Virus record (IMG/VR): IMGVR_UViG_3300042562_001598
Span: 124,001-188,000 of that record
Length of the DNA stretch: 64,000 nt
Reading direction: 5' to 3' (one strand)
Part shown: one piece after another, positions 1-64,000 of the stretch
Layout: every line of letters begins with the position of its first letter
How positions within the stretch are numbered: the first letter of the stretch is position 1
The notes under the pieces: generated by a model
The model's input: the letters and a program-made list of their open reading frames with translations, nothing else
Databases searched by the model: none
Told to the model about the DNA's origin: nothing
Position numbers and translations under genes: made by a program

Positions 1-35
1 ATTAATGATGAGGTAACCAACAAATTCCGTTAATA

Positions 36-63
36 AAAAACCCCCAATATGATTGAGGGTTTT
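36..63 (+). terminator. Rho-independent terminator-like hairpin
   Basis: aaaaaccccca-atatgat-tgagggtttt inverted repeat flanked by A and T runs. Confidence 0.55.
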
Positions 64-147
64 AAGGTTTACATATAATTAATTATAATTGTTTAATAAT
101 ACAAAATCAAATATATTTGTGGTATATTTATTAATATATTTATTTTT

Positions 148-618
148 ATGGAATTAAGTAAAGAAGAAGAAAGAGGTATTGATTTGGTCGTTAGAGCGGT
201 ATCAAAGAAATATCCATTTATAAAGGGTTGGGTGTTAAATCAGGTTGTTAAAGCTGATAATACTGAACATACAATTATATTCATTGATATTCTTATTAAT
301 ATGGGGGCTTATCTAAAGTATTTTGATTTATACCCTAGTAAGTTTTATATCAATTATAGTAATAAGAGTGAATTCCAATCATCGTCACTATGGCATTGGG
401 GTAGTGAAGAAGAGGGTGGTAAATGGGTTGGGTCATATGATGAATCGCGTGAAAAATATGAGGAAAAATCAAATAATTTGAATCAACATATTCGTGAGAT
501 GTTAAAAGATAGGTATAGTGAAATACCGGAAGAATATCAAAAATTGTATATAGGTTATGGTGGAGAACTTACACCATCATCACTATTAAACTTCCAATAC
601 AGAATTGCAAATGATTGA
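148..618 (+). CDS. Hypothetical phage protein, paralog of the next gene
   Basis: ELSKEEERGIDLVVRAVSKKYPFIKGW matches ELTNNEKKGINLSVKGLAKTYPFVKGW of 611..1078; both end with a (I/L)P(E/D)EY motif. Confidence 0.75.
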   Translation: MELSKEEERGIDLVVRAVSKKYPFIKGWVLNQVVKADNTEHTIIFIDILINMGAYLKYFDLYPSKFYINYSNKSEFQSSSLWHWGSEEEGGKWVGSYDESREKYEEKSNNLNQHIREMLKDRYSEIPEEYQKLYIGYGGELTPSSLLNFQYRIAND

Positions 619-1078
619 GTTAACAAATAATGAGAAAAAAGGGATTAACTTGAGTGTTAAAGGTCTTGCTAAAACATATCCTTTTGTTAAGGGGTGGGAT
701 TATAATGAAAATTCTGATGATTATAGATACTCACTTTATATTAATCTATTAATTGACCCTATTGAATCAATTAATTTTATTCGTGAAAAATATGGGATTG
801 AGTTTTATCCTTCAAGAACATTAATTGATATGATTACTAACAGACCTGACGAATACGAAACACCTGTTTTAATGTTGTATGCTTCGGTTGAAGGTGAAGG
901 TGGTGAAATGATGGGTAGTAGTAATGAGGCTTGGTCTGATACATTTAATAAATTATATGATATAAAATTGGAGATGGTTGAAAGGTTAAATGACAAATAT
1001 AATATGTTACCTGATGAATATAAAGTTCCTAAAGCATTATCACTTCAGAGATATAGAATAACTCCAGAAAAAAAATAA
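611..1078 (+). CDS. Hypothetical phage protein, paralog of 148..618
   Basis: ORF track 605..1078; first ATG at 611; shared KxYPFxKGW motif. Confidence 0.75.
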   Translation: MIELTNNEKKGINLSVKGLAKTYPFVKGWDYNENSDDYRYSLYINLLIDPIESINFIREKYGIEFYPSRTLIDMITNRPDEYETPVLMLYASVEGEGGEMMGSSNEAWSDTFNKLYDIKLEMVERLNDKYNMLPDEYKVPKALSLQRYRITPEKK

Positions 1079-1080
1079 TT

Positions 1081-1854
1081 ATGAATTTACAGGAAAATAT
1101 AGTAAGGATTAGAGAGATGATGCTTGCTGAGGAGATGGTGCAATCTGATGCTTGGAAAATGATTAAGAAATCAATAGATATTCTTAAGAAGAAAGATAAG
1201 GTTTTATTATTGAGTTGTTCCAATAGATACAATTGGAATGAAGAAAACATAGACATTCCAAAGTCAAAGATGATTGCAATGTATATCCAAGATGAGTTGG
1301 GTGATAAGGCGGTCTTAATTGATGTTCCAGAACTTAATATATTACCTTGTGAGGGCAATGTTTCAAGAAAGGATGGTAATAGTTGTGGTTTATTAAAAGC
1401 GTTGCTTAAAGATAAGGATAAGAACCCCTCCGGTAATCATAGATGTTGGGCAAGTTATAACAATCCTAAAGATGAGTTATGGAAAGTATCCAAGGAATTG
1501 TTTGAGTCTGACACTGTAATATTTTTTAGTTCTATAAGATGGGGACAGACTAATATGTATTACCAAAATTTAATTGAGAGGTTAACTTGGATTGAGAATA
1601 GACACGCAACACTTGGTGAATCAAATATAGTTAAGGATATTGAGAGTGGGTTTATTTGTACAGGTCAAAACTGGAATGGTGAGAATGTTACTGGAACTCA
1701 ATTAAAGGTACACGAATTTTATGGGTTTAAACCGAATGATGATTTATATTGGAATTGGCAATACACTAAAGATGTTAATGATGAGACGAAAAAATCTTAT
1801 AAGGAATCACATAAAAAATTCATAAAAGACACGAAGATACCTGAAAATAAATAA
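1081..1854 (+). CDS. Flavodoxin-like / NAD(P)H-dependent FMN reductase-fold protein with N-terminal MNLQENIxRI leader
   Basis: KVLLLSCSNR, LIDVPELNILPCEG, DELWKVSKELFESDTVIFFSSIRWG..YQNLIERL resemble the multimeric flavodoxin/FMN_red pattern. Confidence 0.65.
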   Translation: MNLQENIVRIREMMLAEEMVQSDAWKMIKKSIDILKKKDKVLLLSCSNRYNWNEENIDIPKSKMIAMYIQDELGDKAVLIDVPELNILPCEGNVSRKDGNSCGLLKALLKDKDKNPSGNHRCWASYNNPKDELWKVSKELFESDTVIFFSSIRWGQTNMYYQNLIERLTWIENRHATLGESNIVKDIESGFICTGQNWNGENVTGTQLKVHEFYGFKPNDDLYWNWQYTKDVNDETKKSYKESHKKFIKDTKIPENK

Positions 1855-1872
1855 AAAATTTGTTTTATAATT

Positions 1873-2553
1873 ATGAAATTACAGGAAAATATAGACAGAA
1901 TGAAATCAATGATGGGTTTAATTGGTGAGGGTACGGATAAACTTACCAATAAATTAATTGATAATTTTAGTAAAGAGTTTAATTACACTAGATTAGCTAA
2001 CCCAAATATTGAGAAGTTAAACAATGGGCTTTATTATGTTATGGAATATCGTAAAAATAAAAACACTATTGAAGTGTTGGATAACTATTTCTCCGATGTT
2101 TTTTCAGAATTGCATTTACCTCAAAATGTGTATGAAAAGATTAGAAAAGATTTGATTATTGGTATAATCAAAAACTCCGAAATGGAACCCAATGATGATA
2201 CAATTATATGTGTTAAAGGAAATAGTTTTAATTCTAAATGTTTGGATACATTTTATTATGGTGGTGATGACTTTAATGAAGATGAGGAAAAAAATATTGA
2301 GATAACTTTCAACGCGTTAGATAAAGGCCATTTTTATGTAAATTATCTTGTAAATTATAAATTTGGTTTTATTGAGATTGATGGTTATTTAAAGCCTTAC
2401 AATACAGGTAGAGGTGCTGTTTATGAATTTCATCCTGATATTAATAATGATGATGATGATAATGAAGCTCAAGAATATTATGATGAAAATTATGAAGATA
2501 TTGAACAAGAGATATTGGATGAATTCTATAAAACAAACCCCAGTCAGAAATGA
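1873..2553 (+). CDS. Hypothetical acidic protein with MKLQENIDRMKSMMGL leader
   Basis: 226-aa ORF, leader family, very acidic C-terminus. Confidence 0.7.
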   Translation: MKLQENIDRMKSMMGLIGEGTDKLTNKLIDNFSKEFNYTRLANPNIEKLNNGLYYVMEYRKNKNTIEVLDNYFSDVFSELHLPQNVYEKIRKDLIIGIIKNSEMEPNDDTIICVKGNSFNSKCLDTFYYGGDDFNEDEEKNIEITFNALDKGHFYVNYLVNYKFGFIEIDGYLKPYNTGRGAVYEFHPDINNDDDDNEAQEYYDENYEDIEQEILDEFYKTNPSQK

Positions 2554-2622
2554 TTGGGTTTTTTATTTATAATTCGTTTTATTATGTCTATTATTATCAA
2601 ATAAAAAGTAATTAATAGGTTT

Positions 2623-4311
2623 ATGAATATATTGAGTTTATTTGACGGGATATCTTGTGGGCAAATTGCCTTGAATAAAGCGGGAATTAAATATGACAAT
2701 TATTACGCTTCAGAAATTAATAAATATTCTATACAAGTAACCTCAAAAAATTATCCTGATACAATTCAACTTGGGAATGTGTCTGAAATAAATGTAAATG
2801 AATTACCTAATATTGATTTATTAATTGGTGGTAGTCCTTGTCAGTCTTTTAGTAATATGGGGGACAACACTGGATTTGAGGGTAAAAGTAAATTATTTTG
2901 GGAGTTCGTTAGAATATTAAACGAGGTAAAACCTAAATATTTTTTACTTGAAAATGTGGTTATGAAAAAAGAGTGGCAAGATGTAATATCTGAAGCTGTT
3001 GGTGTTAAACCCATCAAGATAAATAGTGCGTTACTTTCGCATCAGAGGAGAAATCGTTTATATTGGACCAATATACCAGGAATTACACAACCAAATGACT
3101 TAGATTTAGACTTCAGAGATATTATTGAACAAAATGTTCACCCTAAATATAATCTTACTAAAAGAGCTGTTGAAAGAGTTAGGGAAAAACAAGGTTATGA
3201 TTTGGTTGCTAAAAAAGCTAAATGTCTTTTTGCGACATATTATAAAAACAATAGTAATTCCAGGGAAGGTCAGATAGTTGAACAAAATGGTGTGTTGAGA
3301 AGATTAACTCCCAACGAATGTGAGATATTACAAACGGTTCCCTTGAACTATACAGATTGTTTAAGTGATACACAAAGATACAAAACTTTGGGTGATGGTT
3401 GGACGGTAGATGTTATTGCACATATATTTGAGAGGTTGAAAGAACCTAAAAAAAGAAAATTAACGGTCTTATCATTATTTGACGGGATGAGTTGTGGTCA
3501 GATTGCCCTTAATAAAGCTGGTATTGAGTATGATAATTATTATGCTTCTGAAATTGATAAACACGCGATTTCAGTAACACAATATAACTATCCAAATACT
3601 ATTCAAATGGGTAGTATAACTGAATTAAAAAGTTCTCAATTACCTAAAATTGATTTGTTATTTGGTGGTTCACCTTGTCAATCATTCTCAAATGCAGGTA
3701 ATGGAACTGGGTTTGATGGTAAGTCAGGGCTATTCTATGAATATGTTAGATTATTGAAAGAATGTAAACCTACATATTTTATGCTTGAAAATGTTAAGAT
3801 GAAAAAAGAATGGCAGGATATTATTTCAGATGAATTAGGTGTTCAACCAATTAAGATAAATTCAAATCTTGTAGGAGCCCAAAATCGTGAGAGACTTTAT
3901 TGGTCAAATATTCCAATTGTAGGGTTACCTAATGATAAAGAAGTTTATATTGAAGATATACTTGATATTACTTTTGATAGTAAGTATTGGTTGAAAGAAA
4001 GAAATTCTGAATTACTTTCTAAGAAAGTTAATATAGAAGGAGCTCCGGCTATTTGTTGTATTGATGTTTATAATAAGAAGTACAAGAAAGACAGAAAAAG
4101 TCCTACATTAACTTTACCACATCATAATTCATTAAGATTACTTCAAGATGGTAAGTTTAGAAAACTAACTCCTAATGAGTGTGAGAGACTACAAACGGTT
4201 CCTGTTGATTATACTAATATTGGTATTTCAGATATTCATAGATACTCAATGTTGGGTAATGGGTGGACTGTTGATGTAATTGCTCATATATTTCAAGGAC
4301 TAAAAGAATAG
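2623..4311 (+). CDS. C5 cytosine DNA methyltransferase with two complete tandem MTase domains
   Basis: Two sets of LSLFDG.SCG (motif I), GGSPCQ (IV), ENV (VI), QxRxR (VIII), LTPxECExLQ and G(D/N)GWTVDV (IX/X). Confidence 0.92.
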   Translation: MNILSLFDGISCGQIALNKAGIKYDNYYASEINKYSIQVTSKNYPDTIQLGNVSEINVNELPNIDLLIGGSPCQSFSNMGDNTGFEGKSKLFWEFVRILNEVKPKYFLLENVVMKKEWQDVISEAVGVKPIKINSALLSHQRRNRLYWTNIPGITQPNDLDLDFRDIIEQNVHPKYNLTKRAVERVREKQGYDLVAKKAKCLFATYYKNNSNSREGQIVEQNGVLRRLTPNECEILQTVPLNYTDCLSDTQRYKTLGDGWTVDVIAHIFERLKEPKKRKLTVLSLFDGMSCGQIALNKAGIEYDNYYASEIDKHAISVTQYNYPNTIQMGSITELKSSQLPKIDLLFGGSPCQSFSNAGNGTGFDGKSGLFYEYVRLLKECKPTYFMLENVKMKKEWQDIISDELGVQPIKINSNLVGAQNRERLYWSNIPIVGLPNDKEVYIEDILDITFDSKYWLKERNSELLSKKVNIEGAPAICCIDVYNKKYKKDRKSPTLTLPHHNSLRLLQDGKFRKLTPNECERLQTVPVDYTNIGISDIHRYSMLGNGWTVDVIAHIFQGLKE

Positions 4312-5214
4312 ATATGGAAAAGATAAATGTATTAAGTTTGTTTGATGGAATGAGTTGTGGTCAAATAGCTCTGAATAGAGCTGGTATTGATTACAAGAAC
4401 TATTACGCATCAGAAATAGATAAAGATGGTATAAAGGTAACGATGAATAACTTTCCTAATACTAACCAAGTTGGTAGTGTTACGGATTTGGTTGGTAGTG
4501 ATTTACCTAAAATTGATTTATTAATTGGTGGTAGTCCTTGCCAATCGTTTTCAAATGCGGGAAATGGTAAAGGTTTTGAAGGTAAGTCTGGGTTATTTTG
4601 GGAATATGTTAGAATATTAAAAGAAGTTCAACCAAAGTATTTTTTACTTGAAAATGTAAAGATGCGGAAAGAATGGCAGGATATTATTTCGGAAGCTTTA
4701 GGTGTTGAACCGGTCTCAATTAACTCAAAATATTTTGTTCCTCAAAATAGACCAAGATTATATTGGACCAATATTCCTATTAATGAAATACCAAATTCTT
4801 ACACCCATTGTTTAAACGATGTGTTAGAAGAAGCGACATCAGATTATTATTTAACTGATAAACAAAAAGCTATCCTTGATTTAAATTATAAATGGAGTGA
4901 AAATGAAATTATAAGACATAAAGCTGGAAAACACCAACAAGACAATATCTACAGGTATGATGGTATAATGTGTTGTTTATCGGCGTCAAGTCACGGAGCG
5001 GCAAGACACTTAACTAAAACATATTTACCTAATGGTAAGTTAAGACGATTGACTGAAAATGAAGTTGAAAAACTACAAAGTGTTCCGGTTAATTACACTA
5101 ATTATGTTTCATCGTCAAAAAGATATGAAATGTTGGGTAATGGGTGGACTGTTGATGTAATTGCTCATATATTTCAAGGACTAAAAGAATAGATATGGAA
5201 AAGATAAATGTATT
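4248..5214 (+). repeat. 86-bp identical direct repeat (4248-4333 and 5129-5214) spanning MTase gene junctions
   Basis: aatgttgggtaatgggtggactg...aaagaatagatatggaaaagataaatgtatt occurs twice, 881 bp apart. Confidence 0.9.
4314..5192 (+). CDS. C5 cytosine DNA methyltransferase
   Basis: LSLFDGMSCG, GGSPCQ, LENV, QNRPR, GNGWTVDV. Confidence 0.93.
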   Translation: MEKINVLSLFDGMSCGQIALNRAGIDYKNYYASEIDKDGIKVTMNNFPNTNQVGSVTDLVGSDLPKIDLLIGGSPCQSFSNAGNGKGFEGKSGLFWEYVRILKEVQPKYFLLENVKMRKEWQDIISEALGVEPVSINSKYFVPQNRPRLYWTNIPINEIPNSYTHCLNDVLEEATSDYYLTDKQKAILDLNYKWSENEIIRHKAGKHQQDNIYRYDGIMCCLSASSHGAARHLTKTYLPNGKLRRLTENEVEKLQSVPVNYTNYVSSSKRYEMLGNGWTVDVIAHIFQGLKE

Positions 5215-7123
5215 GAGTTTGTTTGATGGGATGAGTTGTGGTCAGATTGCTCTGAATAGAGCTGGTATTGAGTATGGTAATTATTATGCTTCTGAAATTG
5301 ATAAACACGCAATTAAAGAAACCATGGCGAACTATCCCAATACAATCCAGGTTGGTGATGTTACAAAGATTACAGCGTCAGATTTACCAAAGATAGACTT
5401 ATTAATTGGTGGTAGTCCATGTTTTACCGCGGGTAATTTAGTGATGACTAATGATGGTTATAAACCAATAGAAGATATTGTTGTTGGTGATATGGTATTG
5501 ACTCATAAAAATAGGTATAAAAAAGTTTTAAGAATTGGTGGTGAAATTAAAGAGACGATACGAGTAAAATCCCAAGGGTCAAGTATGATAGAAACAACTA
5601 GAAACCATCCATTTTATTGTTTTGAGAGTAATGGTGAGAATTCTGACTTTTGTTGGAAAAATATTGGTGATTTTAATAAAAAAGATAAAGTTGTATCTAT
5701 AAATTGGGGTGTAAATATTGATTTTGAGAACTTTTCAAATATTGATTTATACATATTAGGTCGTTTTTTAGCGGATGGTTGTTGTTACAAAACAAAAAGA
5801 AAAGATAGAGATAATTCTTACATCTATAAGTTTAAAATAAGTGTTGGGAAACATGAAATAGATGACTTTAAGAGTAAAGTTGATGATAGATTTACCTATA
5901 TTGAAGAAAAAACTGTATATAATGCTTTTATATATAAAAAAGAATGGGTTGAGATAGGTGAAAAATTTGGCCACTTAGCTCATAATAAATTTATACCTAA
6001 TTTCATATTAGATTTACCTATTGATAGACTTAAAATTTTCATCAATGGATATATGGATGGTGATGGTCATGTTAGAAAACAAGCTTCTAAAGTCAATGTA
6101 TATAAAAGAAATACGACTGTTAGTGAAAAACTAGCTCTTACATTATCTTTAGCTATACAAAAATGTTACAATGGGGTGTCAATTAATTATACAAAAAGAG
6201 AAAATACTTGTGTTATTGAAGGTAGAGTTGTAAATCAAAAAGGGACTTATGAAGTTTCATATACTGAAAATAAAACAAAATTTAGTAAGTATAAAATAAT
6301 AAATGATTATACAATTTACAACCTGACTAAAAGTGTTTCATTTGTTGAAACTGGAACTAATCCTGTTTATAATATAGAGGTAGAAGAAGATAATTCATAT
6401 GTGGTTAATAATCTAATTGTTCATAATTGCCAAGGATTTTCTTTTAGTGGAAAACAATTAAACTTTGAGGACCCAAGAAGTAAATTGTTCTTTGAGTTTG
6501 TTAGACTATTAAAGGAGTGTAATCCGAAATACTTTTTACTTGAGAATGTTGTAATGAAAAAAGAATATGAACAGGTAATAACTGATTACTTGGGAGTAGA
6601 ACCCATTCAGATTAATTCCACTTTGGTGGCAGCCCAAAATCGCGTGAGATTGTATTGGACCAATATACCAAATGTTCAACAACCTGAAGATAGAAACATA
6701 AGGTTAATTGATATTTTAGAAGATGATGTAATGATTGGCGATACAATTGTTAGAAAGGAGAACCTGAACAAAGGAACTATACTTGGTAGGAGACTAAATA
6801 ACGAGGGTAAGAGAGACGATTACAATAAAAGTGTGCCAATAGTTCAGTGCCTTGAGATAAGAGCGTCAAATAGAGAAAAAAGTAATTGTATAACAACCGT
6901 GGCCAAAGATAATGTTTTATCTACATTACCAATAGGTCGGCATGTTGATGCGTTTAATAAGAAATTACCTTTTAGATATTATACGACTACAGAATATAGT
7001 AGATTACAGACTGTTCCAGATGATTATTTCAAGGTTTCAAGTGATAATCAGATAAGAAAAATGATTGGTAATGGGTGGACTGTTGATGTTATTGCTCACA
7101 TATTCAATAATATACAACTATAA
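5195..7123 (+). CDS. C5 cytosine DNA methyltransferase containing an intein
   Basis: MTase motifs interrupted at GGSP|C...VHN|CQGFS. Confidence 0.92.
   Translation: MEKINVLSLFDGMSCGQIALNRAGIEYGNYYASEIDKHAIKETMANYPNTIQVGDVTKITASDLPKIDLLIGGSPCFTAGNLVMTNDGYKPIEDIVVGDMVLTHKNRYKKVLRIGGEIKETIRVKSQGSSMIETTRNHPFYCFESNGENSDFCWKNIGDFNKKDKVVSINWGVNIDFENFSNIDLYILGRFLADGCCYKTKRKDRDNSYIYKFKISVGKHEIDDFKSKVDDRFTYIEEKTVYNAFIYKKEWVEIGEKFGHLAHNKFIPNFILDLPIDRLKIFINGYMDGDGHVRKQASKVNVYKRNTTVSEKLALTLSLAIQKCYNGVSINYTKRENTCVIEGRVVNQKGTYEVSYTENKTKFSKYKIINDYTIYNLTKSVSFVETGTNPVYNIEVEEDNSYVVNNLIVHNCQGFSFSGKQLNFEDPRSKLFFEFVRLLKECNPKYFLLENVVMKKEYEQVITDYLGVEPIQINSTLVAAQNRVRLYWTNIPNVQQPEDRNIRLIDILEDDVMIGDTIVRKENLNKGTILGRRLNNEGKRDDYNKSVPIVQCLEIRASNREKSNCITTVAKDNVLSTLPIGRHVDAFNKKLPFRYYTTTEYSRLQTVPDDYFKVSSDNQIRKMIGNGWTVDVIAHIFNNIQL
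5420..6427 (+). mobile_element. Intein (336 aa) with LAGLIDADG-type homing endonuclease
   Basis: Starts CFTAGNLV; TTRNHPF block B; LGRFLADG and INGYMDGDG LAGLIDADG motifs; VYNIEVEEDNSYVVNNLIVHN terminus followed by +1 Cys. Confidence 0.93.
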
Positions 7124-7225
7124 TTATTTAGACCAAATTAAAATTAACTATTTTCAGTATAATTTATGGTTGGGGTTTTGTTACATATTATAAATTATCT
7201 ATCTTTGTAAAAAACAAATAGAGTT

Positions 7226-7381
7226 ATGAATATTATATTAACTATAATGATAATAATGGCGGTTTTATTAATCGTTATTGTTTATGTGAATGAGAAGGTT
7301 ATTGGTAAATTACCTGAGAGTTCAACTATTAAAACATTTTGGAGAAAACACATCTGCATGGAGGATGAAACACACAATTAA
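7226..7381 (+). CDS. Small membrane protein (51 aa, not in ORF track)
   Basis: MNIILTIMIIMAVLLIVIVYVNEK...THN*, directly after TATCTTTG box at 7200. Confidence 0.55.
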   Translation: MNIILTIMIIMAVLLIVIVYVNEKVIGKLPESSTIKTFWRKHICMEDETHN

Positions 7382-7385
7382 TATT

Positions 7386-7872
7386 ATGGAAAATTACAAA
7401 ATTAAATTAGTTTATTGGTTAGCTAACCAATTCGGGTATGAAATTACCATGGTCAGAATGAGTAACGGTCAGGAGGTAAAACAGACTGAAGAAACTCCAA
7501 CTATGTCTTTAAGAGAGAAAACAAAAAACTTCTTGGTTACCAAATTACAAAAAAAGTTAAACAAAAAGAAAAAGGTAATGGTTCAAGTAAATGAAGTGCC
7601 GGTATTAACTCTTAGAGATAAATTAAAGGAAATGGGTAAATTATAAAAAATAAGTTAAGATGATTATAGATTACGCTAGTGAAGAAATGATGTCAGCCAA
7701 ATATCAATATAACGGTGTGACTGAAGATGGTAGAAAATTTGTTTTACACGCTGATTGGAATAGTTGGGATGATTATACCGCTGAAGATATTGAGTGGTTA
7801 GATGGTACTACAGGAACATATGAGGAAGAGTGTGAAATTTTTGAACTTTATCAAGAAACAATGAATGGTTAA
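7386..7872 (+). CDS. Two small hypothetical proteins (7386..7646, 7660..7872)
   Basis: ORF track; first gene restarted at ATG 7386 to avoid overlap with 7226..7381. Confidence 0.6.
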
Positions 7873-8151
7873 TAAACCAAAAAAAATAAAATTATGTCAA
7901 ATATTTCAATTTTAATTTATTGCATCGCGATTAATTACATTATATTCACAGCAAGTTGTATAATAATGTGTTATGACAAAAAAAGGGATGACTTTTGGAT
8001 GAAAATATCTGTAGTCAGTTTAATGTCCATGATTATAACCTCTTTAATTGGAATTATAGTAGTTTAGAAAATATCCCCAATGTAAATTTATGTTGGGGAT
8101 ATTTATTGTTATAATCTTAAAATAAAATAATTTCGTTATATTTATTAAATT

Positions 8152-9198
8152 ATGAAAAAGAACGCTTTAAAAGAGGAAGTATTACGAATTCACGAACTTA
8201 CTTATGGTAAGAAAATTTTGGAGGAACAAAACTTCCTATCAAAAATATTTGGTGATGATAAAGAAAAGACAAGTAAAGTTGACGACCCAAAAAAGGCTGA
8301 TATTGTAACTTCAGATGTTAAAAAATTCTATCAAAATATTGAGGACGCTATTTCATCGGGTGGATTATCACAACAAAAAATCGGAACGATGAATTTCCAA
8401 AAGGGTGTTGAGTCTATGCAAATTGGTTTAATGTTATTAGGTTATGATTTACCTAAACATGGTGTTGATGGGTTATTTGGTCCTGAAACGGCGAATGCTG
8501 TTGGTAAGTTTATTAGTGATAACTTAAAGGACTCTGTTGACTTAACCAAAGATAGTTCAAAAAAAGTTGAAGCGACACCGGAGATGTTGGGTAAATTATT
8601 AGAAATGTTAGAAACGAAGGGTATTTCTTCTGAAGAACTTAAAAAATATATTGATTCTGTTACTACAGGTGGTGGTGCTAACTTTACTGATTTAGATTTA
8701 TCAACAACTGAAGGATATGAGGCTTATGCTGAAATATGTCAAAAGTTTATAGATAGTAAACAACCAAATTTATTGGGTATTACTGGAACTATGTTGGCTG
8801 ATGGTGCTAAACGAGCTTTTGATAATCGTCATAAGTATGTCCCACCTGAATTAGCCTTGGCTCAATTAGCTGCTGAAGGTGGTATAGGTAATAAAAACGC
8901 TCAAAGTAGACCAATAAGAACTAAAAACCCATTCAATGTTGGAAATGTTGATTCTGGTGGAAATGTTTTCCATGGGGATGTACAAAGTGGTATTAACACT
9001 TATTATGATTTAATAGCTAAAGATTATTTGGTTAAAGGTAAAACCGCTTCAGATTTGGTAAAACAATTTGTTAATAAGAGTGGTAATAGATATGCGACTT
9101 CAGCTTATGAACCATTTATTAATAAACTTGCTGGTGAGGCAAATAGAATTGCTACCCCAATTTATTTAGCAATGTCTAACAAAGAACGAGAAGTTTAA
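8152..9198 (+). CDS. Peptidoglycan-binding domain + lysozyme-superfamily (glucosaminidase-like) hydrolase with leader; possibly virion-associated
   Basis: MQIGLMLLGY..GVDGLFGPETANAV (PG_binding_1-like); LALAQLAAEGG and KNPFNVGN..RYAT (GH73-like). Confidence 0.7.
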   Translation: MKKNALKEEVLRIHELTYGKKILEEQNFLSKIFGDDKEKTSKVDDPKKADIVTSDVKKFYQNIEDAISSGGLSQQKIGTMNFQKGVESMQIGLMLLGYDLPKHGVDGLFGPETANAVGKFISDNLKDSVDLTKDSSKKVEATPEMLGKLLEMLETKGISSEELKKYIDSVTTGGGANFTDLDLSTTEGYEAYAEICQKFIDSKQPNLLGITGTMLADGAKRAFDNRHKYVPPELALAQLAAEGGIGNKNAQSRPIRTKNPFNVGNVDSGGNVFHGDVQSGINTYYDLIAKDYLVKGKTASDLVKQFVNKSGNRYATSAYEPFINKLAGEANRIATPIYLAMSNKEREV

Positions 9199-9299
9199 AT
9201 ATAATTAAAAATAGTTACAATCCCCAATATAATATAAATTTATGTTGGGGATTTGTTTTTATGTTAAAAATTACTTACTTTTGTAAAAAACAAAAACTT

Positions 9300-9761
9300 A
9301 TGAAAAAGATTTATTTATTGTTATTATTGCTTTTCGCATTTTCTATGTCGGGTCAAAAGAAGACTTATAAAAAACCTATTAAACTTGAGGTTGGTGGTGT
9401 TAAAATATCTTATGATAAGGTAAAACACGTAATGACTATTGAAGTTCCGGAGGGGGTTGTATTAACGAATGATTATGATAAGGAGACCAGTGTTAGGTTA
9501 AACAATGAGTTTGTTTTGGACTTGGTTATCAATGGTGAGACTATAACTAGTAATGATGATTTTTTTATGGTTAAAGGGTCACAACAGGGTTATTGGTCTC
9601 ATTATTATAAACTTATACCTTATGGTTGTAAGGAGATTGTTCGGAATCGTAAGTGGGTGATTTATAATATTCAACCTGGTGAATATGTGTTACAGGTTGC
9701 GGATGTATGTTATGGGAAACAATATTCAAATATAAAAACTGGTTCTTTAATAATTCAATAA
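9300..9761 (+). CDS. Secreted hypothetical protein with Bacteroidota-type signal peptide
   Basis: MKKIYLLLLLLFAFSMSGQ signal peptide; TACTTTTG box at 9276-9283. Confidence 0.7.
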   Translation: MKKIYLLLLLLFAFSMSGQKKTYKKPIKLEVGGVKISYDKVKHVMTIEVPEGVVLTNDYDKETSVRLNNEFVLDLVINGETITSNDDFFMVKGSQQGYWSHYYKLIPYGCKEIVRNRKWVIYNIQPGEYVLQVADVCYGKQYSNIKTGSLIIQ

Positions 9762-9771
9762 ATAATAGATT

Positions 9772-12700
9772 ATGGAAAAAAAGATAACATTAGGGAAGGC
9801 AATCAAAATTAAGGTTAAAGATTCGGTATCATCTTATGTGTGGAATAGGTTATATGAAAAATTAGATAAGTTAGTAAGTAATAAAATATATAATTCAACC
9901 ATTCATTTACAAAAAGAATCGGAGGTTTATGAGATGTATTACGCAATATGGTTGTCAATTAGGCGTAAATTATGAAAACAAAGATAGAATTAGGCAAATC
10001 GGTTATGAATGAAGTAAGGAGTTCAGTTAGGCGTTCAGTAAATATTTTAGTGAGTAATTCAGTGTGTGGTTCAGTGAGTAGTTCAGTGGATAGTTCAGTG
10101 AGGAGTATAGTGTGTGGTTCAGTAAATATTTCAGTGTATAATTCAGTATATGATTCAGTGGATAGTTCAGTGTGGAGTTCAGTATCTGATTCAATAAATA
10201 ATAATATATGAAAACAAAGTTAGTCTTGGGGAAACCAGTTAATGGTAATGTGGTTGAATCAGTTAAGAATTCGGTGTGGATTTTAACACATATTTCATTG
10301 TATCGTTCAGTGAATAGTTCAGTATACAATTCAGTGTTTAATTCGGTGTGGCGTCCAAGTTTTATATTATGAAAACAAAGATTAAATTGGGGGAATCGGT
10401 TAGGGTGTTACTGTATAAGTCAATAAGGAGTTCAGTTGATGTTTCACTGATGTTTACAGCGTATGGTTCAGTGCATAAGTCAGTGTGGACTTCAGTTAGG
10501 ACTTCAGTTCATAATCCAACAAATATTAGCATATGAAAACAAAGATAGACCTGGGGGAATCGGTTAAGGGTAAAGTTAGGAGTTCAGTGAGGGATTCAGT
10601 GAGACATTCAATATCCCCTTCAATGTACAATTCAGTTAAAAGTGTTCTGCATAGTGAAATATTTTCATCACTTGAGAATTCTATTAGGCATTCAGTTAGT
10701 AATTCAATCTATTGGACTATAGATAACTTCAATAAACTTTAGATTATGAAAACAAAGGTAGACCTGGGGAAATCAATTAAGGATAAAGTGTATGATTCAG
10801 TACTTAGTTCAGTGAGGAGTTCAGTGAATAGTTCAGTGTATGGTTCAGTTAGTAGTTCAGTGTATGATTCAGTGGGGAGTTCAGTGTATAGTTCAGTTAG
10901 GAATTTAACAAACATTAGATTATGAAAACAAAGATTACATTGGGAGAATCAGTTGAAGATAAGATTTTCCAAATAGTTACTGATGTGATTAGTAAAAAAA
11001 GTTATGACTTGTTAATCAGGGGAGTTTCATCAAATATGTTAAAGGGTGTTTCAGATGGGGTATATGATTACGCCTATAATTCAATATTACCTTCATTGAG
11101 TAGGGAAGTGTGGTTATTAGCGGTCACTAATTCAACAATAAAAAATTATGAAAACAAAGATAGACCTGGGGAAATCGGTTAAGTGTAAAGTGTATGAGTC
11201 ATTGTATTGTTCAGTAAATAGTTCAGTGTTTAGTTCAGTGAGTGGTTCAGAGATGCGTTCCGTTTGGAGTTCAATGAATAGTTCAGTGTGGATGTTAACA
11301 AATTTTAGATTATGAAAACAAAGATTAGATTGGGGAGGTCAGTTAAGGATAAAGTGAGGAGTTCAGTTTGGAATTTAGTTAGTCATTCATTGATGAGTTC
11401 CGTGCATGGTTCAGTGAAAAATCCAGTGTATTTTTCAGTAAGGAGTTCAATTTATGAATCATTAAAAATATAATATGAAAAATTTAGGTAATTCAATTAA
11501 AGATAATGTTGGGGATTTAGTTAAAGTTTCAGTTTGGCGTTCAACGAGTGAATTAATTAATGATTCAACAGGTGGTTTAACAATCCTTTCAACTTGGAAA
11601 ACAACAGGTCTATCATTACGAGATTCAGTTAGTAATTCAATTTATAATCAATTAAGAGTTCTTCAAGATGAAAATTAAAAAATTAGGAAAACCTGTTAAG
11701 CGTAAGTTGTTTAGTTCGGTAAATAATTTAATTTATTATTCAATAGGTGTTAAGCTCTATAAAGATAAGACTAGTAATATCTGGGATTTTGGTTACGAGT
11801 CAGTAAGAAAACCAATTGATAATTCAATAAATTTTAGATTATGAAAACAAAGGTAGGTCTGGGGAAATCAGTTAGTGATAAAGTGAGGAGGTCAGTGGAG
11901 AATTCAATTAAAAGTTCAGTTCGGTGTTCAGTAGATGATTTAGTGAGTAGTTCAGTGAGTTATTCAGTGAGGAGTTCAGTGATGAGTTCAGTGTATTGGC
12001 CAGTGTGTGATTTAGTGTGGAGTTCAGTGAGTATTTCAGTTAATATTTCAGTGTGGCGTTCAGTGAATATTTCAGTACATAATTCAGTAAGGTATTCAGT
12101 GAGTGATTCAATAATAAATAGTATATGAAAACAAAGGTAGACCTGGGTAAATCGGTTAAGGGTGAAGTATGGAATTTAGTTAATCATTCAGTGTATAGTT
12201 CAGTGTATGATTCAGTGAGTTGTTCAGTTAGTAGTTCAGTTATTGATTCAGTGGATGATTCGGTGTGGAGTTCCGTGCATGTTTCAGTTTGGATTTTATT
12301 ATATAGGTCAGTGGATGATTCGGTGTGGAGTTCAGTACATGGTTCAGTTAATAATTCAATAGAGGATAGTATATGAAAACAAAGGTAGACTTGGGAGAAT
12401 CAGTTAAGAATAAACTTAAGAATTCAGTGTGTAGTTCAGTTAGTCAGTCCGTGAGTATTTCATTTACAAGTACAAAATATTATTTAGTGGATAGGTCAGT
12501 CTATACATCACTGAAATGGTCAGTGAATGATTTGGTATGGTTCTCAGTGTATGAAATTATTTGTGATTCAATAGAAGATAAATTATGAAAACGAGGGTAA
12601 AATTAGGAAAATCAGTTAAGAATGAGGTTAAAGAATTAGTGTGTTGTAATGTGAATTTATTTTATTTTTCAGTGGGAAAATTTGTATATGATTTAGCTAG

Positions 12701-13395
12701 TGATAAAGTAAAAAATCCGGTGTACAGAACAAGCGATATAATATGGAGGTCGGTTCGTGACTCAACTATTCAATTTAATAAAAAATAGACTATGAAATTA
12801 GGAAAATCAGTTAAGTTTGAGGTGATTAAAGCGGTTGATGAAGGAATATTTGATGTTGTTACAGAATTGATTGATAACTCAATTAAGAATTTAGTATGGG
12901 ATTCAGTATTTTATTCAGTGTGGGATGCGATGAATGTTTCATTATTATCACCGATATTTGAACCAATAGAGGATAACTTATGGGAAGAAAATTAATATTA
13001 GGTAAATCAGTTAGTTATAGAGTTACTAATTCAATAGGTGATTCAATCTGGAGTATTAATTATGGGTCCATTAACCAGTTAGTGGATAGTTCAATTATTT
13101 TTCCAATAAAAGACTTATCGGAGGAAATATTAGATGATTTAGTATTTGGTTTGGTGAGTAGTACAATTAATATTTCAATAACAAATAGACTATGAAAACA
13201 AAATTAATATTGGGTAATTTAGTGGGAACCGAATTAAACAGGTCAATATGGGAATCAGTTAGAGTTTCAATTGAGATGAAAGTAGGTGTTTCAGTATGGG
13301 AAACAATAAACCAATCAGTTTATGAACCGATACAGGAAATAGTAAATGATTCAATCAACAACCAACTATATTGGTTAATAAAAAGTAAAGTATAA
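9772..13395 (+). CDS. SVxx-repeat small-protein array 1: 18 tandem, mostly ATGA-coupled paralogous genes
   Basis: Starts 9772, 9972, 10208, 10369, 10533, 10746, 10922, 11148, 11312, 11475, 11668, 11841, 12125, 12373, 12585, 12792, 12980, 13192 (five short ORFs read by hand); MKTKxxLGKSV head + S-V-x-x repeats. Confidence 0.88.
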
Positions 13396-13453
13396 GGATT
13401 GGATATAACAATTTCTTAACTTAATATAATGTAATTTTTATCTATTTATTTAT

Positions 13454-14158
13454 ATGGAGATGAAATTATCAATTATTATACCTTGTAAAAATGAAGAAAA
13501 ATATATAGGTAAATTATTAAATTCTTTATTACAACAAAATTTACCTCAAAATGTTGAGATAATAATAGCTGACGCTAACTCAACTGATAACACTATAAAA
13601 ATTATAAACTCTTATTTAGATTTACTACCTAACTTAAAAATTATTCCAGGTGGTTTACCATCAGTTGGTAGAAATTTAGGTGCTAAAGAATCAAAAGGTG
13701 AAATATTATTATTCATTGATTCGGATGTTTATTTTAAACGAGAAAATATAATCGTAAAATCTTTAGATACATTCAAGAAAAATAAAGCGGAGATATTAGG
13801 TTGTTTCTTAAATATTGAGAATAATCTTAAAGTGAAAATGGTGTATAAAATCTGTAATCTTATATTCTATTTATCAAAATTTGATAAACCATTTGTTGTT
13901 GGGTCATATATGATGATTAACAAAGATGTTTTCTTTAATTTAGGTGGTTTTGATGAAGAGTTGATGCACTGCGAAGATTACTTTTTAAGTAAAAAAGTTA
14001 ATCCATCCAAATATACTATAATAAATGAATATGTTTATACTGATGATAGGAGATTTATAAAATTAGGTATGTTAGGTATGATAAAATATTTTATTAAAAA
14101 CATAGTTGAAAAAAACAATAAAGATTATTTTAAACAAGATGTTGGATATTGGTTATGA
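13454..14158 (+). CDS. Family 2 glycosyltransferase
   Basis: LSIIIPCKNEE, IADANSTDNT, GRNLGA, LFIDSD (DxD), GGFDE..EDY. Confidence 0.92.
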   Translation: MEMKLSIIIPCKNEEKYIGKLLNSLLQQNLPQNVEIIIADANSTDNTIKIINSYLDLLPNLKIIPGGLPSVGRNLGAKESKGEILLFIDSDVYFKRENIIVKSLDTFKKNKAEILGCFLNIENNLKVKMVYKICNLIFYLSKFDKPFVVGSYMMINKDVFFNLGGFDEELMHCEDYFLSKKVNPSKYTIINEYVYTDDRRFIKLGMLGMIKYFIKNIVEKNNKDYFKQDVGYWL

Positions 14159-14874
14159 ATTATAAAACAGTTATTATTTCAGATTTACATTTAGGTTCAA
14201 CATATTCCAGGTCGGAAGATATCGCTAATTTTTTAGATAAAATTAAATGTGAGACCCTCATATTAAATGGTGATATTATTGATGGTTGGGCGTTAAAAAG
14301 AGGAAACGCTTGGACGCAGGAACATATGAAATGCGTTAGAAAACTTATGAAGAAATCTTATAAAACCAAAATATATTGGGTTAGAGGTAATCATGATGAT
14401 TTCTTACATGATTTTATACCATTAAATTTAGGTAATATTAGTCTTGTTGAAAATATGGACTTATACGGGTTAAATGGTAAAAAATATTTAGTTTTACATG
14501 GTGATATCTTTGATGTATTTGTAAATAAAATGAAATGGTTAGCGAAAATTGGTTCCGTTGGTTATGATTTTACACTTTGGTTGAATAAATGGTATAACAA
14601 ATATAGAGCATTTAGAGGTAAGGAGTATTTTTCATTATCTAAAAAAATAAAAGATTCAGTTAAGAGTGCGACCAACTTTATTGGGGATTTTGAGGACCAT
14701 ATGGTTAGTCATTCAAGGTCGTTAAACTATGATGGTGTTATATGTGGTCATATTCATAAAGCTGAGATTAGAGAAATAAATGGTATTGAGTATATGAATT
14801 CTGGGGATTGGGTTGAATCAAAAACCGCTTTAGTTGAATCTTATACAGGTGAATGGAGTTTGTTATATTATTAA
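14149..14874 (+). CDS. LpxH-like metallophosphoesterase (UDP-2,3-diacylglucosamine hydrolase family)
   Basis: ISDLHLG, LNGDIIDGW, RGNHDD, LHGD, CGHIH, NSGDWVE. Confidence 0.88.
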   Translation: MVMNYKTVIISDLHLGSTYSRSEDIANFLDKIKCETLILNGDIIDGWALKRGNAWTQEHMKCVRKLMKKSYKTKIYWVRGNHDDFLHDFIPLNLGNISLVENMDLYGLNGKKYLVLHGDIFDVFVNKMKWLAKIGSVGYDFTLWLNKWYNKYRAFRGKEYFSLSKKIKDSVKSATNFIGDFEDHMVSHSRSLNYDGVICGHIHKAEIREINGIEYMNSGDWVESKTALVESYTGEWSLLYY

Positions 14875-14993
14875 TAACTCTAACATAACAAAATAATTAA
14901 TTCCTCACTTATTAAAAAAGGTGAGGATTTGTTTTTTTATAACATTTTTTTTATTATATTTACTCATCTATTAATCTTAAAACATAAAAAACA

Positions 14994-15206
14994 ATGAAAA
15001 GAGTTATATTATTTTCTTCAACCTTATTTATTCTAACCGCATTAGTCGGAATCGTAATGACCTTAATCTTTGTTATAGCTCCAATTCCACCGGAAGGATT
15101 ATACGCTCAAATTCTAAAGTTTGATTTTATACTATCATTTGCATTTGCAATAATTATGATACTATGTGGTGCGTTTAACGAACTTATGGAAAAGTTAAAC
15201 GAATAA
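14994..15206 (+). CDS. Small two-TM membrane protein
   Basis: Two hydrophobic stretches in 70 aa. Confidence 0.65.
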   Translation: MKRVILFSSTLFILTALVGIVMTLIFVIAPIPPEGLYAQILKFDFILSFAFAIIMILCGAFNELMEKLNE

Positions 15207-15492
15207 AAAAACTTCCTCACTTATTAAAAAAAGGTGGGGAATTATTTTTTTATATAGTATTAAGTTGTATATTTGTTGAAAGAAAAAGTAAATATAAAAT
15301 CACAGAATTATGGAAGTTAAATATTGGGAAGATTGTAGGTCATTAAAAGAAATAACCGATGATGTTAAGGGTATGATATCAAGTGGTGAAATTAATGAAA
15401 TTATTTCATTAACACATAGTTCAATTATCAATGCTGCTTACGGGTTGATAAAGTATTCTGCGATTTTAGTTTATAAAAAAAATAAATAAGTT

Positions 15493-16217
15493 ATGAAAAC
15501 TCAATTTGCACCTGAAGAAATTACATTAGAATTAAAAGCGTTGGGTTTTGATGAGACTTGTTTTGGTTATTATGATGGTACTGGTTATGTAATGATAAAA
15601 GAAATTAAACATTGTGTAATATCCGCACCGACATTCGCTCAAGCGTTTAGATTTTTTAGAGATAAGTATGAGTTATATTATACTATAGAAGGTTCAAAAA
15701 AATATGGGTTTGCTTTTTTTATTTATTATGAAAACGATGATAAAGGTGAATTAAAATCTAAAGAATATTCTACCTACGAAGAAGCTGAACAGGAATGTTT
15801 AATTAAATTAATAGAAATCACTAAAGAAAAGAAATAATGGAAAATCAATTTGTTGGTTATAATGAAGCAAAACAATTAAGTGAGTTAGGTTTCAGTGAAC
15901 AATGTTTTGCTGGTTACTTAAAAGAAGAAAAAACTCTTTGGATTGGATATGTTAGTTCCCAGGGTGGGGAACAATTCAATAGAGAGTATCATATCTTAGC
16001 TCCAACATATTATCAAGCGGTAAAGTTCATCCGGGATAAATACAATTTATGTTACGCAATTGACCCCTACGATGATGGGACTTATGATTACACCATCTTC
16101 AACCCTTACATTACAGATGAGGAAGATTTTGAGGAAGGACCCTACAAAACCTACGAAGAAGCGGAACAGGCTTGTTTAGTCAAGTTGATAGTTATCAGCA
16201 AAGGACTGAAAAAATAA
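15493..16217 (+). CDS. Two paralogous hypothetical proteins (15493..15837, 15837..16217)
   Basis: Shared LGFxExCF, APTxxQAxxFxRDKY and TYEEAEQxCLxKLI motifs. Confidence 0.8.
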
Positions 16218-16306
16218 TAAATAAATTCCTCACTTATTAAAATAAAGGTGGGGAATTATTTTTTTATATGGATTATTAATCTATCTTTGTAAAAAGAAAT
16301 TTAGTT

Positions 16307-16957
16307 ATGGAAAACATACACATATTAACAACGTTAAAACCAAGTAGGATATTAAGAGGTCTTGATGGTATTAGAATATTTAAAAATGAGGTATCACCAG
16401 ATAGTGAGTGGTGTGTTAATGTAAATATACACATAACAAATGATGATGAAATTAAAGATGGGGATAAACGAATTAATAATTACCAAAGAAAACCTGAAGG
16501 GGAGGAAATCCCAAGTAAAAAAATCATCCTAACAACAGATGACCAACTAATTCAAGATGGAGTTCAACCTATTGATGATGAGTTTTTAGAATGGTTTGTT
16601 AAGAATCCAAGTTGTGAGGATGTTAAGGTTGTAAAAGAAGGTTACAAAAAGAATGATATGATTGATGAAGCTACTTCTTACATATACAAAATCATCATTC
16701 CAAAAGAAGAACAAAAGCAACATCTTATTGGTATGATGAAAGCAGATGAAGAGTTGGGATTATATGATGAAACAGAACACTTGTTATCAACTCAAGCGAA
16801 TAAAGAAAGGTTGTTAGAGGATGTGAAAGAAGAAACACAAAGAATGTATAGTGAGGAAGAAGTTATTGATTTACTACAAGAAATGAATGATTATCCAACA
16901 ATATTTGAAGGTAGAATTGATATTAAAGAATGGTTTGAACAACTTAAAAAGAAATAA
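16307..16957 (+). CDS. Hypothetical protein, paralog of 55867..56661
   Basis: NIHIL, KIIxTTD, DGxQxIDDxFLEWFVxNPSCE and YSEEEV..WFEQxKKK shared. Confidence 0.8.
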   Translation: MENIHILTTLKPSRILRGLDGIRIFKNEVSPDSEWCVNVNIHITNDDEIKDGDKRINNYQRKPEGEEIPSKKIILTTDDQLIQDGVQPIDDEFLEWFVKNPSCEDVKVVKEGYKKNDMIDEATSYIYKIIIPKEEQKQHLIGMMKADEELGLYDETEHLLSTQANKERLLEDVKEETQRMYSEEEVIDLLQEMNDYPTIFEGRIDIKEWFEQLKKK

Positions 16958-16961
16958 TATT

Positions 16962-19086
16962 ATGGATAAAAATGTGTTAGACTGGATTGTTGCAATGGAT
17001 TTTGCACATTATAAAACAGAAGAATTTCCTGATTATAAACCGTCAGGACCATCTCACTGGTACATTAAAGGTTCACCTGAAAGATTTACAAGTGAGGAAC
17101 TTATACAAATCTATAAAGGTGAGATGAATGATAAACTAAGAGAAAATTGGAATTGGGCATTAACAGATAAAAAGAAATAATATTATGGACTTTAGAACAG
17201 AACTAGCAAAATGGGGTTACAATAAAGGTGACTCAATTGATGTTGATATATTGGTTAATGAAATACTACCAAGTTTATTTTCTCAACAAGAAAAAAGTAA
17301 TAATAAGGAAGAAGTTTGGACTATGTGTAATGAACTGGGATATTATTTTATTGGTGGAGATACTGTTGATTTACAAGAGATAATTAAAGAAAAAAATAAG
17401 TTATGACACCAAAAGAAAAAGCGTTAGAATTGATAGAAAAATTCAAAATTAATGATTATGATTGGATTGCACAAGGTAATCTTTATTGTGTAAAACAACA
17501 TGTTTTGATTACTGTTGATGAGATATTATCAATGAAAATAGTCAGAAAAGACGACTTAACTGATGAGTATTGGGAAGCGGTAAAACAAGAAATACAAAAG
17601 TTATGACACCTAAATTTTTAAACAATTATGGTAATCAATTAATGGATAACCTTAAAGAAATAAAACAAAAACCGGAAAAAAGTTATAGTGAACAAGAAGT
17701 AACAGATTTATTAACAATGCAACGAGAAAATTGTTATGTTGCTATATTAGGTGAAACAAGAAATGATGAAATCGCAACAATCGCATTAAACGCTCCTGAA
17801 CCTGGGGGTAGAAACGGAAGTTGGAAAAATAATAAGTTATGAATAATACAGTTTATTTTCAACCACCAGGGATAAGACCACAATATTGTGAAGCTGGTAT
17901 GATTTCAGTTACGGACCCTGATTATATATGGTATTATGATGAACCTTGTAAGATATTAATAAGTGATGTTAAGATTATACCAAAAGAGAATGTTATTTAC
18001 GATAAGAAAAAAAGATTATATATTATTAAAGAGAAATAAGTTATGATACTACTGATAATATTTTTATACATTATACCCGTCATACTTTCTATAATAGTCA
18101 TATCTAATAATTCAGATGAAATGACGGTGGGGGATTTAATAGGTATAGTTTTAATATCTATAATACCAGTAGCTAATATATTCACAGCTTATGTTGGAGG
18201 ATTAATAGCTTTATGTCAATCAAAACAAGTAAATAAGTTTTTAAATAAAAGAATAAAATGAAACAAACAGCTGTAGAATGGTTAGTAGAACAATTATTTG
18301 AATTAAGAAATCCTACTTTAAATCAAATAGAAATAATGAAACAAGCCGAAAAAATGGAAAAGCAACAAATAATTGACGCTCATATAAAAGGTCATAACGC
18401 ACCATCAAGTACAATTAAAAATCACGATGCGGAACAATACTACAACGAGCGATTTAATAAGAAATAAGTTATGGAGTTATATGTGGAAATATTAAAAGTT
18501 ATTTTTTTTACTTTAACGGTATTGGCGATGGGACTTGTTGTTGCTGGATTAATGATAATGTTAATTAAAGAATATAAAAACAAATAAGATTATGAAAAAT
18601 ATATTATCAATAACGGTAGGATTAATATTCACACTTATAAGTTGTGAGAGTAGAGTTACAATTTCTCAATCAGAGTATGATAAATTAATAGGTATTAATA
18701 CTCAAACAAAAAGAACTATTACCTTTCCAGAAGGAAGTGTAGCAAAAAACATGGATTGGTATATAATTCAAGGTTCTGATGGTCATGACTATATGGAGAA
18801 TGGTGATGGAAGTGCTTATATATTAATGCACTACATAGAGTGTGACAAATGTAAAAAGAAATAAATGGAAAAAGAGATAATAAAACGAGGAAATGAAAGT
18901 GGTTATGAAACATTAATCATCCAAGGGAAATGGACCAGTTTGGAATTAACCTCGGTGGATAAAGATGGGGATATTGAGATTGAGTTAAACAATACCGACG
19001 AGAACATATCTCTATACCTTAATCAAAATGAAATAAAAGAGGTTATAGAGTTCTTACAGAAACAAATAATATCCCCATCCAATTAA
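16962..19086 (+). CDS. Cluster of about 10 small hypothetical genes (MTPKEKA-, MKQTAVEWL-type, a lipoprotein, membrane proteins)
   Basis: Tightly packed 60-90 aa ORFs; LISC lipobox in 18592..18864. Confidence 0.65.
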
Positions 19087-19151
19087 AAAAAGGTGGGGAT
19101 TTATTGTTTTTATTACTATTTGTGTTATATATTTGTAAAAAGGGATAAGTT

Positions 19152-19685
19152 ATGGAAACATTAAAAATTATAGGAGGGGTTATTGTAGGGTTTATTATAT
19201 TAATACATCTACTGAATATGCTTGTGGATAGTAATAGAAGAAAACAATTCAGACACTGGAGAATTGGTGATAAAATTCTATTATATAAGAATAATGCGGC
19301 CTCAAGAACATTGGTGAATTATCGTAAAGAATATGCTGAACTACTGGGATGGTCCACAGATTATTTATATCTTGATTGTGGTGATGGTATAACAAATCAA
19401 GTTAAGTGGAATGTAATGGAGGGGAATAAATCTGCAGCATGGAGAAAGAACTTTGATGATGCGAAGAAAGAGATGGGTATTAATCCCGCGTTTCCTTATG
19501 ATGCGATGAGCCTTCCGGAATATTCAAATGATGATTTTCTTATTCCAATTGGGGAGAAGTTTCAGGGTAAGGATATTAGTTTAATGACCGAGACGGAGTG
19601 CCAAGTTTATTTAAAGATTGCAATTGATAATGATGATTATTCCAAAGCGGAGTTAATAAGAAAGAGATTAGAGAATTTTAGATAA
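19152..19685 (+). CDS. Membrane-anchored hypothetical protein with C-terminal UVR-like helical hairpin
   Basis: N-terminal TM; LKIAIDNDDYSKAELIRKRL. Confidence 0.6.
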   Translation: METLKIIGGVIVGFIILIHLLNMLVDSNRRKQFRHWRIGDKILLYKNNAASRTLVNYRKEYAELLGWSTDYLYLDCGDGITNQVKWNVMEGNKSAAWRKNFDDAKKEMGINPAFPYDAMSLPEYSNDDFLIPIGEKFQGKDISLMTETECQVYLKIAIDNDDYSKAELIRKRLENFR

Positions 19686-19741
19686 GGGGCTGGGGATAAC
19701 CTCGTGATAACGACCCGGACCATATGAGAGATAATAAGAAA

Positions 19742-20583
19742 GGGGATAATATAAATAATAATGTTATGACAATAGATTTAAGATTTGGTGATACGATAGA
19801 ACAAATGAAATTGATATCTGATAAAAGTATTGACTTTATTTGTTGTGATTTACCTTATGGTTCAACAAAAAACAATTGGGATATTATCATACCATTTGAC
19901 CAACTTTGGGAACAATATAAGAGAATTATTAAAGATGATGGGGCTATCGCGTTATTTGGGACAGGTTTGTTTGCTTATAAGTTAGCGTTATCAAATGAGA
20001 AAATGTATAAGTATGAAATAATTTGGTCAAAATCTAAAAGTGGTAGTTCATTTACTGCAAAATATAGACCCGTTCAGAAACATGAAAACATTTTAATATT
20101 TGGGAAAGGTAAAGTGGTATATAATCCACAATTAGAACCGGGTGAACCATACTATAGGAAACGGAAAGCTAATGATGGGGATAAACCAAATAATCATAAA
20201 TTAGGTGTTGTATCTGAAAGTGAGACCAAGAATGATGGGTTTAGATATCCGTCAACTATTCAATTTTTCCAACAAAAATGGAGAAGGCAAGACCAACTAC
20301 ATAGTACACAAAAACCTGTGGAACTTATAGAATGGTTAATAAAATCATATAGTAATGAAAGTGATACTATTTTGGATAATACATTTGGTAGTTGCACCGC
20401 GGGAATTGCTAGTATAAACACTAATAGGAATTTTATAGGAATTGAGAATAACCAACATTATTTTGATGTTTCTATAGAGAGAATTAATAAAATATTACAA
20501 TATAACGACCCGAACCATATGAAAGACATTATCTTAATTACTCAATAAAAAAAGGGGGGATAATATAAATAATAATGTTATGA
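19742..20583 (+). repeat. 28-bp direct repeat flanking the amino-MTase gene (19742-19769, 20556-20583)
   Basis: ggggataatataaataataatgttatga at both ends, each containing a start codon. Confidence 0.88.
19766..20548 (+). CDS. N6-adenine/N4-cytosine DNA methyltransferase (beta class)
   Basis: CCDLPYG, HSTQKPVEL, ILDNTFGSCTAG, NFIGIE; ATG 19766 preferred over 19724. Confidence 0.92.
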   Translation: MTIDLRFGDTIEQMKLISDKSIDFICCDLPYGSTKNNWDIIIPFDQLWEQYKRIIKDDGAIALFGTGLFAYKLALSNEKMYKYEIIWSKSKSGSSFTAKYRPVQKHENILIFGKGKVVYNPQLEPGEPYYRKRKANDGDKPNNHKLGVVSESETKNDGFRYPSTIQFFQQKWRRQDQLHSTQKPVELIEWLIKSYSNESDTILDNTFGSCTAGIASINTNRNFIGIENNQHYFDVSIERINKILQYNDPNHMKDIILITQ

Positions 20584-21098
20584 GAGTAAATTTCAACAAA
20601 GTTACCTGTATTAACTTAAAATCTGTTAATCAACAACAACTATTGGCCATATGTGAGACCTACCTATTTGGTTTTGAGGGATTACTTATGGATAAAAAAG
20701 ACGGAATAAATATTATATGGATAGATAGTGAAGCAAATACTGTTGCATATACATATACTGGTGATTGGGGAGAAGTATTGGTTAAGGGGAGTCACTACAA
20801 TGGGATGGTTCAAAAGGACTATGATAGAATAATGGATATTAAACCCGTAAAGACCCCAAAGTTTCCAAAGACAGACCAAGCACTAAATAATTATATTTCT
20901 TTCTTAAAAGAGGGATTTGATGTGAGAATACCCACAATTGATTCGTTAATAGAACATAAGTTAAGAGAACAAGAAAGATACAAAGAAATACAACAAATAC
21001 CGGTTATATTAGATATGGATATAATCTTGGATAAGATTAATAAGTATGGGATAACTTCATTAACCGATGAAGAGAAAGATTATATGGATAATATCTAA
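20580..21098 (+). CDS. Hypothetical protein with C-terminal LDxILDKIxxxGxxSLTxEE motif
   Basis: LDMDIILDKINKYGITSLTDEEKDYM. Confidence 0.65.
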   Translation: MRVNFNKVTCINLKSVNQQQLLAICETYLFGFEGLLMDKKDGINIIWIDSEANTVAYTYTGDWGEVLVKGSHYNGMVQKDYDRIMDIKPVKTPKFPKTDQALNNYISFLKEGFDVRIPTIDSLIEHKLREQERYKEIQQIPVILDMDIILDKINKYGITSLTDEEKDYMDNI

Positions 21099-21135
21099 AA
21101 TTGGGGATAACATATATTTATTATAAAATCGTAAT

Positions 21136-22763
21136 ATGAACTTAAACGAAAACATACAGAGAATAAAACAAATGATGGGGGTCATAACTGAAGATAGGTC
21201 ATCAATAAATGTGTTAAGAAGATTACCAAGGGTTAAAAAATTATTAGATGTGATTTTAGAATATTCACATCCTTGTGATTTTGGTAATGTTCAACATTTT
21301 ATTGATGGAATATTATACGATATTGATACTTTTTTAATTGCGTATGAAATGGAAGGTATGTCTTCAGGTGAGATAAAAGAGTTTATTTCAGAATATTTAA
21401 GTGATGATATTGAGAGATATTATTATGATAGTAAAGAAGATTGTTAATATGAACCTACAAGAAAAGATAAGAACCCTATTAAGGGAACAAAGTGAACAAA
21501 AGGTGGAGATTAAACCACCAATATTCTTTAGAAGAAGAGTAACCCAAGATGAAACGGATAAAAACTTCAGACATAGTGTAGTTTATGTAATCAATAATTT
21601 CCGAAAATATCGCAATTTATTCAACTTTAATGATTATGGTGTTGATAAATTCAAACGCGCCGTCATAATTGTCTTAATAGATGAATATAGTGATATACTA
21701 TCAGATAGTGATGATTTCCCTTATGATGAGATGTATGATTATCTATATAACCATTATGAATCTGAAATGGAAGATAGGTATAATGAACTTGTTAATGATT
21801 TGCAGGAGAACATAAATGAATCAACATTCTTTAAAAGAAGAAGTGATATAGAAAAGATAAAAGATTTATTACCATTATTTGTAGATGATGTTTTCTATGA
21901 GTCTGAAAATTTTGAGGACTTCAAATATCAATTAACAATAAGAGCATTAGAATATTATATATGGTTAACCCATAAGTTATCCTGGGACGAACTACCATAT
22001 GAGGAAGAGACAGATTTTGTTAATCAAATAAGTGAAGTATTAAACGATACAATTAAAGAACTTTACAACACCAAGATTTAATATGAACTTAAACGAAAAC
22101 ATACATAGAATAAAATCAATGATGGGGATTAATGAATCCGAAGAGGAGGTATTTTATATATTTAACCCAAAGGATAATAAAATTATAGGGTTTAATATAA
22201 CATCCGAGGACGAGTTAAATAATTTGTTGTATGATGATAACGGACATAATCTTGGTTATGGGTGGGGATTACAAGTAAATAGATTTGATTCCTTAGATGA
22301 CATTCAACAATGGAACCAAGAAAAAATGGGGGATAGAAATACTAAAGAGACTCAAAACTCAAAATATCCTGATTTAAGTTATATCGCATCAAATTTAAGA
22401 AAAATTGATGGATTAGACTATTACACCATTAACAGAGGTAGTTGTTTCAAGTTCGCAAAAGAAATATCTGAATTAGGTTACAATACATTTACGTTCATAT
22501 TCTCAAATGAAGAACAAGAAGTTATACATGTTTATATAAAACTTAATAACAACTTATATTTTGATGCAACCGGTTTCCATTCTAAAAAAGAAATAAAAGA
22601 CGAATACATTAGTGGGGAAGATAATGATATGTATGATTCAGATATATCAGAATTAGACCACTACTGTAGTTTAGATACATATAATACTCTAACAACAATA
22701 CCAATCTCCAATCAATTATGGAAGAAAGTTGTAAGTGTAATTAAAAAATCCTCATCCAATTAA
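21136..22763 (+). CDS. Three leader-tagged acidic hypothetical proteins (21136..21447, 21449..22081, 22083..22763)
   Basis: MNLNENIxRIKxMMG / MNLQEKIRTLLRE leaders; TATTTAT at 21115. Confidence 0.75.
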
Positions 22764-22779
22764 AAAAGGTGGGGATTTT

Positions 22780-23699
22780 ATCTTTATATCAATTATGTAA
22801 TTTGATTATGAACTATATCAACTCAATTCATTTCTCACTGGCGTGAGAACCACTACATTCTTCACTATCGTTCAGAACTCCGTTATTCATTTCGTTAATA
22901 CATTTCATAATCAAATTCTTCAATTAATATCCTAATATTTGACTTTTATATACTATACTCGGATAACAAATGTAAATATACACATTCCCCCCATATAAGA
23001 ACATCCTATAGTAATATATTTATCCCCCCCATATAAGTTCCCTATTCAGAGGGACATATATAAAAGAGATAAGTATTTCGGTTAAGTAATCTGTTTATAG
23101 GGAATATATTATTAATCAATCCTTGATTATTAAGTTATTCTTTAGTAGATTTAATGTGGAATATCGTTTAACCCCTATATAAGTGAATTATTAAATGGGT
23201 TAAAATAATGAGGTATAACCTCATAAAATAACCTGAATGATAATTGGTCTGTGGGTTATGGAATATGTCGTTAAATGGGGGTTAAAATGACCTCTACGAG
23301 GGCTCGTTGAAGATACCATTCTAACACACTACGTGTTTCCACCGCCTATGAACCATAACTATAATTTCTTGCTGGGAAACATAGATAGTAAATAAAGTGG
23401 TCTTTACGGTATCACCAGGGGGAATAAATTGGTCTTTACACTATTGTAACAACCATATTCGGTGGTAATCTGTGGTAGATTATGGTAAGTCTAATAGTCT
23501 GAAATAGTGGTGGGGGGATTATCCCCCATTCAACACTCACCTGACATTCTGACATAATCAAGAAAATTAGCATAAAGTTATTAACAAAATTGGTCTTGTA
23601 GATACCCCCAGGATAAACACTATAATAAATAATGAGTATAAATAACGGGTATAATTTGTACCGATTATAAATAAGTAATAAATAATTAATATAAATAAG
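22780..23699. other. About 0.9-kb non-coding region with short iterated motifs
   Basis: No credible ORF; repeats of aa(g/t)tggtct, cccc(c)atataag and ttaaatggg(gg)ttaaaat. Confidence 0.6.
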
Positions 23700-23987
23700 A
23701 TGGAATATTTGGTTGATGTGCCGGTTAGTGTAAGACATGATGGTCATATATACTTTGTGGAGTATAATGATGGGGGTAATACTGGTGAGTGCATATATGA
23801 ATATGGTGGTGTGGGAAAGAGTGGGAAGATATTGGTTATGACAAGTTGTCGTATGGATGATATTATCTCTGGGGTGAATAGTAGGAAACCGTTAATGGAT
23901 GGGGACTTCTATGGATTATCAATGCACATCCGGGAACATTCACTATGGCAGGTAATGGAATATATTGATAAATATTCCAAGGTATGA
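23700..23987 (+). CDS. Hypothetical protein
   Basis: 95-aa ORF with ATG after an A-rich leader. Confidence 0.5.
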   Translation: MEYLVDVPVSVRHDGHIYFVEYNDGGNTGECIYEYGGVGKSGKILVMTSCRMDDIISGVNSRKPLMDGDFYGLSMHIREHSLWQVMEYIDKYSKV

Positions 23988-24020
23988 TGGTTTTTTTGGG
24001 GAATGGGTATATTTATATAA

Positions 24021-24192
24021 GACCCTCCTAACGGCGGGCAGGAATAAGATATCCATTTCCCCACTGTTGGGAATTTGCCATTCAGGGACAGGTGCTCGTA
24101 AAGAACTGGGGGATTGATTGTTTCAAGAACATATAAAAATTTAAGACTTACCTTCGGTCGGTCTAACGACACCTCCTATATGGGGGATTTTG
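24021..24192 (+). ncRNA. Candidate structured non-coding RNA
   Basis: GC-richer ORF-free stretch after TATTTAT (24010-24016) with hairpins ttccc/gggaa, agact/ggtct and terminal cctcc/ggggg+tttt. Confidence 0.35.
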
Positions 24193-24196
24193 TGTT

Positions 24197-26760
24197 TTAG
24201 TTAAGTTCATCGTATATCTCCAGGGTAACAAGGTTCCATACCGGAAGTTCTATTGATTTATATGGGGGATTATAAATGGACTGGGGATAATCATACCTGG
24301 TCTTTATCCAAAGGGGTGTATCAATATTGAGACTTATTGAACTATACACTATACCCTTAACTGACTTCCCCAATGTAATCTTTGTTTTCATAATCTAAAA
24401 TTTGTTGAATTATTAACAGGGTCAACCAATAACCTCCATACTAAATCATATATTGGACCATGCACGGAACTCATCAATGAACGACTAACTGAACGCCACA
24501 CTGAACTCCTCACTTTATCCCTAACTGATTTCCCCAATCTAATCCTGGGGGTAATAACTTCTTTCATATACTATTCTTTATTGAATTATTAACTGAACCA
24601 TACACTAAATTCCACACTGAACTATATACTGAAATATTCACTGAACGCCTAACTGAACAACTCACTGAACTATGTACGGAACTATACATTGAATTATCTA
24701 CTGAACCATACACTAAATTCCACACTGAATTCCACACTAACTTATCCACCGGTTTACCCAATCTAATCCTGGGGGTAATAACTTCTTTCATATACTATTC
24801 TTTATTGAATTATTAACTGAACGCCAAGCTGAACTATACACTGAATCATATACTGAATTCTGCACCGAACTATCCACTGAACCACACACTATACTCCTCA
24901 ATGAAATATCCACTGAACTACTCACTGAATCATACACTGACCTCCTCACTTTACGATTAACCGATTTCCCCAAGACTAACTTTGTTTTCATAATATAAAA
25001 CTTGAACTCCACACCGAATTAAACACTGAAATATTTACTGAACCACACACTATACTCCTCACTGAACTATCCACTGAATAATACACTGACTTCCTCACTT
25101 TAACCTTAACCGATTTCCCCAAGACTAACTTGGGGGTAATAATCTTATTATCCATAATCTAAAATTTGTTGAACTATATACTGAAATATTCACTGAGCGT
25201 CTAACTGAAAACCAGACTGAACTATGTACTAAATCCCACAATGAACTACCCACTGAACTACTCAATGACCTATTCACTGACCTACTAACTGATTCCCCCA
25301 ATGTAATCCTGGGGGTTATTACTTCTTTCATAATCTATTCTTTATTGATTCACGTATTGGACGACTAACTGAACTCTTCACTGAACTATGCACTGACCTT
25401 TCTACTGAATGATACAATGAAATATCCACAGAACTACTTACTAAACGACTAGCTGAATAATCCCTCAATGAATGATACACTGAACGATTAATTGAATCCC
25501 ACAATTTATCCTTAACAGATTCTCTAATTCTAATCTTTGTTTTCATAATCTATTTATTATTGAACTCCTCACTGACCTTATCACTGAACTATTCACTGAA
25601 CGATACACTGAACGATACACTGAACGATATACTGAACTCCTAACAGAACCCCTCACTGAACGATTCACCGAACTATTCACTGACCTTATCACTGAACTAC
25701 TCACTGAACTATCCACTTTACCCTTAACTGACTTCCCCAATGTAATCCTGGGGGATATTACTTCTTTCATAATCTATTCTTTATTGATTCATTAACTGAA
25801 CCCTTAATTGAACTCCATACTGAATTAGTCACTGGTCTCCACACCGAATCATCCACTGACCTAACCACTGTAGTATTAACCGACCCCATACTTGAACCCA
25901 CCACATAATCATGTAGATAAACTCTCACTTTACGATTAACCGGTTTCCCCAATGTAATCTTTGTTTTCATAATATAAAATTTGTTAAACTCCTGATTGGA
26001 GAATCCACTGAACGCCTAACTGAAATATACACCGAACTACTCACTGAACTATATACTGAACCATGCACTGACCTTTCTACTGAACTATATACTGAACCAT
26101 GCACGGAATTATCTACTGAACTCAACACTAACTTATTAACCGACTTCCCCAATCTTATCCTGGGGGATATAACTTCTTTCATATTCTATTCTTTATTGAA
26201 CTATATACTGAATTACTCACTGAACTCTCCACTGAAGACCTTACCAATCTCCATACTGAATCATACACTGGAATATTTACTGAACCACACAATGCACCAA
26301 TCATTGACATATCCAGCGAACTTCTTAATTTATCACTAACTGACCTCCCCAATTTAATATTTGTATTCATTATTAAAAGTTGTTGGATACCACAATGAAT
26401 CACACACTGCATCACATACAGAATCACGCAATAACCAATTCACTGAACTATACACGGAACTATATACAGAATCGTACACTGTAATCCTAAGTGAACTACT
26501 TATTTCACCCTTAACCGGTTTCCCCAATCTAATCCTGGGGGTCATAACTTCTTTCATATTCTAATGTTTATTGAATTAGTCACTGACCTATATACTGAAC
26601 GATATACTGAACTACTCACCGAAATATCCACTGAACTCTTAACTGAATTCCTAACTGGTCTACTTACTGAATTAGCCACTAAATCATACACTGACCTACT
26701 TACTTTATCCATAACCAAACTCCCCAATCTTATCCTGGGGGTTATTACTTTACCATCCAT
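24197..26760 (-). CDS. SVxx-repeat small-protein array 2: 13 coupled paralogous genes
   Basis: Starts 26760, 26557, 26370, 26182, 25970, 25770, 25546, 25331, 25155, 24991, 24791, 24567, 24391; MKEVITPRIRLGKSV and MKTKITLGKSV heads. Confidence 0.88.
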
Positions 26761-26780
26761 ATCACTTAACAATTAAACCA

Positions 26781-26788
26781 CAAAGATA
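26781..26788 (-). promoter_or_regulatory. Bacteroidota-type -7 promoter box (TATCTTTG) upstream of array 2
   Basis: caaagata on + strand about 20 bp upstream of the first ATG. Confidence 0.65.
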
Positions 26789-26844
26789 ATCATTTATTCA
26801 TTACAATCCTAATCCATCCTGGGGGAATAACAATCCCTTATATA

Positions 26845-26925
26845 AAAATAAAAGGTAGGTCGCCGTCTACTCTACCCGATTGTAAAACAAATCGCGCCCC
26901 CGTGGAAGTCTTATCCCCCATTTCC
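26845..26925 (-). ncRNA. Candidate ~80-nt small RNA
   Basis: TATCTTTG box at 26932-26939 (-), internal hairpin cgatttgt-ttt-acaatcg, terminal ggtag..ctacc hairpin + T run, no ORF. Confidence 0.4.
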
Positions 26926-26939
26926 GTTATACAAAGATA

Positions 26940-27390
26940 CAAAACCCCCAGGTATAAACCAAACTTATATTCATAAAGTTATTAACATGACATATAGTCT
27001 GTTGATAACTTTCCCCCATTGTTAATAACTTCCTATTGTCAGTGCGTCAGGTTCATAACTTGTTAATAACTTCTAACCACCAGGGGAGGGAGCCACTTAA
27101 ATGGTTCATTATTAGGTTGTTATACCGGGCTGCCTGGGGCGTATGGGGGGGCGCTACCTACTGCCCCCGTATCCCCCTTCCTTCCTGCCCCCTGTCAAAG
27201 TGTCAGAAGGGGGGATAATCCCAAGAATGAAGTGTATGGGTAAAAAAAACTTTATAGGAAAATTGTTGGAAAAAGGTAAAATAAATTTCTGGAAAAAATT
27301 GGGGAAATGAGTCCCCCATTTACAGGGGTGGTTTAGAAATGATTTATGTATGTTTTTTCATTTTAGGTTATATTTATTATAAAAAAATAT
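26940..27390. other. Putative replication origin / DNA-handling site
   Basis: Divergent gene orientation; five GTT(A/G/C)ATAACTT-type repeats; GC-rich G/C-run block 27080-27220; A-tracts 27240-27310. Confidence 0.5.
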
Positions 27391-27393
27391 TAT

Positions 27394-27777
27394 ATGAAAA
27401 AAGTTATAACATTAACAGAAAACGATTTGGTTCGTTTAATTAAAAAAGTAATTAGTGAACAAATGAAAGTTGACGATTCAGAAGTTTCTCAATTTATTAA
27501 AACACCCAATAAATTAGTTATTCTTGATTTTACAGCTGAATGGTGTGGTCCTTGTCAAAAGATTAAAAAACATTTTGACGAGATTATTGAAAACCCTAAA
27601 TTGAGTAACAAATTTATTTTAGGTTCTTATGATTTTAGTTTTAGTTCACCGTTAGCGAAGAAATATAATATTCAAGGAATACCTTATGTTATGTTTTTTA
27701 GAAATGGTAAAATGATTCATAAGTTTGTAGGGTATAAAGACAAAGAACATATTGTTTCTTTAATACAGAAACTTTAA
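27394..27777 (+). CDS. trxA: Thioredoxin fused to an MKKVITLTENDL leader
   Basis: LDFTAEWCGPCQ, YNIQGIP. Confidence 0.88.
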   Translation: MKKVITLTENDLVRLIKKVISEQMKVDDSEVSQFIKTPNKLVILDFTAEWCGPCQKIKKHFDEIIENPKLSNKFILGSYDFSFSSPLAKKYNIQGIPYVMFFRNGKMIHKFVGYKDKEHIVSLIQKL

Positions 27778-27990
27778 TAATCCCCCTCTTCAACGGAGGG
27801 GTTTTTTATTTTCTATAAACACGAGCCCTTTATATATGGAGGGGTCAATAGTGAAAAAAAAATTCTGGGAAAATTTTCAGAAAAAGGGGATTAGTATATA
27901 TCTTCAACGAAAGGGGTTTTTTTATATCATCAATGTTGATTCTATAGTTTTTTATTTGTATGATTATATAAACCTTAAAATTTATATATT

Positions 27991-28281
27991 ATGTCAGAAC
28001 AAACGGAACAAAGTGTAAAGACCATTGCGGTATTTGTGAGAGAGTATTATGAAACATCTATTGTTAGAGAGCCTATTGAGTTGAATATTGGGGATTACCC
28101 TGAATTGGAGGGTATGACCCAGGATGAGGCAATTGATTATGTTGAATCTAACGCTTGGGAGATGAAAGCAACCATTGATGATTATGATTCACTTGCTGAC
28201 CAACTCAGTGATATGGATATTCGTAGAGATAAGATTACCAATGAGACCCAAGAGATTAATGCGGTTAAAGAAATGTTTTAA
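27991..28281 (+). CDS. Acidic hypothetical protein
   Basis: 96-aa ORF followed by a terminator. Confidence 0.7.
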   Translation: MSEQTEQSVKTIAVFVREYYETSIVREPIELNIGDYPELEGMTQDEAIDYVESNAWEMKATIDDYDSLADQLSDMDIRRDKITNETQEINAVKEMF

Positions 28282-28287
28282 TTAACT

Positions 28288-28702
28288 CCCCCAATTATTT
28301 TATAGTTGGGGTTTTTTTTATTTTATGATATATTTATATTTAAATAAAATTAAAAAATTAAAAACATGGGAAAAGTAATTAGATTAAGTGAAGACGATTT
28401 AAGTCGTTTGGTTAGAAAAATAATAAGTGAAGCGGTTATTGCTGAATCATTTGATGATGTTGTAAACTATTTAGGTATTACACCTAATGAAAAAGGGAAT
28501 ATAAGTTTTAATTATAACCCACAAACCGGTCTTTATTTGACAAATACTAAAAATAACAGGAATTGTATATTAAAAATTACTCCACCAAAAACTCAACCAA
28601 CTCAACCGGTACGATAAAAAAATATATATTATTTACACCCCCAATTATTTTATATAGTTGGGGTTTTTTTTATTTTATGATATATTTATATTTAAATAAA
28701 AT
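28288..28702 (+). repeat. ~63-bp direct repeat (terminator + TATTTAT motif) flanking 28366..28617
   Basis: cccccaattattttata(ta)gttggggttttttttattttatgatatatttatatttaaataaaat at 28288 and 28638. Confidence 0.88.
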
Positions 28703-29027
28703 AATTAAATTATTAAATATGAAAAAAGTAATAAGATTAACTGAATCCGATTTGATGAGGATTGTTAGAAGAGTGATTAAAGAGAATAACGCACCTGAAA
28801 GATATGTTATAGATATTGAAACGGGTAAAATGGTTGGAACACATCAATATGGTGTTGGTTTTACTGTAAATAAAATTGGTGAGAGAATGGGTTATGAATC
28901 AGACCCTGTTAGTATCCCTGATGGAACAAAGATGGAAGATAATGATAACTCCCCTATGAGAATGGACAGATTTAATGATAGAGCTGAAATGCCTCGTATG
29001 AGAAGGTATAATGATTCACTTGAATAA
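28366..29027 (+). CDS. Two leader-tagged hypothetical proteins (28366..28617, 28719..29027)
   Basis: MGKVIRLSEDDL / MKKVIRLTESDL leaders. Confidence 0.75.
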
Positions 29028-29139
29028 CATAAATTATTTATTAACCCCCATTTTCTTAATTGAACTTGGGGGTTTTTTATTTAATATAAATTTGTTTTAT
29101 ATGGGGTAATTATATATCTTTGTTGAAAATAAATTAGAT

Positions 29140-29640
29140 ATGAAAACAATAAAAGATTACATAGGTAAAGACTTTATATATGTTGAGCTTCCTGAAACTG
29201 TATATACCGTTAAAGAGTGTATTGGGGATTTTGTTAAGATAACTTGGGATAATCGTGATGTTCATTATCATATATCTCAAGTGACGGATTTTTTTGGTGA
29301 GGGTATTTGGGAATTAATTGATTCATCAGATGTTGAGATAAGTTATGATGGTGGGGATATGGAACGATTAGATACTGGACTCACCAGGAGAATTGATTAT
29401 AAGGATTGGGTTTTATATAAAGGGACTGAATATGTTAGGGAAGAAACTCTATTTCTAAAACATAAGTTAATTGATTTCCATACCATAACTTGGAAAGAAA
29501 GATTTGGGAATGTTGATGTGGAATTTTATACAGATGATAAAGGTTGGTCTAAAGATGGTTATCAGGATAAGAATAATCTCACCCCCGAGATTGAGTTGGA
29601 GTTTAAGAGAACAATTGGTAAGGACTTAATTTATAATTAA
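29140..29640 (+). CDS. Hypothetical protein
   Basis: TATCTTTG at 29115; 166-aa ORF. Confidence 0.7.
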   Translation: MKTIKDYIGKDFIYVELPETVYTVKECIGDFVKITWDNRDVHYHISQVTDFFGEGIWELIDSSDVEISYDGGDMERLDTGLTRRIDYKDWVLYKGTEYVREETLFLKHKLIDFHTITWKERFGNVDVEFYTDDKGWSKDGYQDKNNLTPEIELEFKRTIGKDLIYN

Positions 29641-29749
29641 TTATATTGGGGGGAAGATAATTTATTATATACCCCGGACTCGTTCCACTCGCAAAGAATC
29701 CCCGGCCCTTTTTTTGGATATCGGCATATTTATATTAATATAATAGATT

Positions 29750-30430
29750 ATGAAGATTATAATTACTGAAAGACAAAAGAATTTATTGACGGAGACCATA
29801 CCTGCAGCCATTCGTAGAAGGTTGGACTCGGAGTATATTCACGAGATTGCTGAGAATATTATTGAATATGATATTGACCCTTGTGAATGGGAAGATACTA
29901 ATGATTTTATTGTTGATTTTGCTGATTTGATTGTTCATAACATTATTATTGATATCAATGATGGTGAGGCAACATCCAAAGAGAAGGACTTATTATGGCA
30001 TTATGTGATTGATAATTTTGGTGGTTATATCAGAAACTTATATATTAGAGAATGTCAATAGATTATGAAAATATTAATTAAAGAAGGAATTGTAAAGAAA
30101 ATGGTTAATCGTGTGTTAGGTTACGACTTAACCGACCATATTGAAATGATTACCAGTTGGGAAGAGTTGGACGAATCATTGAAAGATAATGTATTCACTA
30201 TTAATAAAAGTACTTTTAATTGGACTCTTAATAATTATGGTCCAATGTTTTGTTTTAATATTGGTGATACCAAATTCCTAGTTCAGAATCGCCCTGATGG
30301 ATGGTATATACGTAGTGATAATGATGATTTACCTCTTAATATAGAGGATGATGAATTATTGGATTATATTGGTATTGGTTTTATGGGAGTTAAACTCCAA
30401 CAAGTAATTGATGAATTTGTAGAAGAATAA
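29750..30430 (+). CDS. Two leader-tagged acidic hypothetical proteins (29750..30061, 30065..30430)
   Basis: MKIIITERQ and MKILIKEG starts; TATTTAT at 29727. Confidence 0.75.
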
Positions 30431-30571
30431 AATAATAAACCCCCTTGATTGGGGGTTTTTTTATGTTTTGTATCGCCGTAGTGAGGTTAAACCTCACAAA
30501 ACAACTATGAAAGATAACATTTTGTTGAAAAATAAAATAATAAACCCCCTTGATTGGGGGTTTTTTATGTT
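30425..30571 (+). repeat. Duplicated terminator (~42 bp) enclosing a ~60-bp spacer
   Basis: aataaaa(a)taataaacccccttgattgggggttttttatgtt twice. Confidence 0.88.
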
Positions 30572-30639
30572 CATTATTTTTATTTGTTTAAGTATCTGAA
30601 CTTTTTTATAAATTGAACATATTTATAATAAAAGCTATT

Positions 30640-31083
30640 ATGAAAAAATGTACAAAATGTGGTGAAACTAAAGAATCGTGTAATTTTAGACCAAGAGGTA
30701 AAAGTTTGTTTTCCTGGTGTAAAAAATGTGAGTCAATTGGTAATTATGCAAGAGCTAAAGCGAAATATGTCCCAAAACCAATAAAACCTAAAGTCTTTAA
30801 GAGTGTTGAGGAAATAAGAATCGCGGCTAAGAAAAGAATGTTAAAGCACCGATATGGCATTACTTTAGCACAATATGAAGATATGTATACTAATCAAAAT
30901 GGGAAATGTGGTATATGTAAAAAAGACTATCATTTAGGAGGTTCAAAAGGGTTATTTGTTGACCATAACCATAAAACTATGGAAGTTAGAGGATTACTTT
31001 GTAGAAATTGTAATTCAGCTATTGGTCAATTATATGAGTGTAAAGATATACTAAATGAAGCTATCAAATATTTAGACCTTTAA
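30640..31083 (+). CDS. Endonuclease VII-like (His-Me finger) nuclease, probable free-standing homing endonuclease
   Basis: CTKC..CKKC N-terminal Zn motif; YGITLAQYEDM..QNGKCGIC; VDHNH; VRGLLCRNCNSAIG. Confidence 0.88.
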   Translation: MKKCTKCGETKESCNFRPRGKSLFSWCKKCESIGNYARAKAKYVPKPIKPKVFKSVEEIRIAAKKRMLKHRYGITLAQYEDMYTNQNGKCGICKKDYHLGGSKGLFVDHNHKTMEVRGLLCRNCNSAIGQLYECKDILNEAIKYLDL

Positions 31084-31183
31084 CGAAATACATACTTCAT
31101 AAATGTTAAACATAAAGAAGATAATTTCTTATGTACCCCGAACTCCCTCCGGTCGCGAGAAATCCCCAGCCCCTTTTTTGGTA

Positions 31184-31609
31184 TTATTTTGTTTTGCCCC
31201 AGGTCTTACCTTTTCCTTTGTCTTTACACTTGGCAGGCGTTGGTCTACAGGCCGGATATTTGCTCCTGGATTCACCTTCTTGTCTTCCGCAAGCTTTGTA
31301 TCCACCTTTTCCATCTGGTGCGTTACAATCAACCCATCCGCCTTGTTTTCCTTTTGGTCCTTTTCTTTTGAACCATTGATGTAGTGATTCCTTTTCTGTT
31401 ACTTCGGTTGATTCTTTAATATCCTTCCAAATATTTCCTTTTCTGCATCTAACGATTGCTCCGGATTTATATGCCGATGGTTTATCGTATTTTCTATCCG
31501 CAATTCTTTGGCATCTATCTTTTTTCTTTTCTTCAAGGACTTCGGTCTCAATAAGAATTTGGTTGATTATTCTTATCAAATCTGATTCCGTTAATTTTAT
31601 AACTTTCAT
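31184..31609 (-). CDS. Leader-tagged basic Cys-containing protein
   Basis: MKVIKLTESDL leader; PSAYKSGAIVRCRK and LHQWF..GGWVDC..CGR..KYPACRP modules. Confidence 0.7.
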   Translation of the reverse strand: MKVIKLTESDLIRIINQILIETEVLEEKKKDRCQRIADRKYDKPSAYKSGAIVRCRKGNIWKDIKESTEVTEKESLHQWFKRKGPKGKQGGWVDCNAPDGKGGYKACGRQEGESRSKYPACRPTPAKCKDKGKGKTWGKTK

Positions 31610-31638
31610 AATCGTATTTTAATTATAAATATTATGGA

Positions 31639-34600
31639 TTATCGTTTAAGCGACCCCCAAATTGAAAGATAAATGAACCTGGTTGATGTATCCCATAATG
31701 AAACATTGACTGATTTCCATAATGAACTATTAATAAATTCACCTGTTAAATCATGAACTGATGGGATAATTGATTCATATATACATGTTGAATTGCTTCT
31801 TGGTCCATTACCTAAAAACTTAACTGGTTTTCCTACTTTCATAACTTGGATATTCTAACTAATCTAATGGAATTATTAACTTTATCTTTAATTTGTTCAT
31901 AGATATAACCTTCAACGGGGTTATATGTTGATTCTGACACTGAATTACCTATTGGGCTATGTAATGACCAAAATATGGATGAAAATAATTTTCTTCTAAC
32001 GGATATAAGTTTTGTTTTCATGATAAAGTTTTCATTGGTAATGTTATTTCTCTTAAATTTTCCCAAATTGAACTATTAAATAAGTCTTTTTTTTGTTGAA
32101 TAACAAATAAATCTGCTGATTTTTTTAATAAAACATCTGTTGGAACATGTAATGACCAATTAACCTTACCAATAAGTCTATTTGCGACTGATTTCCCCAA
32201 CTTTGTTTTCATAACACTATCACCCATCTTGTTAAATTATTAATTGGTCTCCACACTGAAACATTAACAAAACCCCACACTGAATTTTTTGGTGCCATAT
32301 ATACCTCCTCGTTAACAGAATCTAAAACTGAATTATAGACTGAATTAACAATTACATTATTTATTTTATATCTAACTGGTTTCCCCAATTTTACCTTTGT
32401 TTTCATAATAAAGTTTTCATTAGTTCATCTATTGGGTCATATATTGTTTCATAAACTAAATTCGTCCCAGACCAAAACACTGAATTAGTTATTGTTTCAC
32501 TGACTGATTTATAAACCAACTTATCAACCGAATTAGTTATTGCAATACACAAAGAAATATTCAGTTTTTCATCAACAGGGTTCCCCAATTTTACCTTTGT
32601 TTTCATAAATTTATTCTCCATCTTGTTGAAGTATGTAATGGTGTAATCACCGAATTAACAACCAACTTATGAACTCCATTGCTAACTGATTCCCTAACAG
32701 AACTCCACACTGAATTAAACAATGAATTATTCACTGAATCATACACTGAACCATACACTGAATCACTCACTGAATCACTCACTGACCTACCCACTGACCT
32801 ATTCACTTTAGTCTTAACTGACTTACCCAATTTAATCTTTGTTTTCATAATATAATGTTTGTTAAACTTCTGATTGGAGAATACACTGAATCATCCACTA
32901 AGTTACTCACCGAAATATCCATTTCACTCCTAACTGGACAATACACTGACCTACTCACTAAACTATACACTTTATCCTTAACCGATTTCCCCAATATAAT
33001 CCTGGGGGATATTACTTCTTTCATATATTATTATTTATTGAAGTCCAAACCAAACTATGAACTGACCTACCCACTGAACGATACACTGAAGACCTTACCA
33101 ATCTCCTTACTGAATCATACACTGAAATATCTACTGAACTCCACACTAAATCATCTACTGTCCAAACCGTAGTATTAACCGACCCAATACTTGATTCCTT
33201 CACATAATTATGTAGATAAACTCTCACTTTATCACTAACTGATTTCCCCAAGACTAACTTGGGGGGTATTACTTCTTTCATATTCTATTATTTATTGAAT
33301 TAGTCACTGAACCACTTACTGAATTCCACACTGAACTTCTCACTGAAAGGTTTACTGAATTATCCAATGAATCATACACTAAACTCCACACTGAACCATA
33401 CACTGAACCATACACTTTATCTATAACCGACTTCCCCAATTTTACCTTTGTTTTCATAAATTTATTCTCCATCTCATTGAAATATTAATTGAATCTCTCA
33501 CTGAACTCCATACTGAATTAGTCACTGGAATACTCACTGAACTAACAATTGTATTATTTATTTTATATCTAACAGGTTCCCCCAATTTTACCTTTGTTTT
33601 CATAATGCTATTACCCATCTTGTTAAATCATTAATTGGTTCCATTGTTAATTTATTTGTATCCCATATTGAATCCCAAGCGACATCCTTTAATGAATTAT
33701 ATGTTGAAAAATTTACTGATGTATGAACTGATTCATATATTTCACGCCTAACCGATTCCCCCAATTTTGCTTTCATAACTTTAATTTCCACGCTAATGAT
33801 TCATCAATTGAACGCCTCACCGAACTTCTCACTGAACCCCTCAATGAAAGTTCCACTGTCTTATTCACAGGACTATATACTTCACTATATACTGAACCAA
33901 ACAATGAATTATCCACTAAACTCCAAACTGACTTACCTAACTCTAACTTTGTTTTCATAATTTATTTATTTATTGAATTATTAATAGGTTCAACTATTAA
34001 ATTTCTAATTGGAATCCAAACTAATCTCAAAACTGGACTCCACACTGAACTATGTATTGAACTACTTACTGAACTACTTACTAAAATAGTCACTGAACTA
34101 TTCACTGAATTATTAATTAATTCACTAACTGACTTACCTAACTCTATCTTTGTTTTCATAATCTTATTCTTATTAAACGACTAATTGAAATATTCACTGA
34201 ACTCTGTAATGAAGCCCACACTGAATCATTGATTAAACCAATTACTGAACTAACCAATGAACTATCCACAGAATAATACACCGAATCCCACACTTTCATT
34301 GAATTATTTATGTCACCCTTAACATTTTTACCTAACTCTAACTTTGTTTTCATAATCTTACACTCCATCTTGTTAAATCATTAATTTGTCTCCAAGTTGA
34401 ACGATATATTGAATTATATACTAGTTTTGATGTTGATTTCCTTATTGGATAATGCACTGAATTCTTCACTAATTGATACACTGACTTACCAACTGATTTT
34501 CCTAATCTAACCTTGGGGGTTATAACTTCTCCCATAATCTATTATTTATTGAATTACAAATAGGATTATATACTGAACTCCGCACTGAAATATGCACTGA

Positions 34601-35671
34601 AACATACACTGAATTAGTCACTGATTCACTTACTAAACCGCTCACTGAACCACACATAGAACTATACGCTGAACGACACACGGAATCATGTACTGAAATA
34701 TCCACCGAACCCCTCACTTTAACCTTAACTGGTTTTCCTAATCTAATCTTTGTATTCATATTATAATTAATTTTTAAGTTTTTCTATAGGGATACTCACT
34801 GAACGCCAAACTGAATTGTAGGGAAAGTTCCACACTGAATCATTGACCGAAATAACTATTGAAAGATATAATAACTCAATAATTTCATTCCGTTGCATTA
34901 CCTTAATTGGTTTACCTAATTTCATAATCTATTTGTTATTGAATCAACCACTAAACCCCACACTGACATAAAGACTAAATCCCTAACTAAATCTCTCACA
35001 TTATTATTAGTTATATGATATGATTGACTCAACATATCATCACTCACTAAAATATCAACTGAGCTACATACTGACCTTCCAACTGATTTACCTAAAATAA
35101 TATTTCTTTTCATAATTTAATCCTCCATATCATTAAATTATTAATTGGTGTTCTAATTGAATCCCAACCTTTATCTAAAAGATTAGTTGTACGAATAGTC
35201 ATTGACCATTTCACAGAGTTACTTACCGAACTCTTAAATAAGTAACCAATTGGTTTTCCTATTTCTATCTTTGTTTTCATATACTTCTTCTTATTGAACG
35301 AGCCATTGAACTATCCACTGAATTTCTAACCGGGACACACACTGACTCACTCACAAAGATATAAGATTGGTTATTAAACTTAAAGTATATCAGTTCCTCT
35401 GTTTTATCTTCAACCATCTTATATATAAATTTATTCACCTCATTCTTAAGTGATTTCCCTGTTTTCATTCTAATAATCTATTTTTTATTGTTTCTATAAT
35501 TGGTGACCAAGCTAACCATTGTACTAAATCATCCACCGAATCATAAATTATATCATCAACTAAATTATAAACTGAATTATTCACCAATTTATCAATTGAT
35601 GGATACATATTACCCCCAATATCCCATATTTCTTCACTAATTGGTTTCCCCAATTTTATCTTTGTTTTCAT
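31639..35671 (-). CDS. SVxx-repeat small-protein array 3: 21 coupled paralogous genes
   Basis: Starts 35671, 35468, 35280, 35113, 34925, 34759, 34535, 34353, 34159, 33958, 33776, 33603, 33457, 33281, 33024, 32848, 32606, 32406, 32212, 32021, 31842. Confidence 0.88.
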
Positions 35672-35682
35672 ATAATTGTTTA

Positions 35683-36183
35683 TTAAAGGTGAGTGCCACC
35701 GCCATCCAATTTATTTGTAAAATCCATCAACTTACCAAAAGAAGGGTGCGAGGATACTGGTTCCTTTTTAACATCTTTCATTACTTCCCAGATTGATGGT
35801 TTAACTTTCATATGGTTTTGGACCAAGTATTTTATTTCATCAACATCTGTATTGTTGAATGAGGAAATCCAACCACTGAAATCTTCAACATATTTGGTTG
35901 ATTTATTCTCATGACCATATGCTGTTGGTTGGCCGGTTTTCGGATTAATTGCGTATGTATCTATTTTCCCAAGGTCGTGGAATAATGCTGACATAATCAT
36001 ATTTGGGTCACCAGGGAAATGATGGTATGCTCGTTTTACAACAACAAGAATATGTTTCAAGGTATTTCCCTCCGGATGCCAATTTGGATTTTGTTTCGCA
36101 TTCCATTGACTAAAGAATAATTTCTGTAATTCCTTGGGTGCTGACTTAATTAATGATTTTGGTGTTCCTGGTATTGTATTCAT
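35683..36183 (-). CDS. HD-domain phosphohydrolase (resembles the HD domain of CCA-adding enzymes)
   Basis: QNPNWHPEGNTLKH, ALFHDLGKIDT, AYGHE, LVQNHM; TATATTTG box at 36205-36212 (-). Confidence 0.85.
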   Translation of the reverse strand: MNTIPGTPKSLIKSAPKELQKLFFSQWNAKQNPNWHPEGNTLKHILVVVKRAYHHFPGDPNMIMSALFHDLGKIDTYAINPKTGQPTAYGHENKSTKYVEDFSGWISSFNNTDVDEIKYLVQNHMKVKPSIWEVMKDVKKEPVSSHPSFGKLMDFTNKLDGGGTHL

Positions 36184-36472
36184 AATTCGTTCTTTTGATT
36201 GGAACAAATATATGAAAAATTTCACAATAAACCAAGATAATAACAATTATTCTTTTTTTCACCTTTTATCTATCATATCGCGAACTCCCTCCGGTCGCAA
36301 ATCATCTTTTGGCCGTTTTTATGGCGTTTTATTGGCTTGGTTACACCATAATTGTTTTTTGTTATATGTTGCCGGATTTGTTAAATGGGTCCGTTAAATG
36401 ACCTTAAAATGACTAATTTCGTTTGTTTATATGTAAATAACCACTATATTTGTAACATAAATTAACAATATT

Positions 36473-36891
36473 ATGCCGAAAACTAGGTTAATTATCGGAA
36501 AATCAATGAGTGAGGAGTTAATATCTCACATATCTTCAGGTTTTGCTCAATCCGAACATGAAACAATCCGAACCAATGCTAACGATGTAATTTGGGATAA
36601 CATAATTGATTCTGTTTGGGCTGCAACAGATTTTGAGGTTGGCGAGTTAATTTGGAATACATTTAATGTTAAATTATCTTTATCATGAAATTAGGAAAAC
36701 ATGTTTTAGTTCCCAGTTTAACTTATAAACTCCGGGAACCAACTTACACAAAGATTAAAGACAGCGTGGATATATTAATTATAATTTCAACTGAACGGAA
36801 AGTCAGAAATATTATTTTTGATTTTGTGTCAAATTCGGTAACCACACCCATTAAAGTTAATGTTAAAAACAATTATTTTAGGTATTTATAG
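36473..36891 (+). CDS. Two divergent members of the SVxx family (array 4: 36473..36688, 36685..36891)
   Basis: KTRLIIGKSM / MKLGKHV heads; WDNIIDSVW and FVSNSV; TATATTTG at 36445. Confidence 0.6.
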
Positions 36892-36893
36892 TT

Positions 36894-39323
36894 ATGAAAA
36901 TTATTATCACAGAAAATCAATATGAGTTATTGAAAGATAAACCAAAAGTTTATAACTTTCCATCTTTGGATATATTTGGACATGAAAAACCAATAGATAA
37001 TTGGAATTTGATGCAAAAGTTTTTAGATAAAAAGGGTAATCCTGATTTTACCATTGATGGTAATTTGGATTTAAGGGATGCACCAATTGAATCATTAGGA
37101 AATTTAACTTCGGTTGGGGGGCATTTGGATTTATGTTTTACTCAAATTGAATCATTAGGAAATTTAACTTCGGTTGGGGGTTATTTAAATTTAAGATACA
37201 CACCAATTAAATCATTGGAAAATCTAACATCAGTTGGGGGTACTTTGTTTTTAACAAATTCATCAATTGAATCATTGGGAAATCTAACTTCAGTTGGGGG
37301 TACTTTGAGTTTAGAAGGAACACCAATTAAATCACTAGGAAATCTAACTTCAGTTGGGGGTAGTTTATTTTTAAGAAAAACTCCAATATCCGAAAAATAC
37401 ACTGAAGAAGAAATAAGAAGTCAAGTTAAAGTTGAAGGAGATATATACTTATGAAAATAATAATAACAGAAAATCAATACGAATTATTGAAAGAAATGGA
37501 AGATAAACCAAAGGTTTATCACTTCCCTTCATTGGATATATTTGGACATGAAAAACCAATAGATAATTGGAATTTGATGCAAAAGTTTTTAACTAAAAAA
37601 GGTAACCCTGATTTTACTATCACAGGTGATTTGGATTTAAGTGACACCCTCATTGAATCATTGGGAAATCTAATTTCGGTTGGGGGTACTTTGTATTTAA
37701 TGGGAACACAAATTAAATCATTGGGAAAACTAACTTCAGTTGGGGGTGGTTTGTTTTTAGAGTATTCATCAATTGAATCATTGGGAAATCTAACAACAGT
37801 TGGGGGTGCTTTGAGTTTAGAAGGAACACCAATTAAATCATTGGGAAATCTTAAATCGGTTGGGGGTAGTTTGTATTTAAAAAGTTCACCAATTAAATCA
37901 TTGGGAGAACTAACATCAGTTGGGGGTAATATATATTTAACTGATACATCAATTAAATCATTGGGAAATCTAACTTCGGTTGGTGGTAGTTTGTTTTTAA
38001 GAAGAACACCAATATCAAAAAATTACACTGAAGAAGAAATAAGAAGTCAAGTTAACGTTGAAGGAAAAATATACTTATGAAAATAATAATTACAGAAAAT
38101 CAATATGAGTTATTGAAAGAAACCAAAGATAAACCAAAAGTTTATAACTTTCCATCGTTGGATATATTTGGTTATGAAAAACCAATAGACAATTGGAATT
38201 TGATGCAAAAGTTTTTAGCTAAAAAAGGTAATCCTGATTTTACCATTGATGGTAATTTGGATTTAAGTGATACTCTAATTGAATCATTAGGAAATTTAAC
38301 TTCGGTTGGGAATAATTTGTATTTATCATACACACCAATTAAATCATTAGGAAATCTAACTTCAGTTGGGGGTGATTTGAGTTTAGGAGGAACACCAATT
38401 AAATCATTGGGAAATCTTAAATCGGTTGGTGGTTATTTGGATTTAAGAGATACATCAATCGAATCATTGGGAAATCTAACTTCGGTTGGGGGTACTTTGC
38501 ATTTAAATGAAACGCAAATTGAATCACTGGGAAATCTAACAACAGTTGGTGGTAATTTGGATTTAGAAGATACAACAATTGAATCGTTTGAAAATCTTAC
38601 TTCGGTTGGTGGTAGTTTGTTTTTAAGAAGAACACCAATATCCGAAAAATACACTGAAGAAGAAATAAGAAGTCAAGTTAAAGTTGAAGGAAAAATATAC
38701 TTATGAAAATTATTATCACAGAAAATCAATACGAATTATTGAAAGATAAACCAAAAGTTTATCACTTCCCTTCATTGGATATATTTGGTCATAAAAAACC
38801 TATAGATAATTGGAATTTGATGCAAAAGTTTTTAGATAAAAAAGGAAACCCAGATTTTACTATCACAGGTGATTTGGATTTAAGTGACACCCCCATTGAA
38901 TCATTGGGAAATCTAATTTCGGTTGGTGATAATTTGTATTTATCATACACACCAATTAAATCATTAGGAAATCTTACTTCGGTTGGGGGTGGTTTGGATT
39001 TAAGAAATACACCAATTGAATCATTGGGAAATCTAACTTCGGTGGGAGGTAATTTGTATTTAACATACTCAAAAATTGAATCATTGGGTAATCTTACTTC
39101 GGTTGGGGGCGATTTGGATTTAGATGATACACCGATTAAATCAATAGCTAATCTAACTTCAGTTGGGGGTAGTTTGTTTTTATATAATACACCAATTGAA
39201 TCATTAGGAAAACTAAAATCGGTTGGGGGTAGTTTGTTTTTATATAATACACCAATATCCGAAAAATACACAAAAGAAGAAATAAAAAGTCAGGTTAAAG
39301 TTGAAGGAGGTCTATACTTATGA
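36894..39323 (+). CDS. Four tandem LRR-like proteins (36894..37454, 37451..38080, 38077..38706, 38703..39323) with MKIIITENQ leader
   Basis: 5-6 copies each of the 20-aa unit xLxLxxTPIxSLGNLTSVGG (60-bp DNA repeat); conserved N- and C-caps. Confidence 0.88.
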
Positions 39324-39628
39324 AAATAATAATTACAGAAAATAGAATATTCAGTGTTGCTAAAAAACAACTGACTAAAAAGTTTGGTGATTTAACGCCT
39401 TTTACCTATGATGAGGAAGATGATATCGTTTATTATATTAATAATAAACGAGCACTTTATTTTGAATATGATAAAGAAGAAAATTATTGCCGAATTGGTG
39501 ATACTATTTGGGATTTCTTAACAGATATCTTTGGCTTAGATGATGACCAAATAAAAAAAGTTACAAAAGAATGGTTGGAAGACTATTATAATCTTAAGGA
39601 TGTTTCAGTATTAAAATCAGAGTGGTAA
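39320..39628 (+). CDS. Leader-tagged hypothetical protein, paralog of 63494..63832
   Basis: MKIIITENRxxSVAKKxLTKxFGDLTP and DIFGxDxDQI shared. Confidence 0.8.
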   Translation: MKIIITENRIFSVAKKQLTKKFGDLTPFTYDEEDDIVYYINNKRALYFEYDKEENYCRIGDTIWDFLTDIFGLDDDQIKKVTKEWLEDYYNLKDVSVLKSEW

Positions 39629-39708
39629 AATAATATTAAAATTATTTTCAAGTTATTCATTTTTTTCATTATCTTTGTTCAAGAAATTAATCACTTAAAC
39701 AAATCAAT

Positions 39709-39912
39709 ATGAAAATTAATCCCCACATTCTAGCAACATCCATATTCCTATTAATAATTTCAGGAATGATAGTAACAGAAGTCCTACAACAATTCATAAC
39801 CTTTGAGGACTTAACCAACGAAATTATCCTTTATATAGGAACAACAACAATGGGAATACTACTTTTCGTTAGTTCCTTTGAGAAAAATAAAACTAAAACC
39901 CCCCAGGACTAA
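39709..39912 (+). CDS. Small two-TM membrane protein
   Basis: Hydrophobic ORF after TATCTTTG (39670). Confidence 0.65.
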   Translation: MKINPHILATSIFLLIISGMIVTEVLQQFITFEDLTNEIILYIGTTTMGILLFVSSFEKNKTKTPQD

Positions 39913-39983
39913 CTTGGAGGGTTTTTTATTATTACACTATAAATTTTAGTGAAAATTACCTATATTTACCATATTTATATAGT

Positions 39984-41475
39984 ATGAACGCAAAACTTAA
40001 CGAAAAGCTAAAAAAGTTAGTAGAGGAAAAAGGTTATAGAGAAGCTTGTGAATTGATATCACTAAAGATGTATGATTTGGCAACATTAACTGACTTAAAA
40101 ATAGAAGGTGAATTTGCTCAAGGTATATTATTTGATTTATTGGATGATAATAAAATTCCAACCACTTATGAGGATTTCAACATTAAAACAAGAGATATTG
40201 AAGATATAATAATATGGGAAAATGATTCTGTTGCCGCGGAGGCAATGCCATTTTATAAACCCAACCAATTAAATGTTTGGATGTTTATCTATACCAATGA
40301 AAATGACGATGAGAAATATTTCCATGGTGAAATTCCGAACTCTTATATAATGTCAAAGTGTAAAGGTAGTTTTGATAATCTTGAAGAATTTATTACTTGG
40401 ATTAAAGATTATTATTACCCAACATCAGCAAAAATGATTGCAGAATTAATATCATTAAATAATGATTCAACAAAATAACTAAAGTATGACCCCAAAAGCA
40501 AAAGAAAAAATACAACAATTGGTTGATAAAATAGGATTTCATAGGACATGTGAAAATTTACATATGAAATCATATGATTTAGTTAGACTATTTGGTGTGA
40601 AGATTAATAACTCAGAAGTATGTAATAATTTAGTATTTGATTTATATACAGATTCTCTTTTACCAACAACATATAAAGAATTTACCCTTTATATTGATGA
40701 TGAAGGTATTTTATCTTGGATTTCCACAGATGCCGAAGTTTGGGCAACACCTTATTGGAATTGTGAAAATGAACTACCAATAGATATAGTTCATTATAAA
40801 CGCTATAATGAAGATAATATAGATTACGAATACTTATCAGATAATTTTAAGTTAAAACCGGAGTTTACCGATATTACAGAGTTCATTCAATATCTTAAAG
40901 ATTTTACATATCCAGAGACATATAAAAAAATTCACAGGTTAATAGATAGAATTGAAGAATATGAAAATAATTTATAAAATAACCACAGGATGAACCCAAA
41001 AGCAAAAGAAAAAATATTAAAATTAATAGAAAGAGAAGGATTTGATGGAGTTCTTGATAGCCTACAACTAAAAGCGTATGACTTAGTTGAAAAGTTTGAC
41101 CTTGAAATTAATAATCCTGATATGTGTTGGACTTTAATTTATGATTTATATAAAGATAATAAATTACCCAGTCAATATAAAGAATTTACTATTGAACTTG
41201 ATAATGATGGTTTTTTAGGTTGGGAGGATGTTTCAACGAATACTCTTTTTTACGCAACACCTTTCTGGGATGCTGAAAGTAATTTACCTATAAATATAGT
41301 AACTCATAAAGAATATGATGAAAGAGACTTACCGGATGAATTAAGGTATATTTATATTCAAATACCTTATGAATTTAATAATCTTGAAGAATTTATTACT
41401 TGGTTAAGAGATTTTTATTATCCAACAACTTATAAAGTAATTAAAGATATAACTAATAGAATTGACCAAGCATGA
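39984..41475 (+). CDS. Three tandem paralogous acidic proteins (39984..40478, 40486..40977, 40990..41475)
   Basis: Shared EKxxxLxxxxG, YDL, DLxxDxxxPxxYxxF, AxP(F/Y) and EFIxxxxDxxYP motifs. Confidence 0.82.
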
Positions 41476-42256
41476 AAATAATAATTACAGAGAATAAATT
41501 ATATAACTCAATATACAACTATATTGATAAATTTTACGATACATCTAAAATAGGTCAATTCAACCCAACAACTGATGACGAAATTGGGAATTGGGGTGAT
41601 AAGGAAAATCCGTATATTACAGAGTTTTATTACTATATATTTGATGGAGATTATGATGAAAACGGGGTAGCGTTTTTATATATTCAAAAAGAATATTATG
41701 ACGAGAAACACTCAAATATGTCATTTATAAATCAATCACCAATATTAATTGTTAATAATTATGGCGATTTTACAGAAATGTTTAGTGATTATTGGAAAGA
41801 ACCAATGAAACAATGGTTTTGGGATAAATATAAACTACCGGTTAAAACGATAGTTGCTGATTAATAAAATAAAATATGAAAATAATAATCACAGAAAATA
41901 AGCTAAACACCTCATTTGAGAAAATGCTTAATAGGGAATTGAAACACCTAAAAGAATATAAGGAATCCGACGATTTTGACGAAGAAAGTCTCCCAGATAA
42001 TATTTCTTGGGATACAATGAATTGGATTGAATATGTTGATAAAATTGAGGTTGTTCAAGTTGATAAAGAAACTAACCCAAATCCAGAATTTAGTTCTTTT
42101 AATGTTCTAATTAATGTTTATACAAGTTATTTAACTAATTTTGATGTTGAAAGTATTATTTCAGACCTTGAAGATAATATTAACGAAACTTTACAATATA
42201 ATGTAAGTTTAATTGAAAACGATGTAATAAATAACGGAACAACAACTGAATGGTAA
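41472..42256 (+). CDS. Two MKIIITENK-leader acidic proteins (41472..41864, 41876..42256)
   Basis: Leader family. Confidence 0.75.
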
Positions 42257-42257
42257 T

Positions 42258-42707
42258 ATGAAAATAATAATTACAGAAAATCAATATACATTATTGAAAG
42301 AAATGGAAGATAACCCAAAAGTTTATAACTTCCCATCATTGGATGTTTTCGGTAACGAAGAACCAATAGATAATTGGAATTTGATGCAAAGTTTTTTAGA
42401 GAAAAAAGGTAACCCAGATTTTTCTATTAGTGGTAATTTGGATTTAAGAGATACACCAATTGAATCACTAGGAAATCTTACTTCGGTTGGGGGTTATTTA
42501 AATCTATATGGTACACCAATTGAATCATTAGGTAATCTAACTTCAGTTGGGGGTAGTTTGATTTTATCACGAACACCAATTGAATCATTGGAAAATCTAA
42601 CTTCGGTTGGGGGGTTTTTAATTTTACGAAATACACCAATATCAGAAAAATACACAGAAAAAGAAATAAGAAGTCAGGTTGAAGTTAAAGGAAATATACA
42701 CTTATGA
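42258..42707 (+). CDS. Fifth LRR-like protein (3 repeats) with MKIIITENQ leader
   Basis: Same caps and 20-aa unit as 36894-39323. Confidence 0.88.
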   Translation: MKIIITENQYTLLKEMEDNPKVYNFPSLDVFGNEEPIDNWNLMQSFLEKKGNPDFSISGNLDLRDTPIESLGNLTSVGGYLNLYGTPIESLGNLTSVGGSLILSRTPIESLENLTSVGGFLILRNTPISEKYTEKEIRSQVEVKGNIHL

Positions 42708-43231
42708 GAATAATAATTACAGAAAATCAAAGAACCCAAATGTTAAATAAAATTTGGGACAAATTAAAAGCAAACGGAAAACAACCAACACTAAACCGTG
42801 AGGTTCTAAACTCTTTAGGTTTTAATACTTGGGATTCCGAACCAAGATTTGCATTAACACATTACCTTGGCGGTTATGATAAAGTAAAGGAAGATGCTAA
42901 AAATTTAGTATTAGGAAAAACCTTTAATACCGATGACTATGATGGAACTGGTAGTTATAGTTTTACTTTTACAGTTGAAGATGTATGGGAAGAAAATGAA
43001 GAAGAACAAGCAATCCAATTTATAGTAAAATTTGGTAACGGAACTGTTGATTGGTATGATGAAGATGGTGAAGAAATTGGTCCAACAGATATTTTAGATG
43101 CTTATTCACAAGCGGATATGACTGAAAGTTGGGAATTTAAGTCTGAAATACAAGATGTTATTAAAATGATTTTAGAACAAGAAGTAACCAACAAAACCGG
43201 AATTGATGTTGAAGTTGAATTATTATGGTAA
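42704..43231 (+). CDS. Leader-tagged acidic hypothetical protein
   Basis: MRIIITENQ start. Confidence 0.75.
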   Translation: MRIIITENQRTQMLNKIWDKLKANGKQPTLNREVLNSLGFNTWDSEPRFALTHYLGGYDKVKEDAKNLVLGKTFNTDDYDGTGSYSFTFTVEDVWEENEEEQAIQFIVKFGNGTVDWYDEDGEEIGPTDILDAYSQADMTESWEFKSEIQDVIKMILEQEVTNKTGIDVEVELLW

Positions 43232-43239
43232 AATCAATA

Positions 43240-43272
43240 AAAAAACCCATCTTATTTAGATGGGTTTTTTAT
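43240..43272. terminator. Bidirectional terminator between convergent genes
   Basis: aaaaaacccatct-tattt-agatgggtttttt. Confidence 0.8.
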
Positions 43273-44007
43273 TTATCGTTTTAAGATTTCTTTAGTGTAA
43301 TACTCATCAAAACCTTCCATCATCTGACTAACTGATTTGTTTTTATCAATTCCAATAACCGTATCAATTAAACCAAATTCTTTAGCTTCGTCAGAATTAA
43401 ACCATTTATCATGTCTTGATGATTCAAGCATTTCCTCAAAAGTTTTTCCGCAATTATCAGCTAAAATTTTGAATAACATATAGTTATATTTTTCAGCTTC
43501 CAATTGGTTAATCCTAGTATCTTGTACATTACCCCCTGTAGAATGTGAAACAAAATGCGTCATAACCTTTGAGTGAATTAATGATGACCTTTTACCCTTT
43601 TCTCCAGAAGATAACAATACAGAACCCATTGACGCACACATTCCAACATTGATTGTTGCAACATCAGCTTTAATGTAATTCATAACATCTCTAATCCCCA
43701 ATCCAGCTAATACTGAACCCCCAGGGCTTGATATCTGTAGAGTAATATCTTTTTTATTAACACTATCCAAGAACAATAATTGGGCTTCAACAATTGACGC
43801 CATTGTATCTTCAACACCTCCGGATACCCAAATAATCCTATCCATAAGAAGTCGCGAGAAAATATCTATTTGGGTAGCTCTCATTTCCCTTTCTTCCAAA
43901 ATGTATGGTGTTACATTATCAATATGTTTTTGATAGTAATGTAGATTAAGGCCTGATAAACCTTTTTCACCCATTGCAAATTTCTCAAATTCGTTTTTGT
44001 AATTCAT
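43273..44007 (-). CDS. clpP: ATP-dependent Clp protease proteolytic subunit
   Basis: DIFSRLLMDRII, AQLLFLD, ISSPGGSV, GMCASMGS (Ser), KVMTH (His), RHDKWF (Asp). Confidence 0.93.
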   Translation of the reverse strand: MNYKNEFEKFAMGEKGLSGLNLHYYQKHIDNVTPYILEEREMRATQIDIFSRLLMDRIIWVSGGVEDTMASIVEAQLLFLDSVNKKDITLQISSPGGSVLAGLGIRDVMNYIKADVATINVGMCASMGSVLLSSGEKGKRSSLIHSKVMTHFVSHSTGGNVQDTRINQLEAEKYNYMLFKILADNCGKTFEEMLESSRHDKWFNSDEAKEFGLIDTVIGIDKNKSVSQMMEGFDEYYTKEILKR

Positions 44008-44122
44008 ATATTAATTTTTTTAGTTATTCCAAATGATAGGTTAAAAAAATAAGATTGCCAACATTGAAAATTAATGTTTTTCTATTTGATTATTTAATTT
44101 ATTTATATTATATTTTTTTATC

Positions 44123-45964
44123 ATGGAAAAAACTGTTATGAGTGAGTTAATTACGGAGTTATATCCGGAGGTTATCATATTATACATTGAGGAATTGGAA
44201 AGGCAAATGTTGGATAAAGGGAATATGTGGATACCGGATACCCCCTCTTATTTTGTTCAGGTGATGTATACTACAATTTCTTATAATGATTATAATATGT
44301 CAAACCTTGTATCGGATTTTACGGGATGTGAAGTTAATATATTCAAATAATCAGTCTATAACCTTAAAAAAAATAAAATAAATCAGTCTATAACCTTAAA
44401 AAATAAAAATTAATATATGAGCAATTTAGTAGAACACGCAAGAACAGAATTAAAATCAGCAGGATTGTTAGATGAGACCACAGATTTTTATGGTGGTGAA
44501 ACCGGTAAGGCGGTATTGGAATTAATTGAGAAATTTTCAGAACAAGGTCATTCCGGGACTTCAGCGGGTCTTGTGGCGGGTTTATTCGCAAGATTGGCGA
44601 AATATGATGTTATCACCCCAATCACTGGTGAAGATGATGAATGGAACAATATTTCAGAAGAAATGGGTCAAATATTACATCAAAATAAAAGATGTTCATC
44701 ATTATTCAAGAGAGCGGATAATAAAGTAAGTTATTCTGATGCGATAATCTTTAGAGGTGAAGAATCCTGGGACACTTTTACCGGTAAAGTTGAGGATATT
44801 TCAAGTAGTCAATTCATTAAAGGGTTCCCATTCACACCTAAAACATTTTACATTGATGTTTATAAAGAAATTTATGATTATGATAAACACGGAAGTGAAG
44901 AAGATGCGAGAATTATCACCACTAGTAATGGTAATTATGTATATTTCATTAAAGATAAAACCCAATTAGAAGAAATTTTCAATTATTACGATAAAAAATA
45001 GTTTATCCAAATAATTTGTTTATCTTTGTATCGTTGAATGTATAAAACAAAAATATATGAGCACTAATTTAGAAGACTGGGAAGCTGTAAATTACAGAAT
45101 GAGAGAAGAAGGGATTGACTATTGCTTTGAACATTATAGCAATTGGGATGAAATCCAAGATGACGAATTCCACCGATTAAGATTGGGTTTTCTTCAATAT
45201 ATGAAAGAAATTAGAGAATATGTTAATAAAAAAATTGAGGAAGAAGAGTTTAAAGAGTGGGATAGATTAGATGACTTATTTGAAGAATAACCAATAAAAA
45301 TTATATATTATGAACAAGTACAATACAAAGAATAACAAAAAATATTTAGGGTTACTAAACTTTGAAGGTGATGTTTTTAGAGCATACAAAGAAACTGAAG
45401 ATAAATTTGTTATCATTGACGATAACCACGAATTTATTTTAACAACAGATAAAAATGGTGTTCGCGATGTTTTATCAGGTAAAATTATATTAACAACAAG
45501 TAGTGGTAGAACTTACAAAATATCTGAAGAACACCAAAACGCAAGACCAAAACAAGAAGCTATTGATAATTTCTTGGGGACTGAATCCGGTGACGACTAT
45601 AAGTTATGGTTTGACCTTAAAAATAAAATTGATAAAAAAGGTTTTGAGAAGTGTTTTCTTATCTATAGCGATTGGGACGAAATTAAAGATAAAGAATTTC
45701 ATTCCTTAAAAAGACATTTTATAAAATCTATGGGAACATTGATGGGTTATGTTAATACAAAAGTTAGCGAAGGTAAAAAATAATATGGGTAAAACTTTGC
45801 CAACACCATATCCTGGTCAATCATTAGAAGACTATAAAAACCAACTAATATCTTTTAAGAAAAACTATTGGAAATTCCTTAACCCCCTCTCTAAAAGTAA
45901 AAGTAAAAGTGGGGGTAGGGAAATTCCATTACCACCTGAACACTTAAGACCAAAAAAAGAATAG
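44123..45964 (+). CDS. Five hypothetical proteins (44123, 44417, 45057, 45310, about 45785)
   Basis: 44417 has FSEQGHSGTSA; 45057 and the C-terminus of 45310 share CFxxYSxWDEIxDxEFHxL. Confidence 0.7.
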
Positions 45965-46044
45965 GGGATGAAGAAGATGATACTAGTGATTGCGTTAATA
46001 CTCCAATTGTTGTTAGATGAATTAAAACGAAAAAGAAAAAGTAT

Positions 46045-47292
46045 ATGGGACTTATGAATAAATTAGATAAACAATACACAGACCTACTTCAAGATATCCT
46101 TGATAATGGAACCACTAAAGGTGACCGTACTGGTACAGGGACAATCTCAGTATTCGGAAGACAAATCAGACATAAAATGTCAGAGGGATTCCCACTTTTG
46201 ACTACAAAGAAAATGCCGTTCAAAACAATCGTAACTGAACTTCTTTGGTTTTTAAGAGGTGATACAAATATTAAGTATTTGGTTGATAATGGATGTAATA
46301 TTTGGAATGGTGATGCTTTTATTAATTACAATAAGTACGTATGGAAGTTAAGTAATTTAGAATTACTAACACAAGAAGAATTCATCAACAAAATCAAAAC
46401 AAATGATACATTTGCTAAAGAGTGGGGTGAGTTAGGTCCAATCTACGGTAAGCAATGGAGACAATGGAATACTCATAAAACTGTAGTAGTAGGGCATAAT
46501 GGAAATCATAATGAATTTGGGACAGTTGTTATAGACCAAATCCAAAACCTAATCAACGACCTTAAAACAAATCCAGACTCAAGACGATTAATGGTTACTG
46601 CTTGGAATCCTGCAGATTTAGAAGCAGCAGTGCTTCCTCCATGCCATTATGGATTTCAAGTTTATACAAGAGAGTTGAGTTTGGATGAACGATTTAAGAT
46701 TGCTTACAAAAATTTAGAACTAAGAAAAAAATTAGAAGCTGAATCTGCTATGCTACATTATCCATCAGGACATAATAAAGTTATGGATGACGCAAATATT
46801 CCAACCAGAGCAATCTCTTTAATGTGGAATCAAAGAAGTTGCGATTTTTTTCTCGGAATTCCTTTTAATGTAGCGTCTTATGGATTGTTATTAGAAATAA
46901 TTGCTAAAGAAGTCAATATGATTCCAGATGAATTGATTGGTAATTTAGGTGATGTTCATTTGTATTCAAATCATATTGAACAAGCAAAAGAACAAATCGG
47001 TAGAGAATTAACTCACGAAGAAAAAATTGAGTATGCTCGTTCATTATATGGGAATGAAGTGTGGTGGGATATAAATGATAAAAGAGTTATAACAGTTTTA
47101 CAAAGAAAGAGACAAACAAGAGAACCATATCCATTACCAACATTAAACATCAACACAGAGTTTTGGAAAACACAAAGTGGAAAATGTGGAGTAGGTCTAT
47201 TGGATACTAATCTAGAAGGATTTGAAATAAGTGATTTTCAAATAGAGAATTATCAATCACATCCAACAATAAAAGCACCTTTAAGTAACTAA
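46045..47292 (+). CDS. thyA: Thymidylate synthase with insertions
   Basis: DRTGTGT, FPLLTTKK, ELLWFLRG, GPIYGKQWR, SRRLMVTAWN, LPPCHY, QRSCDFFLGIPFN, HLYSNH. Confidence 0.96.
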   Translation: MGLMNKLDKQYTDLLQDILDNGTTKGDRTGTGTISVFGRQIRHKMSEGFPLLTTKKMPFKTIVTELLWFLRGDTNIKYLVDNGCNIWNGDAFINYNKYVWKLSNLELLTQEEFINKIKTNDTFAKEWGELGPIYGKQWRQWNTHKTVVVGHNGNHNEFGTVVIDQIQNLINDLKTNPDSRRLMVTAWNPADLEAAVLPPCHYGFQVYTRELSLDERFKIAYKNLELRKKLEAESAMLHYPSGHNKVMDDANIPTRAISLMWNQRSCDFFLGIPFNVASYGLLLEIIAKEVNMIPDELIGNLGDVHLYSNHIEQAKEQIGRELTHEEKIEYARSLYGNEVWWDINDKRVITVLQRKRQTREPYPLPTLNINTEFWKTQSGKCGVGLLDTNLEGFEISDFQIENYQSHPTIKAPLSN

Positions 47293-47455
47293 TTATGTGG
47301 GACATTGTAGTAATAAAAGAAGACGGAGATAATTATATCGTAATGACTCCTAATGGAGATGTACATAGTATATCAAAAGAAACTTTTCAAACCTTTGAAA
47401 AGGCTGGTAGGGTAAGTTATAACCCTGAACATAAAAAAATGTAAATAAAAAAAAT

Positions 47456-49012
47456 ATGACGACACAGACCTTAAAAGAATTGATAGAAGTTGAATTTGAT
47501 AGATGTGAAACTATTTCAGAATTCAAAACAAATGTTTTTAGATTAATTGATTTATATGGAAAAGATGTTACAACCACTTTTCCAGGAAGTATTACTTTCC
47601 CTACACCAACAGAACCTGACGAAGTAAAATACGGAACAATATGTTCTTGTAACCCACTAAATGGTGGTAGTGGTATATGTGGTTGTGTAATGGGTAATAA
47701 ACTAGTTAAAAACCCTAAAAAATATAACAACACATCCATTACCACAAATATGAATACTTGTTCAACAAATACAAATAACCTATGAATTTTATCTTAGGGT
47801 TAATTTTTGGAATATTAGCACAAATAGTAACCTTCATCCAATTACAGGGTCAGTTTAAGTATCCTTGGATGAAGGATAATCCTATGTTGGTAGCTTTAAT
47901 AGGTGTGCCGTTATCACTCCTTTATATTAAAGCGGTTAGTCATATGGTTGAACATTTCAATGGTGAAATGTGGCCTTCCAGGATTTTAGGTTTTGCCGTA
48001 GGAGTGATAGTTTTCACCATTATGTCTTGGTTATGGTTTAAGGAACCACTAACATTAAAAACCTTAGTTTGTTTAGGTTTGGCGTGTTGTATTTTAGCTA
48101 TTCAATTATTATGGAAATAATTTTCATATAATTTAATTTATATGATATATATCATATAAACCCCCCCCCCTTTATATGACACACGAATACACAATTATTA
48201 CGGAGAGAGTAGCCCCGGATGGTGCTCAAAAATGGGATTTAGTAATCCCTGATGGTCCTCACACAATAACAGAAATTGAGGCTGTTATGTTTAAATTAAA
48301 AGAATACGAAAGTGTTAAATTGGTAACTTGGGAAAAGTACCAACAAATGTTAAAAGAAAGAAAATAAAATGAATCAAGAAGAAATTAAAACAGAAGAAAC
48401 TACAAAAGTTTACAAAAAACCATATAAGAACCATTTTAATAAAATAGTTAAGGAATATGAGAGTGCTACAAATAAAGAGATTTGGGAGGGTATAAGAGAC
48501 AATTTCATCTACGGCTTCCTTGGTGCTGTATTAGTTGTTTTTATCGCCACAAAGTCAGATATTGCAGTTTTATTAGGTTTTTTGGTATATTACTTCTTTT
48601 TAGGTAAGATTGTTAATAGACCAAAATACATTACAGACTTGGGAAAATTGATTGTTTTTCCTATACCGTCAGCCCTGGGAGCGTTTGTAGGGTATAAATT
48701 ATCATATTTTTTAATCAATTTTATGTAATGAAAGGATTTAGTAAAGAAAAAATAGTAACCGACTTAAAACGTATTTTGGATAAATACGAAGGTATGTTAA
48801 TACACGATATCTTTTCTGATATTGAGAATGAGATTCAAGAGTATATTAATGATTATCTAACAACTCACGATGTGTATGTTTCAGACTTCCCAATTGAGTT
48901 TTGTAATAGTAATGGTAAATTTATATTGCAGGCTAATGGTGAATGTCAGGTAATACCCAAGTTATATATAGAAAAAATGGATATTAATGTTGTAATAATA
49001 AAAAACCCTTAA
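47456..49012 (+). CDS. Hypothetical genes including a 4-TM DMT/SMR-like membrane protein (47782..48120) and a multi-TM protein (48369..48728)
   Basis: Hydrophobicity pattern; WFKEPLTLKTLVCLGL resembles DMT C-termini. Confidence 0.6.
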
Positions 49013-49558
49013 GGTTAACTTAAGGGTTTTTCTTTTTAAAAAGTTTTTCATTGTATTTATTATAACACATCACTTAAATATGAAAAAATTTTTAATTACG
49101 GAATCAGAAAAAAAAACTATAAGACAATTATATGGACTAAGTGAACAACAAACAGCTCCGGAATCATCTGTAGACACTACAACAACAGCAATACCACCTA
49201 AACAACAAATGGGGTCAACTCCTGAACAAAGAGCTGCAGCTAAAGAGAGAAATAGGTTAAGATTAGCACCTATTGAAACGGCTCAAAAAACAAAGATACA
49301 AAATTGGATTGATTGTAATAGTAAACCGGGGAGTACACCTTTAACTACTGCTGATTATTGGAAATGGCAAGAAAAAAGAAACAAAGGTAATGATGCTGAC
49401 CCATATGGTGGACAATTAAATACTTCCTCAGCAAACAAAAGAGGAGAAACAAAAGGAAGTTGTAATGCTGATGGTTCGGCCGGAGACACCAAAAAAGGTG
49501 AATCGTTGCAAGATATAAAATAAGAAAAAAACCCTTAAGATTAACTTAAGGGTTTTTT
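49001..49558 (+). repeat. Duplicated terminator flanking 49080..49523
   Basis: aaaaacccttaag(g/a)ttaacttaagggttttt at 49001 and about 49527. Confidence 0.88.
49080..49523 (+). CDS. Leader-tagged hypothetical protein
   Basis: MKKFLITESEKKTIRQLYGLSEQ; TATTTAT at 49054. Confidence 0.72.
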   Translation: MKKFLITESEKKTIRQLYGLSEQQTAPESSVDTTTTAIPPKQQMGSTPEQRAAAKERNRLRLAPIETAQKTKIQNWIDCNSKPGSTPLTTADYWKWQEKRNKGNDADPYGGQLNTSSANKRGETKGSCNADGSAGDTKKGESLQDIK

Positions 49559-49674
49559 GTTTTAATCTTAGGTTCAATACCTTTTGATTTGTAATGTAAG
49601 TTCCAATCTAAAATAGATTGTTTACTTTTTTTTAATATAGTGTGTAGTTTTTTAATTAAATTATTCATATTATC

Positions 49675-50235
49675 TTATGATACTCTTTTGAGGTATTTCC
49701 AATTTTTTTGGTAATCAATGTTATTAACACAAAATCTTGCGTAACCATTAACCTTTAAATGACCTGTGTTATAGTATCCACATACGATACTCCAATTTCC
49801 GTATCTATTATGTAGTGTATGAAGTAATTTCATACTGGTTTGAATATTAAAATTTATGTTTGTTTTTAACTTTTTTACAGACACTTTTCTGTGATGAACA
49901 TCGTTTGCTGTTGTTGGCATAATTTGCATTGGACCTACAGCTCCCGCTGATGATGTTTGACTTGGTTTATATTTCCAATCAAATGGACCGCAATATCTTG
50001 TTTCTAAAAACGCCACATTGAAAGCAATGTGTTTTGGTATTTTGTATTTATCAGAATACATATCAATTAATTCATACATTTCTAATGAAGTAGGTGATGT
50101 TGGTGTTCCCCCCATCTTTGCCATTTCAATTTTAGGGTCTGTTTTTTCTTTTTTACTCATTGCGATGAAGGATGAAAATATCACTATCATTGAGAGGGTA
50201 AAACAAGAAAATAAAAAGATTTTTTTTACATTCAT
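49675..50235 (-). CDS. Lytic transglycosylase (SLT/GH23) with N-terminal anchor
   Basis: VAFLETRY, SSAGAVGPMQIMPTTA, YYNTG. Confidence 0.88.
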   Translation of the reverse strand: MNVKKIFLFSCFTLSMIVIFSSFIAMSKKEKTDPKIEMAKMGGTPTSPTSLEMYELIDMYSDKYKIPKHIAFNVAFLETRYCGPFDWKYKPSQTSSAGAVGPMQIMPTTANDVHHRKVSVKKLKTNINFNIQTSMKLLHTLHNRYGNWSIVCGYYNTGHLKVNGYARFCVNNIDYQKNWKYLKRVS

Positions 50236-50236
50236 A

Positions 50237-50575
50237 TTAATTCATTTTATCGGTTATGGTGTTATTCTCACCCCACACATTTTTGGCATATAGTTTGAAG
50301 ATAGTTTTACCTATGCTATCAGAGTATATGGTGTAGTCTCCAGTTTGGTTATTGATAACGATTAAATGGTTGTTTTCGTCTATTGCGAGGTTCACATTTT
50401 GTTTCAAAACATGGGTCACTTTAAACTTCGCATCCTCTCGTTTCATAATAAGTTTGTTATAATAAATACCTATAAAAAAAGCCGAAGCTACTGACAACAA
50501 TATAATAACATATACCAATAGGTTGTTAAGTGTTGATTTTACTGTGTTTAATCTGTTTTTTAATTTCTCGTTCAT
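50237..50575 (-). CDS. Membrane-anchored hypothetical protein
   Basis: Single TM, adjacent to the SLT gene. Confidence 0.65.
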   Translation of the reverse strand: MNEKLKNRLNTVKSTLNNLLVYVIILLSVASAFFIGIYYNKLIMKREDAKFKVTHVLKQNVNLAIDENNHLIVINNQTGDYTIYSDSIGKTIFKLYAKNVWGENNTITDKMN

Positions 50576-50686
50576 AGTCTTAAAGTTTTAATTGTTTTTA
50601 TAATTATAGGTAAATAATTTCAGAAAACAAGGTGTAATAAAAAAGGGTGGAAGACCACCCTTTTTATAAGTTAAAGTTAATGTTAA

Positions 50687-51112
50687 TTAGTCAACACTAA
50701 CAACTTCCAAATCAAAAATCAATTTCTGACCTGCTAATGGGTGGTTTGCGTCTAATACGACAACATCTTCTTTTACTTCAGTTACTCTAACTGAAATAGG
50801 ACCCATTGGTCCATTACCTTGTAATGTTTCACCAACTTGAACACCTTCTGGAACTTGTTCTTTAGGGATTTCGGTAATCATATCTTCTCTGTAATCTCCG
50901 TAAGCGTCAGCTACTTCAATTTCAATTGTTTTAGTTTCAGATTCGGTCATGCCGATTAATCCTGCTTCAAAACCTTTAATTAATGAACCTTGACCTAGTG
51001 TTACTTCTAACGGCTCACGACCTTCGGTCAATGATGTATCAAAAATTTCACCTGTTGTAAGTTTTCCGGTGTAATGAACTTTTACATTACTAGTTGTTTC
51101 TACTGTTTTCAT
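50687..51112 (-). CDS. FKBP-type peptidyl-prolyl isomerase (SlyD/SlpA-like, no His-rich tail)
   Basis: VKVHYTGKL, GEIFDTS, LIKGFEAGLIGM, AYG, LDANHPLAGQKLIFDLEV. Confidence 0.93.
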   Translation of the reverse strand: MKTVETTSNVKVHYTGKLTTGEIFDTSLTEGREPLEVTLGQGSLIKGFEAGLIGMTESETKTIEIEVADAYGDYREDMITEIPKEQVPEGVQVGETLQGNGPMGPISVRVTEVKEDVVVLDANHPLAGQKLIFDLEVVSVD

Positions 51113-51144
51113 ATATAAATTGATTTTATTTTTAATAAGTATAG

Positions 51145-53773
51145 TTAATTTTTTTCAATAGTCAAATTAGTTTCTAAAATATCTAACGATGTTACTATTG
51201 AGATATCCGAATCAATCCCCATATATTTCCAAGCTTCACCTATAATATACTGGAGACCATAAGGATAACTTTCTTCACATAATTCAACATCATCACTATA
51301 TAATGTGCAATTAATTACAAATAATTTTGCGTTGGTTGAATACTTTATTGGACCATTTACCTTAATAAAACTGCTATTCCCAAATAATAGGAGTAACTCT
51401 TCTTTAAGAAGACCATTAATTAATAACTCAAAACCTTTTTTCATTCCAAAAAAATAGTTATATTTACAATAAAAATCAAATCATGGGAAAGTTAATTATA
51501 ACCGAACAGGAAAGACAAGATATATTGGGTAAGTATAATGATGAGAATACCAATAAAGAGGTTCTTGTTTATTTACGCAGACATTTTACGACACATACTT
51601 ATCCTGGAGTTCCTGACCAAGTAATGATATCTATCAATGATAAATTATATCCGGTGTATTCTAATAAAAAATATGTTAAAAATAGAATATACAATATAGT
51701 TAAGGAAGTCTTTGATAACTTGGATGAAGCGATTATAAAAAAAACAATTAAAAATTATTTAGATTATTTGTAAAAATAGTTATCTTTGTAAAAAAATATG
51801 GAAACAAAAATGAAATACTTGTGCGGATTAATAGTTGTTAGTTTATTAACATTCACTTCTTGTAAAAAAGATGAAATATCTTCATCAATAGAAGGTAACG
51901 GATTTAAAGTTGAATTTTTATTTGAGAAGGATGGTATAAAAGTGTATCGTTTTATTGATGGTAGTAGTACTCATTATTTTACTTCTAGAGGTGAAACAAT
52001 TAGTTCCCAACAGCATGGGAAAACCAGTTATGATGAAAATATAAATTAAGATAAAAATGATAGACTTTACCAAATATTCAGTAGAAGAATTAAGAGAACT
52101 TCAAAATAGTATTGGAACTTATCTTACTAACATAAATGATGGGTTTATATATATCTGTGAGGTTAGGTCATATGGTAGCAGTTGGGTATTAAACTTTACC
52201 AATGAACTTTCGGTGAATGATTTATGTGTGACTTATGATGGACAAGATGGAATTGTGGATGTATATACCACAAATCCAAATGCTAAAATTAACAACTATG
52301 GCGGTGAGGTTAATTATATTGAATCACAAATGAATTATGATAGATGGAAAAAAGCCAACGATTTGGTTCATACTATAAGAAAAGCTGAAGATGATATAAA
52401 AAGATGGGAAGATAGAGATAATATCCCTTTTCATTCAAGACCATCGTTTGAACCAGTATGGTCTGAAGAAGATGTTGTTGGAATGAAAAAAGTGTTGGAA
52501 GAAATTGGTGAATATGAAAACCCTACACCAATAAATGTTAATAGTTATGATGAAGAATACTAAAATAAAATAGATATGACACTAAAAGATAAGTTACAAG
52601 TTGAGATAATGGATTTACCAATTATGGATGAGGTAATTGATGACATTGGAACTAATTTAGAATATGTTGCTGATAATTTTGCTAAAGAAGTTTTGAGAAC
52701 TTATATAAGTAACAAAACTTTACAATATAAACAAAGTCAAGGAGATTATAGTTTAGATGAATTACTACTAATTATTAAAAAAGAAAAAGGATTATGACAA
52801 TATTCAACGATGAAGATAAAAAAATAGGAATTATTGAGAAAATTTCACTTTGGTATAGATTTGATGGTAGACACATTCCAAGGAATATTATGGAAGGTAT
52901 TAAAAATATCATCTATTGGTTTCCTATTATTTGGAAAGATAGAAATTGGGACCAATCATTCATTTATGAAGTGTTGAAACATAAACTAAAAGCTCAAGCT
53001 AACTATATTGATACTAAAGATAGACACACTAGAGCTAAACAAGATGCTCGTAGAATGAGATTATGTGTTAGTTTAATACAGATATGTCAAGACGATACTT
53101 ACAATACGGAATATATGGATTACGCCGAAACCGACTTTTGGTTTGAGGATGTTGAGGATAAACCTGGATATTCAACCATAAAGAGTGACATCATTTGGGA
53201 GAAATATGATGATTACTTCAAGAAATATCCGTTAATTTATAAGAGAGTGATGAATGGTGAAGGTGTGTTTAGTCTTGAGGGTAGAGACGACGATAAACAA
53301 GTTATTGCAATGAACATCGGACACATCAACCAAGACAGAGCACATAAGCTTTTGTTTAAAATACTGGAATCTAATATAAATTCTTGGTGGGATTAGACTA
53401 TTTATAATAAAAAATAGTTATGATTACCAGATTAAAGAAAAATATTTACTTAACAATATACGGGGTCTCACTCTTAACATTAATAATGATATGGAGTGGA
53501 CCCCAATTATTTACACCGGTTGAAACTTATAAAACAACAATTAAAGAAGAACCGGAATTACCTATCGTATATGTTGATTCAGCATCATCTGGACCGGTAG
53601 AACAACTCCCAAGAAGTGTTAAACCTGAACCAGTCGTTGAACCAAAGGTTACACAGATAGAACCACCCCTATCAATCTTTTCATTTATAAAAGAAATAAC
53701 ATCTTCAATAATCGCAATAGGTAATATAATCCTATTATTTTATCAAATTAGAGATAAAAAAAAGACCACATAA
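51145..53773. CDS. Hypothetical genes: 51145..51444 (-); 51483 (leader-tagged), 51798 (lipoprotein), 52057, 52576, 52794, 53420 (+)
   Basis: ORF track; FTSC lipobox in 51798; MGKLIITEQER leader in 51483. Confidence 0.65.
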
Positions 53774-53825
53774 TAGTTTGATAAAGTCGTATTAATAGTC
53801 TATCTTTGTTAAAAATATAGAAACA

Positions 53826-54515
53826 ATGATTATCACTCTAATCTCAGATACACACGGAAAACATAATGAAATCACTCAGGATTTACCTGGTGGTGATTTG
53901 TTATTGCACTCAGGAGATATCTCATCAATGGGATACCAACACGAAGTTCAACAATTCTGTAAATGGTTTAACAATGTTGAAAACTACGACCATAAAATCT
54001 TCATTGCTGGAAACCACGATTGGGGTTTTCAGAATAATGTTGAAAAGATTATGGAAATTGTTAACTCATACAAAACCGTAGATTACATCCAAGACGAAAC
54101 CATCAGTGTTGGTGATGATGAAAAAATGGTTAATATTTATGGGTCACCTTGGCAACCAGAATTCTATAATTGGGCGTTTAACTTACCTAAAAATGGTGTA
54201 GAACTAGCGGCAAAATGGGATGCTATTCCAGATAATACCGATATCTTAATCACTCACGGACCAGCATTTGGTGTTTTAGATACCGTTGCCGGAAAAATGT
54301 GGGATAACTTGGGTTGTCAGTTATTGACCAATAAAATTAAGTCAATTAAACCCAAAATCCATGTTTGTGGTCATATCCATTCAGGTTATGGTTATTACTT
54401 TGATGGTGATACTCACTTCATCAATGCGTCTGTATTAAACGAAGCGTATCAATACACAAATAAACCAATCACTATTGATTGGAATCAGGAAACCAATGAG
54501 GTAACCTTTTTATAA
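53826..54515 (+). CDS. Calcineurin-like metallophosphoesterase (MPPED/239FB-like)
   Basis: ISDTHG, HSGD, IAGNHD, YGSPWQP, LITHGP, CGHIH. Confidence 0.9.
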   Translation: MIITLISDTHGKHNEITQDLPGGDLLLHSGDISSMGYQHEVQQFCKWFNNVENYDHKIFIAGNHDWGFQNNVEKIMEIVNSYKTVDYIQDETISVGDDEKMVNIYGSPWQPEFYNWAFNLPKNGVELAAKWDAIPDNTDILITHGPAFGVLDTVAGKMWDNLGCQLLTNKIKSIKPKIHVCGHIHSGYGYYFDGDTHFINASVLNEAYQYTNKPITIDWNQETNEVTFL

Positions 54516-54769
54516 AAGAAAACCCCTTCTTTACAGAGGGGGTTTTTTGTTACATTAACCTTTGCAATTCCGCCATAACTCTTTGTTGTTGTTCTTGGAG
54601 TTGTTTGATTCTGGTTAATTGTTGTGTGTTTAAATCAATACTTTCACCTTTTATTGAGGCAATTTCATTGTCCAGTGTATCAAAATTATATGTTAACTGG
54701 TTGTACTTTTGGGCTTTTTGGTTATCGTTCATATGATTAACATAACCATAATTTTGTTATTGTGAATGA

Positions 54770-55561
54770 TTAAGATAATAACTTATAAAACTTATTAAAT
54801 TCCTCTATGCGGTGCTCAATCCCAATTAACCCCCCATTTACACATTTAGAAACACTTTCAATTGCTGCTTTAGTTGCGCCAGCATCACATTTCTTAACAC
54901 AATTTGTCTTGAAGAACCAAGCTGCGGAAACTAATGAGTATTTTGTAGCTACTAAATCCGGGTTTGCTAACAAATCAACACCTATTGCTTTACCGAAGGC
55001 TTTATAGTTGTCCTTACCTGTCAATTGGCAAGCACCCCTCCCCCGAAACTTATAACCATCCTTTGTAGCTTCATTACCATTACCCATTCTACTACCATAA
55101 ACTTTTGACGCAATTTTTTCAGGGTTACGAGAATAACTTTCAGATAAGTTACCAGGGAAATATTTTGGAAAAATAACCTTTAGTCTATCACCTGAATAGT
55201 TTAAGTTTTCTTGTAGGATTGAGAAGTTAGCACTTTCGTGACTACATTGAGCTAAAAAGTGTGCTAATCTTAAAGGTGTGTCAATATCAAATTTTTCAAT
55301 AACCTCAGGAATTTGAGATAAAATTGTATCTGGTATTACCCCCTTTAATTTAGAAGTGTTTAATGTATTTGGAACAGTTGTTCCTAATCCTAGTTTTGAC
55401 CAAGTTGTATCACCAACAATACCATCGGCAGTTAATTCATTTTTTTCTTGCCAAGTTTTAACCGCCTTTTCGGTTGCTGGTCCGAAATCACCATCGGGAG
55501 TTAATCCCAATTTTGTCTGTAATTGTTTTACTTCATCACCTGAAGAACCTAATTTTAACAT
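54770..55561 (-). CDS. Endolysin: PG-binding domain + GH19 muramidase
   Basis: LKLGSSGDEVKQLQ..DGDFGPATE..DGIVG; FLAQCSHES, ENLNYS, FRGRGACQLTGKDNY, VNGG. Confidence 0.92.
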   Translation of the reverse strand: MLKLGSSGDEVKQLQTKLGLTPDGDFGPATEKAVKTWQEKNELTADGIVGDTTWSKLGLGTTVPNTLNTSKLKGVIPDTILSQIPEVIEKFDIDTPLRLAHFLAQCSHESANFSILQENLNYSGDRLKVIFPKYFPGNLSESYSRNPEKIASKVYGSRMGNGNEATKDGYKFRGRGACQLTGKDNYKAFGKAIGVDLLANPDLVATKYSLVSAAWFFKTNCVKKCDAGATKAAIESVSKCVNGGLIGIEHRIEEFNKFYKLLS

Positions 55562-55866
55562 AATATTTAGTTTAACTATAAATATTATGTTATACTATTT
55601 TTTTGGTTAGTTTTCTACTTGTTACAGGTTTGGGTGTAGAGCGTGGGTTCTTTGATTTTATTTCAACCTCGTAAGGACCGGTCTTATTTTTGGATAAGTC
55701 GTATCTCCAAATGATTGTTTCATCAACATCATCGTAGATTTTTTCCCATTTGGTATCACCAATGTTTTTATTATCTTTTTTCATAATGTAAAAATATTAA
55801 AATCTTTTTGGATAATCAAATGTTTTTTTTGTATATTTGTTGAGTAGAATTAAAGCAATAGAAATT

Positions 55867-57124
55867 ATGAAAAATATACATATATTACCAACAACGCAAA
55901 AAAGTAGGTTAGCAACTAAAGATTCCAATGGTAAATTAGAAATAAGTGATAAAAATACTTTTTTTGTTAATGGGTGGGGATTTACTCCTCAAAACATTTA
56001 TATTACTTCCGCACAAGAAATTAAAGTGGGGGATTGGTATTACTTACCAAGAACAAATTCGGTTCATAAATGTATTGAAGACCCAACAGAATTAAATTTA
56101 GAAATAAGATTAGGTGTTGCGAAAATCATCATAACAACAGACCAAAGTTTAATTGTTGATGGTATACAAGTTATTGACGATACTTTTTTAGAATGGTTTG
56201 TTCAGAATCCAAGTTGTGAGGAAGTTGAAGTATTGAGATGTCCAATAGAAGGGTTATGCACAATTATTCCAAAAGAAGAATTACATTCTATGGACGATGA
56301 AGTTGAATGTAATAATTGTGGTTATTTAATGTCTTTAACAGAAGACGAAAGTGTTTATGCTTGTTACAATTCTGAATGTACAAGTTGTTATGAGGAATAT
56401 GAAGAAGAACCTAAACAAGAAACACTTGAAGAAGCTGCTGAAAGACACGTAAATATAAATGTTGCTAAATACGCATCTAAATTAATGTATAAAGAACATT
56501 TTATTGCAGGTGCTAAATGGCAAATAGATAAACAAGAAAGAAGTTATAGTGAGGAAGAAGTATTTAATTTACTTATGGAATTTTCTTCACGAGATATAAA
56601 TTCATCTTCAAGAACACCTCATAGTGTTGCTAATTGGTTTGAACAATTTAAAAAGAAATAAGATGAAATTTAAATTAAGTCTAAAACCCCCATTTTTATT
56701 ATACAATGATACTTTATGTGAATGTGGTGAACATAAAAAATGTGTTAGAAAAATAAATGCTTCAAATAACGGAAGACTATGGGTTGAAAATAAAGACCAT
56801 TTTAGATGTGGGAAGGTTAGAAATCAAATTGAAAAACTAAATGAATTATTTAATAAATAATAACTTATGATAACACATACAAAAGGTGGTTTAATTATTG
56901 AGGAAATTAAAATAGGTGATATTCATTATGAATATGATTATGGGATGGGAATGAAGTGTGAAGTAATAACTTTACCAAAACTTAACGAATCTAGCCAATA
57001 CGAGTGGAATAGTAGAAATGTAAATACAGGTAATATTATCAATTATCTAGTAGACCCAAAATACCCCCACTATTCACCTAACTTATATAATCACGAGGCT
57101 TATAAAGTTAATACTTACATATAA
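55867..57124 (+). CDS. Three hypothetical proteins; the first is a paralog of 16307..16957 with an inserted CxxC module
   Basis: ECNNCG..ACYNSECTSC; TATATTTG at 55832. Confidence 0.7.
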
Positions 57125-57133
57125 TAAAAAAAA

Positions 57134-57718
57134 ATGAAAACAAATAAAATCTTATTCTTGGACAACGACGGAGTTCTATGCTTAAGTAATAATTGGGGTG
57201 GTAGAACTAAAAAATGGAATGAGTATAGAAAACTCAATCCTGACCAAGATATGCTTGAGTTAGCACCAGTTGAGGTAAGATTTGATGATTTTGATAAAAA
57301 AGCGGTTAAGGTATTAAACCAGGTATTGGAAGAAACCGGAGCTGAAATCGTTGTTTCCTCTGATTGGAGATTACACGCAAATTTAGAAGAACTCGGAGAA
57401 TATTACCTATCCAAAGGTATCTTAAGAGCCCCAATCGGTGTAACCAAAAGATACTTTAATTGCGATAATCCGGATGAACTTGAATGGAATAGAAGAACAG
57501 CTTACGAACTACAGAGATGTATTGAAGTTAAACAATACCTAACCGACCATCCGGAAGTTACTCATTGGGTTTGTGTTGATGATTTGCAATTGGGTGAGAA
57601 AGATACCTATGGTCATATCCAAAAGTGGGGTTTATCCAATTTTGTTCATACACCCAGGATGGATGAGGGAATCAAACAATCAGGTGTTAAAGAGAAATTA
57701 ATCAAATACTTAAAATAA
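57134..57718 (+). CDS. HAD-superfamily phosphatase (RNA-repair-associated HAD type)
   Basis: LFLDNDGVL, IVVSSDWR, WVCVDD. Confidence 0.85.
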   Translation: MKTNKILFLDNDGVLCLSNNWGGRTKKWNEYRKLNPDQDMLELAPVEVRFDDFDKKAVKVLNQVLEETGAEIVVSSDWRLHANLEELGEYYLSKGILRAPIGVTKRYFNCDNPDELEWNRRTAYELQRCIEVKQYLTDHPEVTHWVCVDDLQLGEKDTYGHIQKWGLSNFVHTPRMDEGIKQSGVKEKLIKYLK

Positions 57719-57719
57719 T

Positions 57720-58181
57720 ATGGAAAGAATCAATCATAGAACATTCAAGGATGAAAGAGGGTCATACACACCCATTTCAACGACGGTTTTAGACCAAAAG
57801 TGGGAACAATGTTCTGTTAGTATCAATGATGAAAAATTTACCTTTAGAGGCCTCCATTATCAAACAAATCCCCCACAAACAAAATACATTAAAGTGGTTC
57901 AGGGGTCCATTGTTGATTTTATGGTTGATTTGGAAACTGGTGAAACGGATTATATTGCACTTTACGATTCCGATGCGGTGTTAATACCAAATAATAAGGC
58001 TCACGGATTTTTGACATTAGAACCCAACACAATTGTGGTTTATATGGTTGAGGGTGAATATAACCCGGAATCAGAACATAGTATTGTATGGGATACGAAT
58101 AAGGAGGTCAAACGAGTTGTTAATAATTTTAAACAACAAAACCCCTTAATCATTTCAGAAAAAGATGCGTTAGGTAAATAA
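57720..58181 (+). CDS. rfbC: dTDP-4-dehydrorhamnose 3,5-epimerase family
   Basis: FKDERG, FRGLHYQ, QTKYIKVVQGSIVDFMVD, AHGFLTLE, ISEKD. Confidence 0.88.
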   Translation: MERINHRTFKDERGSYTPISTTVLDQKWEQCSVSINDEKFTFRGLHYQTNPPQTKYIKVVQGSIVDFMVDLETGETDYIALYDSDAVLIPNNKAHGFLTLEPNTIVVYMVEGEYNPESEHSIVWDTNKEVKRVVNNFKQQNPLIISEKDALGK

Positions 58182-58217
58182 ATTTATTATCTTCAATATT
58201 TATTAATAAAATCACAA

Positions 58218-58571
58218 ATGAAAATAATTATCACCGAAGAACAATACAAACATTTTAATATTGTTAAAAAATCAGATTTAGAGGATTCCGGAACTTGGTC
58301 TGCGGATGTATTAACACATAAAAGTGAAGGTAAAAATATATATACTTATAGTGATGGTGTTTTTACAAAAAGAGAAAAAAAACCATTGGAAAGAGGTGTC
58401 ACTCGTCACGGGGGTAGTAGAACCGAAGTTTTTTATCTATCTGATGAACAAGCGGAACAGGCAAATGATTTAATTAGACAGTCTCGTGAGTTAGAACAAC
58501 AGGCGAAAGAATTACGTCAACAAGCCAAAGAAGTTATACAACAAGAATTTCATTTACCACAAAAACGATAA
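58218..58571 (+). CDS. Leader-tagged hypothetical protein
   Basis: MKIIITEEQY; TATTTAT at 58197. Confidence 0.75.
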   Translation: MKIIITEEQYKHFNIVKKSDLEDSGTWSADVLTHKSEGKNIYTYSDGVFTKREKKPLERGVTRHGGSRTEVFYLSDEQAEQANDLIRQSRELEQQAKELRQQAKEVIQQEFHLPQKR

Positions 58572-58647
58572 ATAAAAACCCCTCCGGTAAAGAGGGGATT
58601 TTTATTGACATATAGTGATTTTTAACCTATTTTTATATAAAAAAAAT

Positions 58648-59517
58648 ATGTGGAATAAAGACGATTATAATAAGTTTCATTTAATTGACATTATTGATGG
58701 TATGAAAAAAATACCTGATAATAGTGTTGATATAGTTCTTAGTGACCCCCCATATAATATTGGTAAAGATTTTGGTATCTGTAAAGATAATATGGAATTA
58801 ACTTCTTATTTGGAATGGTGTGATTTATGGATTGACGAATGTAAACGAATTATAAAACCAACAGGTGTTATTTACATTTACGGGTTCAGTGAAATTTTAG
58901 CACATATTTCAGTAAGGATTGATTTACCCAAAAGATGGTTAATATGGCACTACACCAATAAAACAACACCATCTTATAAGGGGTGGCAGAGAAGTCACGA
59001 GAGTATTTTATATATTTGGAAAGATAAACCAGTGTTTAACAGAGATGCTGTTAGAGTTCCGTATACCGAAACATTCCTAAAAAATTCATCAGGTAAAAAA
59101 AGAACCAATACCGGAACTGCAAGATTTGGTAATTCATCAGATACGGTATACACCGCTCATGAAAATGGTGCGTTACCTAGAGATGTATTTACAGAAATTT
59201 CAACATTAGCCGGAGGTGCTGGTAGAGAAAGATATTTCTTATACAAAGGAGTTGTTTACCCTTCAAAAGAGATTAAGAAATTTCCCGTTGATGAATGTAT
59301 TAAACACCCAACGCAAAAACCTTCTAAATTAACTGAAAAGTTAATAAAAGCATCATTACCGGAGAAAGATGGTGTTGTAGTTATACCTTTTGGAGGTTCA
59401 GGAACTGAAGGTGTTGTGTGTAAAAGAATGGGGGTTGATTTCATCGGATTTGATATTAACGATGAATATATTAAGTTAGCGGAAGGGGCTTTAGAACAAT
59501 ATAAAACAATATATTAA
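58648..59517 (+). CDS. N6A/N4C DNA methyltransferase (beta class)
   Basis: SDPPYN, HPTQKP, IPFGGSGT, FIGFDIN. Confidence 0.93.
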   Translation: MWNKDDYNKFHLIDIIDGMKKIPDNSVDIVLSDPPYNIGKDFGICKDNMELTSYLEWCDLWIDECKRIIKPTGVIYIYGFSEILAHISVRIDLPKRWLIWHYTNKTTPSYKGWQRSHESILYIWKDKPVFNRDAVRVPYTETFLKNSSGKKRTNTGTARFGNSSDTVYTAHENGALPRDVFTEISTLAGGAGRERYFLYKGVVYPSKEIKKFPVDECIKHPTQKPSKLTEKLIKASLPEKDGVVVIPFGGSGTEGVVCKRMGVDFIGFDINDEYIKLAEGALEQYKTIY

Positions 59518-59532
59518 TTTTATTTCATAGCG

Positions 59533-60060
59533 TTAAGAGTTTAACGCTATGAAATTATTTAGTTCTTCAATTCCATTAATAGGTGTTAAGTAATCTTTAA
59601 TTTTACTATAGTCACACCATAACCCTTGACCTCCAGCACCACCTTGTTGTGTTACTAAACCTATAGATTTTAATTCCATAAATTTCTCTTTCCCAATAAC
59701 ATAAACATCTATTGAATTAAAATTGACACCCACCATCAATAAATAATCATAAAGATGGTCTTCCATAATATGTTGCCATTTCCAATCACCACTGGTAACC
59801 CAAAATCTTGCAGATTTAACCTCAAATTTAATCCCAGTTGATTCTTGTAGGATATCATGACCACTTTCAGTTGGTTTATCCAGGGATAAACATTCTTTAA
59901 TAATCCTTTGAGCTTTTTCCCCAAATGATTTATTACCCAATCTTACAATTTTAACAATATCAGGGTGCGCGTTATTCTCAATATAGTAATCTACTTGAGT
60001 TTTAACATTTTTAATAGTGTCAAAAGCATTCGTTTTGTTTACTTGATTTATATCAAACAT
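59533..60060 (-). CDS. Putative restriction endonuclease (PD-(D/E)xK)
   Basis: FGE..GHD..KFEVKSAR..WQH motif; convergent with the MTase. Confidence 0.65.
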   Translation of the reverse strand: MFDINQVNKTNAFDTIKNVKTQVDYYIENNAHPDIVKIVRLGNKSFGEKAQRIIKECLSLDKPTESGHDILQESTGIKFEVKSARFWVTSGDWKWQHIMEDHLYDYLLMVGVNFNSIDVYVIGKEKFMELKSIGLVTQQGGAGGQGLWCDYSKIKDYLTPINGIEELNNFIALNS

Positions 60061-60137
60061 AGTTTATTTATTTTTTATAAAGATACAACTAAATTTAATA
60101 TAAAACAAAAAACCCCTCCGGTAAAGAGGGGATTTTT

Positions 60138-60422
60138 TTATTCTTCAGATGTTGTATCTTTCTTTTCTTTTTGTATTTGATTGACTATGTAACCGGATAT
60201 TGCAAATTCAAGGGTTGCCCACATAAGAAAATCTGACATTGTTAATACTTCGTGTTTTTGGTATAGGAAAAATAACATTCCGATTTGACCTATAAGAAAT
60301 GCAACACCTGATTCCACTCTTTTCTTTGAGAAGTGAGATTTGTTTCCGTTATACATTTTACCTATCTCCCGGATGAACCATTTAATATTTTCCCATCCAA
60401 AGAAAAAATTATCCTTTTTCAT
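60138..60422 (-). CDS. Two-TM membrane protein (holin-like candidate)
   Basis: SKKRVESG followed by two TMs and a charged tail; TATTTAT at 60441-60447 (-). Confidence 0.5.
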   Translation of the reverse strand: MKKDNFFFGWENIKWFIREIGKMYNGNKSHFSKKRVESGVAFLIGQIGMLFFLYQKHEVLTMSDFLMWATLEFAISGYIVNQIQKEKKDTTSEE

Positions 60423-60454
60423 ATTTACTTTTTTATAATTATAAATATATGGAA

Positions 60455-60545
60455 ATGAAAAAAGGAGAGGTAGCGACACTTCTCCTTTTAATTTGTTACC
60501 ATCACTGATAACGGTCCTAAAATCCCCCAGAGTTGGAGGTGAATT
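60455..60545 (-). ncRNA. Candidate structured RNA element (three hairpins)
   Basis: cctcca/tggggg; gttatca-GTGA-tggtaac (GNRA loop, G-U pairs favour the minus strand); aaaaggaga/tctcctttt. Confidence 0.35.
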
Positions 60546-60553
60546 ATAAAATA

Positions 60554-61312
60554 TTATTTTTCTTTAAGTAATACCAAACATCTTTTTAGATATTCTTTAG
60601 CTCTTGGAGATGGAGTATACTCATCTTCTTTTGTTTGTAAAGCCAATACTTTTTCAATATCTTTTACAAGTTCAGTTCCGTGTTCATTTTCTTTATAAAG
60701 TTCAATTACTTTATCCATAGCTTTATGACACTCATTTGATGTTTCATCAAAGTAATTTTTACCTCTATACTTATTCAAGTTATTAAGCATTTCGTAAGCT
60801 AAATGAGCTCCACCATCGTTAACATCCTTAAATAATCTCAATCCGTTTAAGATACCTAAAGTATCAACCATTGAGTTAACACCATTTCTTCTTTTCTTAA
60901 CACCTGGAGTATAGTGGTGAAAATCATCAGCTTTACCAGTAATTTCTTCTAGTGGCATAACATTAGATGTTAAACAATGATTTTTCTTTTCTTCTTTAAC
61001 TTCTGGTTGTGCTTGTTCCAGGATATGTTTTCTAATAGATTGACGAAGTAATTTTTCGTCTATAATAACTCTTTTCATATAATACTTTTTTTATAAATAT
61101 CACTTATTTGGTAATTGTTCATCATCTTCATATTTTGTTGAAGTTAATGTTAATGTAACCCAAACATCAAATACTAAAAAATATATCCACCAGGTTAAAT
61201 TGGATAATGGAAATTCATCTGGGTATAACCCATTCATGGTGAATAGATAAATAATTTTTATCATTATTATAAATTTCAATAATGATGTGATAACTTTAAA
61301 TGCTTCTTTCAT
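60554..61312 (-). CDS. Leader-tagged hypothetical protein (60554..61078) and a small membrane protein (61100..61312)
   Basis: MKRVIIDEKLLRQSIRKHILEQ; TATTTAT at 61093-61099 (-). Confidence 0.7.
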
Positions 61313-61316
61313 AATA

Positions 61317-61715
61317 TTATAATTTTATTTCAAATCTTTTTTTCATTTGTTCAATTTTTTCCTCCGGAACATTATGTTGGTTAGTTCCCTGATGTCTTTT
61401 CTCAACAATAATTGAGAAAATTGTAAAATCATATTTTTCGGCCAATTCATAATATGGTTTCATTTCCCATTCTTGGGTGAATGTATTGGATACCGCAATT
61501 CGTTTATCCCCAATTACATTATCAGATAATTTCATTGTTATTTCAACTTGGTTTTGACACCATTGATGAGCTTGTTTTAATTTGGTTGGGTCAAATTTAT
61601 ATTCATTCCCCTCCATAAAAAACATATCAGCCTCAAAATTAACCACCCCCATTGTTTTCGCCAATGAACTTTTACCTGCTGATGGCAGCCCTCTCAATAG
61701 ATATAGTGTTTTCAT
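61317..61715 (-). CDS. P-loop kinase (AAA_33 / polynucleotide-kinase-like)
   Basis: LLRGLPSAGKSS, FEAD, AHQWC, VSNTFTQEWEMKPY, HNVPEE. Confidence 0.88.
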   Translation of the reverse strand: MKTLYLLRGLPSAGKSSLAKTMGVVNFEADMFFMEGNEYKFDPTKLKQAHQWCQNQVEITMKLSDNVIGDKRIAVSNTFTQEWEMKPYYELAEKYDFTIFSIIVEKRHQGTNQHNVPEEKIEQMKKRFEIKL

Positions 61716-61717
61716 AA

Positions 61718-62188
61718 TTAAATTTTTGTTATCCAAAGATAATATTTTGTGTTATTTGCTGAACCAATTGTTATATCAATAAAAGGTAGTCCCCTAATAT
61801 CACCATTTAGATTTGAATCGTAAATAGTTCCACTCAAATTCCCCCAAACAGTTCCGTTTAATGTTAGATTATAACCTGAACCTGTAACATAAAAAGAATA
61901 GGTATTTTGTGTTTTGGATTGATTTGTGGAATACATATAGTTATTTTTTGTAATAAAATGTAAGGTATCACTACAAGTCCTTGTTGTTGTTTCCGTTCCT
62001 ATTTTATATTCTTTGATAACCCATTTTTGACCTATTAATGTGGGTGCTGAAGTAGTCCCTCCACCACCTGGGGGTGGATTAACAATTGGGTTATTCCCAT
62101 TACCATTAACATTATTATTATCGGTGGGAATTTCTTGAATATAACAAGAAGAAAGTAATAAAGTAGTTAAGATGATTAATTTTTTCAT
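61718..62188 (-). CDS. Lipoprotein
   Basis: MKKLIILTTLLLSSC lipobox; TATCTTTG at 62203-62210 (-). Confidence 0.75.
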   Translation of the reverse strand: MKKLIILTTLLLSSCYIQEIPTDNNNVNGNGNNPIVNPPPGGGGTTSAPTLIGQKWVIKEYKIGTETTTRTCSDTLHFITKNNYMYSTNQSKTQNTYSFYVTGSGYNLTLNGTVWGNLSGTIYDSNLNGDIRGLPFIDITIGSANNTKYYLWITKI

Positions 62189-62242
62189 ATCGTCTTTTTT
62201 TACAAAGATAATCATATTTATATTATAAAAGAAACAATTTTT

Positions 62243-63481
62243 ATGAAATTAGTTGAAAATATTAAAATATCAAAAGAATTACAATATCATATTGATAATA
62301 ACCTACCATTAAACGAGAATGTATTCAGACCAAACTCTGAAAAATATTTCCAATTGTTTAATGAAGTTAGAGAATTATTTAACGATGATAAAATTAGATT
62401 GACCGAGGATGATATATTTTTGGTTGAAAGTGATTTGGGTAAAAAAGTAAAACTATCCAATGGTCAGACCGTATGGCTGGATGCCCCAATTGAGGAAGAA
62501 TTAATTTCGGAAACAATAAAATTGGATATTAAAGTTGGCGATACTTTAATGGGTGGAAAATTTAAGAATAAAAAAGTTGTTGTAAAAACAATTGATAAAA
62601 ATGAAAAGGGGGATATTACAATCAACGGAAAACCATTATTGAGGTTTAGAATGATTAATGAAGTTAGAGTTCCAAGGGACGAAAGAGTTGAATTATATAG
62701 AGACGATAATATCCTTGTTATTGTTCCATTAACTCATAGAGCTTTAAGAAAATATGCAAACTCCTGTCAGTGGTGTATTAATTCAGATGTTTCAGAATGG
62801 GAAGATTATCATAAAGGATTACACACAATTATCCTTCAAAGAAACCCTAAAGAAGTAAAAACCGGAATAACAGGAAATCCAACCGCTAGTGAAATATTAA
62901 TGGGTCAAAGATGGGGTGAAGGTTATACTTTTGATGATATTCAAGATATTTTAGGATATGAATTTGAGAACGAACAACAAGCGGAAGAATATTTAATATC
63001 ACTAACTAAAGATATTGATAATTTCGCAACTAATGCTGTTTATTATTCACCTGGTTATGGAATTTATGATATGGAAGATAATCATATGGGTGATTATCAT
63101 TATGAAATTACCGATATACCAAATGTAACACCTGAAATTGTTAAACTAATTGATGAATACCTTGTTAATGAAGAAGTATTATCTGAAGCCGAATATAAAG
63201 GTAAAAATGTGGAACTAAACAAACCTACTAGAAGTTCTGGACCTAAAAAATATCAGGTATATGTTAAAAACCCATCAACCGGAAATATTAAAAAAGTAAG
63301 TTTTGGTGATGCAAAGGGGGGATTAACCGCTAAAGTATCAAACCCTAAAGCAAGAAAAGCATTTGCTGCTCGTCATAATTGTAAAGATAAAAAAGATAAA
63401 ACTAAAGCCGGATACTGGGCTTGTAGAGCAAATAGGTTCGCTAATCTGTGGGGTGGTAAAACTTATCCAGGGTTTTGGTAA
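62243..63481 (+). CDS. Multi-module protein with basic C-terminal module
   Basis: C-terminal ELNKP..KKYQVYVK..KVSFGD..RKAFAARHNC..AGYWAC; modules separated by (L/I)xE. Confidence 0.7.
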   Translation: MKLVENIKISKELQYHIDNNLPLNENVFRPNSEKYFQLFNEVRELFNDDKIRLTEDDIFLVESDLGKKVKLSNGQTVWLDAPIEEELISETIKLDIKVGDTLMGGKFKNKKVVVKTIDKNEKGDITINGKPLLRFRMINEVRVPRDERVELYRDDNILVIVPLTHRALRKYANSCQWCINSDVSEWEDYHKGLHTIILQRNPKEVKTGITGNPTASEILMGQRWGEGYTFDDIQDILGYEFENEQQAEEYLISLTKDIDNFATNAVYYSPGYGIYDMEDNHMGDYHYEITDIPNVTPEIVKLIDEYLVNEEVLSEAEYKGKNVELNKPTRSSGPKKYQVYVKNPSTGNIKKVSFGDAKGGLTAKVSNPKARKAFAARHNCKDKKDKTKAGYWACRANRFANLWGGKTYPGFW

Positions 63482-63493
63482 AATAAATAAGAT

Positions 63494-63832
63494 ATGAAAA
63501 TTATAATTACAGAAAATAGGGTATTAAGTGTTGCGAAAAAAGAGCTAACTAAACACTTTGGTGATTTGACACCTGTTGAGGATAAAAGAAACCCTAATGT
63601 TGTTTTTTATACTGATAAAAACCGAAAAATTTATATTCAGTATATTGCACACTTCAAGAAAGCCGGTGTTAATGAAATTTATTCATTTTTAGAAGACATA
63701 TTTGGTTTTGATGAAGACCAAATAAATGAAATTATGACGGAATGGTTTCAAGAACAATATGGTTTAGATGTAAAAAGAACCATTCAGGCCAGTCGTGAAT
63801 TTTGGGGTTGGGATGGTATAACAAATAATTAA
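63494..63832 (+). CDS. Leader-tagged hypothetical protein, paralog of 39320..39628
   Basis: MKIIITENRVLSVAKK. Confidence 0.8.
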   Translation: MKIIITENRVLSVAKKELTKHFGDLTPVEDKRNPNVVFYTDKNRKIYIQYIAHFKKAGVNEIYSFLEDIFGFDEDQINEIMTEWFQEQYGLDVKRTIQASREFWGWDGITNN

Positions 63833-63835
63833 GAT

Positions 63836-64000
63836 ATGGAAAATAATAAAAAAAACTTACCATTTACTGAAGTAAATGATGGAAATAAGAAAATAAGAAC
63901 CTTTTCAGCTAATGTTGAAGAAGGTGAGTTGCAATGGCATAGAGACCGGGAAGATAGATTAGTTGAAACTACTCATGAAACCAATTGGAAAATCCAATTT
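63836..64000 (+). CDS. Partial CDS running off the window (possible cupin-like protein)
   Basis: MENNKKNLPF..RTFS..ELQWHRDREDR.. open to the window end. Confidence 0.6.
   Translation, partial: MENNKKNLPFTEVNDGNKKIRTFSANVEEGELQWHRDREDRLVETTHETNWKIQF

What the first reader, a model, noticed from the sequence alone, without database searches (positions are those of the whole stretch)
1081..63832. Shared N-terminal leader on more than 20 unrelated proteins: candidate capsid-targeting/protease-processing tag for injected cargo
Seen: three related leader styles. MKIIITE(N/E)x: 29750, 36894, 37451, 38077, 38703, 39320, 41472, 41876, 42258, 42704, 49080, 51483, 58218, 63494. MKKVIxLTExDL..IxE: 27394, 28366, 28719, 31609(-), 61078(-). 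MxLxENIxRxxxMM..xxE: 1081, 1873, 21136, 21449, 22083, and more loosely 8152. They are fused to unrelated bodies (thioredoxin, flavodoxin-like, muramidase, LRRs, acidic proteins). Their operons are preceded by TATTTAT rather than the host-type promoter box. Established: T4 internal proteins carry a 10-aa capsid-targeting sequence removed by the prohead protease after (I/L)xE. Inference: a greatly expanded late-expressed packaging tag that lets the phage load and inject an interchangeable protein arsenal.
Basis: partly seen in the sequence, partly recalled or inferred. Interest (0 to 1): 0.85.

Follow-up and report, generated by a model that had tools for sequence, protein, structure and literature searches.

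The report
Shared head-targeting leaders on phage proteins
A 282-kb uncultured T4-related jumbo phage puts a few near-identical short N-terminal peptides on dozens of otherwise unrelated late proteins; these peptides are most likely tags that load the proteins into the phage head for injection, a much enlarged version of the T4 internal-protein system.

Summary
The window holds 23 robust leader genes: 14 'MKIIITE', 4 'MKKVIRLTESDLxRIVRRVIKE' and 5 'MNLxENIxRIKxMMG'. Two more are loose (61078-, 8152). Their bodies fall into about 18 unrelated families.

Profiles built only from other contigs recover exactly these genes. The core motifs occur only at N-termini. Codons vary almost freely while the peptide is nearly invariant, so the peptide is what is conserved.

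In public viral contigs the 22-residue leader sits on at least 118 unrelated bodies. Conservation stops abruptly after an invariant I-x-E.

Every leader gene with its own upstream region follows a (T)ATATTTAT box. In this same phage that box precedes the portal, a gp21-type (Peptidase_S77) prohead protease and the scaffold/Gp23 capsid operon. I found this head module about 36-45 kb right of the window.

Cargo domains include thioredoxin, lysozymes, LysM, Tae4, an ADP-ribosyltransferase, a sigma factor and phosphatases.

Best reading: T4-style capsid-targeting propeptides, greatly expanded and in several classes. Packaging, cleavage and injection remain untested. I class it as a new variant of a known kind.

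The parts
29750..30061 (+). A-leader gene (MKIIITERQ), 103 aa, own P2 box
36894..37454 (+). A-leader gene, LRR-like paralogue 1 of 5 (MKIIITENQYELLK)
37451..38080 (+). A-leader gene, LRR-like paralogue
38077..38706 (+). A-leader gene, LRR-like paralogue
38703..39323 (+). A-leader gene, LRR-like paralogue
39320..39628 (+). A-leader gene (MKIIITENRIFSVAKK), paralogue of 63494
41472..41864 (+). A-leader gene, 130 aa, unique body
41876..42256 (+). A-leader gene, 126 aa, unique body
42258..42707 (+). A-leader gene, LRR-like paralogue
42704..43231 (+). A-leader gene (MRIIITENQ), 175 aa, unique body
49080..49523 (+). A2-leader gene (MKKFLITESEKKTIRQLYG), own P2-like box at 49054-49060
51483..51773 (+). 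A2-leader gene (MGKLIITEQERQDILGKY), P2-like box TATTTAC at 51461-51467
58218..58571 (+). A-leader gene (MKIIITEEQ), own P2 box
63494..63832 (+). A-leader gene, second gene of the P2-led unit that starts at 62243
27394..27777 (+). B-leader gene: 22-aa leader + thioredoxin (PF00085, residues 25-126), own P2 box
28366..28617 (+). B-leader gene, 83 aa, own P2 box
28719..29027 (+). B-leader gene, 102 aa; orthologues elsewhere carry either the B leader or the 'MNRSYSKIRHIQESN' leader
31184..31609 (-). B-leader gene + DUF5872 body, own P2 box
60554..61078 (-). loose B-like leader (MKRVIIDEKLLRQSIRKHILEQ), own P2 box; not recovered by the leader profile
1081..1854 (+). C-leader gene; body has a flavodoxin-like fold; orthologues (75-83% identity) lie beside the head module in related jumbo contigs
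1873..2553 (+). C-leader gene, 226 aa
21136..21447 (+). C-leader gene, 103 aa, own P2 box
21449..22081 (+). C-leader gene (MNLQEKIRTLLREQ), weaker match; start taken at an internal ATG 2 nt after the stop of the upstream gene
22083..22763 (+). C-leader gene, 226 aa
8152..9198 (+). loosely leader-like N-terminus; weak peptidoglycan-binding match; two P2 boxes upstream
8138..8145 (+). P2 box ATATTTAT, 7 nt before the ATG of 8152
21114..21121 (+). P2 box heading the unit 21136-21449-22083
27370..27377 (+). P2 box before 27394
28330..28337 (+). P2 box before 28366
28682..28689 (+). P2 box before 28719
29726..29733 (+). P2 box before 29750
31625..31632 (-). P2 box before 31609(-)
36883..36889 (+). 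TATTTAT 4 nt before the ATG of 36894, first gene of the LRR-like A-leader array
39971..39978 (+). P2 box heading the unit 39984...41472-41876-42258-42704
58196..58203 (+). P2 box before 58218
61093..61100 (-). P2 box before 61078(-)
62214..62221 (+). P2 box heading the unit 62243-63494
124..143 (+). two P2 boxes (124-131, 136-143) heading the unit 148-611-1081-1873
30619..30626 (+). P2 box before endonuclease VII (30640-31083); a non-leader gene of late function under the same box
55578..55585 (-). P2 box before the GH19 + peptidoglycan-binding lysin (54770-55561, -); a non-leader gene of late function under the same box

Best explanation
The leaders are modular N-terminal virion-targeting propeptides of a T4-superfamily jumbo phage that probably infects a Bacteroidota host.

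Proposed mechanism:
- Leader genes are transcribed late from the same (T)ATATTTAT promoters as the head-assembly genes.
- The short N-terminal peptide is a hydrophobic strand (KIII / KVIRL), then T-E-(S/N)-(D/Q), then an amphipathic helix. It docks the protein onto the assembling scaffold core of the prohead.
- The gp21-family (Peptidase_S77) prohead protease then cuts after the conserved (I/L)-x-E: residue 7 in class A, residue 22 in class B, about residue 17-19 in class C.
- The freed body stays in the head and enters the next host cell with the DNA.

Shown here: the leaders exist, are conserved at the peptide level, are modular and are strictly N-terminal. They are tied to the head-gene promoter box. 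The same phage encodes the S77 protease, T4-type portal, scaffold-like protein and Gp23 capsid protein.

Inferred only: docking, cleavage, residence in the capsid and injection.
For: 1. Modularity.
- The B leader sits on 118 BLAST-unrelated bodies, A1 on 52, A2 on 17 and C on 18, in about 2.5 Mb of related loci.
- B-leader information content is about 3 bits per position over residues 1-22. It falls to 1.2, then 0.5, then below 0.4 immediately after E22.
- Relative to the proposed cut, the third residue before it is I/L/V in 116/118, the second is variable, and the residue at the cut is E in 114/118.
- In T4, gp21 cuts after L/I-x-E, and the processing determinants of the 10-residue targeting sequence are residues 8 and 10 (PMC9026906).

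2. Peptide-level selection. Synonymous-codon entropy inside the leaders is 76% (B) and 92% (A1) of the genome-wide value.

3. Leader swapping. Orthologues of the 28719 body carry either the B leader or 'MNRSYSKIRHIQESNQRLE'. Both keep 'RRV(I/L)KE' directly before the body.

4. Machinery in the same phage.
- Exact-protein look-ups were tiled with 10.5-12.8 kb overlaps at 99.94-100% nucleotide identity.
- They reach Terminase_6N, Portal_T4, Peptidase_S77, a scaffold-like protein and Gp23 at window-equivalent 100.1-109.5 kb.
- The capsid protein starts MGALLESGLVGNIGLKHLKVIKE|D. The scaffold-like protein has ...ELVKESLxE|Q followed by an acidic tract. The protease has an N-proximal L-I-E, like the LIE near the N-terminus of T4 gp21 (PMC9026906).

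5. Late co-regulation. See the promoter counts. Across the 138.6-kb tile, none of 30 leader genes shows a host-type box alone.

6. Position.
- Leader genes are inserted between protease and scaffold (L016), between the 150-aa gene and the protease (L160), and between the 241-aa and 150-aa genes (L197, L199).
- Orthologues of 1081, together with A-leader and B-like genes, form a late operon with a baseplate-hub-like gene next to the capsid gene in jumbo relatives.

7. Cargo.
- Peptidoglycan-acting domains occur without signal peptides: PG_binding_1 x3, Phage_lysozyme x2, LysM, Hydrolase_2, Tae4.
- Other domains are ART-PolyVal, an ECF-type sigma-70, dual-specificity phosphatases and thioredoxin.
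- T4 Alt, an ADP-ribosyltransferase, is loaded and cleaved in the same way (PMC9026906).

8. Internal controls in the same phage.
- A leaderless thioredoxin lies downstream of a gene with a host-type box, while the B-leader thioredoxin follows a P2 box.
- A YkuD_2 protein has a signal peptide and a host-type box, while an A2-leader Tlde1/YkuD protein follows a P2 box.

9. Structure. In the AlphaFold model of 1081 the leader is a separate helix (residues 3-16), joined to the body by a low-confidence break (17-21).
Against: - No virion proteome, N-terminal sequencing or expression data exist for this uncultured phage.
- (I/L)-x-E is a short motif and is common in Ile/Leu/Glu/Lys-rich proteins of an AT-rich genome.
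- In class A, conservation continues past E7 (N/S, Q, then L/I at position 13). The peptide is therefore more than a minimal cleavage site, and the cut could lie elsewhere or not happen at all.
- The leaders are not detectably similar to anything in 50,697 deposited phage genomes, T-even phages included.
- Leader bodies are mostly acidic: median pI 4.7, 16 of 23 below 6. The T4 review describes the internal proteins as basic.
- The number is very large: 30 strict hits in 138.6 kb. It is not obvious that all could be packaged in useful amounts.
- In relatives some leader genes sit in an operon with a baseplate-hub-like gene. The destination could be another part of the virion.
Confidence: 0.58

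Rival explanations
1. The leader is a late-protein tag with a different destination or partner. It could be an anchoring or oligomerisation helix that attaches proteins to the tail or baseplate, to a phage chaperone or to the inner membrane. It would not be removed by the prohead protease and the proteins would not sit inside the capsid.
For: - In jumbo relatives, C-, A- and B-like leader genes lie in a P2-led operon that starts with a baseplate-hub-like gene.
- Class A conservation extends beyond the putative cut.
- The B leader is an amphipathic helix.
- Acidic bodies suit a DNA-filled capsid poorly.
Against: - Conservation ends sharply at an invariant Glu with the I-x-E pattern.
- The same ...VIKE and ...SLxE endings occur at the N-termini of the capsid and scaffold-like proteins.
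- Leader genes are inserted next to the protease and scaffold genes.
- Leader classes swap in front of a kept RRVxKE.
Confidence: 0.2
2. The leader is an N-terminal degradation tag that marks proteins for timed removal by the phage-encoded ClpP (43273-44007, minus strand) working with a Clp ATPase.
For: - The window encodes a cellular-type ClpP (PF00574, 3e-51) directly next to the largest A-leader cluster.
- The same phage encodes a ClpB/AAA-type ATPase further right.
- 'Met-basic-hydrophobic x3' resembles an N-terminal ClpX recognition motif. This is my recollection of published ClpX motifs and was not tested.
Against: - The ClpP gene has no P2 box.
- A degron does not explain the tie to the head-gene promoter, the insertions in head operons, the I-x-E boundary or the peptidoglycan-acting cargo without signal peptides.
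Confidence: 0.06
3. The conservation acts on nucleic acid. The first codons would be a translation-initiation enhancer for short-leader or leaderless late mRNAs in a host without Shine-Dalgarno use, or a recombination junction for shuffling gene cassettes.
For: - There is no Shine-Dalgarno sequence.
- The P2 box ends only 4-6 nt or 12-19 nt before the ATG, so 5' untranslated regions are very short.
- The first codons are slightly biased towards A-rich synonyms.
- Leader swapping needs recombination at or near the leader.
Against: - Synonymous sites vary at 76-92% of the genome-wide codon entropy while the amino acids are nearly invariant for up to 22 codons.
- Head genes under the same promoter do not carry these codons.
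Confidence: 0.04
4. The proteins are one diverged paralogous family and the 'leader' is simply its best-conserved segment.
For: Some leader genes are true paralogues: five LRR-like genes, and the pair 39320 / 63494.
Against: - The bodies include unrelated Pfam folds: thioredoxin, lysozyme, LysM, sigma-70, Tae4, DSPc, DUF2237 and DUF5872.
- Conservation drops to background within two residues of the leader end.
- The same body occurs with different leaders, and the same fold occurs without any leader.
Confidence: 0.03

Closest known systems
[quoted passage not shown]
   Same: - A short N-terminal peptide is the only thing shared by otherwise unrelated, non-essential proteins.
- It ends in (L/I)-x-E.
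- The genome encodes a gp21-family protease, a Gp23 capsid protein, a T4-type portal and a scaffold.
- The cargo includes an ADP-ribosyltransferase, as Alt is.
- The genes sit in variable regions.
   Different: - There is no sequence similarity to anything in deposited phage genomes, T-even phages included.
- There are at least four or five leader classes rather than one.
- Leader length is 7-22 aa.
- Numbers are far higher: at least 30 genes in 138.6 kb and more than 200 body families across the lineage, against 3-4 genes per T-even phage and about 10 internal proteins known.
- Bodies are mostly acidic, and many act on peptidoglycan.
- Packaging and cleavage are not demonstrated.
Propeptides of head, inner-body and ejection proteins in phiKZ, 201phi2-1 and SPN3US giant phages (PMC9026906, PMC5694885, PMC10052503)
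   Same: - These are jumbo phages that package dozens of proteins.
- A diverged gp21-like protease cleaves after Glu in a short motif.
   Different: - As I recall, the cleavage motif in those phages is S/A/G-x-E, and their propeptides are long and not a shared near-identical tag. I did not test either point here.
- The protease and capsid protein here score directly as Pfam Peptidase_S77 and Gp23.
Phage P1 Dar anti-restriction proteins loaded into the capsid (PMC9024508, PMC12810830; the detail on N-terminal targeting is from my own knowledge)
   Same: Anti-defence cargo is carried in the head and injected, with an N-terminal region sufficient for loading.
   Different: - P1 loading depends on a hierarchy of specific partner proteins (Hdf, DarA).
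- There is no common short tag across many cargo proteins.
Encapsulin cargo-loading peptides (my own knowledge)
   Same: A short conserved peptide, joined by a flexible linker, directs unrelated enzymes into an HK97-fold shell.
   Different: - The encapsulin peptide is usually C-terminal and is not cleaved.
- There is no portal, DNA or injection.
- This phage system is not a member of that family.
Polymorphic toxins and T6SS/T7SS effectors with shared N-terminal trafficking modules (my own knowledge)
   Same: - A conserved N-terminal delivery module is combined with interchangeable C-terminal effector domains.
- Domains are shared with those systems: Tae4, Tlde1 and ART-PolyVal.
   Different: The delivery vehicle would be a phage capsid, and the module is only 7-22 residues long.

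Membership tests
T4-type capsid-targeting sequence / internal-protein system | A short peptide at the extreme N-terminus shared by otherwise unrelated proteins | tested here: met
   The motifs occur only at N-termini. Leader classes sit on 118, 52, 17 and 18 unrelated bodies.
T4-type capsid-targeting sequence / internal-protein system | The leader ends in the gp21 cleavage motif (L/I)-x-E | tested here: met
   In the B leader the third residue before the proposed cut is I/L/V in 116/118, the second is variable, and the residue at the cut is E in 114/118. All 25 window leaders have [IL]xE ending at residues 5-9, and the B and most C leaders have a second one ending at residues 17-22 (13 in 21449). 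This is a sequence motif only.
T4-type capsid-targeting sequence / internal-protein system | The same genome encodes a gp21-family prohead protease, a Gp23 capsid protein, a portal and a scaffold core | tested here: met
   PF03420, PF07068, PF07230 and PF03237 were found at window-equivalent 100.1-109.5 kb, through a tiling path with 99.94-100% identical overlaps.
T4-type capsid-targeting sequence / internal-protein system | Expression together with head-assembly genes (late) | tested here: inconclusive
   The promoter-like box is shared with the portal, protease and scaffold genes in this phage and in relatives. No expression data exist.
T4-type capsid-targeting sequence / internal-protein system | Proteins are present in the capsid, the leader is removed by the protease, and the proteins are injected | not testable with these tools
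   The phage is uncultured and no proteomic data are available.
T4-type capsid-targeting sequence / internal-protein system | Sequence relatedness to the T-even leader | tested here: not met
   tblastn of the B leader against 50,697 phage records found nothing. The A and C leaders were not searched in that way because they are shorter than the tool's minimum.
phiKZ-like propeptide / inner-body system | Cleavage motif S/A/G-x-E and phiKZ-type core genes | tested here: not met
   The residue three before the proposed cut is I/L/V, not S/A/G. The nearest capsid-protein relatives are T4-type.
ClpXP N-terminal degron | Recognition by ClpX and degradation by ClpP | not testable with these tools
   ClpP is present in the window. 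No binding or stability data exist.
Sec/Tat or lipoprotein signal peptide | A hydrophobic core of 10 or more residues followed by a signal-peptidase site | tested here: not met
   The leaders are charged amphipathic peptides. Real signal peptides are seen on other genes of this phage, for example the YkuD_2 protein starting MKLITLLLVITTSLYGQ.

The most novel reading that the evidence does not exclude
An abundant, uncultured lineage of roughly 280-330 kb freshwater T4-superfamily phages uses a small 'address code' of interchangeable N-terminal peptides (classes A, A2, B, C, D and more). With it they load tens of different effectors per genome into the virion, drawn from more than 200 cargo families. 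The effectors include cell-wall enzymes, an ADP-ribosyltransferase, a sigma factor, phosphatases and redox proteins. Different classes would specify different sites, copy numbers or release order. That would make the capsid a programmable multi-effector injection device on the scale of a secretion system.
Probability: 0.3. Interest if true: 0.9.

Novelty: new variant of a known kind. Interest (0 to 1): 0.72.

Why it matters
If the tags work as proposed, reading N-termini alone would list the whole injected-protein repertoire of a very common environmental phage group. The group has 544 and 551 confirmed relatives of two prohead-protease variants in IMG/VR.

That list would be a ready catalogue of candidate host-takeover and anti-defence proteins, most of them of unknown fold. 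It would also extend the T4 capsid-targeting principle from a handful of proteins to a multi-class system.

The 7-22-residue peptides could be tried as packaging tags for protein delivery by phage capsids.

The result also defines the late promoter box (T)ATATTTAT for this lineage. It gives paired natural controls in which the same fold occurs with and without a leader.

Tried and rejected
- Megablast of 8 kb of the window against deposited phages found nothing.
- tblastn of the B leader against deposited phages found nothing.
- A full-text search for the leader strings gave only chance hits. Three topic searches found no description of this leader system.
- Cluster look-up gave no names or accessions.
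- Two protease-based scans of IMG/VR returned only the best 80 loci of 551 and 544 relatives, and neither list held the window's contig.
- I looked for synteny with other jumbo contigs to guess where the head module lies. It gave no usable anchor.
- Walking 28 kb to the left found more leader genes but no head genes. Walking right found the head module.
- Most bodies have no Pfam or PHROG match. The PDB sequence search for 1081 was empty.
- I could not find which of the 60 scanned proteins carry the ART-PolyVal and sigma-70 domains.
- There are no tRNAs and no Rfam families in the window.
- Rejected: RNA-level conservation, a single paralogous family and a signal peptide.

Full report
**What the window is.** The window is 30% G+C and densely packed with short, co-directional genes that have no Shine-Dalgarno sequences. 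It corresponds to positions 124,001-188,000 of a 282,192-bp viral contig, IMGVR_UViG_3300042562_001598, also held as JGI Ga0453062_0000006.
- It encodes three C5 DNA methylases (one split by an intein), N6/N4 methylases, thymidylate synthase, a cellular-type ClpP, endonuclease VII and a GH19 lysin with a peptidoglycan-binding domain.
- Host-type upstream boxes of the form TAnnTTTG are present. As far as I know this is the Bacteroidota -7 promoter element.
- Some N-termini look like Bacteroidota lipoprotein signals, and the nearest cultured capsid-protein relatives include Flavobacterium phages. All this points to a Bacteroidota host, which is an inference.

**Checking the observation.**
- I built profile HMMs of the three leader styles only from other contigs and scanned all 462 candidate ATG starts in the window.
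- They recovered all 14 A-type starts, four B-type starts and five C-type starts. They did not recover 61078(-) or 8152, which are only loosely similar.
- In the six-frame translation the core motifs occur only within seven residues of an initiator Met: 14/14, 4/4 and 4/4.
- With 25 N-terminal residues removed, BLAST at 1e-3 joins only the five LRR-like genes and the pair 39320/63494. That leaves about 18 unrelated bodies.
- Thioredoxin is solid (PF00085, residues 25-126, so the leader lies outside the domain), and 31609(-) is DUF5872.
- The LRR assignment is sub-threshold.
- The body of 1081 models as an alpha/beta fold whose best PDB matches are FMN-dependent quinone reductases and WrbA (E = 6e-4, TM 0.44-0.5, mean pLDDT 65.6).
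- A muramidase is not demonstrated.

**The leader is a widespread, modular peptide.**
- A search of the large protein database with the 102-aa protein 28719 returned dozens of proteins that match only over the first 22-25 residues, at 80-95% identity, with unrelated sequence afterwards.
- A degenerate DNA pattern for the B leader hit 70 stretches of IMG/VR contigs.
- In about 2.5 Mb of fetched loci the B leader sits on 118 BLAST-unrelated bodies, A1 on 52, A2 (MKKFIITEEEKxxILGxY) on 17 and C on 18.
- Further styles exist, such as MNRSYSKIRHIQESN and MKNLFNDISQEEKNRILEMH.
- For B, information content is about 3 bits per position across residues 1-22. It falls to 1.2, then 0.5, then below 0.4 immediately after E22.
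- The last three leader positions are I/L/V (116/118), a variable residue, and E (114/118).
- Synonymous-codon entropy inside the leaders is 76% (B) and 92% (A1) of the genome-wide value, so selection acts on the peptide and not on RNA or DNA.
- Orthologues of the 28719 body carry either the B leader or the MNRSYS leader. Both keep RRV(I/L)KE directly in front of the body.

**Two promoter-like classes.** The most enriched 7-mers in upstream regions are ATATTTA/TATTTAT ('P2') and TATTTGT/ATATTTG (host-type TAnnTTTG).
- ATATTTAT occurs 26 times, 20 of them in the 9.6% of the window that is non-coding, and 5-30 nt before start codons.
- Of 50 genes with their own upstream region, 9/9 leader genes carry P2 against 8/41 others (Fisher p = 1e-5).
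- The other leader genes lie downstream in units that a P2 box heads.
- Non-leader genes under P2 include endonuclease VII (phrog_2633, 1e-33) and the GH19 lysin, both classical late functions.

**Head machinery in relatives.**
- Loci fetched through the leaders contain T4-type head modules: large terminase, portal, a 241-aa gene, a 150-aa gene, Peptidase_S77 protease (PF03420, 1.9e-23), a 71-aa gene, a scaffold-like acidic protein and a Gp23 capsid protein (PF07068, 1.9e-73).
- This protease family is very common in IMG/VR. Two variants gave 551 and 544 confirmed relatives, several on contigs of 286-334 kb.
- The TATTTAY box lies within 60 nt upstream of the scaffold gene in 56/58 distinct upstream sequences, the protease in 62/63, the portal in 32/39 and the 241-aa gene in 58/58. 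It is found in 0/59 and 1/58 for two internal genes of the operon.
- Leader genes are sometimes inserted inside this operon (L016, L160, L197, L199).
- In jumbo relatives, orthologues of window gene 1081 (75-83% identical), an A-leader gene and a B-like gene form a late operon with a baseplate-hub-like gene next to the capsid gene.

**Head machinery in the same phage.** I walked along the window's own phage with exact-protein look-ups.
- Consecutive loci overlap by 10.5-12.8 kb at 99.94-100% nucleotide identity. Each queried protein is also carried by contigs in the 0.2-1 Mb size class.
- To the right lie 13 tRNA genes, a T4-type RNA ligase, SmpB and more leader genes.
- Then come, in window-equivalent coordinates: Terminase_6N at about 100.1 kb, Portal_T4 at about 101.9 kb, Peptidase_S77 at 105,163-105,897, the scaffold-like gene at 106,264-107,631 and Gp23 at 107,663-109,507.
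- The portal, the 239-aa and 156-aa genes, the protease and the scaffold gene each have the box AATATTTAT(T/A)A. This is the same sequence as in front of leader genes 58218 and 31609(-).
- The capsid protein begins MGALLESGLVGNIGLKHLKVIKE|D. The scaffold-like protein has ...ELVKESLTE|Q followed by an acidic tract. The protease has an N-proximal L-I-E, comparable to the LIE near the N-terminus of T4 gp21 (PMC9026906).
- Over the 138.6-kb tile there are 30 leader genes at profile E <= 1e-3, and none shows a host-type box alone.

**Cargo.**
- Sixty of the largest leader proteins from related loci were scanned. All have clear leaders.
- They matched PG_binding_1 (3), Phage_lysozyme (2), LysM, Hydrolase_2, Tae4, ART-PolyVal, sigma-70 regions 2 and 4 (ECF type), DSPc/Y_phosphatase3/Tc-R-P, DUF2237, L5 gp82, DUF5872 and LRR.
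- Peptidoglycan-acting domains behind a charged, non-secretory N-terminus make sense if they reach the periplasm from the virion.
- An ADP-ribosyltransferase recalls T4 Alt, which is loaded into the core and processed by gp21 (PMC9026906).
- The same phage offers natural controls. A leaderless thioredoxin lies downstream of a gene with a host-type box, while the B-leader thioredoxin follows P2. A YkuD_2 protein has a signal peptide and a host-type box, while an A2-leader Tlde1/YkuD protein follows P2.

**Interpretation.** In T4, internal proteins and Alt share only a short N-terminal capsid-targeting sequence.
- That sequence binds them to the scaffold core and is removed by gp21 after L/I-x-E. 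Its first ten residues suffice to load foreign proteins. T-even phages carry variable sets of such proteins, which inhibit host restriction (PMC9026906, PMC3012670, PMC12373910).
- The system here has the same logic and the same machinery families. It differs in several ways:
  - The leader sequences are unrelated to anything in deposited phage genomes.
  - There are several classes, 7 to 22 residues long.
  - Gene numbers are an order of magnitude higher.
  - Bodies are mostly acidic.
- I therefore read it as a new, expanded variant of the T4 kind, with confidence about 0.58. Docking, cleavage, capsid residence and injection are all inferred.

**Rivals.**
- A late tag for another virion site or partner, about 0.2. 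Support comes from the hub-linked operon and from class A conservation extending beyond E7.
- A ClpP degron, about 0.06.
- Conservation at the nucleic-acid level, about 0.04. This is contradicted.
- A single paralogous family, about 0.03. This is contradicted.

**Novelty.** I found no description of these leaders in the literature library, by sequence string or by topic. No deposited phage carries the B leader. The lineage itself appears to be uncultured but very common in metagenomes.

Noticed in passing
window 9772-13395 (+), 24197-26412 (-), 31639-35671 (-): Three tandem arrays hold about 43-50 small ORFs of 52-95 aa. Each starts MKTK(I/V)xLGKSV (variant MKEVI(T/S)PRIxLGKSV), continues with 4-residue 'xSVx' repeats and ends in NSI, NRL or FRL. 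Neighbouring genes overlap by ATGA. 29 of them link by BLAST. The antisense ORFs 26564-26776 and 32855-33172 are mirror artefacts of the repeats. The function is unknown.
   Followed up: partly
window 43273-44007 (-): A cellular-type ClpP protease (PF00574, 3e-51). Its best tblastn matches are huge uncultured phages (LR745206, 60% identity) and Lak megaphages (43%). It has no P2 box.
   Followed up: partly
window 5195-7123 (+): A C5 cytosine methylase is interrupted by an intein with Hint, intein-splicing and LAGLIDADG matches. Two further C5 methylases lie at 2623-4311 and 4314-5192.
   Followed up: no
window 46045-47292 (+): The thymidylate synthase is 415 aa and its Pfam match is split into two stretches. 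This suggests an in-frame insertion.
   Followed up: no
L358:3918-4232 against window 27394-27777; L362:20039-20545 against L362:18781-19599: The same phage encodes matched pairs of one fold with and without a leader. A leaderless thioredoxin lies downstream of a gene with a host-type box, against the B-leader thioredoxin under P2. A signal-peptide YkuD_2 protein under a host-type box stands against an A2-leader Tlde1/YkuD protein under P2.
   Followed up: partly
L360:7972-15538 (about 18-25 kb right of the window end): A cluster of 13 tRNA genes. It is followed by a T4-type RNA ligase 1 (PF09511), SmpB and a ClpB-like AAA ATPase in the same phage.
   Followed up: partly
Some of these genes also have a P2 box directly upstream.
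   Followed up: partly
leader genes in loci L001-L271: The distance from the end of the TATTTAY box to the ATG has two modes, 4-6 nt and 12-19 nt. If the box is a -10-like element, the first mode implies leaderless or nearly leaderless late mRNAs.
   Followed up: no
window 22763-24197 and 26776-27394: These stretches have no convincing ORFs and a somewhat higher G+C content (0.35 in the 24-28 kb bin). There is no Rfam match and no tRNA.
   Followed up: no

What the first reader, a model, noticed from the sequence alone, without database searches (positions are those of the whole stretch)
2623..7123. Accordion of four C5-methyltransferase domains with different target-recognition regions and an identical 86-bp junction repeat
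Seen: four MTase domains share conserved motifs but have dissimilar sequence between motifs VIII and IX (the target-recognition domain in C5 MTases). Gene 4314..5192 is bounded by an identical 86-bp repeat (4248-4333 = 5129-5214) covering motif X, the stop and the next start. Inference: recombination across conserved motifs adds, removes or swaps specificities, giving tunable multi-site protection against host restriction.
Basis: partly seen in the sequence, partly recalled or inferred. Interest (0 to 1): 0.62.

Follow-up and report, generated by a model that had tools for sequence, protein, structure and literature searches.

The report
Recombining phage methyltransferase array with intein
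A freshwater jumbo phage carries four cytosine DNA-methyltransferase domains in a row, one split by a mobile intein, and sibling phages in the same lakes carry reshuffled versions, so this likely anti-restriction kit is rebuilt by recombination at its conserved motifs.

Summary
Window 2623-7123 holds three co-directional genes encoding four complete C5-MTase domains. Gene 1 fuses d1 and d2, gene 2 is d3, and gene 3 is d4. The domains are 52-59% identical, and their target-recognition regions (TRDs) are unrelated. The 86-bp repeat flanking d3 is exact and far beyond chance.

The array is not an assembly artefact. At least nine other contigs carry it at 99.9-100% identity.

It is also not fixed. 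Closely related lake phages have five alleles at the same slot:
- A: [d1.d2][d3][d4::intein]
- B: [d1.d2][d4::intein]
- C: [d1.dX][d4, no intein]
- D: [dX.d4::intein]
- E: [dX'.d4]

The alleles are mosaics of 97-100% identical blocks next to 50-85% blocks. Breakpoints fall at motifs I, VIII and X.

The recombination inference is therefore supported. The exchanged unit is mostly a whole domain, not a TRD alone. Different specificities and protection from restriction remain untested.

This is a new variant of a known kind, of moderate to good interest.

The parts
2623..4311 (+). Gene 1 (562 aa): two complete C5-MTase domains fused in frame, d1 (2623-3447) and d2 (3448-4311). They are joined by the linker KEPKKRKL (3439-3462).
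   Evidence: ORF. Pfam PF00145 gives E 6.5e-85 with two full-length matches. Domain split and motifs are, and the linker coordinates. The identical protein is found on 7 other contigs.
3067..3297 (+). TRD of d1 (77 aa, TRD cluster 3).
   Evidence: Coordinates are. The cluster is shared only with d1 of the 558-aa relatives P0098 and P0114-P0118.
3904..4158 (+). TRD of d2 (85 aa, TRD cluster 6).
   Evidence: It is 68-71% identical to the TRDs of L027b, P0082 and P0096; the last two proteins carry inteins.
4248..4333 (+). Junction repeat copy J1. It covers the end of motif X of d2 (GNGWTVDVIAHIFQGLKE), the stop codon TAG, the spacer AT, the ATG and the first codons of d3.
   Evidence: It is exactly identical to 5129-5214. 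Both copies are present in 8 independent contigs.
4314..5192 (+). Gene 2 (292 aa): d3, a single C5-MTase domain. This module is present in allele A and absent in allele B.
   Evidence: Pfam PF00145 gives E 7.6e-45. The exact protein is found on 10 contigs. It is missing from L040, which otherwise matches at 99%. dN/dS is 0.10-0.15 against L011a and L009.
4767..5042 (+). TRD of d3 (92 aa, TRD cluster 4).
   Evidence: It is 76-88% identical to the TRDs of L008, L009, L010 and L011a.
5129..5214 (+). Junction repeat copy J2. It covers the end of motif X of d3, the stop codon, the spacer and the start of d4.
   Evidence: It is exactly identical to 4248-4333. The same junction type joins dX to d4 in allele C.
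5195..7123 (+). Gene 3 (642 aa): d4, a C5-MTase interrupted by an intein. The N-extein is 5195-5419 and the C-extein is 6428-7123.
   Evidence: Pfam finds PF00145 in two pieces, plus Hint_2, Intein_splicing and LAGLIDADG_3. Joining the exteins by eye gives a 306-aa MTase that is 99% identical to the natural uninterrupted 305-aa gene in L041.
5420..6427 (+). Intein of 336 aa. Its features are Cys1 (CFTAGNLV), block B TTRNHPF (5594-5614), two LAGLIDADG motifs (5756-5782 and 6041-6067) and a terminal VHN. The +1 Cys that follows is the catalytic Cys of motif IV.
   Evidence: Intein-less alleles occur in L041 and L044 and in contigs of the same sequencing runs. dN/dS is 0.19 against the L027 intein.
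6659..6973 (+). TRD of d4 (105 aa, TRD cluster 0).
   Evidence: This is the largest cluster, with 32 members, 24 of them in intein-bearing proteins. This TRD is present in all five array alleles.
2539..2558 (+). Terminator-like hairpin followed by a T-run, lying between the upstream gene and the array. This is a weak hint that the array starts its own transcription unit.
   Evidence: Consensus scan only. Neither the terminator-like sites (3 found, 1.5 expected) nor the promoter-like sites (40 found, 39.7 expected) exceed chance.

Best explanation
The region is a modular battery of small, monospecific C5 cytosine DNA methyltransferases in an uncultured freshwater jumbo phage of 282 kb and 30% GC. 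There are four complete catalytic domains, each with its own unrelated TRD. They are encoded by three tightly packed genes whose stop and start codons are 2 nt apart.

The most likely job is self-methylation of phage DNA at several different short sites, to escape host restriction enzymes.

The battery is rebuilt by homologous recombination between co-circulating phages. Motif X at the end of one domain lies directly next to motif I at the start of the next. Together they form about 90-140 nt of near-identical DNA at every domain boundary. Crossovers there, and at motif VIII, insert, delete or replace whole domains. They also convert a stop/start junction into an in-frame linker or back.

The fourth domain also hosts a selfish LAGLIDADG intein placed just before the catalytic cysteine. 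The enzyme can therefore only become active after protein splicing. The intein is present or absent among otherwise 97-99% identical alleles in the same lakes.

Shown: domain anatomy, the repeat, the allele series, the mosaic structure, intein hallmarks, empty-site alleles and purifying selection.

Inferred: catalytic activity, four distinct target sites, protection from restriction, splicing and homing.
For: Anatomy.

Real, not artefact: the same 4.5-kb array occurs at 99.9-100% identity in at least nine contigs from different JGI and ENA samples. These include megahit k141 assemblies, whose k exceeds the 86-nt repeat.

Not fixed: alleles A-E sit between the same flanking genes.

Mosaicism:
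- Allele C is 100% identical to the window over d1. It is 83-93% like E in the next N-core, 94-100% like D over the dX TRD, and 96-100% like A/B over the junction and the d4 exteins.
- A and D are 97-100% identical over d4 plus intein, but 50-80% to the left of it.

The d3 indel is bounded by the repeat: L040 is 99.05% identical to the window with 4334-5214 removed.

Selection: dN/dS is 0.05-0.15 for d2, d3 and d4 against relatives.

Distinct TRD families are each conserved in other phages. More distant phages carry 1, 2, 3 or 4 tandem domains.

Intein:
- Pfam Hint, Intein_splicing and LAGLIDADG matches.
- A conserved C1...HN|C+1 arrangement at the same site in 99 of the 123 proteins held, which are mostly the related clusters.
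- A natural empty-site allele in L041, and intein-less joints in contigs of runs that also hold the intein.

Context: the genome avoids some restriction-type 4-mers completely (GATC 0 of about 715 expected) but not CCGG, AGCT or GGCC. That is the pattern expected if some sites are escaped by avoidance and others by methylation.
Against: - No methylation data exist, so activity and the number of distinct target sites are unknown.
- Allele B, the clean d3 deletion, rests on a single 3.1-kb contig.
- Logan contigs break at the repeat, so the laid runs say nothing about within-sample d3 gain or loss.
- Within the window's own lineage the array is invariant across many samples. Turnover is therefore evolutionary, not rapid or 'tunable' on short time scales.
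- Most close relatives keep TRD and core together, so TRD-only swapping is the exception.
- The host and its restriction systems are unknown.
Confidence: 0.75

Rival explanations
1. Strand-pair model. The fused or adjacent domains are partners that each methylate one strand of an asymmetric site, as in known two-MTase systems for asymmetric targets. The array would then protect fewer sites than it has domains.
For: Three different in-frame fusions recur (d1.d2, d1.dX, dX.d4), which suggests some benefit of physical linkage. The nearest solved homologues, DNMT3A and DNMT3B, work as dimers; the homology is and the dimer property is from general knowledge.
Against: Partners are interchangeable. 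d1 is fused to d2 in alleles A and B but to dX in C. dX is fused to d4 in D and E but is a separate gene from it in C. d3 stands alone and can be absent. The complex prediction for d1 with d2 gave no answer, which is neither support nor refutation.
Confidence: 0.12
2. The domains are not anti-restriction methylases. They might install a base that is further hypermodified, as in TET-linked or CmoX-type carboxymethyl transfer. Alternatively they might serve phage gene regulation or packaging.
For: Phage C5-MTase homologues with such roles exist (PMC8256090 and PMC12783734, found and read). d1 has GDG instead of GNG in motif X.
Against: No CmoA homologue is present in the 282-kb genome. The Tet_JBP search found nothing, but its control also found nothing, so it is uninformative. 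Neighbouring genes have no Pfam match above the curated cut-off. Turnover of modules with different TRDs fits an arms race over target sites better than a fixed pathway does.
Confidence: 0.08
3. The 86-bp identity is kept by selection on the junction itself, for example for translational coupling or an RNA structure. On this view the array is a static operon and recombination plays no role.
For: Stop and start codons are 2 nt apart, which is compatible with coupling.
Against: Selection on the protein or on coupling does not explain 28 consecutive identical codons, when 35-46% of synonymous codons differ elsewhere. The array is demonstrably different in relatives, with mosaic blocks at 100% identity. 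The same junction joins four different domain pairs.
Confidence: 0.03
4. Assembly artefact: strain variants were joined wrongly at the repeat.
For: The window comes from a metagenome, and exact repeats can mislead assemblers.
Against: The identical arrangement was assembled independently in at least nine contigs from different samples and with different assemblers, including k=141, which exceeds the 86-nt repeat.
Confidence: 0.01

Closest known systems
Orphan C5 DNA methyltransferases of phages (Dcm-type, PF00145), used against host restriction
   Same: Each domain is a complete PF00145 enzyme with all catalytic motifs and one TRD. No restriction endonuclease partner was seen: the ORFs checked on both sides have no Pfam match above the curated cut-off. 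The nearest cultured-phage homologues are 45-53% identical: Synechococcus phage S-CBS2 dcm, Flavobacterium FPSV phages, Pelagibacter phage HTVC134P and Cellulophaga phages.
   Different: There are four domains side by side, two of them fused, one carrying an intein. The population also holds a series of reshuffled alleles at one locus.
Multispecific C5-MTases of Bacillus phages SPR, phi3T, rho11s and SPbeta (several TRDs in one enzyme; from general knowledge, Trautner and colleagues)
   Same: The strategic outcome is the same: one phage locus gives protection at several sites, and specificity modules can be recombined.
   Different: In those enzymes, one catalytic core carries several consecutive TRDs. 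Here every TRD has its own full core from motif I to motif X, and the module that moves is the whole domain.
TRD or domain shuffling in Type I hsdS and Type III mod genes ('domain movement', shufflons; from general knowledge)
   Same: Conserved sequence flanking variable recognition modules serves as the substrate for recombination that changes the methylation repertoire.
   Different: The enzyme class is different (C5 MTase), and the setting is a virus rather than a host. No site-specific recombinase or inverted-repeat switch was seen. Exchange appears to occur between genomes rather than by phase variation within one genome.
Inteins in actinophage N6/N4 DNA methylases (PMC5050341; PMC9957025)
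   Same: A LAGLIDADG intein with patchy distribution sits in a phage orphan methylase, with evidence of within-gene recombination.
   Different: The extein family here is the C5 MTase, and the insertion is directly before the catalytic Cys of motif IV. I found no paper describing this insertion. However, it sits unannotated in cultured phages, in Escherichia phage A4 gp120 and P1-like RCS47 dmt. It also occurs in about 100 metagenomic clusters.
Eukaryotic DNMT3A/3B catalytic domain
   Same: These are the best-scoring solved structures for d3 (E about 4e-24). They share the small size of about 285 aa and a similar motif X: WTVDVIAHIF in d3 against WSVPVIRHLF.
   Different: The TRDs do not align, and there are no regulatory domains. 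No evidence of dimerisation was obtained.

Membership tests
C5 cytosine-specific DNA methyltransferase (PF00145) | Match to the family profile above its curated cut-off | tested here: met
   Scores of 285.8, 154.2 and 122.4 bits against a cut-off of 22. Four full-length domain matches.
C5 cytosine-specific DNA methyltransferase (PF00145) | Ordered motifs I (AdoMet binding), IV (PC catalytic Cys), VI (ENV), VIII (QxRxR), IX and X, with a variable TRD between VIII and IX | tested here: met
   All motifs are present in d1-d4. For d4 this holds after removing residues 76-411. d1 has GDG instead of GNG in motif X.
C5 cytosine-specific DNA methyltransferase (PF00145) | Transfers methyl from AdoMet to C5 of cytosine in a defined DNA sequence | not testable with these tools
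   This needs expression plus bisulfite or EM-seq, or a phage methylome. Purifying selection (dN/dS 0.05-0.15) argues that the genes are functional.
Multispecific phage C5-MTase (SPR / phi3T type) | One catalytic core carrying several tandem TRDs | tested here: not met
   Each core has a single TRD of 77-105 aa and is followed by its own motifs IX and X.
Class 1 intein with LAGLIDADG homing endonuclease | N-terminal Cys/Ser, block B TxxH, C-terminal HN, and a +1 Cys/Ser/Thr | tested here: met
   The features found are C76, TTRNH at residue 134, VHN at 409-411 and C412. They are conserved in 99 related proteins. Pfam Hint_2 scores 35.7 bits, above its cut-off. Intein_splicing scores 29.6 bits, below its cut-off of 35.8.
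Class 1 intein with LAGLIDADG homing endonuclease | Two LAGLIDADG motifs between the splicing halves | tested here: met
   LGRFLADGC at residue 188 and INGYMDGDG at residue 283. Pfam LAGLIDADG_3 scores 22.0 bits, just under its cut-off of 22.5.
Class 1 intein with LAGLIDADG homing endonuclease | Insertion in a conserved site of the host protein, with intein-free alleles whose sequence equals the joined exteins | tested here: met
   The L041 gene of 305 aa is 99% identical to the joined exteins. L044 is 88% identical. Intein-less joints are seen in runs X5, X6 and X8.
Class 1 intein with LAGLIDADG homing endonuclease | Protein splicing and homing-site cleavage | not testable with these tools
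   Needs expression and cleavage assays.
Genomic 'accordion' (tandem amplification of one gene under selection, poxvirus K3L type) | Near-identical tandem copies whose number varies within a population | tested here: not met
   The copies are 59-66% identical at the nucleotide level and carry different TRDs. Domain number does vary, from 2 to 4, but by exchange of different modules.
Site-specific cassette systems (integron, shufflon) | Dedicated recombinase and specific recombination sites next to the array | tested here: not met
   Eight of the ORFs between 148 and 9761 that flank the array have no recombinase domain. No inverted repeats bound the modules. Breakpoints lie in coding motifs.

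The most novel reading that the evidence does not exclude
The array may be a self-diversifying anti-restriction cassette system. On this reading, the back-to-back motif X / motif I boundaries act as portable homology boxes, functionally like cassette boundaries but driven by homology. The intein's homing endonuclease would cut the motif IV DNA of intein-less alleles during co-infection. Those double-strand breaks would seed recombination and co-conversion, reshuffling neighbouring MTase modules. A selfish element would thus accelerate turnover of the phage's methylation repertoire. Splicing at the catalytic cysteine could additionally gate when d4 becomes active.
Probability: 0.15. Interest if true: 0.8.

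Novelty: new variant of a known kind. Interest (0 to 1): 0.6.

Why it matters
Phage methyltransferases are a main route of escape from restriction-modification. How a phage changes its set of protected sites is known mostly from a few Bacillus phage enzymes and from host Type I systems.

Here a natural population shows the process caught in the act. Five alleles of one locus are built from a shared pool of complete MTase modules. They are joined either as separate genes or as fusions, with breakpoints in the conserved motifs.

This gives a directly testable system: each allele predicts a different methylome. It is also a source of compact C5 MTases of about 280 aa with at least 36 TRD types.

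The intein before the catalytic cysteine is widespread in metagenomes and in cultured jumbo coliphages, yet I found no description of it. It may interest work on intein biology and on conditional enzymes.

The complete absence of GATC in 282 kb shows that the same genome combines site avoidance with methylation.

Tried and rejected
- Megablast of the region against cultured phages found no match.
- A search with the upstream flanking gene in viral contigs found only one weak hit, so synteny-anchored sampling failed there. Exact-protein look-ups worked instead.
- Reads were available only as Logan contigs, which break at the 86-bp repeat. They cannot show d3 gain or loss within a sample. They did show the intein-less joint.
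- A pattern scan for the allele-B junction in JGI metagenome contigs gave 0 hits. The allele-A control pattern gave only 1 hit, so this result is uninformative.
- A look-up of L040's upstream protein returned only L040, so allele B has single-contig support.
- Complex prediction for d1 against d2 gave no answer, neither support nor evidence against. It is not used as evidence.
- The promoter and terminator scan was not above chance.
- The Tet_JBP search found nothing in the genome or in the controls, so it is uninformative.
- I could not assign target sites. REBASE is not available, and PDB homologues align only in the core. Per-contig 4-mer counts are too few to link TRD types to sites.
- Literature searches found no description of a C5-MTase motif IV intein or of such arrays. 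That is absence in the searchable library only.
- Assembly artefact and 'static operon' readings were considered and rejected (see rival explanations).
Full report
**Source.** The window is bases 124001-188000 of a 282,192-bp IMG/VR virus record with 30% GC and a CheckV completeness estimate of 96%. All sequencing runs that hold the region are lake-water, freshwater, aquatic or subsurface metagenomes released 2016-2024. This is an uncultured freshwater jumbo phage. Its host is unknown.

**Observation.** Three + strand ORFs fill 2623-7123: 562 aa, 292 aa and 642 aa.
- All three match Pfam PF00145, and the first holds two full-length matches.
- The domain bounds are d1 2623-3447, d2 3448-4311 (fused to d1 through the linker KEPKKRKL), d3 4314-5192 and d4 5195-7123.
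- Motifs I, IV, VI, VIII, IX and X are intact in all four. Pairwise identity is 52-59% at the amino-acid level and 59-66% at the nucleotide level.
- The segments between motifs VIII and IX (77, 85, 92 and 105 aa) show no meaningful mutual similarity. They fall into four separate clusters among the 36 clusters formed by 110 related domains.
- The repeat 4248-4333 = 5129-5214 is exact and continues with four mismatches for about 57 more bases.
- Only 54-65% of codons for identical residues match elsewhere in these paralogues, and the next longest runs of identical codons are 4-10. The run of 28 identical codons in the repeat is therefore not chance, and it is not explained by protein conservation.

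The 642-aa protein is a C5 MTase split by an intein.
- The sequence reads GGSP | C-F-T-A-G ... I-V-H-N | C-Q-G-F-S. A 336-aa insert (nt 5420-6427) sits directly before the catalytic cysteine of motif IV, and that cysteine doubles as the intein's +1 nucleophile.
- The insert has Cys1, a TxxH block B, two LAGLIDADG motifs and a terminal HN. It also has Pfam Hint_2, Intein_splicing and LAGLIDADG_3 matches.
- The word search returned about 100 clusters of C5 MTases with an intein at the identical site. These inteins are 325-359 aa long, all begin with CF and all end in VHN, and 96 of the 99 have a LAGLIDADG-like motif.
- They accompany at least 25 different TRD clusters.
- The same insertion is present but unannotated in cultured phages. 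Escherichia phage A4 gp120 reads GFPC|FPAG...VVHN|CQAW. The dmt gene of P1-like phage RCS47 has a 3288-nt CDS.
- Published methylase inteins that I could find are in actinophage N6/N4 enzymes (PMC5050341, PMC9957025). I found nothing on the C5 motif IV site.

**The array is real.** The exact proteins and the 4.5-kb DNA recur at 99.9-100% identity in at least nine other contigs from different JGI and ENA samples. Both 86-mers are present wherever the contig reaches them. Several of these contigs are megahit k141 assemblies, whose k exceeds the repeat length. Assembly artefact is excluded for this arrangement.

**The array is not fixed.** The same flanking genes bracket five alleles: a 223/226-aa gene upstream, and 51-aa and 86-aa genes downstream.

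| Allele | Where found | Arrangement |
|---|---|---|
| A | window and its copies | [d1.d2][d3][d4::intein] |
| B | L040 | [d1.d2][d4::intein] |
| C | L041, L042, L043 | [d1.dX, 558 aa][d4, 305 aa, no intein] |
| D | L025, L026 | one 924-aa protein, dX.d4::intein |
| E | L044 and clusters P0026-P0030 | one 590-aa protein, dX'.d4, no intein |

- L040 is 99.05% identical (21 substitutions and one 9-bp indel in 3152 nt) to the window with 4334-5214 removed. So d3 is a presence/absence difference bounded exactly by the repeat. This allele rests on one contig.
- d4 (TRD cluster 0) is in all alleles, d1 in A-C, dX in C-E, d2 in A-B and d3 in A only.
- More distant phages carry four separate tandem genes (L011), three (L027), two (L024) or one. 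In L011 the first gene has d3's TRD, and the last has d4's TRD without an intein.

**Mosaic structure.** Tile-by-tile comparison gives the following.
- Allele C is 100% identical to A across d1.
- It is then closest to E (83-93%) in the N-core of its second domain.
- It is then 94-100% identical to D across the dX TRD.
- It is then 96-100% identical to A/B across the junction and the d4 exteins.
- A and D are 97-100% identical from about 5320 to 7060 (d4 plus intein), but only 50-80% identical to the left.
- Breakpoints fall just after motif I (GQIALN), near motif VIII, and inside motif X (GNGWTVDVI).
- The stop-AT-ATG junction joins d2|d3 and d3|d4 (A), d2|d4 (B) and dX|d4 (C). Two in-frame linkers (KEPKKRKL and KPIKKKVNKKL) replace it in the fusions.
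- Blocks at or near 100% identity abutting blocks at 50-85% are the signature of recent homologous exchange between co-circulating genomes.
- Among close relatives the TRD usually travels with its own core. The usual unit of exchange is therefore the whole domain.

**Intein polymorphism.**
- The L041 gene equals the joined exteins of the window's d4 at 99% amino-acid identity (dN 0.005, dS 0.117).
- Contigs of three runs that hold the intein-bearing allele also contain a joint, or a loose end, that skips 5423-6433. The bases across it are exactly those of the L041 empty site.
- Between A and D the intein differs at 3 of 1008 nt and the adjacent 125 nt of N-extein at 0 of 125. The C-extein differs at 10 of 663. 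This is compatible with recent homing and co-conversion but does not prove it.
- The motif IV DNA of d1-d3 differs from the d4 empty site downstream of the cut (CQSFSN against CQGFSF). This may explain why they are uninvaded.

**Function (inferred).**
- dN/dS of 0.05-0.15 for d2, d3 and d4 against relatives shows the genes are under purifying selection.
- No restriction endonuclease, recombinase, CmoA or other recognisable partner was found nearby. The TET search was uninformative.
- The genome has a further C5 MTase 7 kb upstream of the window, and two N6/N4 MTases inside it.
- It contains no GATC at all: 0 against about 715 expected genome-wide, and 0 against 175 ± 12 in the window. TCGA, GCGC, ACGT and CATG are strongly depleted. 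CCGG, AGCT and GGCC are not.
- The simplest reading is that the phage escapes some host enzymes by losing their sites and others by methylation. The non-avoided C-containing palindromes are candidate targets. This link is speculative.

**Comparison with known systems.**
- Each domain is a member of the C5-MTase family.
- The locus is not a multispecific MTase of the Bacillus phage type, because each TRD has its own core.
- It is not a gene-amplification accordion, because the copies are old paralogues.
- It is not a site-specific cassette system, because no recombinase or recombination sites were found.
- It works like TRD shuffling in Type I and Type III systems, but with whole C5 domains, in a virus, and between genomes.
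- The nearest solved structures are DNMT3A/3B catalytic domains, ahead of M.HhaI.
- A test of whether d1 and d2 bind each other gave no answer.

**Verdict.** The recombination inference is supported by natural variants. Distinct specificities and anti-restriction function remain untested. The finding is a new variant of a known kind, with an undescribed but widespread intein site as a bonus.

Noticed in passing
whole genome G000 (window 1-64000 included): GATC is completely absent: 0 sites against about 715 expected in 282 kb, and 0 against 175 ± 12 in the window. TCGA (O/E 0.13), GCGC (0.23), ACGT (0.27) and CATG (0.31) are strongly depleted. CCGG (1.17), AGCT (1.04) and GGCC (0.80) are not. 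The related contigs L029, L041, L044, L026 and L040 also have no GATC.
   Followed up: partly
window 9772-13395: At least 17 tandem paralogous small genes of 53-95 aa. Most begin MKTK(I/V)xLG(K/E)SV and are rich in SVxxSV repeats. The set differs between relatives. Function unknown.
   Followed up: no
window 8152-9198: A 348-aa ORF with no Pfam match above cut-off. It is present in allele-A contigs but absent from L025 and L041, so it is a second indel close to the array.
   Followed up: partly
window 19829-20473 and 58726-59484; G000:C1:116907-117845 (outside the window): Two N6_N4 DNA methyltransferase genes lie inside the window, and a fifth C5-MTase gene of a different subfamily lies about 7 kb upstream of it. 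The genome therefore encodes at least seven MTase domains.
   Followed up: no
L045 2300-4198 (Escherichia phage A4 gp120); L050 (phage RCS47 dmt): Cultured phages carry an intein at the same motif IV site of their C5-MTase genes, annotated only as methyltransferase. In A4 the sequence reads GFPC|FPAG...VVHN|CQAW. The RCS47 dmt CDS is 3288 nt, and the intein-plus-flank query (P0003:60-430) matches inside it at 30% identity.
   Followed up: partly
L025 8416-9818: All 15 GATC sites of this 10-kb relative lie in its last 1.6 kb, and the first 8.4 kb has none. That end may be a chimeric join or foreign DNA.
   Followed up: no
window 4314-5192 (d3 protein): The best-scoring solved structures are the eukaryotic DNMT3A/3B catalytic domains (E about 4e-24), ahead of M.HhaI. 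Motif X is similar: WTVDVIAHIF in d3 against WSVPVIRHLF. JGI names several relatives 'DNMT 3A'.
   Followed up: no
window 4366-4383 and 5247-5264: A 7-bp-stem palindrome (AGCTCT-GAAT-AGAGCT, containing two AGCT sites) lies in the motif I coding region of both d3 and d4. The terminator scan flagged it, but it has no T-run.
   Followed up: no

What the first reader, a model, noticed from the sequence alone, without database searches (positions are those of the whole stretch)
8073..60137. Accessory genes repeatedly sit between two copies of the same terminator hairpin: a terminator-anchored cassette gain/loss mechanism
Seen: at least seven different hairpins occur as local direct repeats that bracket genes. 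8073-8100/9220-9252 (muramidase); 14899/15213/16226 (three copies); 19071/22748 (six genes); 28288/28638 (one gene); 30425/30531 (~60-bp insert); 49001/49527 (one gene); 58574/60108 (MTase + nuclease). Each pair has its own sequence, so this is not one dispersed repeat. It looks like duplication of whichever terminator was the insertion site. Established analogy: promoter-stem-loop cassettes mediate modular shuffling in T4-type phages. Inference: integron-like plasticity without an integrase in the window.
Basis: partly seen in the sequence, partly recalled or inferred. Interest (0 to 1): 0.75.

Follow-up and report, generated by a model that had tools for sequence, protein, structure and literature searches.

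The report
Duplicated terminators bracket phage gene cassettes
In the accessory-gene region of a 282-kb freshwater jumbo phage, most terminator hairpins occur as nearby duplicate copies that bracket genes; co-occurring strains show that some of these genes, notably a restriction-modification-like pair, come and go exactly at the duplicated hairpin, which is a variant of cassette shuffling already known from T4-type phages and bacterial restriction-modification systems.

Summary
All 15 hairpin copies are at the stated coordinates and fold stably. Nine of the ten most similar terminator pairs in the 282-kb genome lie within 8 kb of each other (permutation p <= 5e-5).

Near-identical strains that lack the methyltransferase + nuclease cassette (pair 58574/60108) or the 105-nt unit (pair 30425/30531) keep exactly one hairpin copy. 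All four combinations of two adjacent indels occur at that hairpin, across flank haplotypes.

The same two-gene module (N6/N4 methyltransferase plus a PD-(D/E)XK restriction-endonuclease-fold protein) sits in two other phages. There it lies between duplications of different, non-hairpin local sequence (39 nt and 19 nt). The hairpin is therefore the duplicated target, not a required site.

One pair (28288/28638) is an ordinary tandem gene duplication. For pairs 1 and 6 no informative relative was found. At pairs 2 and 3 strains vary only inside the cargo. The genome encodes no integrase, resolvase or Y1 transposase.

Best reading: insertion with long target duplication, followed by homologous recombination at the repeats. 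This is a private-repeat variant of PeSL shuffling. Interest is moderate.

The parts
8069..8104 (+). P1 hairpin copy 1 (terminator-like), downstream of the 57-aa gene 7894-8067
   Evidence: -19.8 kcal/mol
8152..9198 (+). P1 cargo: 348-aa gene with weak peptidoglycan-binding / endolysin-like hits
   Evidence: Of 64 homologs in other phages tested, only 2 have flanking repeats above the 99% null, and none of the 70 loci shares the window's neighbouring genes
9219..9253 (+). P1 hairpin copy 2, followed by a TAnnTTTG box
14892..14941 (+). P2 terminator unit T1 (hairpin 14902-14927)
15202..15285 (+). P2 terminator + promoter unit T2 (hairpin 15213-15241)
16216..16299 (+). P2 terminator + promoter unit T3 (hairpin 16224-16257)
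19068..19113 (+). P3 unit T4 (hairpin 19071-19100), same family as T1-T3. The stop codon of gene 18865-19086 lies in the loop
19152..22763 (+). P3 cargo: six genes including an N6/N4 methyltransferase (19724-20548). The last gene ends inside hairpin T5
   Evidence: Strain L297 lacks g189 and has g191 replaced
22745..22789 (+). P3 unit T5 (hairpin 22745-22779)
28266..28431 (+). P4 repeat copy 1: hairpin 28289-28311, AT-rich leader and 5' end of gene 28366-28617
28615..28786 (+). P4 repeat copy 2: hairpin 28639-28663, leader and 5' end of gene 28677-29027, which is paralogous at its N-terminus (tandem duplication)
   Evidence: z = 8.5
29652..29716 (+). Eighth local repeat, copy 1 (no stable fold). 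A 160-aa gene is inserted at its 5' edge in strains L134/L135
30416..30467 (+). P5 repeat copy 1 (last codons of gene 30065-30430 plus hairpin 30437-30458)
30521..30571 (+). P5 repeat copy 2. The 105-nt unit is absent from strain L139, whose alignment blocks overlap by 52 nt
30640..31083 (+). Endonuclease VII-family gene, a strain-level indel (30583-31111 replaced by 45 nt in L134/L135/L137) with no flanking repeat
31116..31181 (+). Eighth local repeat, copy 2
48994..49039 (+). P6 repeat copy 1 (hairpin 49001-49031; stop codon of gene 48728-49012 lies inside it)
49080..49523 (+). P6 cargo: 147-aa ORFan
   Evidence: Relatives carry different genes at this junction
49519..49565 (.). P6 repeat copy 2 (bidirectional hairpin 49526-49558)
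58218..58571 (+). 117-aa gene (g284), a strain-level indel (58184-58568) bounded by a 6-nt microhomology that abuts the hairpin's 5' edge
58574..58603 (.). P7 hairpin R, copy 1 (30 nt, bidirectional terminator)
58648..59517 (+). Cassette gene 1: N6/N4 (adenine-type) DNA methyltransferase
59522..59555 (.). Internal hairpin between the two convergent cassette genes
59533..60060 (-). Cassette gene 2: 175-aa protein with a PD-(D/E)XK restriction-endonuclease fold
   Evidence: (invariant D69, E80, K82)
60108..60137 (.). P7 hairpin R, copy 2 (identical 30 nt); terminates the minus-strand gene 60138-60422

Best explanation
The window is the hyperplastic, small-gene region of a jumbo phage. Its short intergenic spacers consist of compact terminator (often terminator + promoter) units.

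Most local hairpin pairs are footprints of gene insertions in which the target spacer was duplicated. The duplicated stretch is 30-85 bp, which in so compact a genome means essentially the whole terminator. [quoted passage not shown] Once made, the two copies are portable homology for the phage's general recombination:
- A crossover between the two copies deletes the cassette precisely and leaves one hairpin.
- A crossover between a copy in one genome and the single copy in a co-infecting relative moves cassettes between backgrounds.

Shown:
- The repeats exist and are locally clustered.
- Presence/absence polymorphisms have exact boundaries at two pairs.
- Four allelic states at one hairpin cut across flank haplotypes.
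- The same methyltransferase + restriction-endonuclease-fold module is flanked by three different local duplications in three phages.
- A chimeric terminator-promoter unit occurs in a sibling strain.

Inferred:
- How the primary insertion makes the duplication.
- The direction of each event.
- That P1, P2, P3 and P6 arose in the same way.
For: - Clustering and rarity elsewhere.
- P7 empty sites with one hairpin occur in independent samples and assemblers at 95-99% identity, and the alignment blocks overlap by exactly the 30-nt repeat.
- States A/B/C/D are all present. L132 (B) and L287 (C) are identical on both flanks, and the window (A) and L284 (C) differ by 0-0.5%. The cassette is 0-0.7% diverged where flanks differ by up to about 4-5%.
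- Distant relatives have a single bidirectional terminator at the g282/g287 junction.
- P5: strain L139, otherwise 100% identical, has one copy of the 52-nt unit.
- In L297 an ADP-ribosyltransferase-domain gene sits between two family hairpins, where this phage has another gene.
- L305 carries a chimera of the T15213 hairpin and a T16226-type promoter.
- The module also occurs in L163, flanked by a 39-58-nt repeat that is the 3' end of the neighbouring gene (spacing 1532 versus 1534 nt here). In L271 it is flanked by an exact 19-nt repeat that is the 3' end of a RecA-like gene. Flank scores are 60, 49 and 38 against a null maximum of 30.
- Position-equivalent genes are unrelated except at P4.
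- No integrase, resolvase or Y1 transposase is encoded.
- Precedents: PMC2853133 and PMC2839356.
Against: - P1 and P6 are unresolved, and P2 and P3 vary only inside their cargo.
- Two of the five contexts of the module have no detectable flanking repeat.
- Three of five strain-level indels in the window (g284, the endonuclease VII gene, a 160-aa gene) lack long repeats. Among relatives only 3 of 15 indels have repeats of 18 nt or more. Long target duplication is therefore not the usual insertion route, which leaves the high density of pairs here only partly explained.
- Purifying selection on terminators would preserve old repeats preferentially and inflate their share.
- All comparison sequences are metagenome contigs.
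- No circle or tandem junction was seen, although only contigs could be examined.
Confidence: 0.6

Rival explanations
1. Tandem segmental duplication followed by divergence or replacement. Gene + terminator units are duplicated head to tail, the region being full of tandem paralog arrays. The coding parts then diverge beyond recognition, while the terminators stay similar because they are functional.
For: P4 is exactly this: the repeat runs about 150 nt past the hairpin into paralogous 5' gene ends, z = 8.5. The pair at window-equivalent 88358/89829 has about 90% identical flanks over 280 nt. g175 and g176 inside P2 are paralogs. The window holds large tandem arrays of small genes.
Against: For P1, P2, P3, P6 and P7 the position-equivalent genes show no similarity (z between -0.9 and 2.3), although the repeats are 84-100% identical at the nucleotide level. 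P7 brackets a self-contained two-gene module that also occurs in unrelated phages. The similarity stops abruptly at the repeat edges.
Confidence: 0.15
2. PeSL-type shuffling as the primary generator. A family of similar terminator-promoter units recombines homologously, making mini-circles that reinsert at other units, so the flanking copies come from recombination rather than from target duplication.
For: The five P2/P3 units share about 60-100 nt of hairpin, promoter box and leader. A chimeric unit occurs in L305. The four-state reassortment at hairpin R fits a crossover inside the repeat. The architecture and the location in a hyperplastic region match PeSLs.
Against: Apart from that family, each pair is private and similarity to distant terminators is low. 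A circle would therefore have no homologous landing site other than its own origin. This cannot explain how the first pair arose, nor the module's non-hairpin duplications in L163 and L271. No circles were observed, and they were not testable.
Confidence: 0.15
3. A dedicated, structure-directed system. Hairpins extruded as cruciforms or folded in single strands are cut by a phage nuclease (for example the endonuclease VII homolog or the cassette's own PD-(D/E)XK nuclease), and cassettes are captured there, in the way attC sites work in integrons.
For: The P7 repeat coincides exactly with the whole imperfect palindrome including its A and T arms. Local short intergenic repeats are dominated by hairpin-containing ones, while hairpins are only about 7% of DNA not covered by the crude gene calls. 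An endonuclease VII gene lies in the window. The density of pairs is about 50-100 times that in related phages.
Against: No integrase, resolvase or Y1 transposase is encoded. The other repeats extend 3-120 nt beyond the hairpin on variable sides. The same module duplicated non-hairpin targets elsewhere, and one local pair has no fold. The endonuclease VII gene is itself absent from strains that still show the polymorphisms.
Confidence: 0.07
4. Chance, convergence or artefact. Similar terminators arise independently under the same constraints, or the empty alleles are misassemblies across short repeats.
For: Terminators share generic A-tract / G+C stem / T-tract features, and some distant pairs reach similarity 0.6-0.76. 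Logan unitigs do break at the 30-mer repeat.
Against: The loops are also identical or nearly so, and clustering gives p <= 5e-5. The empty and filled alleles come from different samples and assemblers (k up to 141) and differ by 1-5% in their flanks, so they are distinct strains.
Confidence: 0.03

Closest known systems
PeSL (promoter-early stem-loop) regulatory cassettes of T4-type phages RB49/phi1 (Arbiol et al. 2010, PMC2839356)
   Same: Both are intergenic stem-loop terminators joined to promoters, concentrated in a hyperplastic ORFan-rich region. In both, a gene flanked by two units in one genome corresponds to a single unit in the sibling genome, and chimeric units occur. Both give insertion and deletion targeted to tolerated intergenic sites without a site-specific recombinase (versus 28, 89, 94, 108).
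   Different: PeSLs are a dispersed family of about 50 copies sharing a sigma-70 consensus over about 100 bp, so any two can recombine. Here the repeats are private local pairs (one family has five members), so they must arise by local duplication at each site. The promoter boxes here are of a different type: TAnnTTTG after 4 of the 15 copies, which I take from memory to be the Bacteroidota -7 type, and an AT-rich motif in others. Mini-circles were shown for PeSLs and could not be tested here.
Insertion of restriction-modification systems with long target duplication (Nobusato et al. 2000; Furuta et al. 2010, PMC2853133)
   Same: A small methyltransferase + restriction-type nuclease unit with no transposase or integrase is flanked by direct repeats of unique local sequence, with an empty site holding one copy in a related genome. 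The repeat lengths are variable. As in the H. influenzae cases, the repeats can overlap the 3' end of the neighbouring gene (versus 28, 40, 65, 69).
   Different: Those cases are in bacterial chromosomes; here the hosts are lytic-type phage genomes. The repeat lengths here (30, 39-58 and 19 nt) straddle the authors' >30-bp criterion. Nuclease activity is not shown. The nuclease family was not found in reference bacterial genomes. In this window the duplicated target is a transcription terminator, and other, non-RM genes show the same architecture.
Morons of tailed phages (Juhala/Hendrix; cited from my own knowledge, not checked here)
   Same: Autonomous gene units with their own promoter and terminator, inserted between neighbouring genes of a phage genome.
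   Different: The moron concept does not involve duplication of the resident terminator, or precise excision at flanking repeats.
Integron gene-cassette arrays
   Same: An array of unrelated small genes is punctuated by imperfect-palindrome sites. Here five related hairpins span 8 kb.
   Different: There is no IntI or any tyrosine recombinase and no conserved attC core. The cassettes carry their own promoters and point in both orientations. Movement is explained by general recombination.

Membership tests
PeSL-type regulatory cassettes (Arbiol 2010) | Intergenic unit containing a stable stem-loop that acts as a terminator | tested here: met
   All 15 copies fold at -11.6 to -19.8 kcal/mol with U-runs, directly after stop codons. 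Termination itself was not assayed.
PeSL-type regulatory cassettes (Arbiol 2010) | The unit includes a strong host-type early promoter | tested here: inconclusive
   A TAnnTTTG box follows 4 of the 15 copies (7 of 46 strong terminators genome-wide, against 5.9% of random 70-mers). The others have a different AT-rich motif. No expression data.
PeSL-type regulatory cassettes (Arbiol 2010) | Dispersed multi-copy family (about 50 per genome) with a shared consensus, allowing exchange between any units | tested here: not met
   The repeats are private pairs plus one five-member family. Distant terminators are dissimilar.
PeSL-type regulatory cassettes (Arbiol 2010) | Sibling genomes differ by a gene flanked by two units versus one unit | tested here: met
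   P7, P5, and the ART gene in L297.
PeSL-type regulatory cassettes (Arbiol 2010) | Mini-circles formed by recombination between flanking units | not testable with these tools
   Only Logan contigs were available, and unitigs break at the 30-mer repeat. The 4 metagenome contigs holding the hairpin show no circle junction.
[quoted passage not shown] | The insert contains both M and R gene homologs | tested here: met
   M: PF01555 at 8e-40 and NCBIfam adenine methyltransferase at 2e-39. R: an AF2 model (pLDDT 93) whose top PDB matches are all restriction endonucleases (Eco15I, NhoI, PvuII, DpnI, EcoRV; E down to 5e-5, TM 0.45-0.55), an invariant D...ExK motif, and pLM similarity to the Bsp6I family. 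The two genes are paired in 5 of 6 contexts. Homology is at fold level only; no Pfam/NCBIfam hit and activity untested.
[quoted passage not shown] | Insert shorter than 20 kb with no other mobility gene | tested here: met
   A 1504-nt insert with two genes only. No integrase, resolvase or Y1 transposase in the genome.
[quoted passage not shown] | Target duplication longer than 30 bp | tested here: inconclusive
   Exactly 30 bp here, 39-58 nt in L163 and 19 nt in L271.
[quoted passage not shown] | A related genome has an empty site with one copy of the repeated sequence | tested here: met
   L132, L130, L314 (state B) and L284, L287, L292, L317 (state C).
Integron | IntI tyrosine recombinase next to the array | tested here: not met
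   PF00589 is absent from the whole genome, while the control genomes were positive.
Integron | Promoterless cassettes, each ending in an attC site with conserved core sites | tested here: not met
   The cassettes have their own promoter-like leaders and both orientations. The hairpins share no common core between sets.
Tandem gene duplication | Genes in equivalent positions of the repeat units are paralogs | tested here: not met
   Met only for P4 (z = 8.5) and the pair outside the window. Not met for P1, P2, P3, P6 and P7.
Homing-endonuclease mobility | A free-standing endonuclease gene present or absent between strains at a fixed site, without target duplication | tested here: met
   This applies to the endonuclease VII gene 30640-31083 and to a LAGLIDADG gene in strain L127. 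It does not apply to the hairpin-flanked cassettes.

The most novel reading that the evidence does not exclude
Transposase-free cassette capture that is structure-directed. Terminator palindromes are extruded as cruciforms, or stall replication, and are cut by a phage nuclease (the endonuclease VII homolog or the cassette's own PD-(D/E)XK enzyme). Each broken end then regenerates the whole palindrome, and incoming DNA is sealed between two complete copies. That would make terminators genuine, self-renewing integration sites and the methyltransferase + nuclease pair an autonomous mobile element of phages. It would explain why the P7 repeat equals the palindrome exactly, and why this region has about 50-100 times more paired terminators than related phages.
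Probability: 0.12. Interest if true: 0.8.

Novelty: new variant of a known kind. Interest (0 to 1): 0.55.

Why it matters
How phages gain and lose accessory genes without site-specific recombinases is still largely inferred from static genome comparisons. Here a natural lake population shows a single terminator acting as the pivot for two independent gene indels in all four combinations. A restriction-modification-like module appears in three phage lineages, each time with a different duplicated target. This links two ideas so far described separately: PeSL-type cassette shuffling in T4-type phages, and 'insertion with long target duplication' of RM systems in bacteria. It also extends both to an uncultured jumbo phage whose intergenic promoter boxes are of the TAnnTTTG type. 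Paired near-identical terminators give a simple, searchable signature for recent gene gain in phage genomes. The P7 locus is a concrete place where the insertion mechanism could be dissected.

Tried and rejected
- DNA search of named phages with 10 kb of the window (near mode) and 6 kb (distant mode) found no useful relative.
- The 80-kb IMG/VR contig is 100% identical, so it is uninformative.
- Read laying could only lay Logan contigs. The k=31 unitigs break exactly at the 30-mer repeat, so contig ends there mean nothing and circles could not be tested. It did reveal the g284 indel.
- Exact-protein look-ups for the flanks of P1, P2, P3, P4 and P6 found only strains that keep the cargo.
- Relatives found with the P1 cargo share no synteny, and only 2 of 64 homologs have flanking repeats above the null.
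- The P1 downstream gene and the P6 cargo have no relatives in IMG/VR.
- Relatives found with g172 are syntenic only for g171-g172.
- A census of the P6 hairpin returned only the identical contig.
- Sequence methods failed to name the 175-aa protein: Pfam, PHROGs, NCBIfam, PDB by sequence, GenBank phages, and a scan of bacterial reference genomes. Only the fold search and the language-model search did.
- Rfam found nothing in the window or in the 22.7-24.25 kb gap.
- The gene next to the P3 methyltransferase gave no lead.
- Considered and rejected: an integron or IS200-type system, and a general tandem-duplication origin.

Full report
**Context.** The window is bases 124,001-188,000 of a single 282,192-bp virus record, 30% G+C, estimated 96% complete. 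It comes from lake and freshwater metagenomes. The nearest named relatives are Flavobacterium phages, and only distantly: thymidylate synthase is 58% identical at the amino-acid level. TAnnTTTG boxes downstream of several hairpins match, from my own knowledge, the Bacteroidota -7 promoter type. The window is the genome's small-gene region, with a median gene length of 72 aa in the 128-160 kb bin.

**Observation.**
- All 15 copies fold stably.
- The repeats are 30-166 nt long and 83-100% identical, spaced 105-3,677 nt apart.
- A genome-wide scan found 151 terminator-like loci. Of the 10 most similar pairs, 9 lie within 8 kb. Permutation gives a mean of 0.6 and p <= 5e-5.
- In the window 13 of 19 intergenic terminator-like loci are members of such sets, against 2 of 41 elsewhere.
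- About 3.0 Mb of loci from related phages hold only four distinct local pairs. Two of these again bracket genes: L186 and L103.

Four corrections apply:
- The hairpins of P2 and P3 are one five-member family. Its similarity runs through a promoter box to the next start codon.
- An eighth local repeat pair, 29652-29716 / 31116-31181, occurs only twice in the genome and has no stable fold.
- One more pair lies outside the window.
- The functional labels 'muramidase' and 'nuclease' were weaker than stated, or unverified.

**Is it tandem duplication?** For P4 it is. The repeat continues about 150 nt beyond the hairpin, through the leader and into paralogous 5' gene ends (z = 8.5). The pair outside the window has about 90% identical coding flanks. 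For P1, P2, P3, P6 and P7 the genes in equivalent positions show no similarity (z from -0.9 to 2.3), and the nucleotide similarity stops at the repeat edges.

**Strain-level evidence at P7.** Exact-protein look-ups and one metagenome pattern scan recovered many contigs of near-identical strains from different samples and assemblers. Four states exist at P7:
- A: g284-R-cassette-R-g287 (this phage and several contigs).
- B: g284-R-g287 (L132, L130, L314).
- C: g283-R-g287 (L284, L287, L292, L317).
- D: g283-R-cassette-R-g287 (L291, L315).

Here R is the 30-nt hairpin. In the empty alleles the two alignment blocks overlap by exactly R.

The states cut across flank haplotypes:
- L132 (B) and L287 (C) are identical on both flanks.
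- The window (A) and L284 (C) differ by 0-0.5%.
- The cassette is 0-0.7% diverged where the flanks differ by up to about 4-5%.

A single crossover inside R between A and C would give B and D. Distant relatives have one bidirectional terminator at the corresponding g282/g287 junction.

**Other strain-level evidence.**
- P5: strain L139, otherwise 100% identical, has one copy of the 52-nt unit.
- In L297 an ADP-ribosyltransferase-domain gene lies between two family hairpins, where this phage has a different gene.
- L305 carries a chimera of one unit's hairpin and another unit's promoter.
- Not all turnover uses long repeats. The g284 indel has a 6-nt microhomology abutting the hairpin. The endonuclease VII gene and a 160-aa gene are indels without repeats. 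Among relatives 3 of 15 indels have repeats of 18 nt or more.

**The P7 cassette is mobile.** Gene 1 is an N6/N4 adenine-type methyltransferase. For gene 2 (175 aa), the evidence is:
- Invariant D69...E80-x-K82 residues.
- A confident model with pLDDT 93.
- Structural matches that are all restriction endonucleases of the PD-(D/E)XK class: Eco15I, NhoI, PvuII, DpnI, EcoRV.
- A language-model match to the Bsp6I family.
- No sequence-profile hit.

The two genes are neighbours in 5 of 6 independent contexts. The module's other contexts are:
- In L163, an unrelated 93-kb phage contig, the module (about 70% aa identity) sits between two copies of a 39-58-nt sequence that is the 3' end of the adjacent gene. 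The spacing is 1532 nt, against 1534 nt here.
- In L271 it sits between two exact 19-nt copies of the 3' end of a RecA-like gene.
- The flank-repeat scores are 60, 49 and 38 against a null maximum of 30.
- Two further contexts show no repeat.
- The ends of the module are not conserved, so there is no transposon-like terminus.
- The genome has no integrase, resolvase or Y1 transposase.

**Mechanism.** What is shown:
- Local duplication of the resident spacer accompanies the insertion of this module.
- The repeats mark the exact boundaries of presence/absence alleles.
- Alleles reassort around the hairpin.

What is inferred:
- Insertion happens by an illegitimate, break-repair type event that duplicates 20-85 nt of target. 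In this compact genome that stretch is the terminator, and where genes abut it is the gene's 3' end.
- Events that leave every gene with a terminator are the ones that survive.
- The phage's general recombination then uses the repeats for precise loss and for transfer between co-infecting strains.
- P1, P2, P3 and P6 probably share this origin, but that is untested.

**Comparison with known systems.**
- It works like PeSL-mediated modular shuffling (PMC2839356) but fails one defining feature: the units are not a dispersed consensus family.
[quoted passage not shown] There repeats overlapping gene 3' ends are also described, and double-strand breakage is proposed as the common cause.
- It is not an integron.

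**Limits.**
- All comparisons rest on metagenome contigs.
- Only contigs, not reads, could be laid, so circles and junction frequencies are unknown.
- The direction of each event is inferred from distant relatives.
- Nuclease activity is untested.
- The very high density of paired terminators in this one region is only partly explained.

Noticed in passing
window 9772-13395 (+), 24197-26772 (-), 31639-35671 (-): Three long tandem arrays of about 15-20 small (50-95 aa) paralogous genes. Their coding sequence is built from a 12-nt period (TGAAC-type units, that is, tetrapeptide repeats). The arrays differ in gene number between near-identical strains.
   Followed up: partly
window 36894-39323 and 42258-42707: Four to five tandem paralogs of about 200 aa with an internal 60-nt periodicity (repeat families D3/D7/D11).
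   Followed up: no
window 29652-29716 and 31116-31181: A C-rich element of about 65 nt ending in a T-run, present only twice in the genome, 1464 nt apart, without a stable fold. Both copies have a strain-level gene indel right at their 5' edge (a 160-aa gene in L134/L135; the endonuclease VII gene 30640-31083).
   Followed up: partly
window 5195-7123: A 642-aa C5 DNA methyltransferase interrupted by a Hint/intein domain (Pfam families listed for the identical gene in L157). The region 2619-6692 also holds 840-880-nt tandem repeat units.
   Followed up: no
L127:132-1136 (strain variant, upstream of the homolog of window 57134-57718): A 334-aa LAGLIDADG-type homing endonuclease gene is present in one strain where this phage has other sequence. 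This is another strain-level indel with no hairpin repeat.
   Followed up: partly
L297:4905-5381: A sibling strain carries an ADP-ribosyltransferase (ART-PolyVal) domain gene in place of window gene 22083-22763, bracketed by two family hairpins.
   Followed up: partly
window 22790-23700: About 900 nt with no convincing ORF and no Rfam match, directly downstream of hairpin T5. It could be a decayed gene or an unknown RNA.
   Followed up: partly
window 28311-28365, 28663-28676, 30590-30640; genome 208285, 212382, 235268: A second, AT-rich leader motif (ATATTTATAATAAAA... about 20 nt before ATG) recurs at distant sites in the genome. It is possibly a phage-specific promoter class, distinct from the TAnnTTTG boxes.
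   Followed up: no
genome 113219-113486 and 113832-114098 (outside the window): A 268-nt direct repeat at 98% identity, 613 nt apart: a very recent tandem duplication without a hairpin.
   Followed up: no
genome about 197,180-198,180 (outside the window): Repeated tRNA T-arm-like sequences suggest a tRNA gene cluster. None lies in the window.
   Followed up: no
L113 versus L123 (relatives, between homologs of window genes 60554-61078 and 60138-60422): A 1181-nt insertion bounded by a 35-nt promoter/start-like direct repeat: long target duplication at a non-terminator site in a related phage.
   Followed up: no

What the first reader, a model, noticed from the sequence alone, without database searches (positions are those of the whole stretch)
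9772..36891. About 54-member family of tiny SVxx-repeat proteins in four translationally coupled arrays: candidate undescribed diversified effector system
Seen: arrays at 9772-13395 (+, 18 genes), 24197-26760 (-, 13), 31639-35671 (-, 21) and 36473-36891 (+, 2), about one sixth of the window. Each gene is 49-95 aa: a constant basic head (MKTKxxLGKSV or MKEVITPRIRLGKSV), then S-V-x-x units encoded by a 12-bp TCAGT(G/T)NNNNNN repeat, then a short tail (SIxNRL, TNFRL, LTRWxIxL). Genes tile the DNA, mostly with ATGA stop/start overlaps and no internal stops, so they look selected as proteins. Each array lies downstream of a host-type TAnnTTTG promoter box (9276, 26781, 36205, 36445). Inference: an early-expressed, constant-head/variable-body repertoire. 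It could act as decoys or inhibitors of host defence proteins, or as co-assembling helical or amyloid-like polymers. A 4-residue period would give a right-handed Ser/Val stripe on an alpha helix. I do not recognise a characterised family with this architecture.
Basis: partly seen in the sequence, partly recalled or inferred. Interest (0 to 1): 0.93.

Follow-up and report, generated by a model that had tools for sequence, protein, structure and literature searches.

The report
Phage arrays of SVxx-repeat miniproteins
A 282-kb freshwater phage spends one sixth of this window on 54 real, individually conserved genes for tiny proteins made of a four-residue Ser-Val repeat; no member of this protein class has been studied, and in other phages it is tied to the uncharacterised DUF6745 protein.

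Summary
They are genes. Only 3 of 291 units across this phage and its metagenomic relatives are truncated. Substitutions are in excess at third codon positions, and pooled dN/dS is 0.50 against 0.39 for neighbouring genes. Orthologues are 85-98% identical while paralogues are 23-68% identical. The head Leu-Gly is conserved through synonymous codon changes.

No characterised family matches in Pfam, PHROGs, NCBIfam, PADLOC, PDB or the literature. The repeat is not unique, though. The same x-S-V-x unit forms a variable-length insert in DUF6745/phrog_31813 proteins, which lay in prophage early/replication modules in the two loci examined. At least six other phage lineages carry tandem arrays of stand-alone SVxx miniproteins with different heads and tails. 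Each of those arrays lies 0.3-3.3 kb from a repeat-less DUF6745 gene. This cis/trans complementarity implies a functional link.

The window and its relatives' fragments contain no DUF6745 gene. AlphaFold models one member as a single long helix (pLDDT 84). Function is untested. My best guess is diversified helical binding or assembly modules of an early, host-takeover region.

The parts
9772..13395 (+). Array 1: 18 tandem SVxx miniprotein genes (54-95 aa)
   Evidence: ORFs and translations; family HMM; junction overlaps; orthologues in L001 and other contigs
24197..26760 (-). Array 2: 13 tandem genes. Seven carry the MKEV(I/M)(T/S)PRI head, two more a related (I/V)ITP(K/R) extension and four the MKTK/MNTN type
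   Evidence: 224-bp gene-level tandem period
31639..35671 (-). Array 3: 21 tandem genes. The syntenic array in relative L002 has 14; the differences are whole-gene insertions or deletions
36473..36891 (+). Array 4: two divergent family members with few SV units and a conserved (L/I)GK head
   Evidence: Leave-one-out HMM E 2.5e-8 and 1.3e-5; orthologues 96-97% identical in L002 with dN/dS 0.26-0.53
9276..9283 (+). TAnnTTTG box 16 nt upstream of the ATG at 9300; putative promoter of the operon formed by the leader gene and array 1
   Evidence: a terminator-like hairpin at 9219-9253 lies just upstream
9300..9761 (+). Leader gene of array 1: 153-aa protein with a signal-peptide-like N-terminus and no family match
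   Evidence: internal Met followed by a hydrophobic stretch; no PHROGs match to the 166-aa ORF form 9261-9761 and no PADLOC match to 9300-9761; Pfam was not run on this gene
26781..26788 (-). TAnnTTTG box 20 nt upstream of the first ATG of array 2
35683..36183 (-). HD-domain gene immediately upstream of array 3 on the same strand; probably co-transcribed
   Evidence: Pfam HD hit, weak and below the curated cut-off (E 7.8e-4, 20.2 bits against 22); ATG start at 36183; 99% identical in L002
36205..36212 (-). TAnnTTTG box 21 nt upstream of the HD-gene ATG; putative promoter for the HD gene plus array 3
36445..36452 (+). TAnnTTTG box 20 nt upstream of the first ATG of array 4

Best explanation
Shown:
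- The four arrays encode a birth-and-death multigene family of 54 stand-alone miniproteins.
- Each has a short basic N-terminal peptide ending in a conserved Leu-Gly, then 3-18 copies of the tetrapeptide x-S-V-x, then a short tail whose last codons overlap the next start codon.
- The genes are arranged for polycistronic, translationally coupled expression.
- Each paralogue is kept as a distinct gene in related phages.

Inferred from one AlphaFold model: the body is one continuous alpha helix. Ser and Val would form a constant seam. The x positions (mainly Tyr, Trp, Arg, Asn, Ser and Asp) would form a surface that differs from gene to gene.

Inferred from comparative genomics: the family is the largest example so far of a wider phage class, the SVxx repeat. 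That repeat occurs either inside DUF6745/phrog_31813 proteins (in cis) or as arrays of miniproteins next to a repeat-less DUF6745 gene (in trans). The repeat and DUF6745 therefore work together, physically or as enzyme and substrate.

Most likely mechanism (inference, not shown): the miniproteins are made together from an accessory, early-type region that also holds DNA methyltransferases and a Tad3 anti-Thoeris gene. They act stoichiometrically through helix-helix association along the Ser/Val seam, with each other or with a partner carrying the same repeat or a DUF6745-like fold. The variable surface would provide a repertoire of specificities.

Confidence by layer: real coding family about 0.9; link between the SVxx class and DUF6745 about 0.7; helical binding or assembly role in host takeover about 0.3.
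For: Evidence that these are coding genes:
- Only 3 of 291 MKTK-headed units across the window and 46 related loci have ORFs shorter than 40 aa.
- Over 10,321 aligned codons, substitutions fall 372/320/516 at codon positions 1/2/3, and pooled dN/dS is 0.50. Neighbouring ordinary genes give 0.39.
- 136 of 159 orthologue pairs have equal length.
- Orthologues are 85-98% identical while paralogues are 23-68% identical.
- The head Gly is 97% conserved yet uses all four Gly codons (168/87/64/7). The head Leu uses TTG, TTA and CTG.
- Array size differs between relatives by whole genes: 21 against 14 genes in array 3, and about 45 genes in L001.

Evidence for the diversified surface: within the 12-nt unit, the nonsynonymous sites of the x codons have entropy 1.4-1.7 bits. 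The wobble sites of the x2 and Ser codons have about 0.95 bits.

Structure: AlphaFold2 gives one helix over residues 9-78 with mean pLDDT 84. There is no transmembrane-grade hydrophobic stretch; the maximum 19-residue hydropathy is 1.36.

Evidence for the wider class:
- The profile search gave 1,883 hits. The top hits are 400-500-aa proteins built as N-domain, then 30-60 x-S-V-x units, then PF20530.
- These match phrog_31813, and the two examined loci are prophage replication/early modules.
- Miniprotein arrays with six other head/tail types lie 0.3-3.3 kb from repeat-less DUF6745 genes.
- At least 3 strict miniproteins occur in 12 of 48 viral DUF6745 loci. None occur in 80 genome loci whose DUF6745 mostly carries the repeat.

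Context in the window: Tad3 (E 3e-34), ClpP, six or more DNA methyltransferase genes, endonuclease VII and thioredoxin.
Against: - No DUF6745 homologue is present in the 64-kb window or in about 250 kb of fragments from related phages. The positive controls scored 1e-47 to 1e-126. The window's contig was not hit by the DUF6745 locus scan. The partner inferred from other lineages is therefore unobserved here.
- The same repeat inside a DUF6745 protein is modelled with pLDDT about 30, so the helix is not secure.
- A period of exactly 4.0 lies outside the range of known coiled coils (own knowledge).
- Similarity between the miniproteins and DUF6745 inserts is confined to the low-complexity repeat; hhalign aligns 14 columns. 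Common descent is not proven.
- SV-rich central members have dN/dS near 1.
- The Ser and Val codons of the unit are strongly biased: TCA 80% and GTG 52%, against 38% and 9% in other genes. Part of the regularity therefore reflects DNA-level descent or constraint.
- There is no expression, interaction or phenotype data.
Confidence: 0.45

Rival explanations
1. Enzyme and substrate. DUF6745 is a modifying enzyme and the Ser-rich SVxx repeats are its substrate, either fused in cis or supplied in trans. This would resemble fused and split borosin-type RiPP systems, or glycosylated serine-rich repeat proteins. The constant head would serve as a short recognition leader.
For: The cis/trans complementarity between DUF6745 and the SVxx repeat fits an enzyme-substrate pair as well as it fits a structural partnership. 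The constant head with a variable core resembles RiPP precursor families (own knowledge). A family-2 glycosyltransferase gene lies 59 nt downstream of array 1 on the same strand.
Against: No DUF6745 gene is present in the window. DUF6745 has no detectable catalytic fold: Foldseek against the PDB found nothing with E <= 0.001. The conserved head is only about 11 residues long. The scanned neighbours include no RiPP-type enzyme. The glycosyltransferase is not linked to the arrays in relatives L001 and L002. In the fused proteins the repeat sits between two halves of the globular part rather than at an end.
Confidence: 0.15
2. Self-assembling material. The miniproteins co-polymerise into fibres, sheaths or a condensate that builds or scaffolds a compartment or structure in the infected cell. 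The many paralogues would tune assembly rather than recognise targets.
For: All members share the same Ser/Val seam, and the regularly spaced aromatic and Arg residues could act as stickers. Coupled translation would give fixed stoichiometries. Each protein is modelled as a long single helix.
Against: A structural material would not be expected to vary between close relatives by whole-gene gain and loss, as seen here with 14, 21 and about 45 genes. The charge of members ranges from pI 4 to 12. No oligomer model could be run.
Confidence: 0.15
3. Packaged internal proteins. The constant N-terminal head is a capsid-targeting sequence like that of the T4 internal proteins. The variable bodies would be injected with the DNA to counter host defences.
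For: The family has a constant short N-terminus, variable bodies, mostly basic charge and hyperplastic loci that differ between relatives. This parallels the T4 internal-protein loci (own knowledge).
Against: There is no conserved protease site after the head: the residue after Leu-Gly is Lys in 69% of sequences and Glu in 18%. The MKTK codons are conserved at the nucleotide level, which points to a translation-initiation constraint. The arrays lie among early-type genes, not head genes. Other lineages use quite different heads.
Confidence: 0.08
4. Membrane-active cationic amphipathic helices involved in lysis, superinfection exclusion or killing of competitors.
For: Most members are basic (pI 9-12) and rich in Trp, Tyr and Arg on a helix that also carries a Val stripe.
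Against: No hydrophobic stretch reaches transmembrane grade (maximum 1.36). Several members are acidic. The hydrophobic stripe rotates 40 degrees per unit, so there is no fixed amphipathic face over long stretches (geometry). Fifty-four copies is excessive for such a role. The lysis-type genes found (endolysin-like 8152-9198, SLT 49675-50235, glycoside hydrolase 54770-55561) are not inside the arrays.
Confidence: 0.07
5. Selfish or nearly neutral coding minisatellite. The arrays expand by slippage and unequal recombination and stay open only because the repeat lacks stop codons. The proteins would have no function.
For: The 12-bp and roughly 200-bp units repeat at the DNA level. The codon bias of the unit points to descent by duplication. 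SV-rich members have dN/dS near 1. Antisense frames also carry long ORFs.
Against: Only one frame gives family-like ORFs. 288 of 291 units are intact. Substitutions are in excess at third positions and pooled dN/dS is 0.50, close to that of neighbouring genes. Paralogues are old (23-68% identity) yet each is conserved in relatives. Leu-Gly is conserved through synonymous changes. The same architecture has arisen with other heads in other phages.
Confidence: 0.08

Closest known systems
DUF6745 (Pfam PF20530) / phrog_31813 proteins with an internal SVxx insert; function unknown
   Same: The tetrapeptide unit is the same: polar residue, Ser, Val, then Trp/Arg/Tyr/Gly, in long uninterrupted runs. 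The run is often entered through a Leu/Ile-Gly/Lys-x-Ser-Val junction that resembles the miniproteins' LGKSV. Both are carried by phages in early/replication regions next to DNA methyltransferases.
   Different: DUF6745 proteins are 290-530 aa with globular N and C parts that AlphaFold packs together. The repeat is an optional insert: it is absent from Microcystis phage Ma-LMM01 gp174 and from the phage subfamily next to miniprotein arrays. The window miniproteins have neither globular part. DUF6745 inserts are near-perfect 12-nt minisatellites that vary at only two nucleotides, whereas the window's units are much more diverse.
Stand-alone SVxx miniprotein arrays in other IMG/VR phage contigs
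   Same: These are tandem, same-strand, closely packed or overlapping genes of about 50-110 aa made almost wholly of x-S-V-x units. Arrays range from 3 to about 25 genes, and contigs from 19 to 173 kb.
   Different: Heads and tails are different, with six or more types, many ending in aromatic and acidic residues. Each array lies 0.3-3.3 kb from a repeat-less DUF6745 gene, which the window lacks. The window's set is the largest (54 genes in four arrays) and the only one with the MKTK..LGKSV head.
T4-type internal proteins with an N-terminal capsid-targeting sequence
   Same: A short constant N-terminus is followed by variable small basic bodies, in hyperplastic loci that differ between related phages (own knowledge).
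   Different: There is no conserved cleavage motif, no link to head genes, and the body is a strict repeat. No sequence similarity was found in PHROGs.
RiPP precursor families with a shared leader and hypervariable cores (prochlorosin-type); fused and split borosins
   Same: Many small paralogous genes share a constant N-terminus and have a variable Ser-rich remainder. The cis/trans relation to a larger protein resembles fused and split borosins (own knowledge).
   Different: The head is too short for a typical leader. No known maturase is nearby. The cores are periodic rather than free-form, and Cys is only 0.7% of residues.
Periodic helical and solenoid repeats: right-handed coiled coils (11/3, 15/4) and pentapeptide-repeat beta-helices
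   Same: A strictly periodic short repeat places one hydrophobic residue per unit, so an elongated regular structure is expected.
   Different: The period is 4.0. That is beyond the known coiled-coil range and shorter than the pentapeptide repeat (own knowledge). Pfam and PDB sequence searches gave no significant hit to either class.

Membership tests
DUF6745 (PF20530) / phrog_31813 | C-terminal domain matched by PF20530, with the N-terminal LTxEQ...W domain | tested here: not met
   Pfam and PHROGs scans of eight members gave no hit. HMMs of the N and C domains, and of 53 repeat-stripped DUF6745 sequences, found nothing in any window ORF at E <= 10.
DUF6745 (PF20530) / phrog_31813 | Internal run of x-S-V-x tetrapeptides (present in many members but not all) | tested here: met
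   The family profile hits the DUF6745 inserts with E down to 1e-39. hhalign gives 98% probability over a 14-column repeat match. The similarity is at repeat level only.
DUF6745-linked SVxx miniprotein arrays (class defined here) | Tandem same-strand array of three or more ORFs of 40-125 aa, each with six or more period-4 S-V units | tested here: met
   54 ORFs in four arrays. The other lineages were found with the same criteria.
DUF6745-linked SVxx miniprotein arrays (class defined here) | A repeat-less DUF6745 gene within a few kb on the same strand | tested here: not met
   None is present in the 64-kb window or in fragments of related phages. The remaining 218 kb of the contig could not be read.
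T4-type internal proteins | Conserved N-terminal targeting peptide ending in a prohead-protease site (Leu/Ile-x-Glu) | tested here: not met
   The residue after Leu-Gly is Lys in 232 of 336 sequences and Glu in 60. No conserved cleavage motif is present.
T4-type internal proteins | Presence in the virion | not testable with these tools
   This needs virion proteomics.
RiPP precursor peptides | A dedicated maturase (LanM, YcaO, radical SAM, methyltransferase and the like) encoded next to the precursors | tested here: not met
   Among the ORFs of at least 120 aa that flank and separate the arrays, those scanned matched only glycosyltransferase family 2, metallophosphoesterase, DNA methyltransferases, HD (weak, below Pfam's cut-off), DUF5872, thioredoxin and endonuclease VII, or nothing. 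Not every ORF in the window was scanned.
Canonical coiled coils | Hydrophobic periodicity of 3.5-3.75 residues | tested here: not met
   The period is exactly 4: Val autocorrelation peaks only at lags 4, 8 and 12.
Pentapeptide-repeat proteins | Five-residue repeat matched by the Pfam pentapeptide models | tested here: not met
   The period is 4 and Pfam gave no hit.

The most novel reading that the evidence does not exclude
The SVxx tetrapeptide repeat would be a new kind of protein module used by many phages. It would be a period-4 helix whose constant Ser/Val seam docks onto, or is modified by, the DUF6745 protein, and whose variable face is diversified combinatorially. Phages would deploy it either as one hypervariable insert inside DUF6745 or as libraries of up to 54 free miniproteins. 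That would make it a previously unrecognised two-component system of phage early regions, with a built-in repertoire for phage-host or phage-phage conflict.
Probability: 0.3. Interest if true: 0.9.

Novelty: categorically new. Interest (0 to 1): 0.82.

Why it matters
One sixth of a 64-kb stretch of a jumbo phage genome encodes a protein class that no database names. The same class recurs in at least seven phage lineages. The repeat also occurs inside a domain-of-unknown-function family spread over many bacterial phyla and some archaea; the two genomic loci examined were prophage modules.

The cis/trans relation to DUF6745 gives that large family its first testable functional partner. It also gives a simple experimental handle: co-express a miniprotein with a repeat-less DUF6745.

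A strict 4.0-residue period is structurally unexplored. If the body really is a helix, its packing rules are unknown. The constant-scaffold, variable-surface design also resembles natural binder libraries and could be of interest for protein engineering.

Finally, the case shows that arrays of ORFs below 100 aa, often discarded by annotation pipelines, can be conserved genes.

Tried and rejected
- Pfam, PHROGs, NCBIfam and PADLOC scans of family members gave only insignificant hits.
- A PDB sequence search with the family profile gave one marginal hit, E 0.73.
- Foldseek of the single-helix model against viral structures, and of the DUF6745 model against the PDB, found nothing at E <= 0.001.
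- GenBank phages (INPHARED) gave no DNA or tblastn match for the window or the miniproteins. The L254-type DUF6745 also gave no match. Only Ma-LMM01-type Microcystis phages match the Muribaculaceae DUF6745, and theirs is repeat-less.
- Literature searches for DUF6745, for repeat strings and for jumbo-phage tandem small proteins found nothing relevant.
- A diversity-generating retroelement was rejected as the source of the two-site polymorphism in DUF6745 repeats. An adenine at unit position 4 is invariant in the genes that use AGT or AGC for Ser.
- Pairing preferences between x residues at i/i+3, tested as support for a helix, gave no clear signal.
- The GC-rich island upstream of array 2 was tested as a structured RNA. 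It has no Rfam hit and a fold z-score near 0 on both strands.
- The sigma-70 promoter scan was uninformative: 72 sites found against 78 expected.
- A DUF6745 partner was sought in the window, in relatives and through the contig list of the locus scan. None was found.
- Bacteroidetes O-glycosylation was considered because Asp-Ser-Val fits the D-S/T-A/I/L/V/M/T sequon known from memory. It was set aside because the miniproteins lack signal peptides and the repeat occurs in many phyla.

Full report
**Where the window comes from.** The window is positions 124001-188000 of IMGVR_UViG_3300042562_001598, a 282,192-bp viral contig. It has 30% G+C and phage content. There are three adjacent C5 DNA methyltransferase genes, one of them interrupted by an intein. 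There are also two N6/N4 methyltransferases, thymidylate synthase, endonuclease VII, thioredoxin, ClpP, lysis-type enzymes and a Tad3 anti-Thoeris domain gene. No tRNA or Rfam family was found. Shine-Dalgarno-like motifs precede only 6 of 56 large ORFs, about the background rate.

TAnnTTTG boxes are not enriched overall. They do cluster 14-21 nt upstream of start codons. This is an inference; the host is not identified.

**The observation.** ORF listing reproduces the four arrays with 18, 13, 21 and 2 genes. A family HMM finds exactly these 54 ORFs and nothing else in the window. Leave-one-out tests keep even the two divergent genes of array 4.

Val recurs at lags 4, 8 and 12 at 3.5-3.9 times expectation. 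TRF reports 12-bp periods throughout, plus a 224-bp gene-level period. Thirty-nine of 50 junctions are ATGA overlaps.

The junction is conserved as DNA: the tail codons, then TTATGA, then AAA ACA AAG. The first four codons are invariant in at least 97% of MKTK-type genes. I read that as a re-initiation context or shared descent, not as a protein motif.

The following Leu-Gly is conserved at the protein level. Gly is present in 97% of 336 unique sequences and is encoded by all four codons. In the AlphaFold model the helix starts right after it.

**Are they genes?** Relatives exist only in metagenomes. They comprise about 45 contigs (L001-L004 and L010-L051), most carrying JGI identifiers with a few from ENA, Logan or GenBank-type accessions. 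None were found in 185,579 species genomes or in GenBank phages.
- Across all loci, 288 of 291 MKTK-headed units have intact ORFs.
- Against orthologue-like sequences, differences fall 372/320/516 on codon positions 1/2/3. Pooled dN/dS is 0.50 over 10,321 codons, and 136 of 159 pairs have the same length.
- Ordinary neighbouring genes give 0.39 between the window and L002.
- Less repetitive members at the array edges have dN/dS of 0.1-0.5. SV-rich central members are near 1.
- Paralogues inside the window share only 23-68% identity and are intermixed between arrays. Orthologues in L002 are 85-98% identical. The family is therefore old, and each member is kept.
- Arrays differ between relatives by whole genes: array 3 has 21 genes here and 14 in L002, and L001 carries one array of about 45.

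Taken together this shows protein-coding genes under moderate purifying selection with birth-and-death dynamics.

**The repeat unit.** The 12-nt unit reads x2 codon (mostly NNT), TCA, GT(G/T/A), then x1 codon (NNT or NGG).
- Ser of the SV pair is TCA in 80% of units, against 38% in other genes. Val is GTG in 52%, against 9%.
- Entropy at the first two bases of the x codons (1.4-1.7 bits) exceeds that at the wobble sites of the x2 and Ser codons (about 0.95 bits).
- Units therefore descend from one ancestral 12-mer and have diversified mainly by amino-acid-changing substitutions at x1 (Tyr, Trp, Ser, Asn, Arg, Asp, His) and x2 (Ser, Asn, Asp, Arg, Gly).
- Between close relatives the x positions do not change faster than the S or V positions (5-7% against 4-5%). 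The diversification is ancient rather than ongoing.

**Structure.** AlphaFold2 with the family alignment gives one helix over residues 9-78 with mean pLDDT 84. No segment is hydrophobic enough to span a membrane. Most members are basic, but about ten are acidic.

On an alpha helix a period of 4.0 makes each residue class a stripe that turns 40 degrees per unit. This lies outside known coiled-coil periodicities (own knowledge). The same repeat inside a DUF6745 protein is modelled as helix with pLDDT of only about 30. The helix is the best available model and is not established.

**Relatives of the repeat.** A profile search of 1.84 billion representatives gave 1,883 hits. The small ones all carry the MKTK or MKEV head and so belong to the same phage lineage, apart from one fused MKLGNS-type protein.
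- The top hits are 400-500-aa proteins with an N-terminal domain, 30-60 x-S-V-x units and a C-terminal PF20530 (DUF6745) domain.
- They occur in many bacterial phyla and in DPANN archaea. They match phrog_31813.
- In the two loci examined they sit in prophage early modules with a DnaD-like loader, a Holliday-junction resolvase, HNH endonucleases and DNA methyltransferases. One such element is multi-copy in its genome.
- The repeat is an optional insert. Microcystis phage Ma-LMM01 gp174 has the domains without it.
- AlphaFold packs the N and C parts together with high confidence, which leaves the repeat as an excursion. Foldseek finds no solved relative.
- Two further protein architectures also carry the repeat.

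**Other miniprotein arrays and the link to DUF6745.** An IMG/VR scan for six consecutive TCN-GTN units turned up tandem arrays of stand-alone SVxx miniproteins with quite different heads and tails. Gene calls for two of these lineages showed a repeat-less DUF6745 gene on the same strand within 0.7-3.3 kb.

I then scanned IMG/VR with that DUF6745 subfamily, which gave 48 loci.
- Twelve of the 48, all with a repeat-less DUF6745, have at least 3 strict miniproteins within 10 kb (up to 20, and up to 24 under looser criteria). They cover six or more head/tail types.
- The three loci whose DUF6745 carries the repeat have none.
- None of 80 genome loci, whose DUF6745 mostly carries the repeat, has such an array.

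This complementary in-cis or in-trans pattern is a classical fusion/fission signal that the two parts work together. It does not say how.

**What is missing here.** The window has no DUF6745 homologue. Neither do about 250 kb of fragments from its relatives, and the contig was not among the locus-scan hits. Positive controls scored 1e-47 to 1e-126. In the other lineages the gene is within about 3 kb of the arrays, whereas here all four arrays have at least 9 kb of visible flank. This lineage therefore either keeps the partner elsewhere in the unseen 218 kb, uses a host or prophage DUF6745, or has made the miniproteins independent of it.

**Most likely mechanism and rivals.**
- Shown: a conserved, coupled, polycistronic family of repeat miniproteins.
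- Inferred: helical bodies with a constant Ser/Val seam and a variable face, and a functional tie to DUF6745.
- Speculative: stoichiometric binding or co-assembly in an early, host-takeover context. This is suggested by the neighbourhood (methyltransferases, Tad3) and by the gene turnover.
- Rivals: an enzyme-substrate relation, a self-assembling material, packaged internal proteins, membrane-active peptides, or a nearly neutral coding minisatellite. The last is poorly compatible with the conservation data.

**Novelty.** No characterised family, structure or paper matches. The nearest named entity is a domain of unknown function. I rate the class as categorically new. Its function is still unknown.

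Noticed in passing
L055, L061, L053, L056, L071 and other DUF6745 genes in genome-contig loci: Inside each DUF6745 gene the 12-nt repeat unit is identical at 10 of 12 bases, including every wobble site, over up to 63 units. Base 2 (A/C, giving Asp or Ala) and base 10 (NGG, giving Arg, Trp or Gly) are almost evenly polymorphic, which yields six unit types in no obvious order. Different genes use different Ser codon families (TCN or AGY). The pattern is not DGR-like. Its mechanism is unknown.
   Followed up: partly
window 5195-7123 (+): A C5 cytosine DNA methyltransferase gene is interrupted by an intein (Hint, intein-splicing and LAGLIDADG matches). It is the third of three consecutive C5 methyltransferase genes at 2623-7123.
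   Followed up: no
window 44417-45001 (+): A 194-aa protein has a strong Tad3 (type I Thoeris inhibitor) domain, PF25185 with E 3e-34. It is 92% identical in relative L002, and a ClpP gene lies just upstream at 43273-44007 (-).
   Followed up: partly
window 36894-39323 (+) and 39984-41475 (+): There are two further tandem paralogue families directly after array 4. One is four genes of about 200 aa; the first of them (36894-37454) carries leucine-rich-like 22-residue repeats (motif LGNLTSVGG). The other is three genes of about 163 aa. The two members of the first family and the one member of the second that were scanned have no Pfam match.
   Followed up: no
window 27070-27230: A GC-rich island with long G and C runs lies in the 634-bp divergent intergenic region between array 2 and the thioredoxin gene. 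It has no Rfam match, and its folding energy is no better than that of shuffled sequence on either strand.
   Followed up: yes
window 30437-30458 and 30542-30563: The same 22-nt terminator-like hairpin (AAACCCCC, loop, GGGGGTTT) occurs twice, 105 nt apart. It reads as a terminator on both strands. CCCC/GGGG hairpins recur at other gene ends.
   Followed up: no
window arrays 2 and 3, genes with ITP(R/K)-type heads (e.g. 26722-26740): The variant head encodes a CCCCAGG...TTGGGG hairpin 16-35 nt after the start codon. The MKTK-type heads lack it. It might modulate coupled translation.
   Followed up: no
window 53826-54515 (+): This 229-aa ORF has 40-42% identical homologues lying next to DUF6745 genes in three other viral contigs (L294, L281, L303), although the window itself has no DUF6745 gene.
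   Followed up: partly
L064-L068 (Candidatus Marinacidobacterales MAG): The DUF6745 gene lies in a prophage-like segment of 6-10 kb present in at least five copies at 93-100% identity in one genome. This suggests a transposable or multiply integrated element.
   Followed up: partly
L002 12736-13908 and L003 5983-7155: Relatives of the window phage carry an IS605 OrfB/TnpB-type gene and a GIY-YIG gene in the region syntenic with window positions around 39-43 kb. Whether the window lacks them was not checked in detail.
   Followed up: no
window 13454-14158 (+): A family-2 glycosyltransferase gene starts 59 nt after the last gene of array 1 on the same strand and is followed by a metallophosphoesterase. 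The link is not conserved in relatives L001 and L002.
   Followed up: partly
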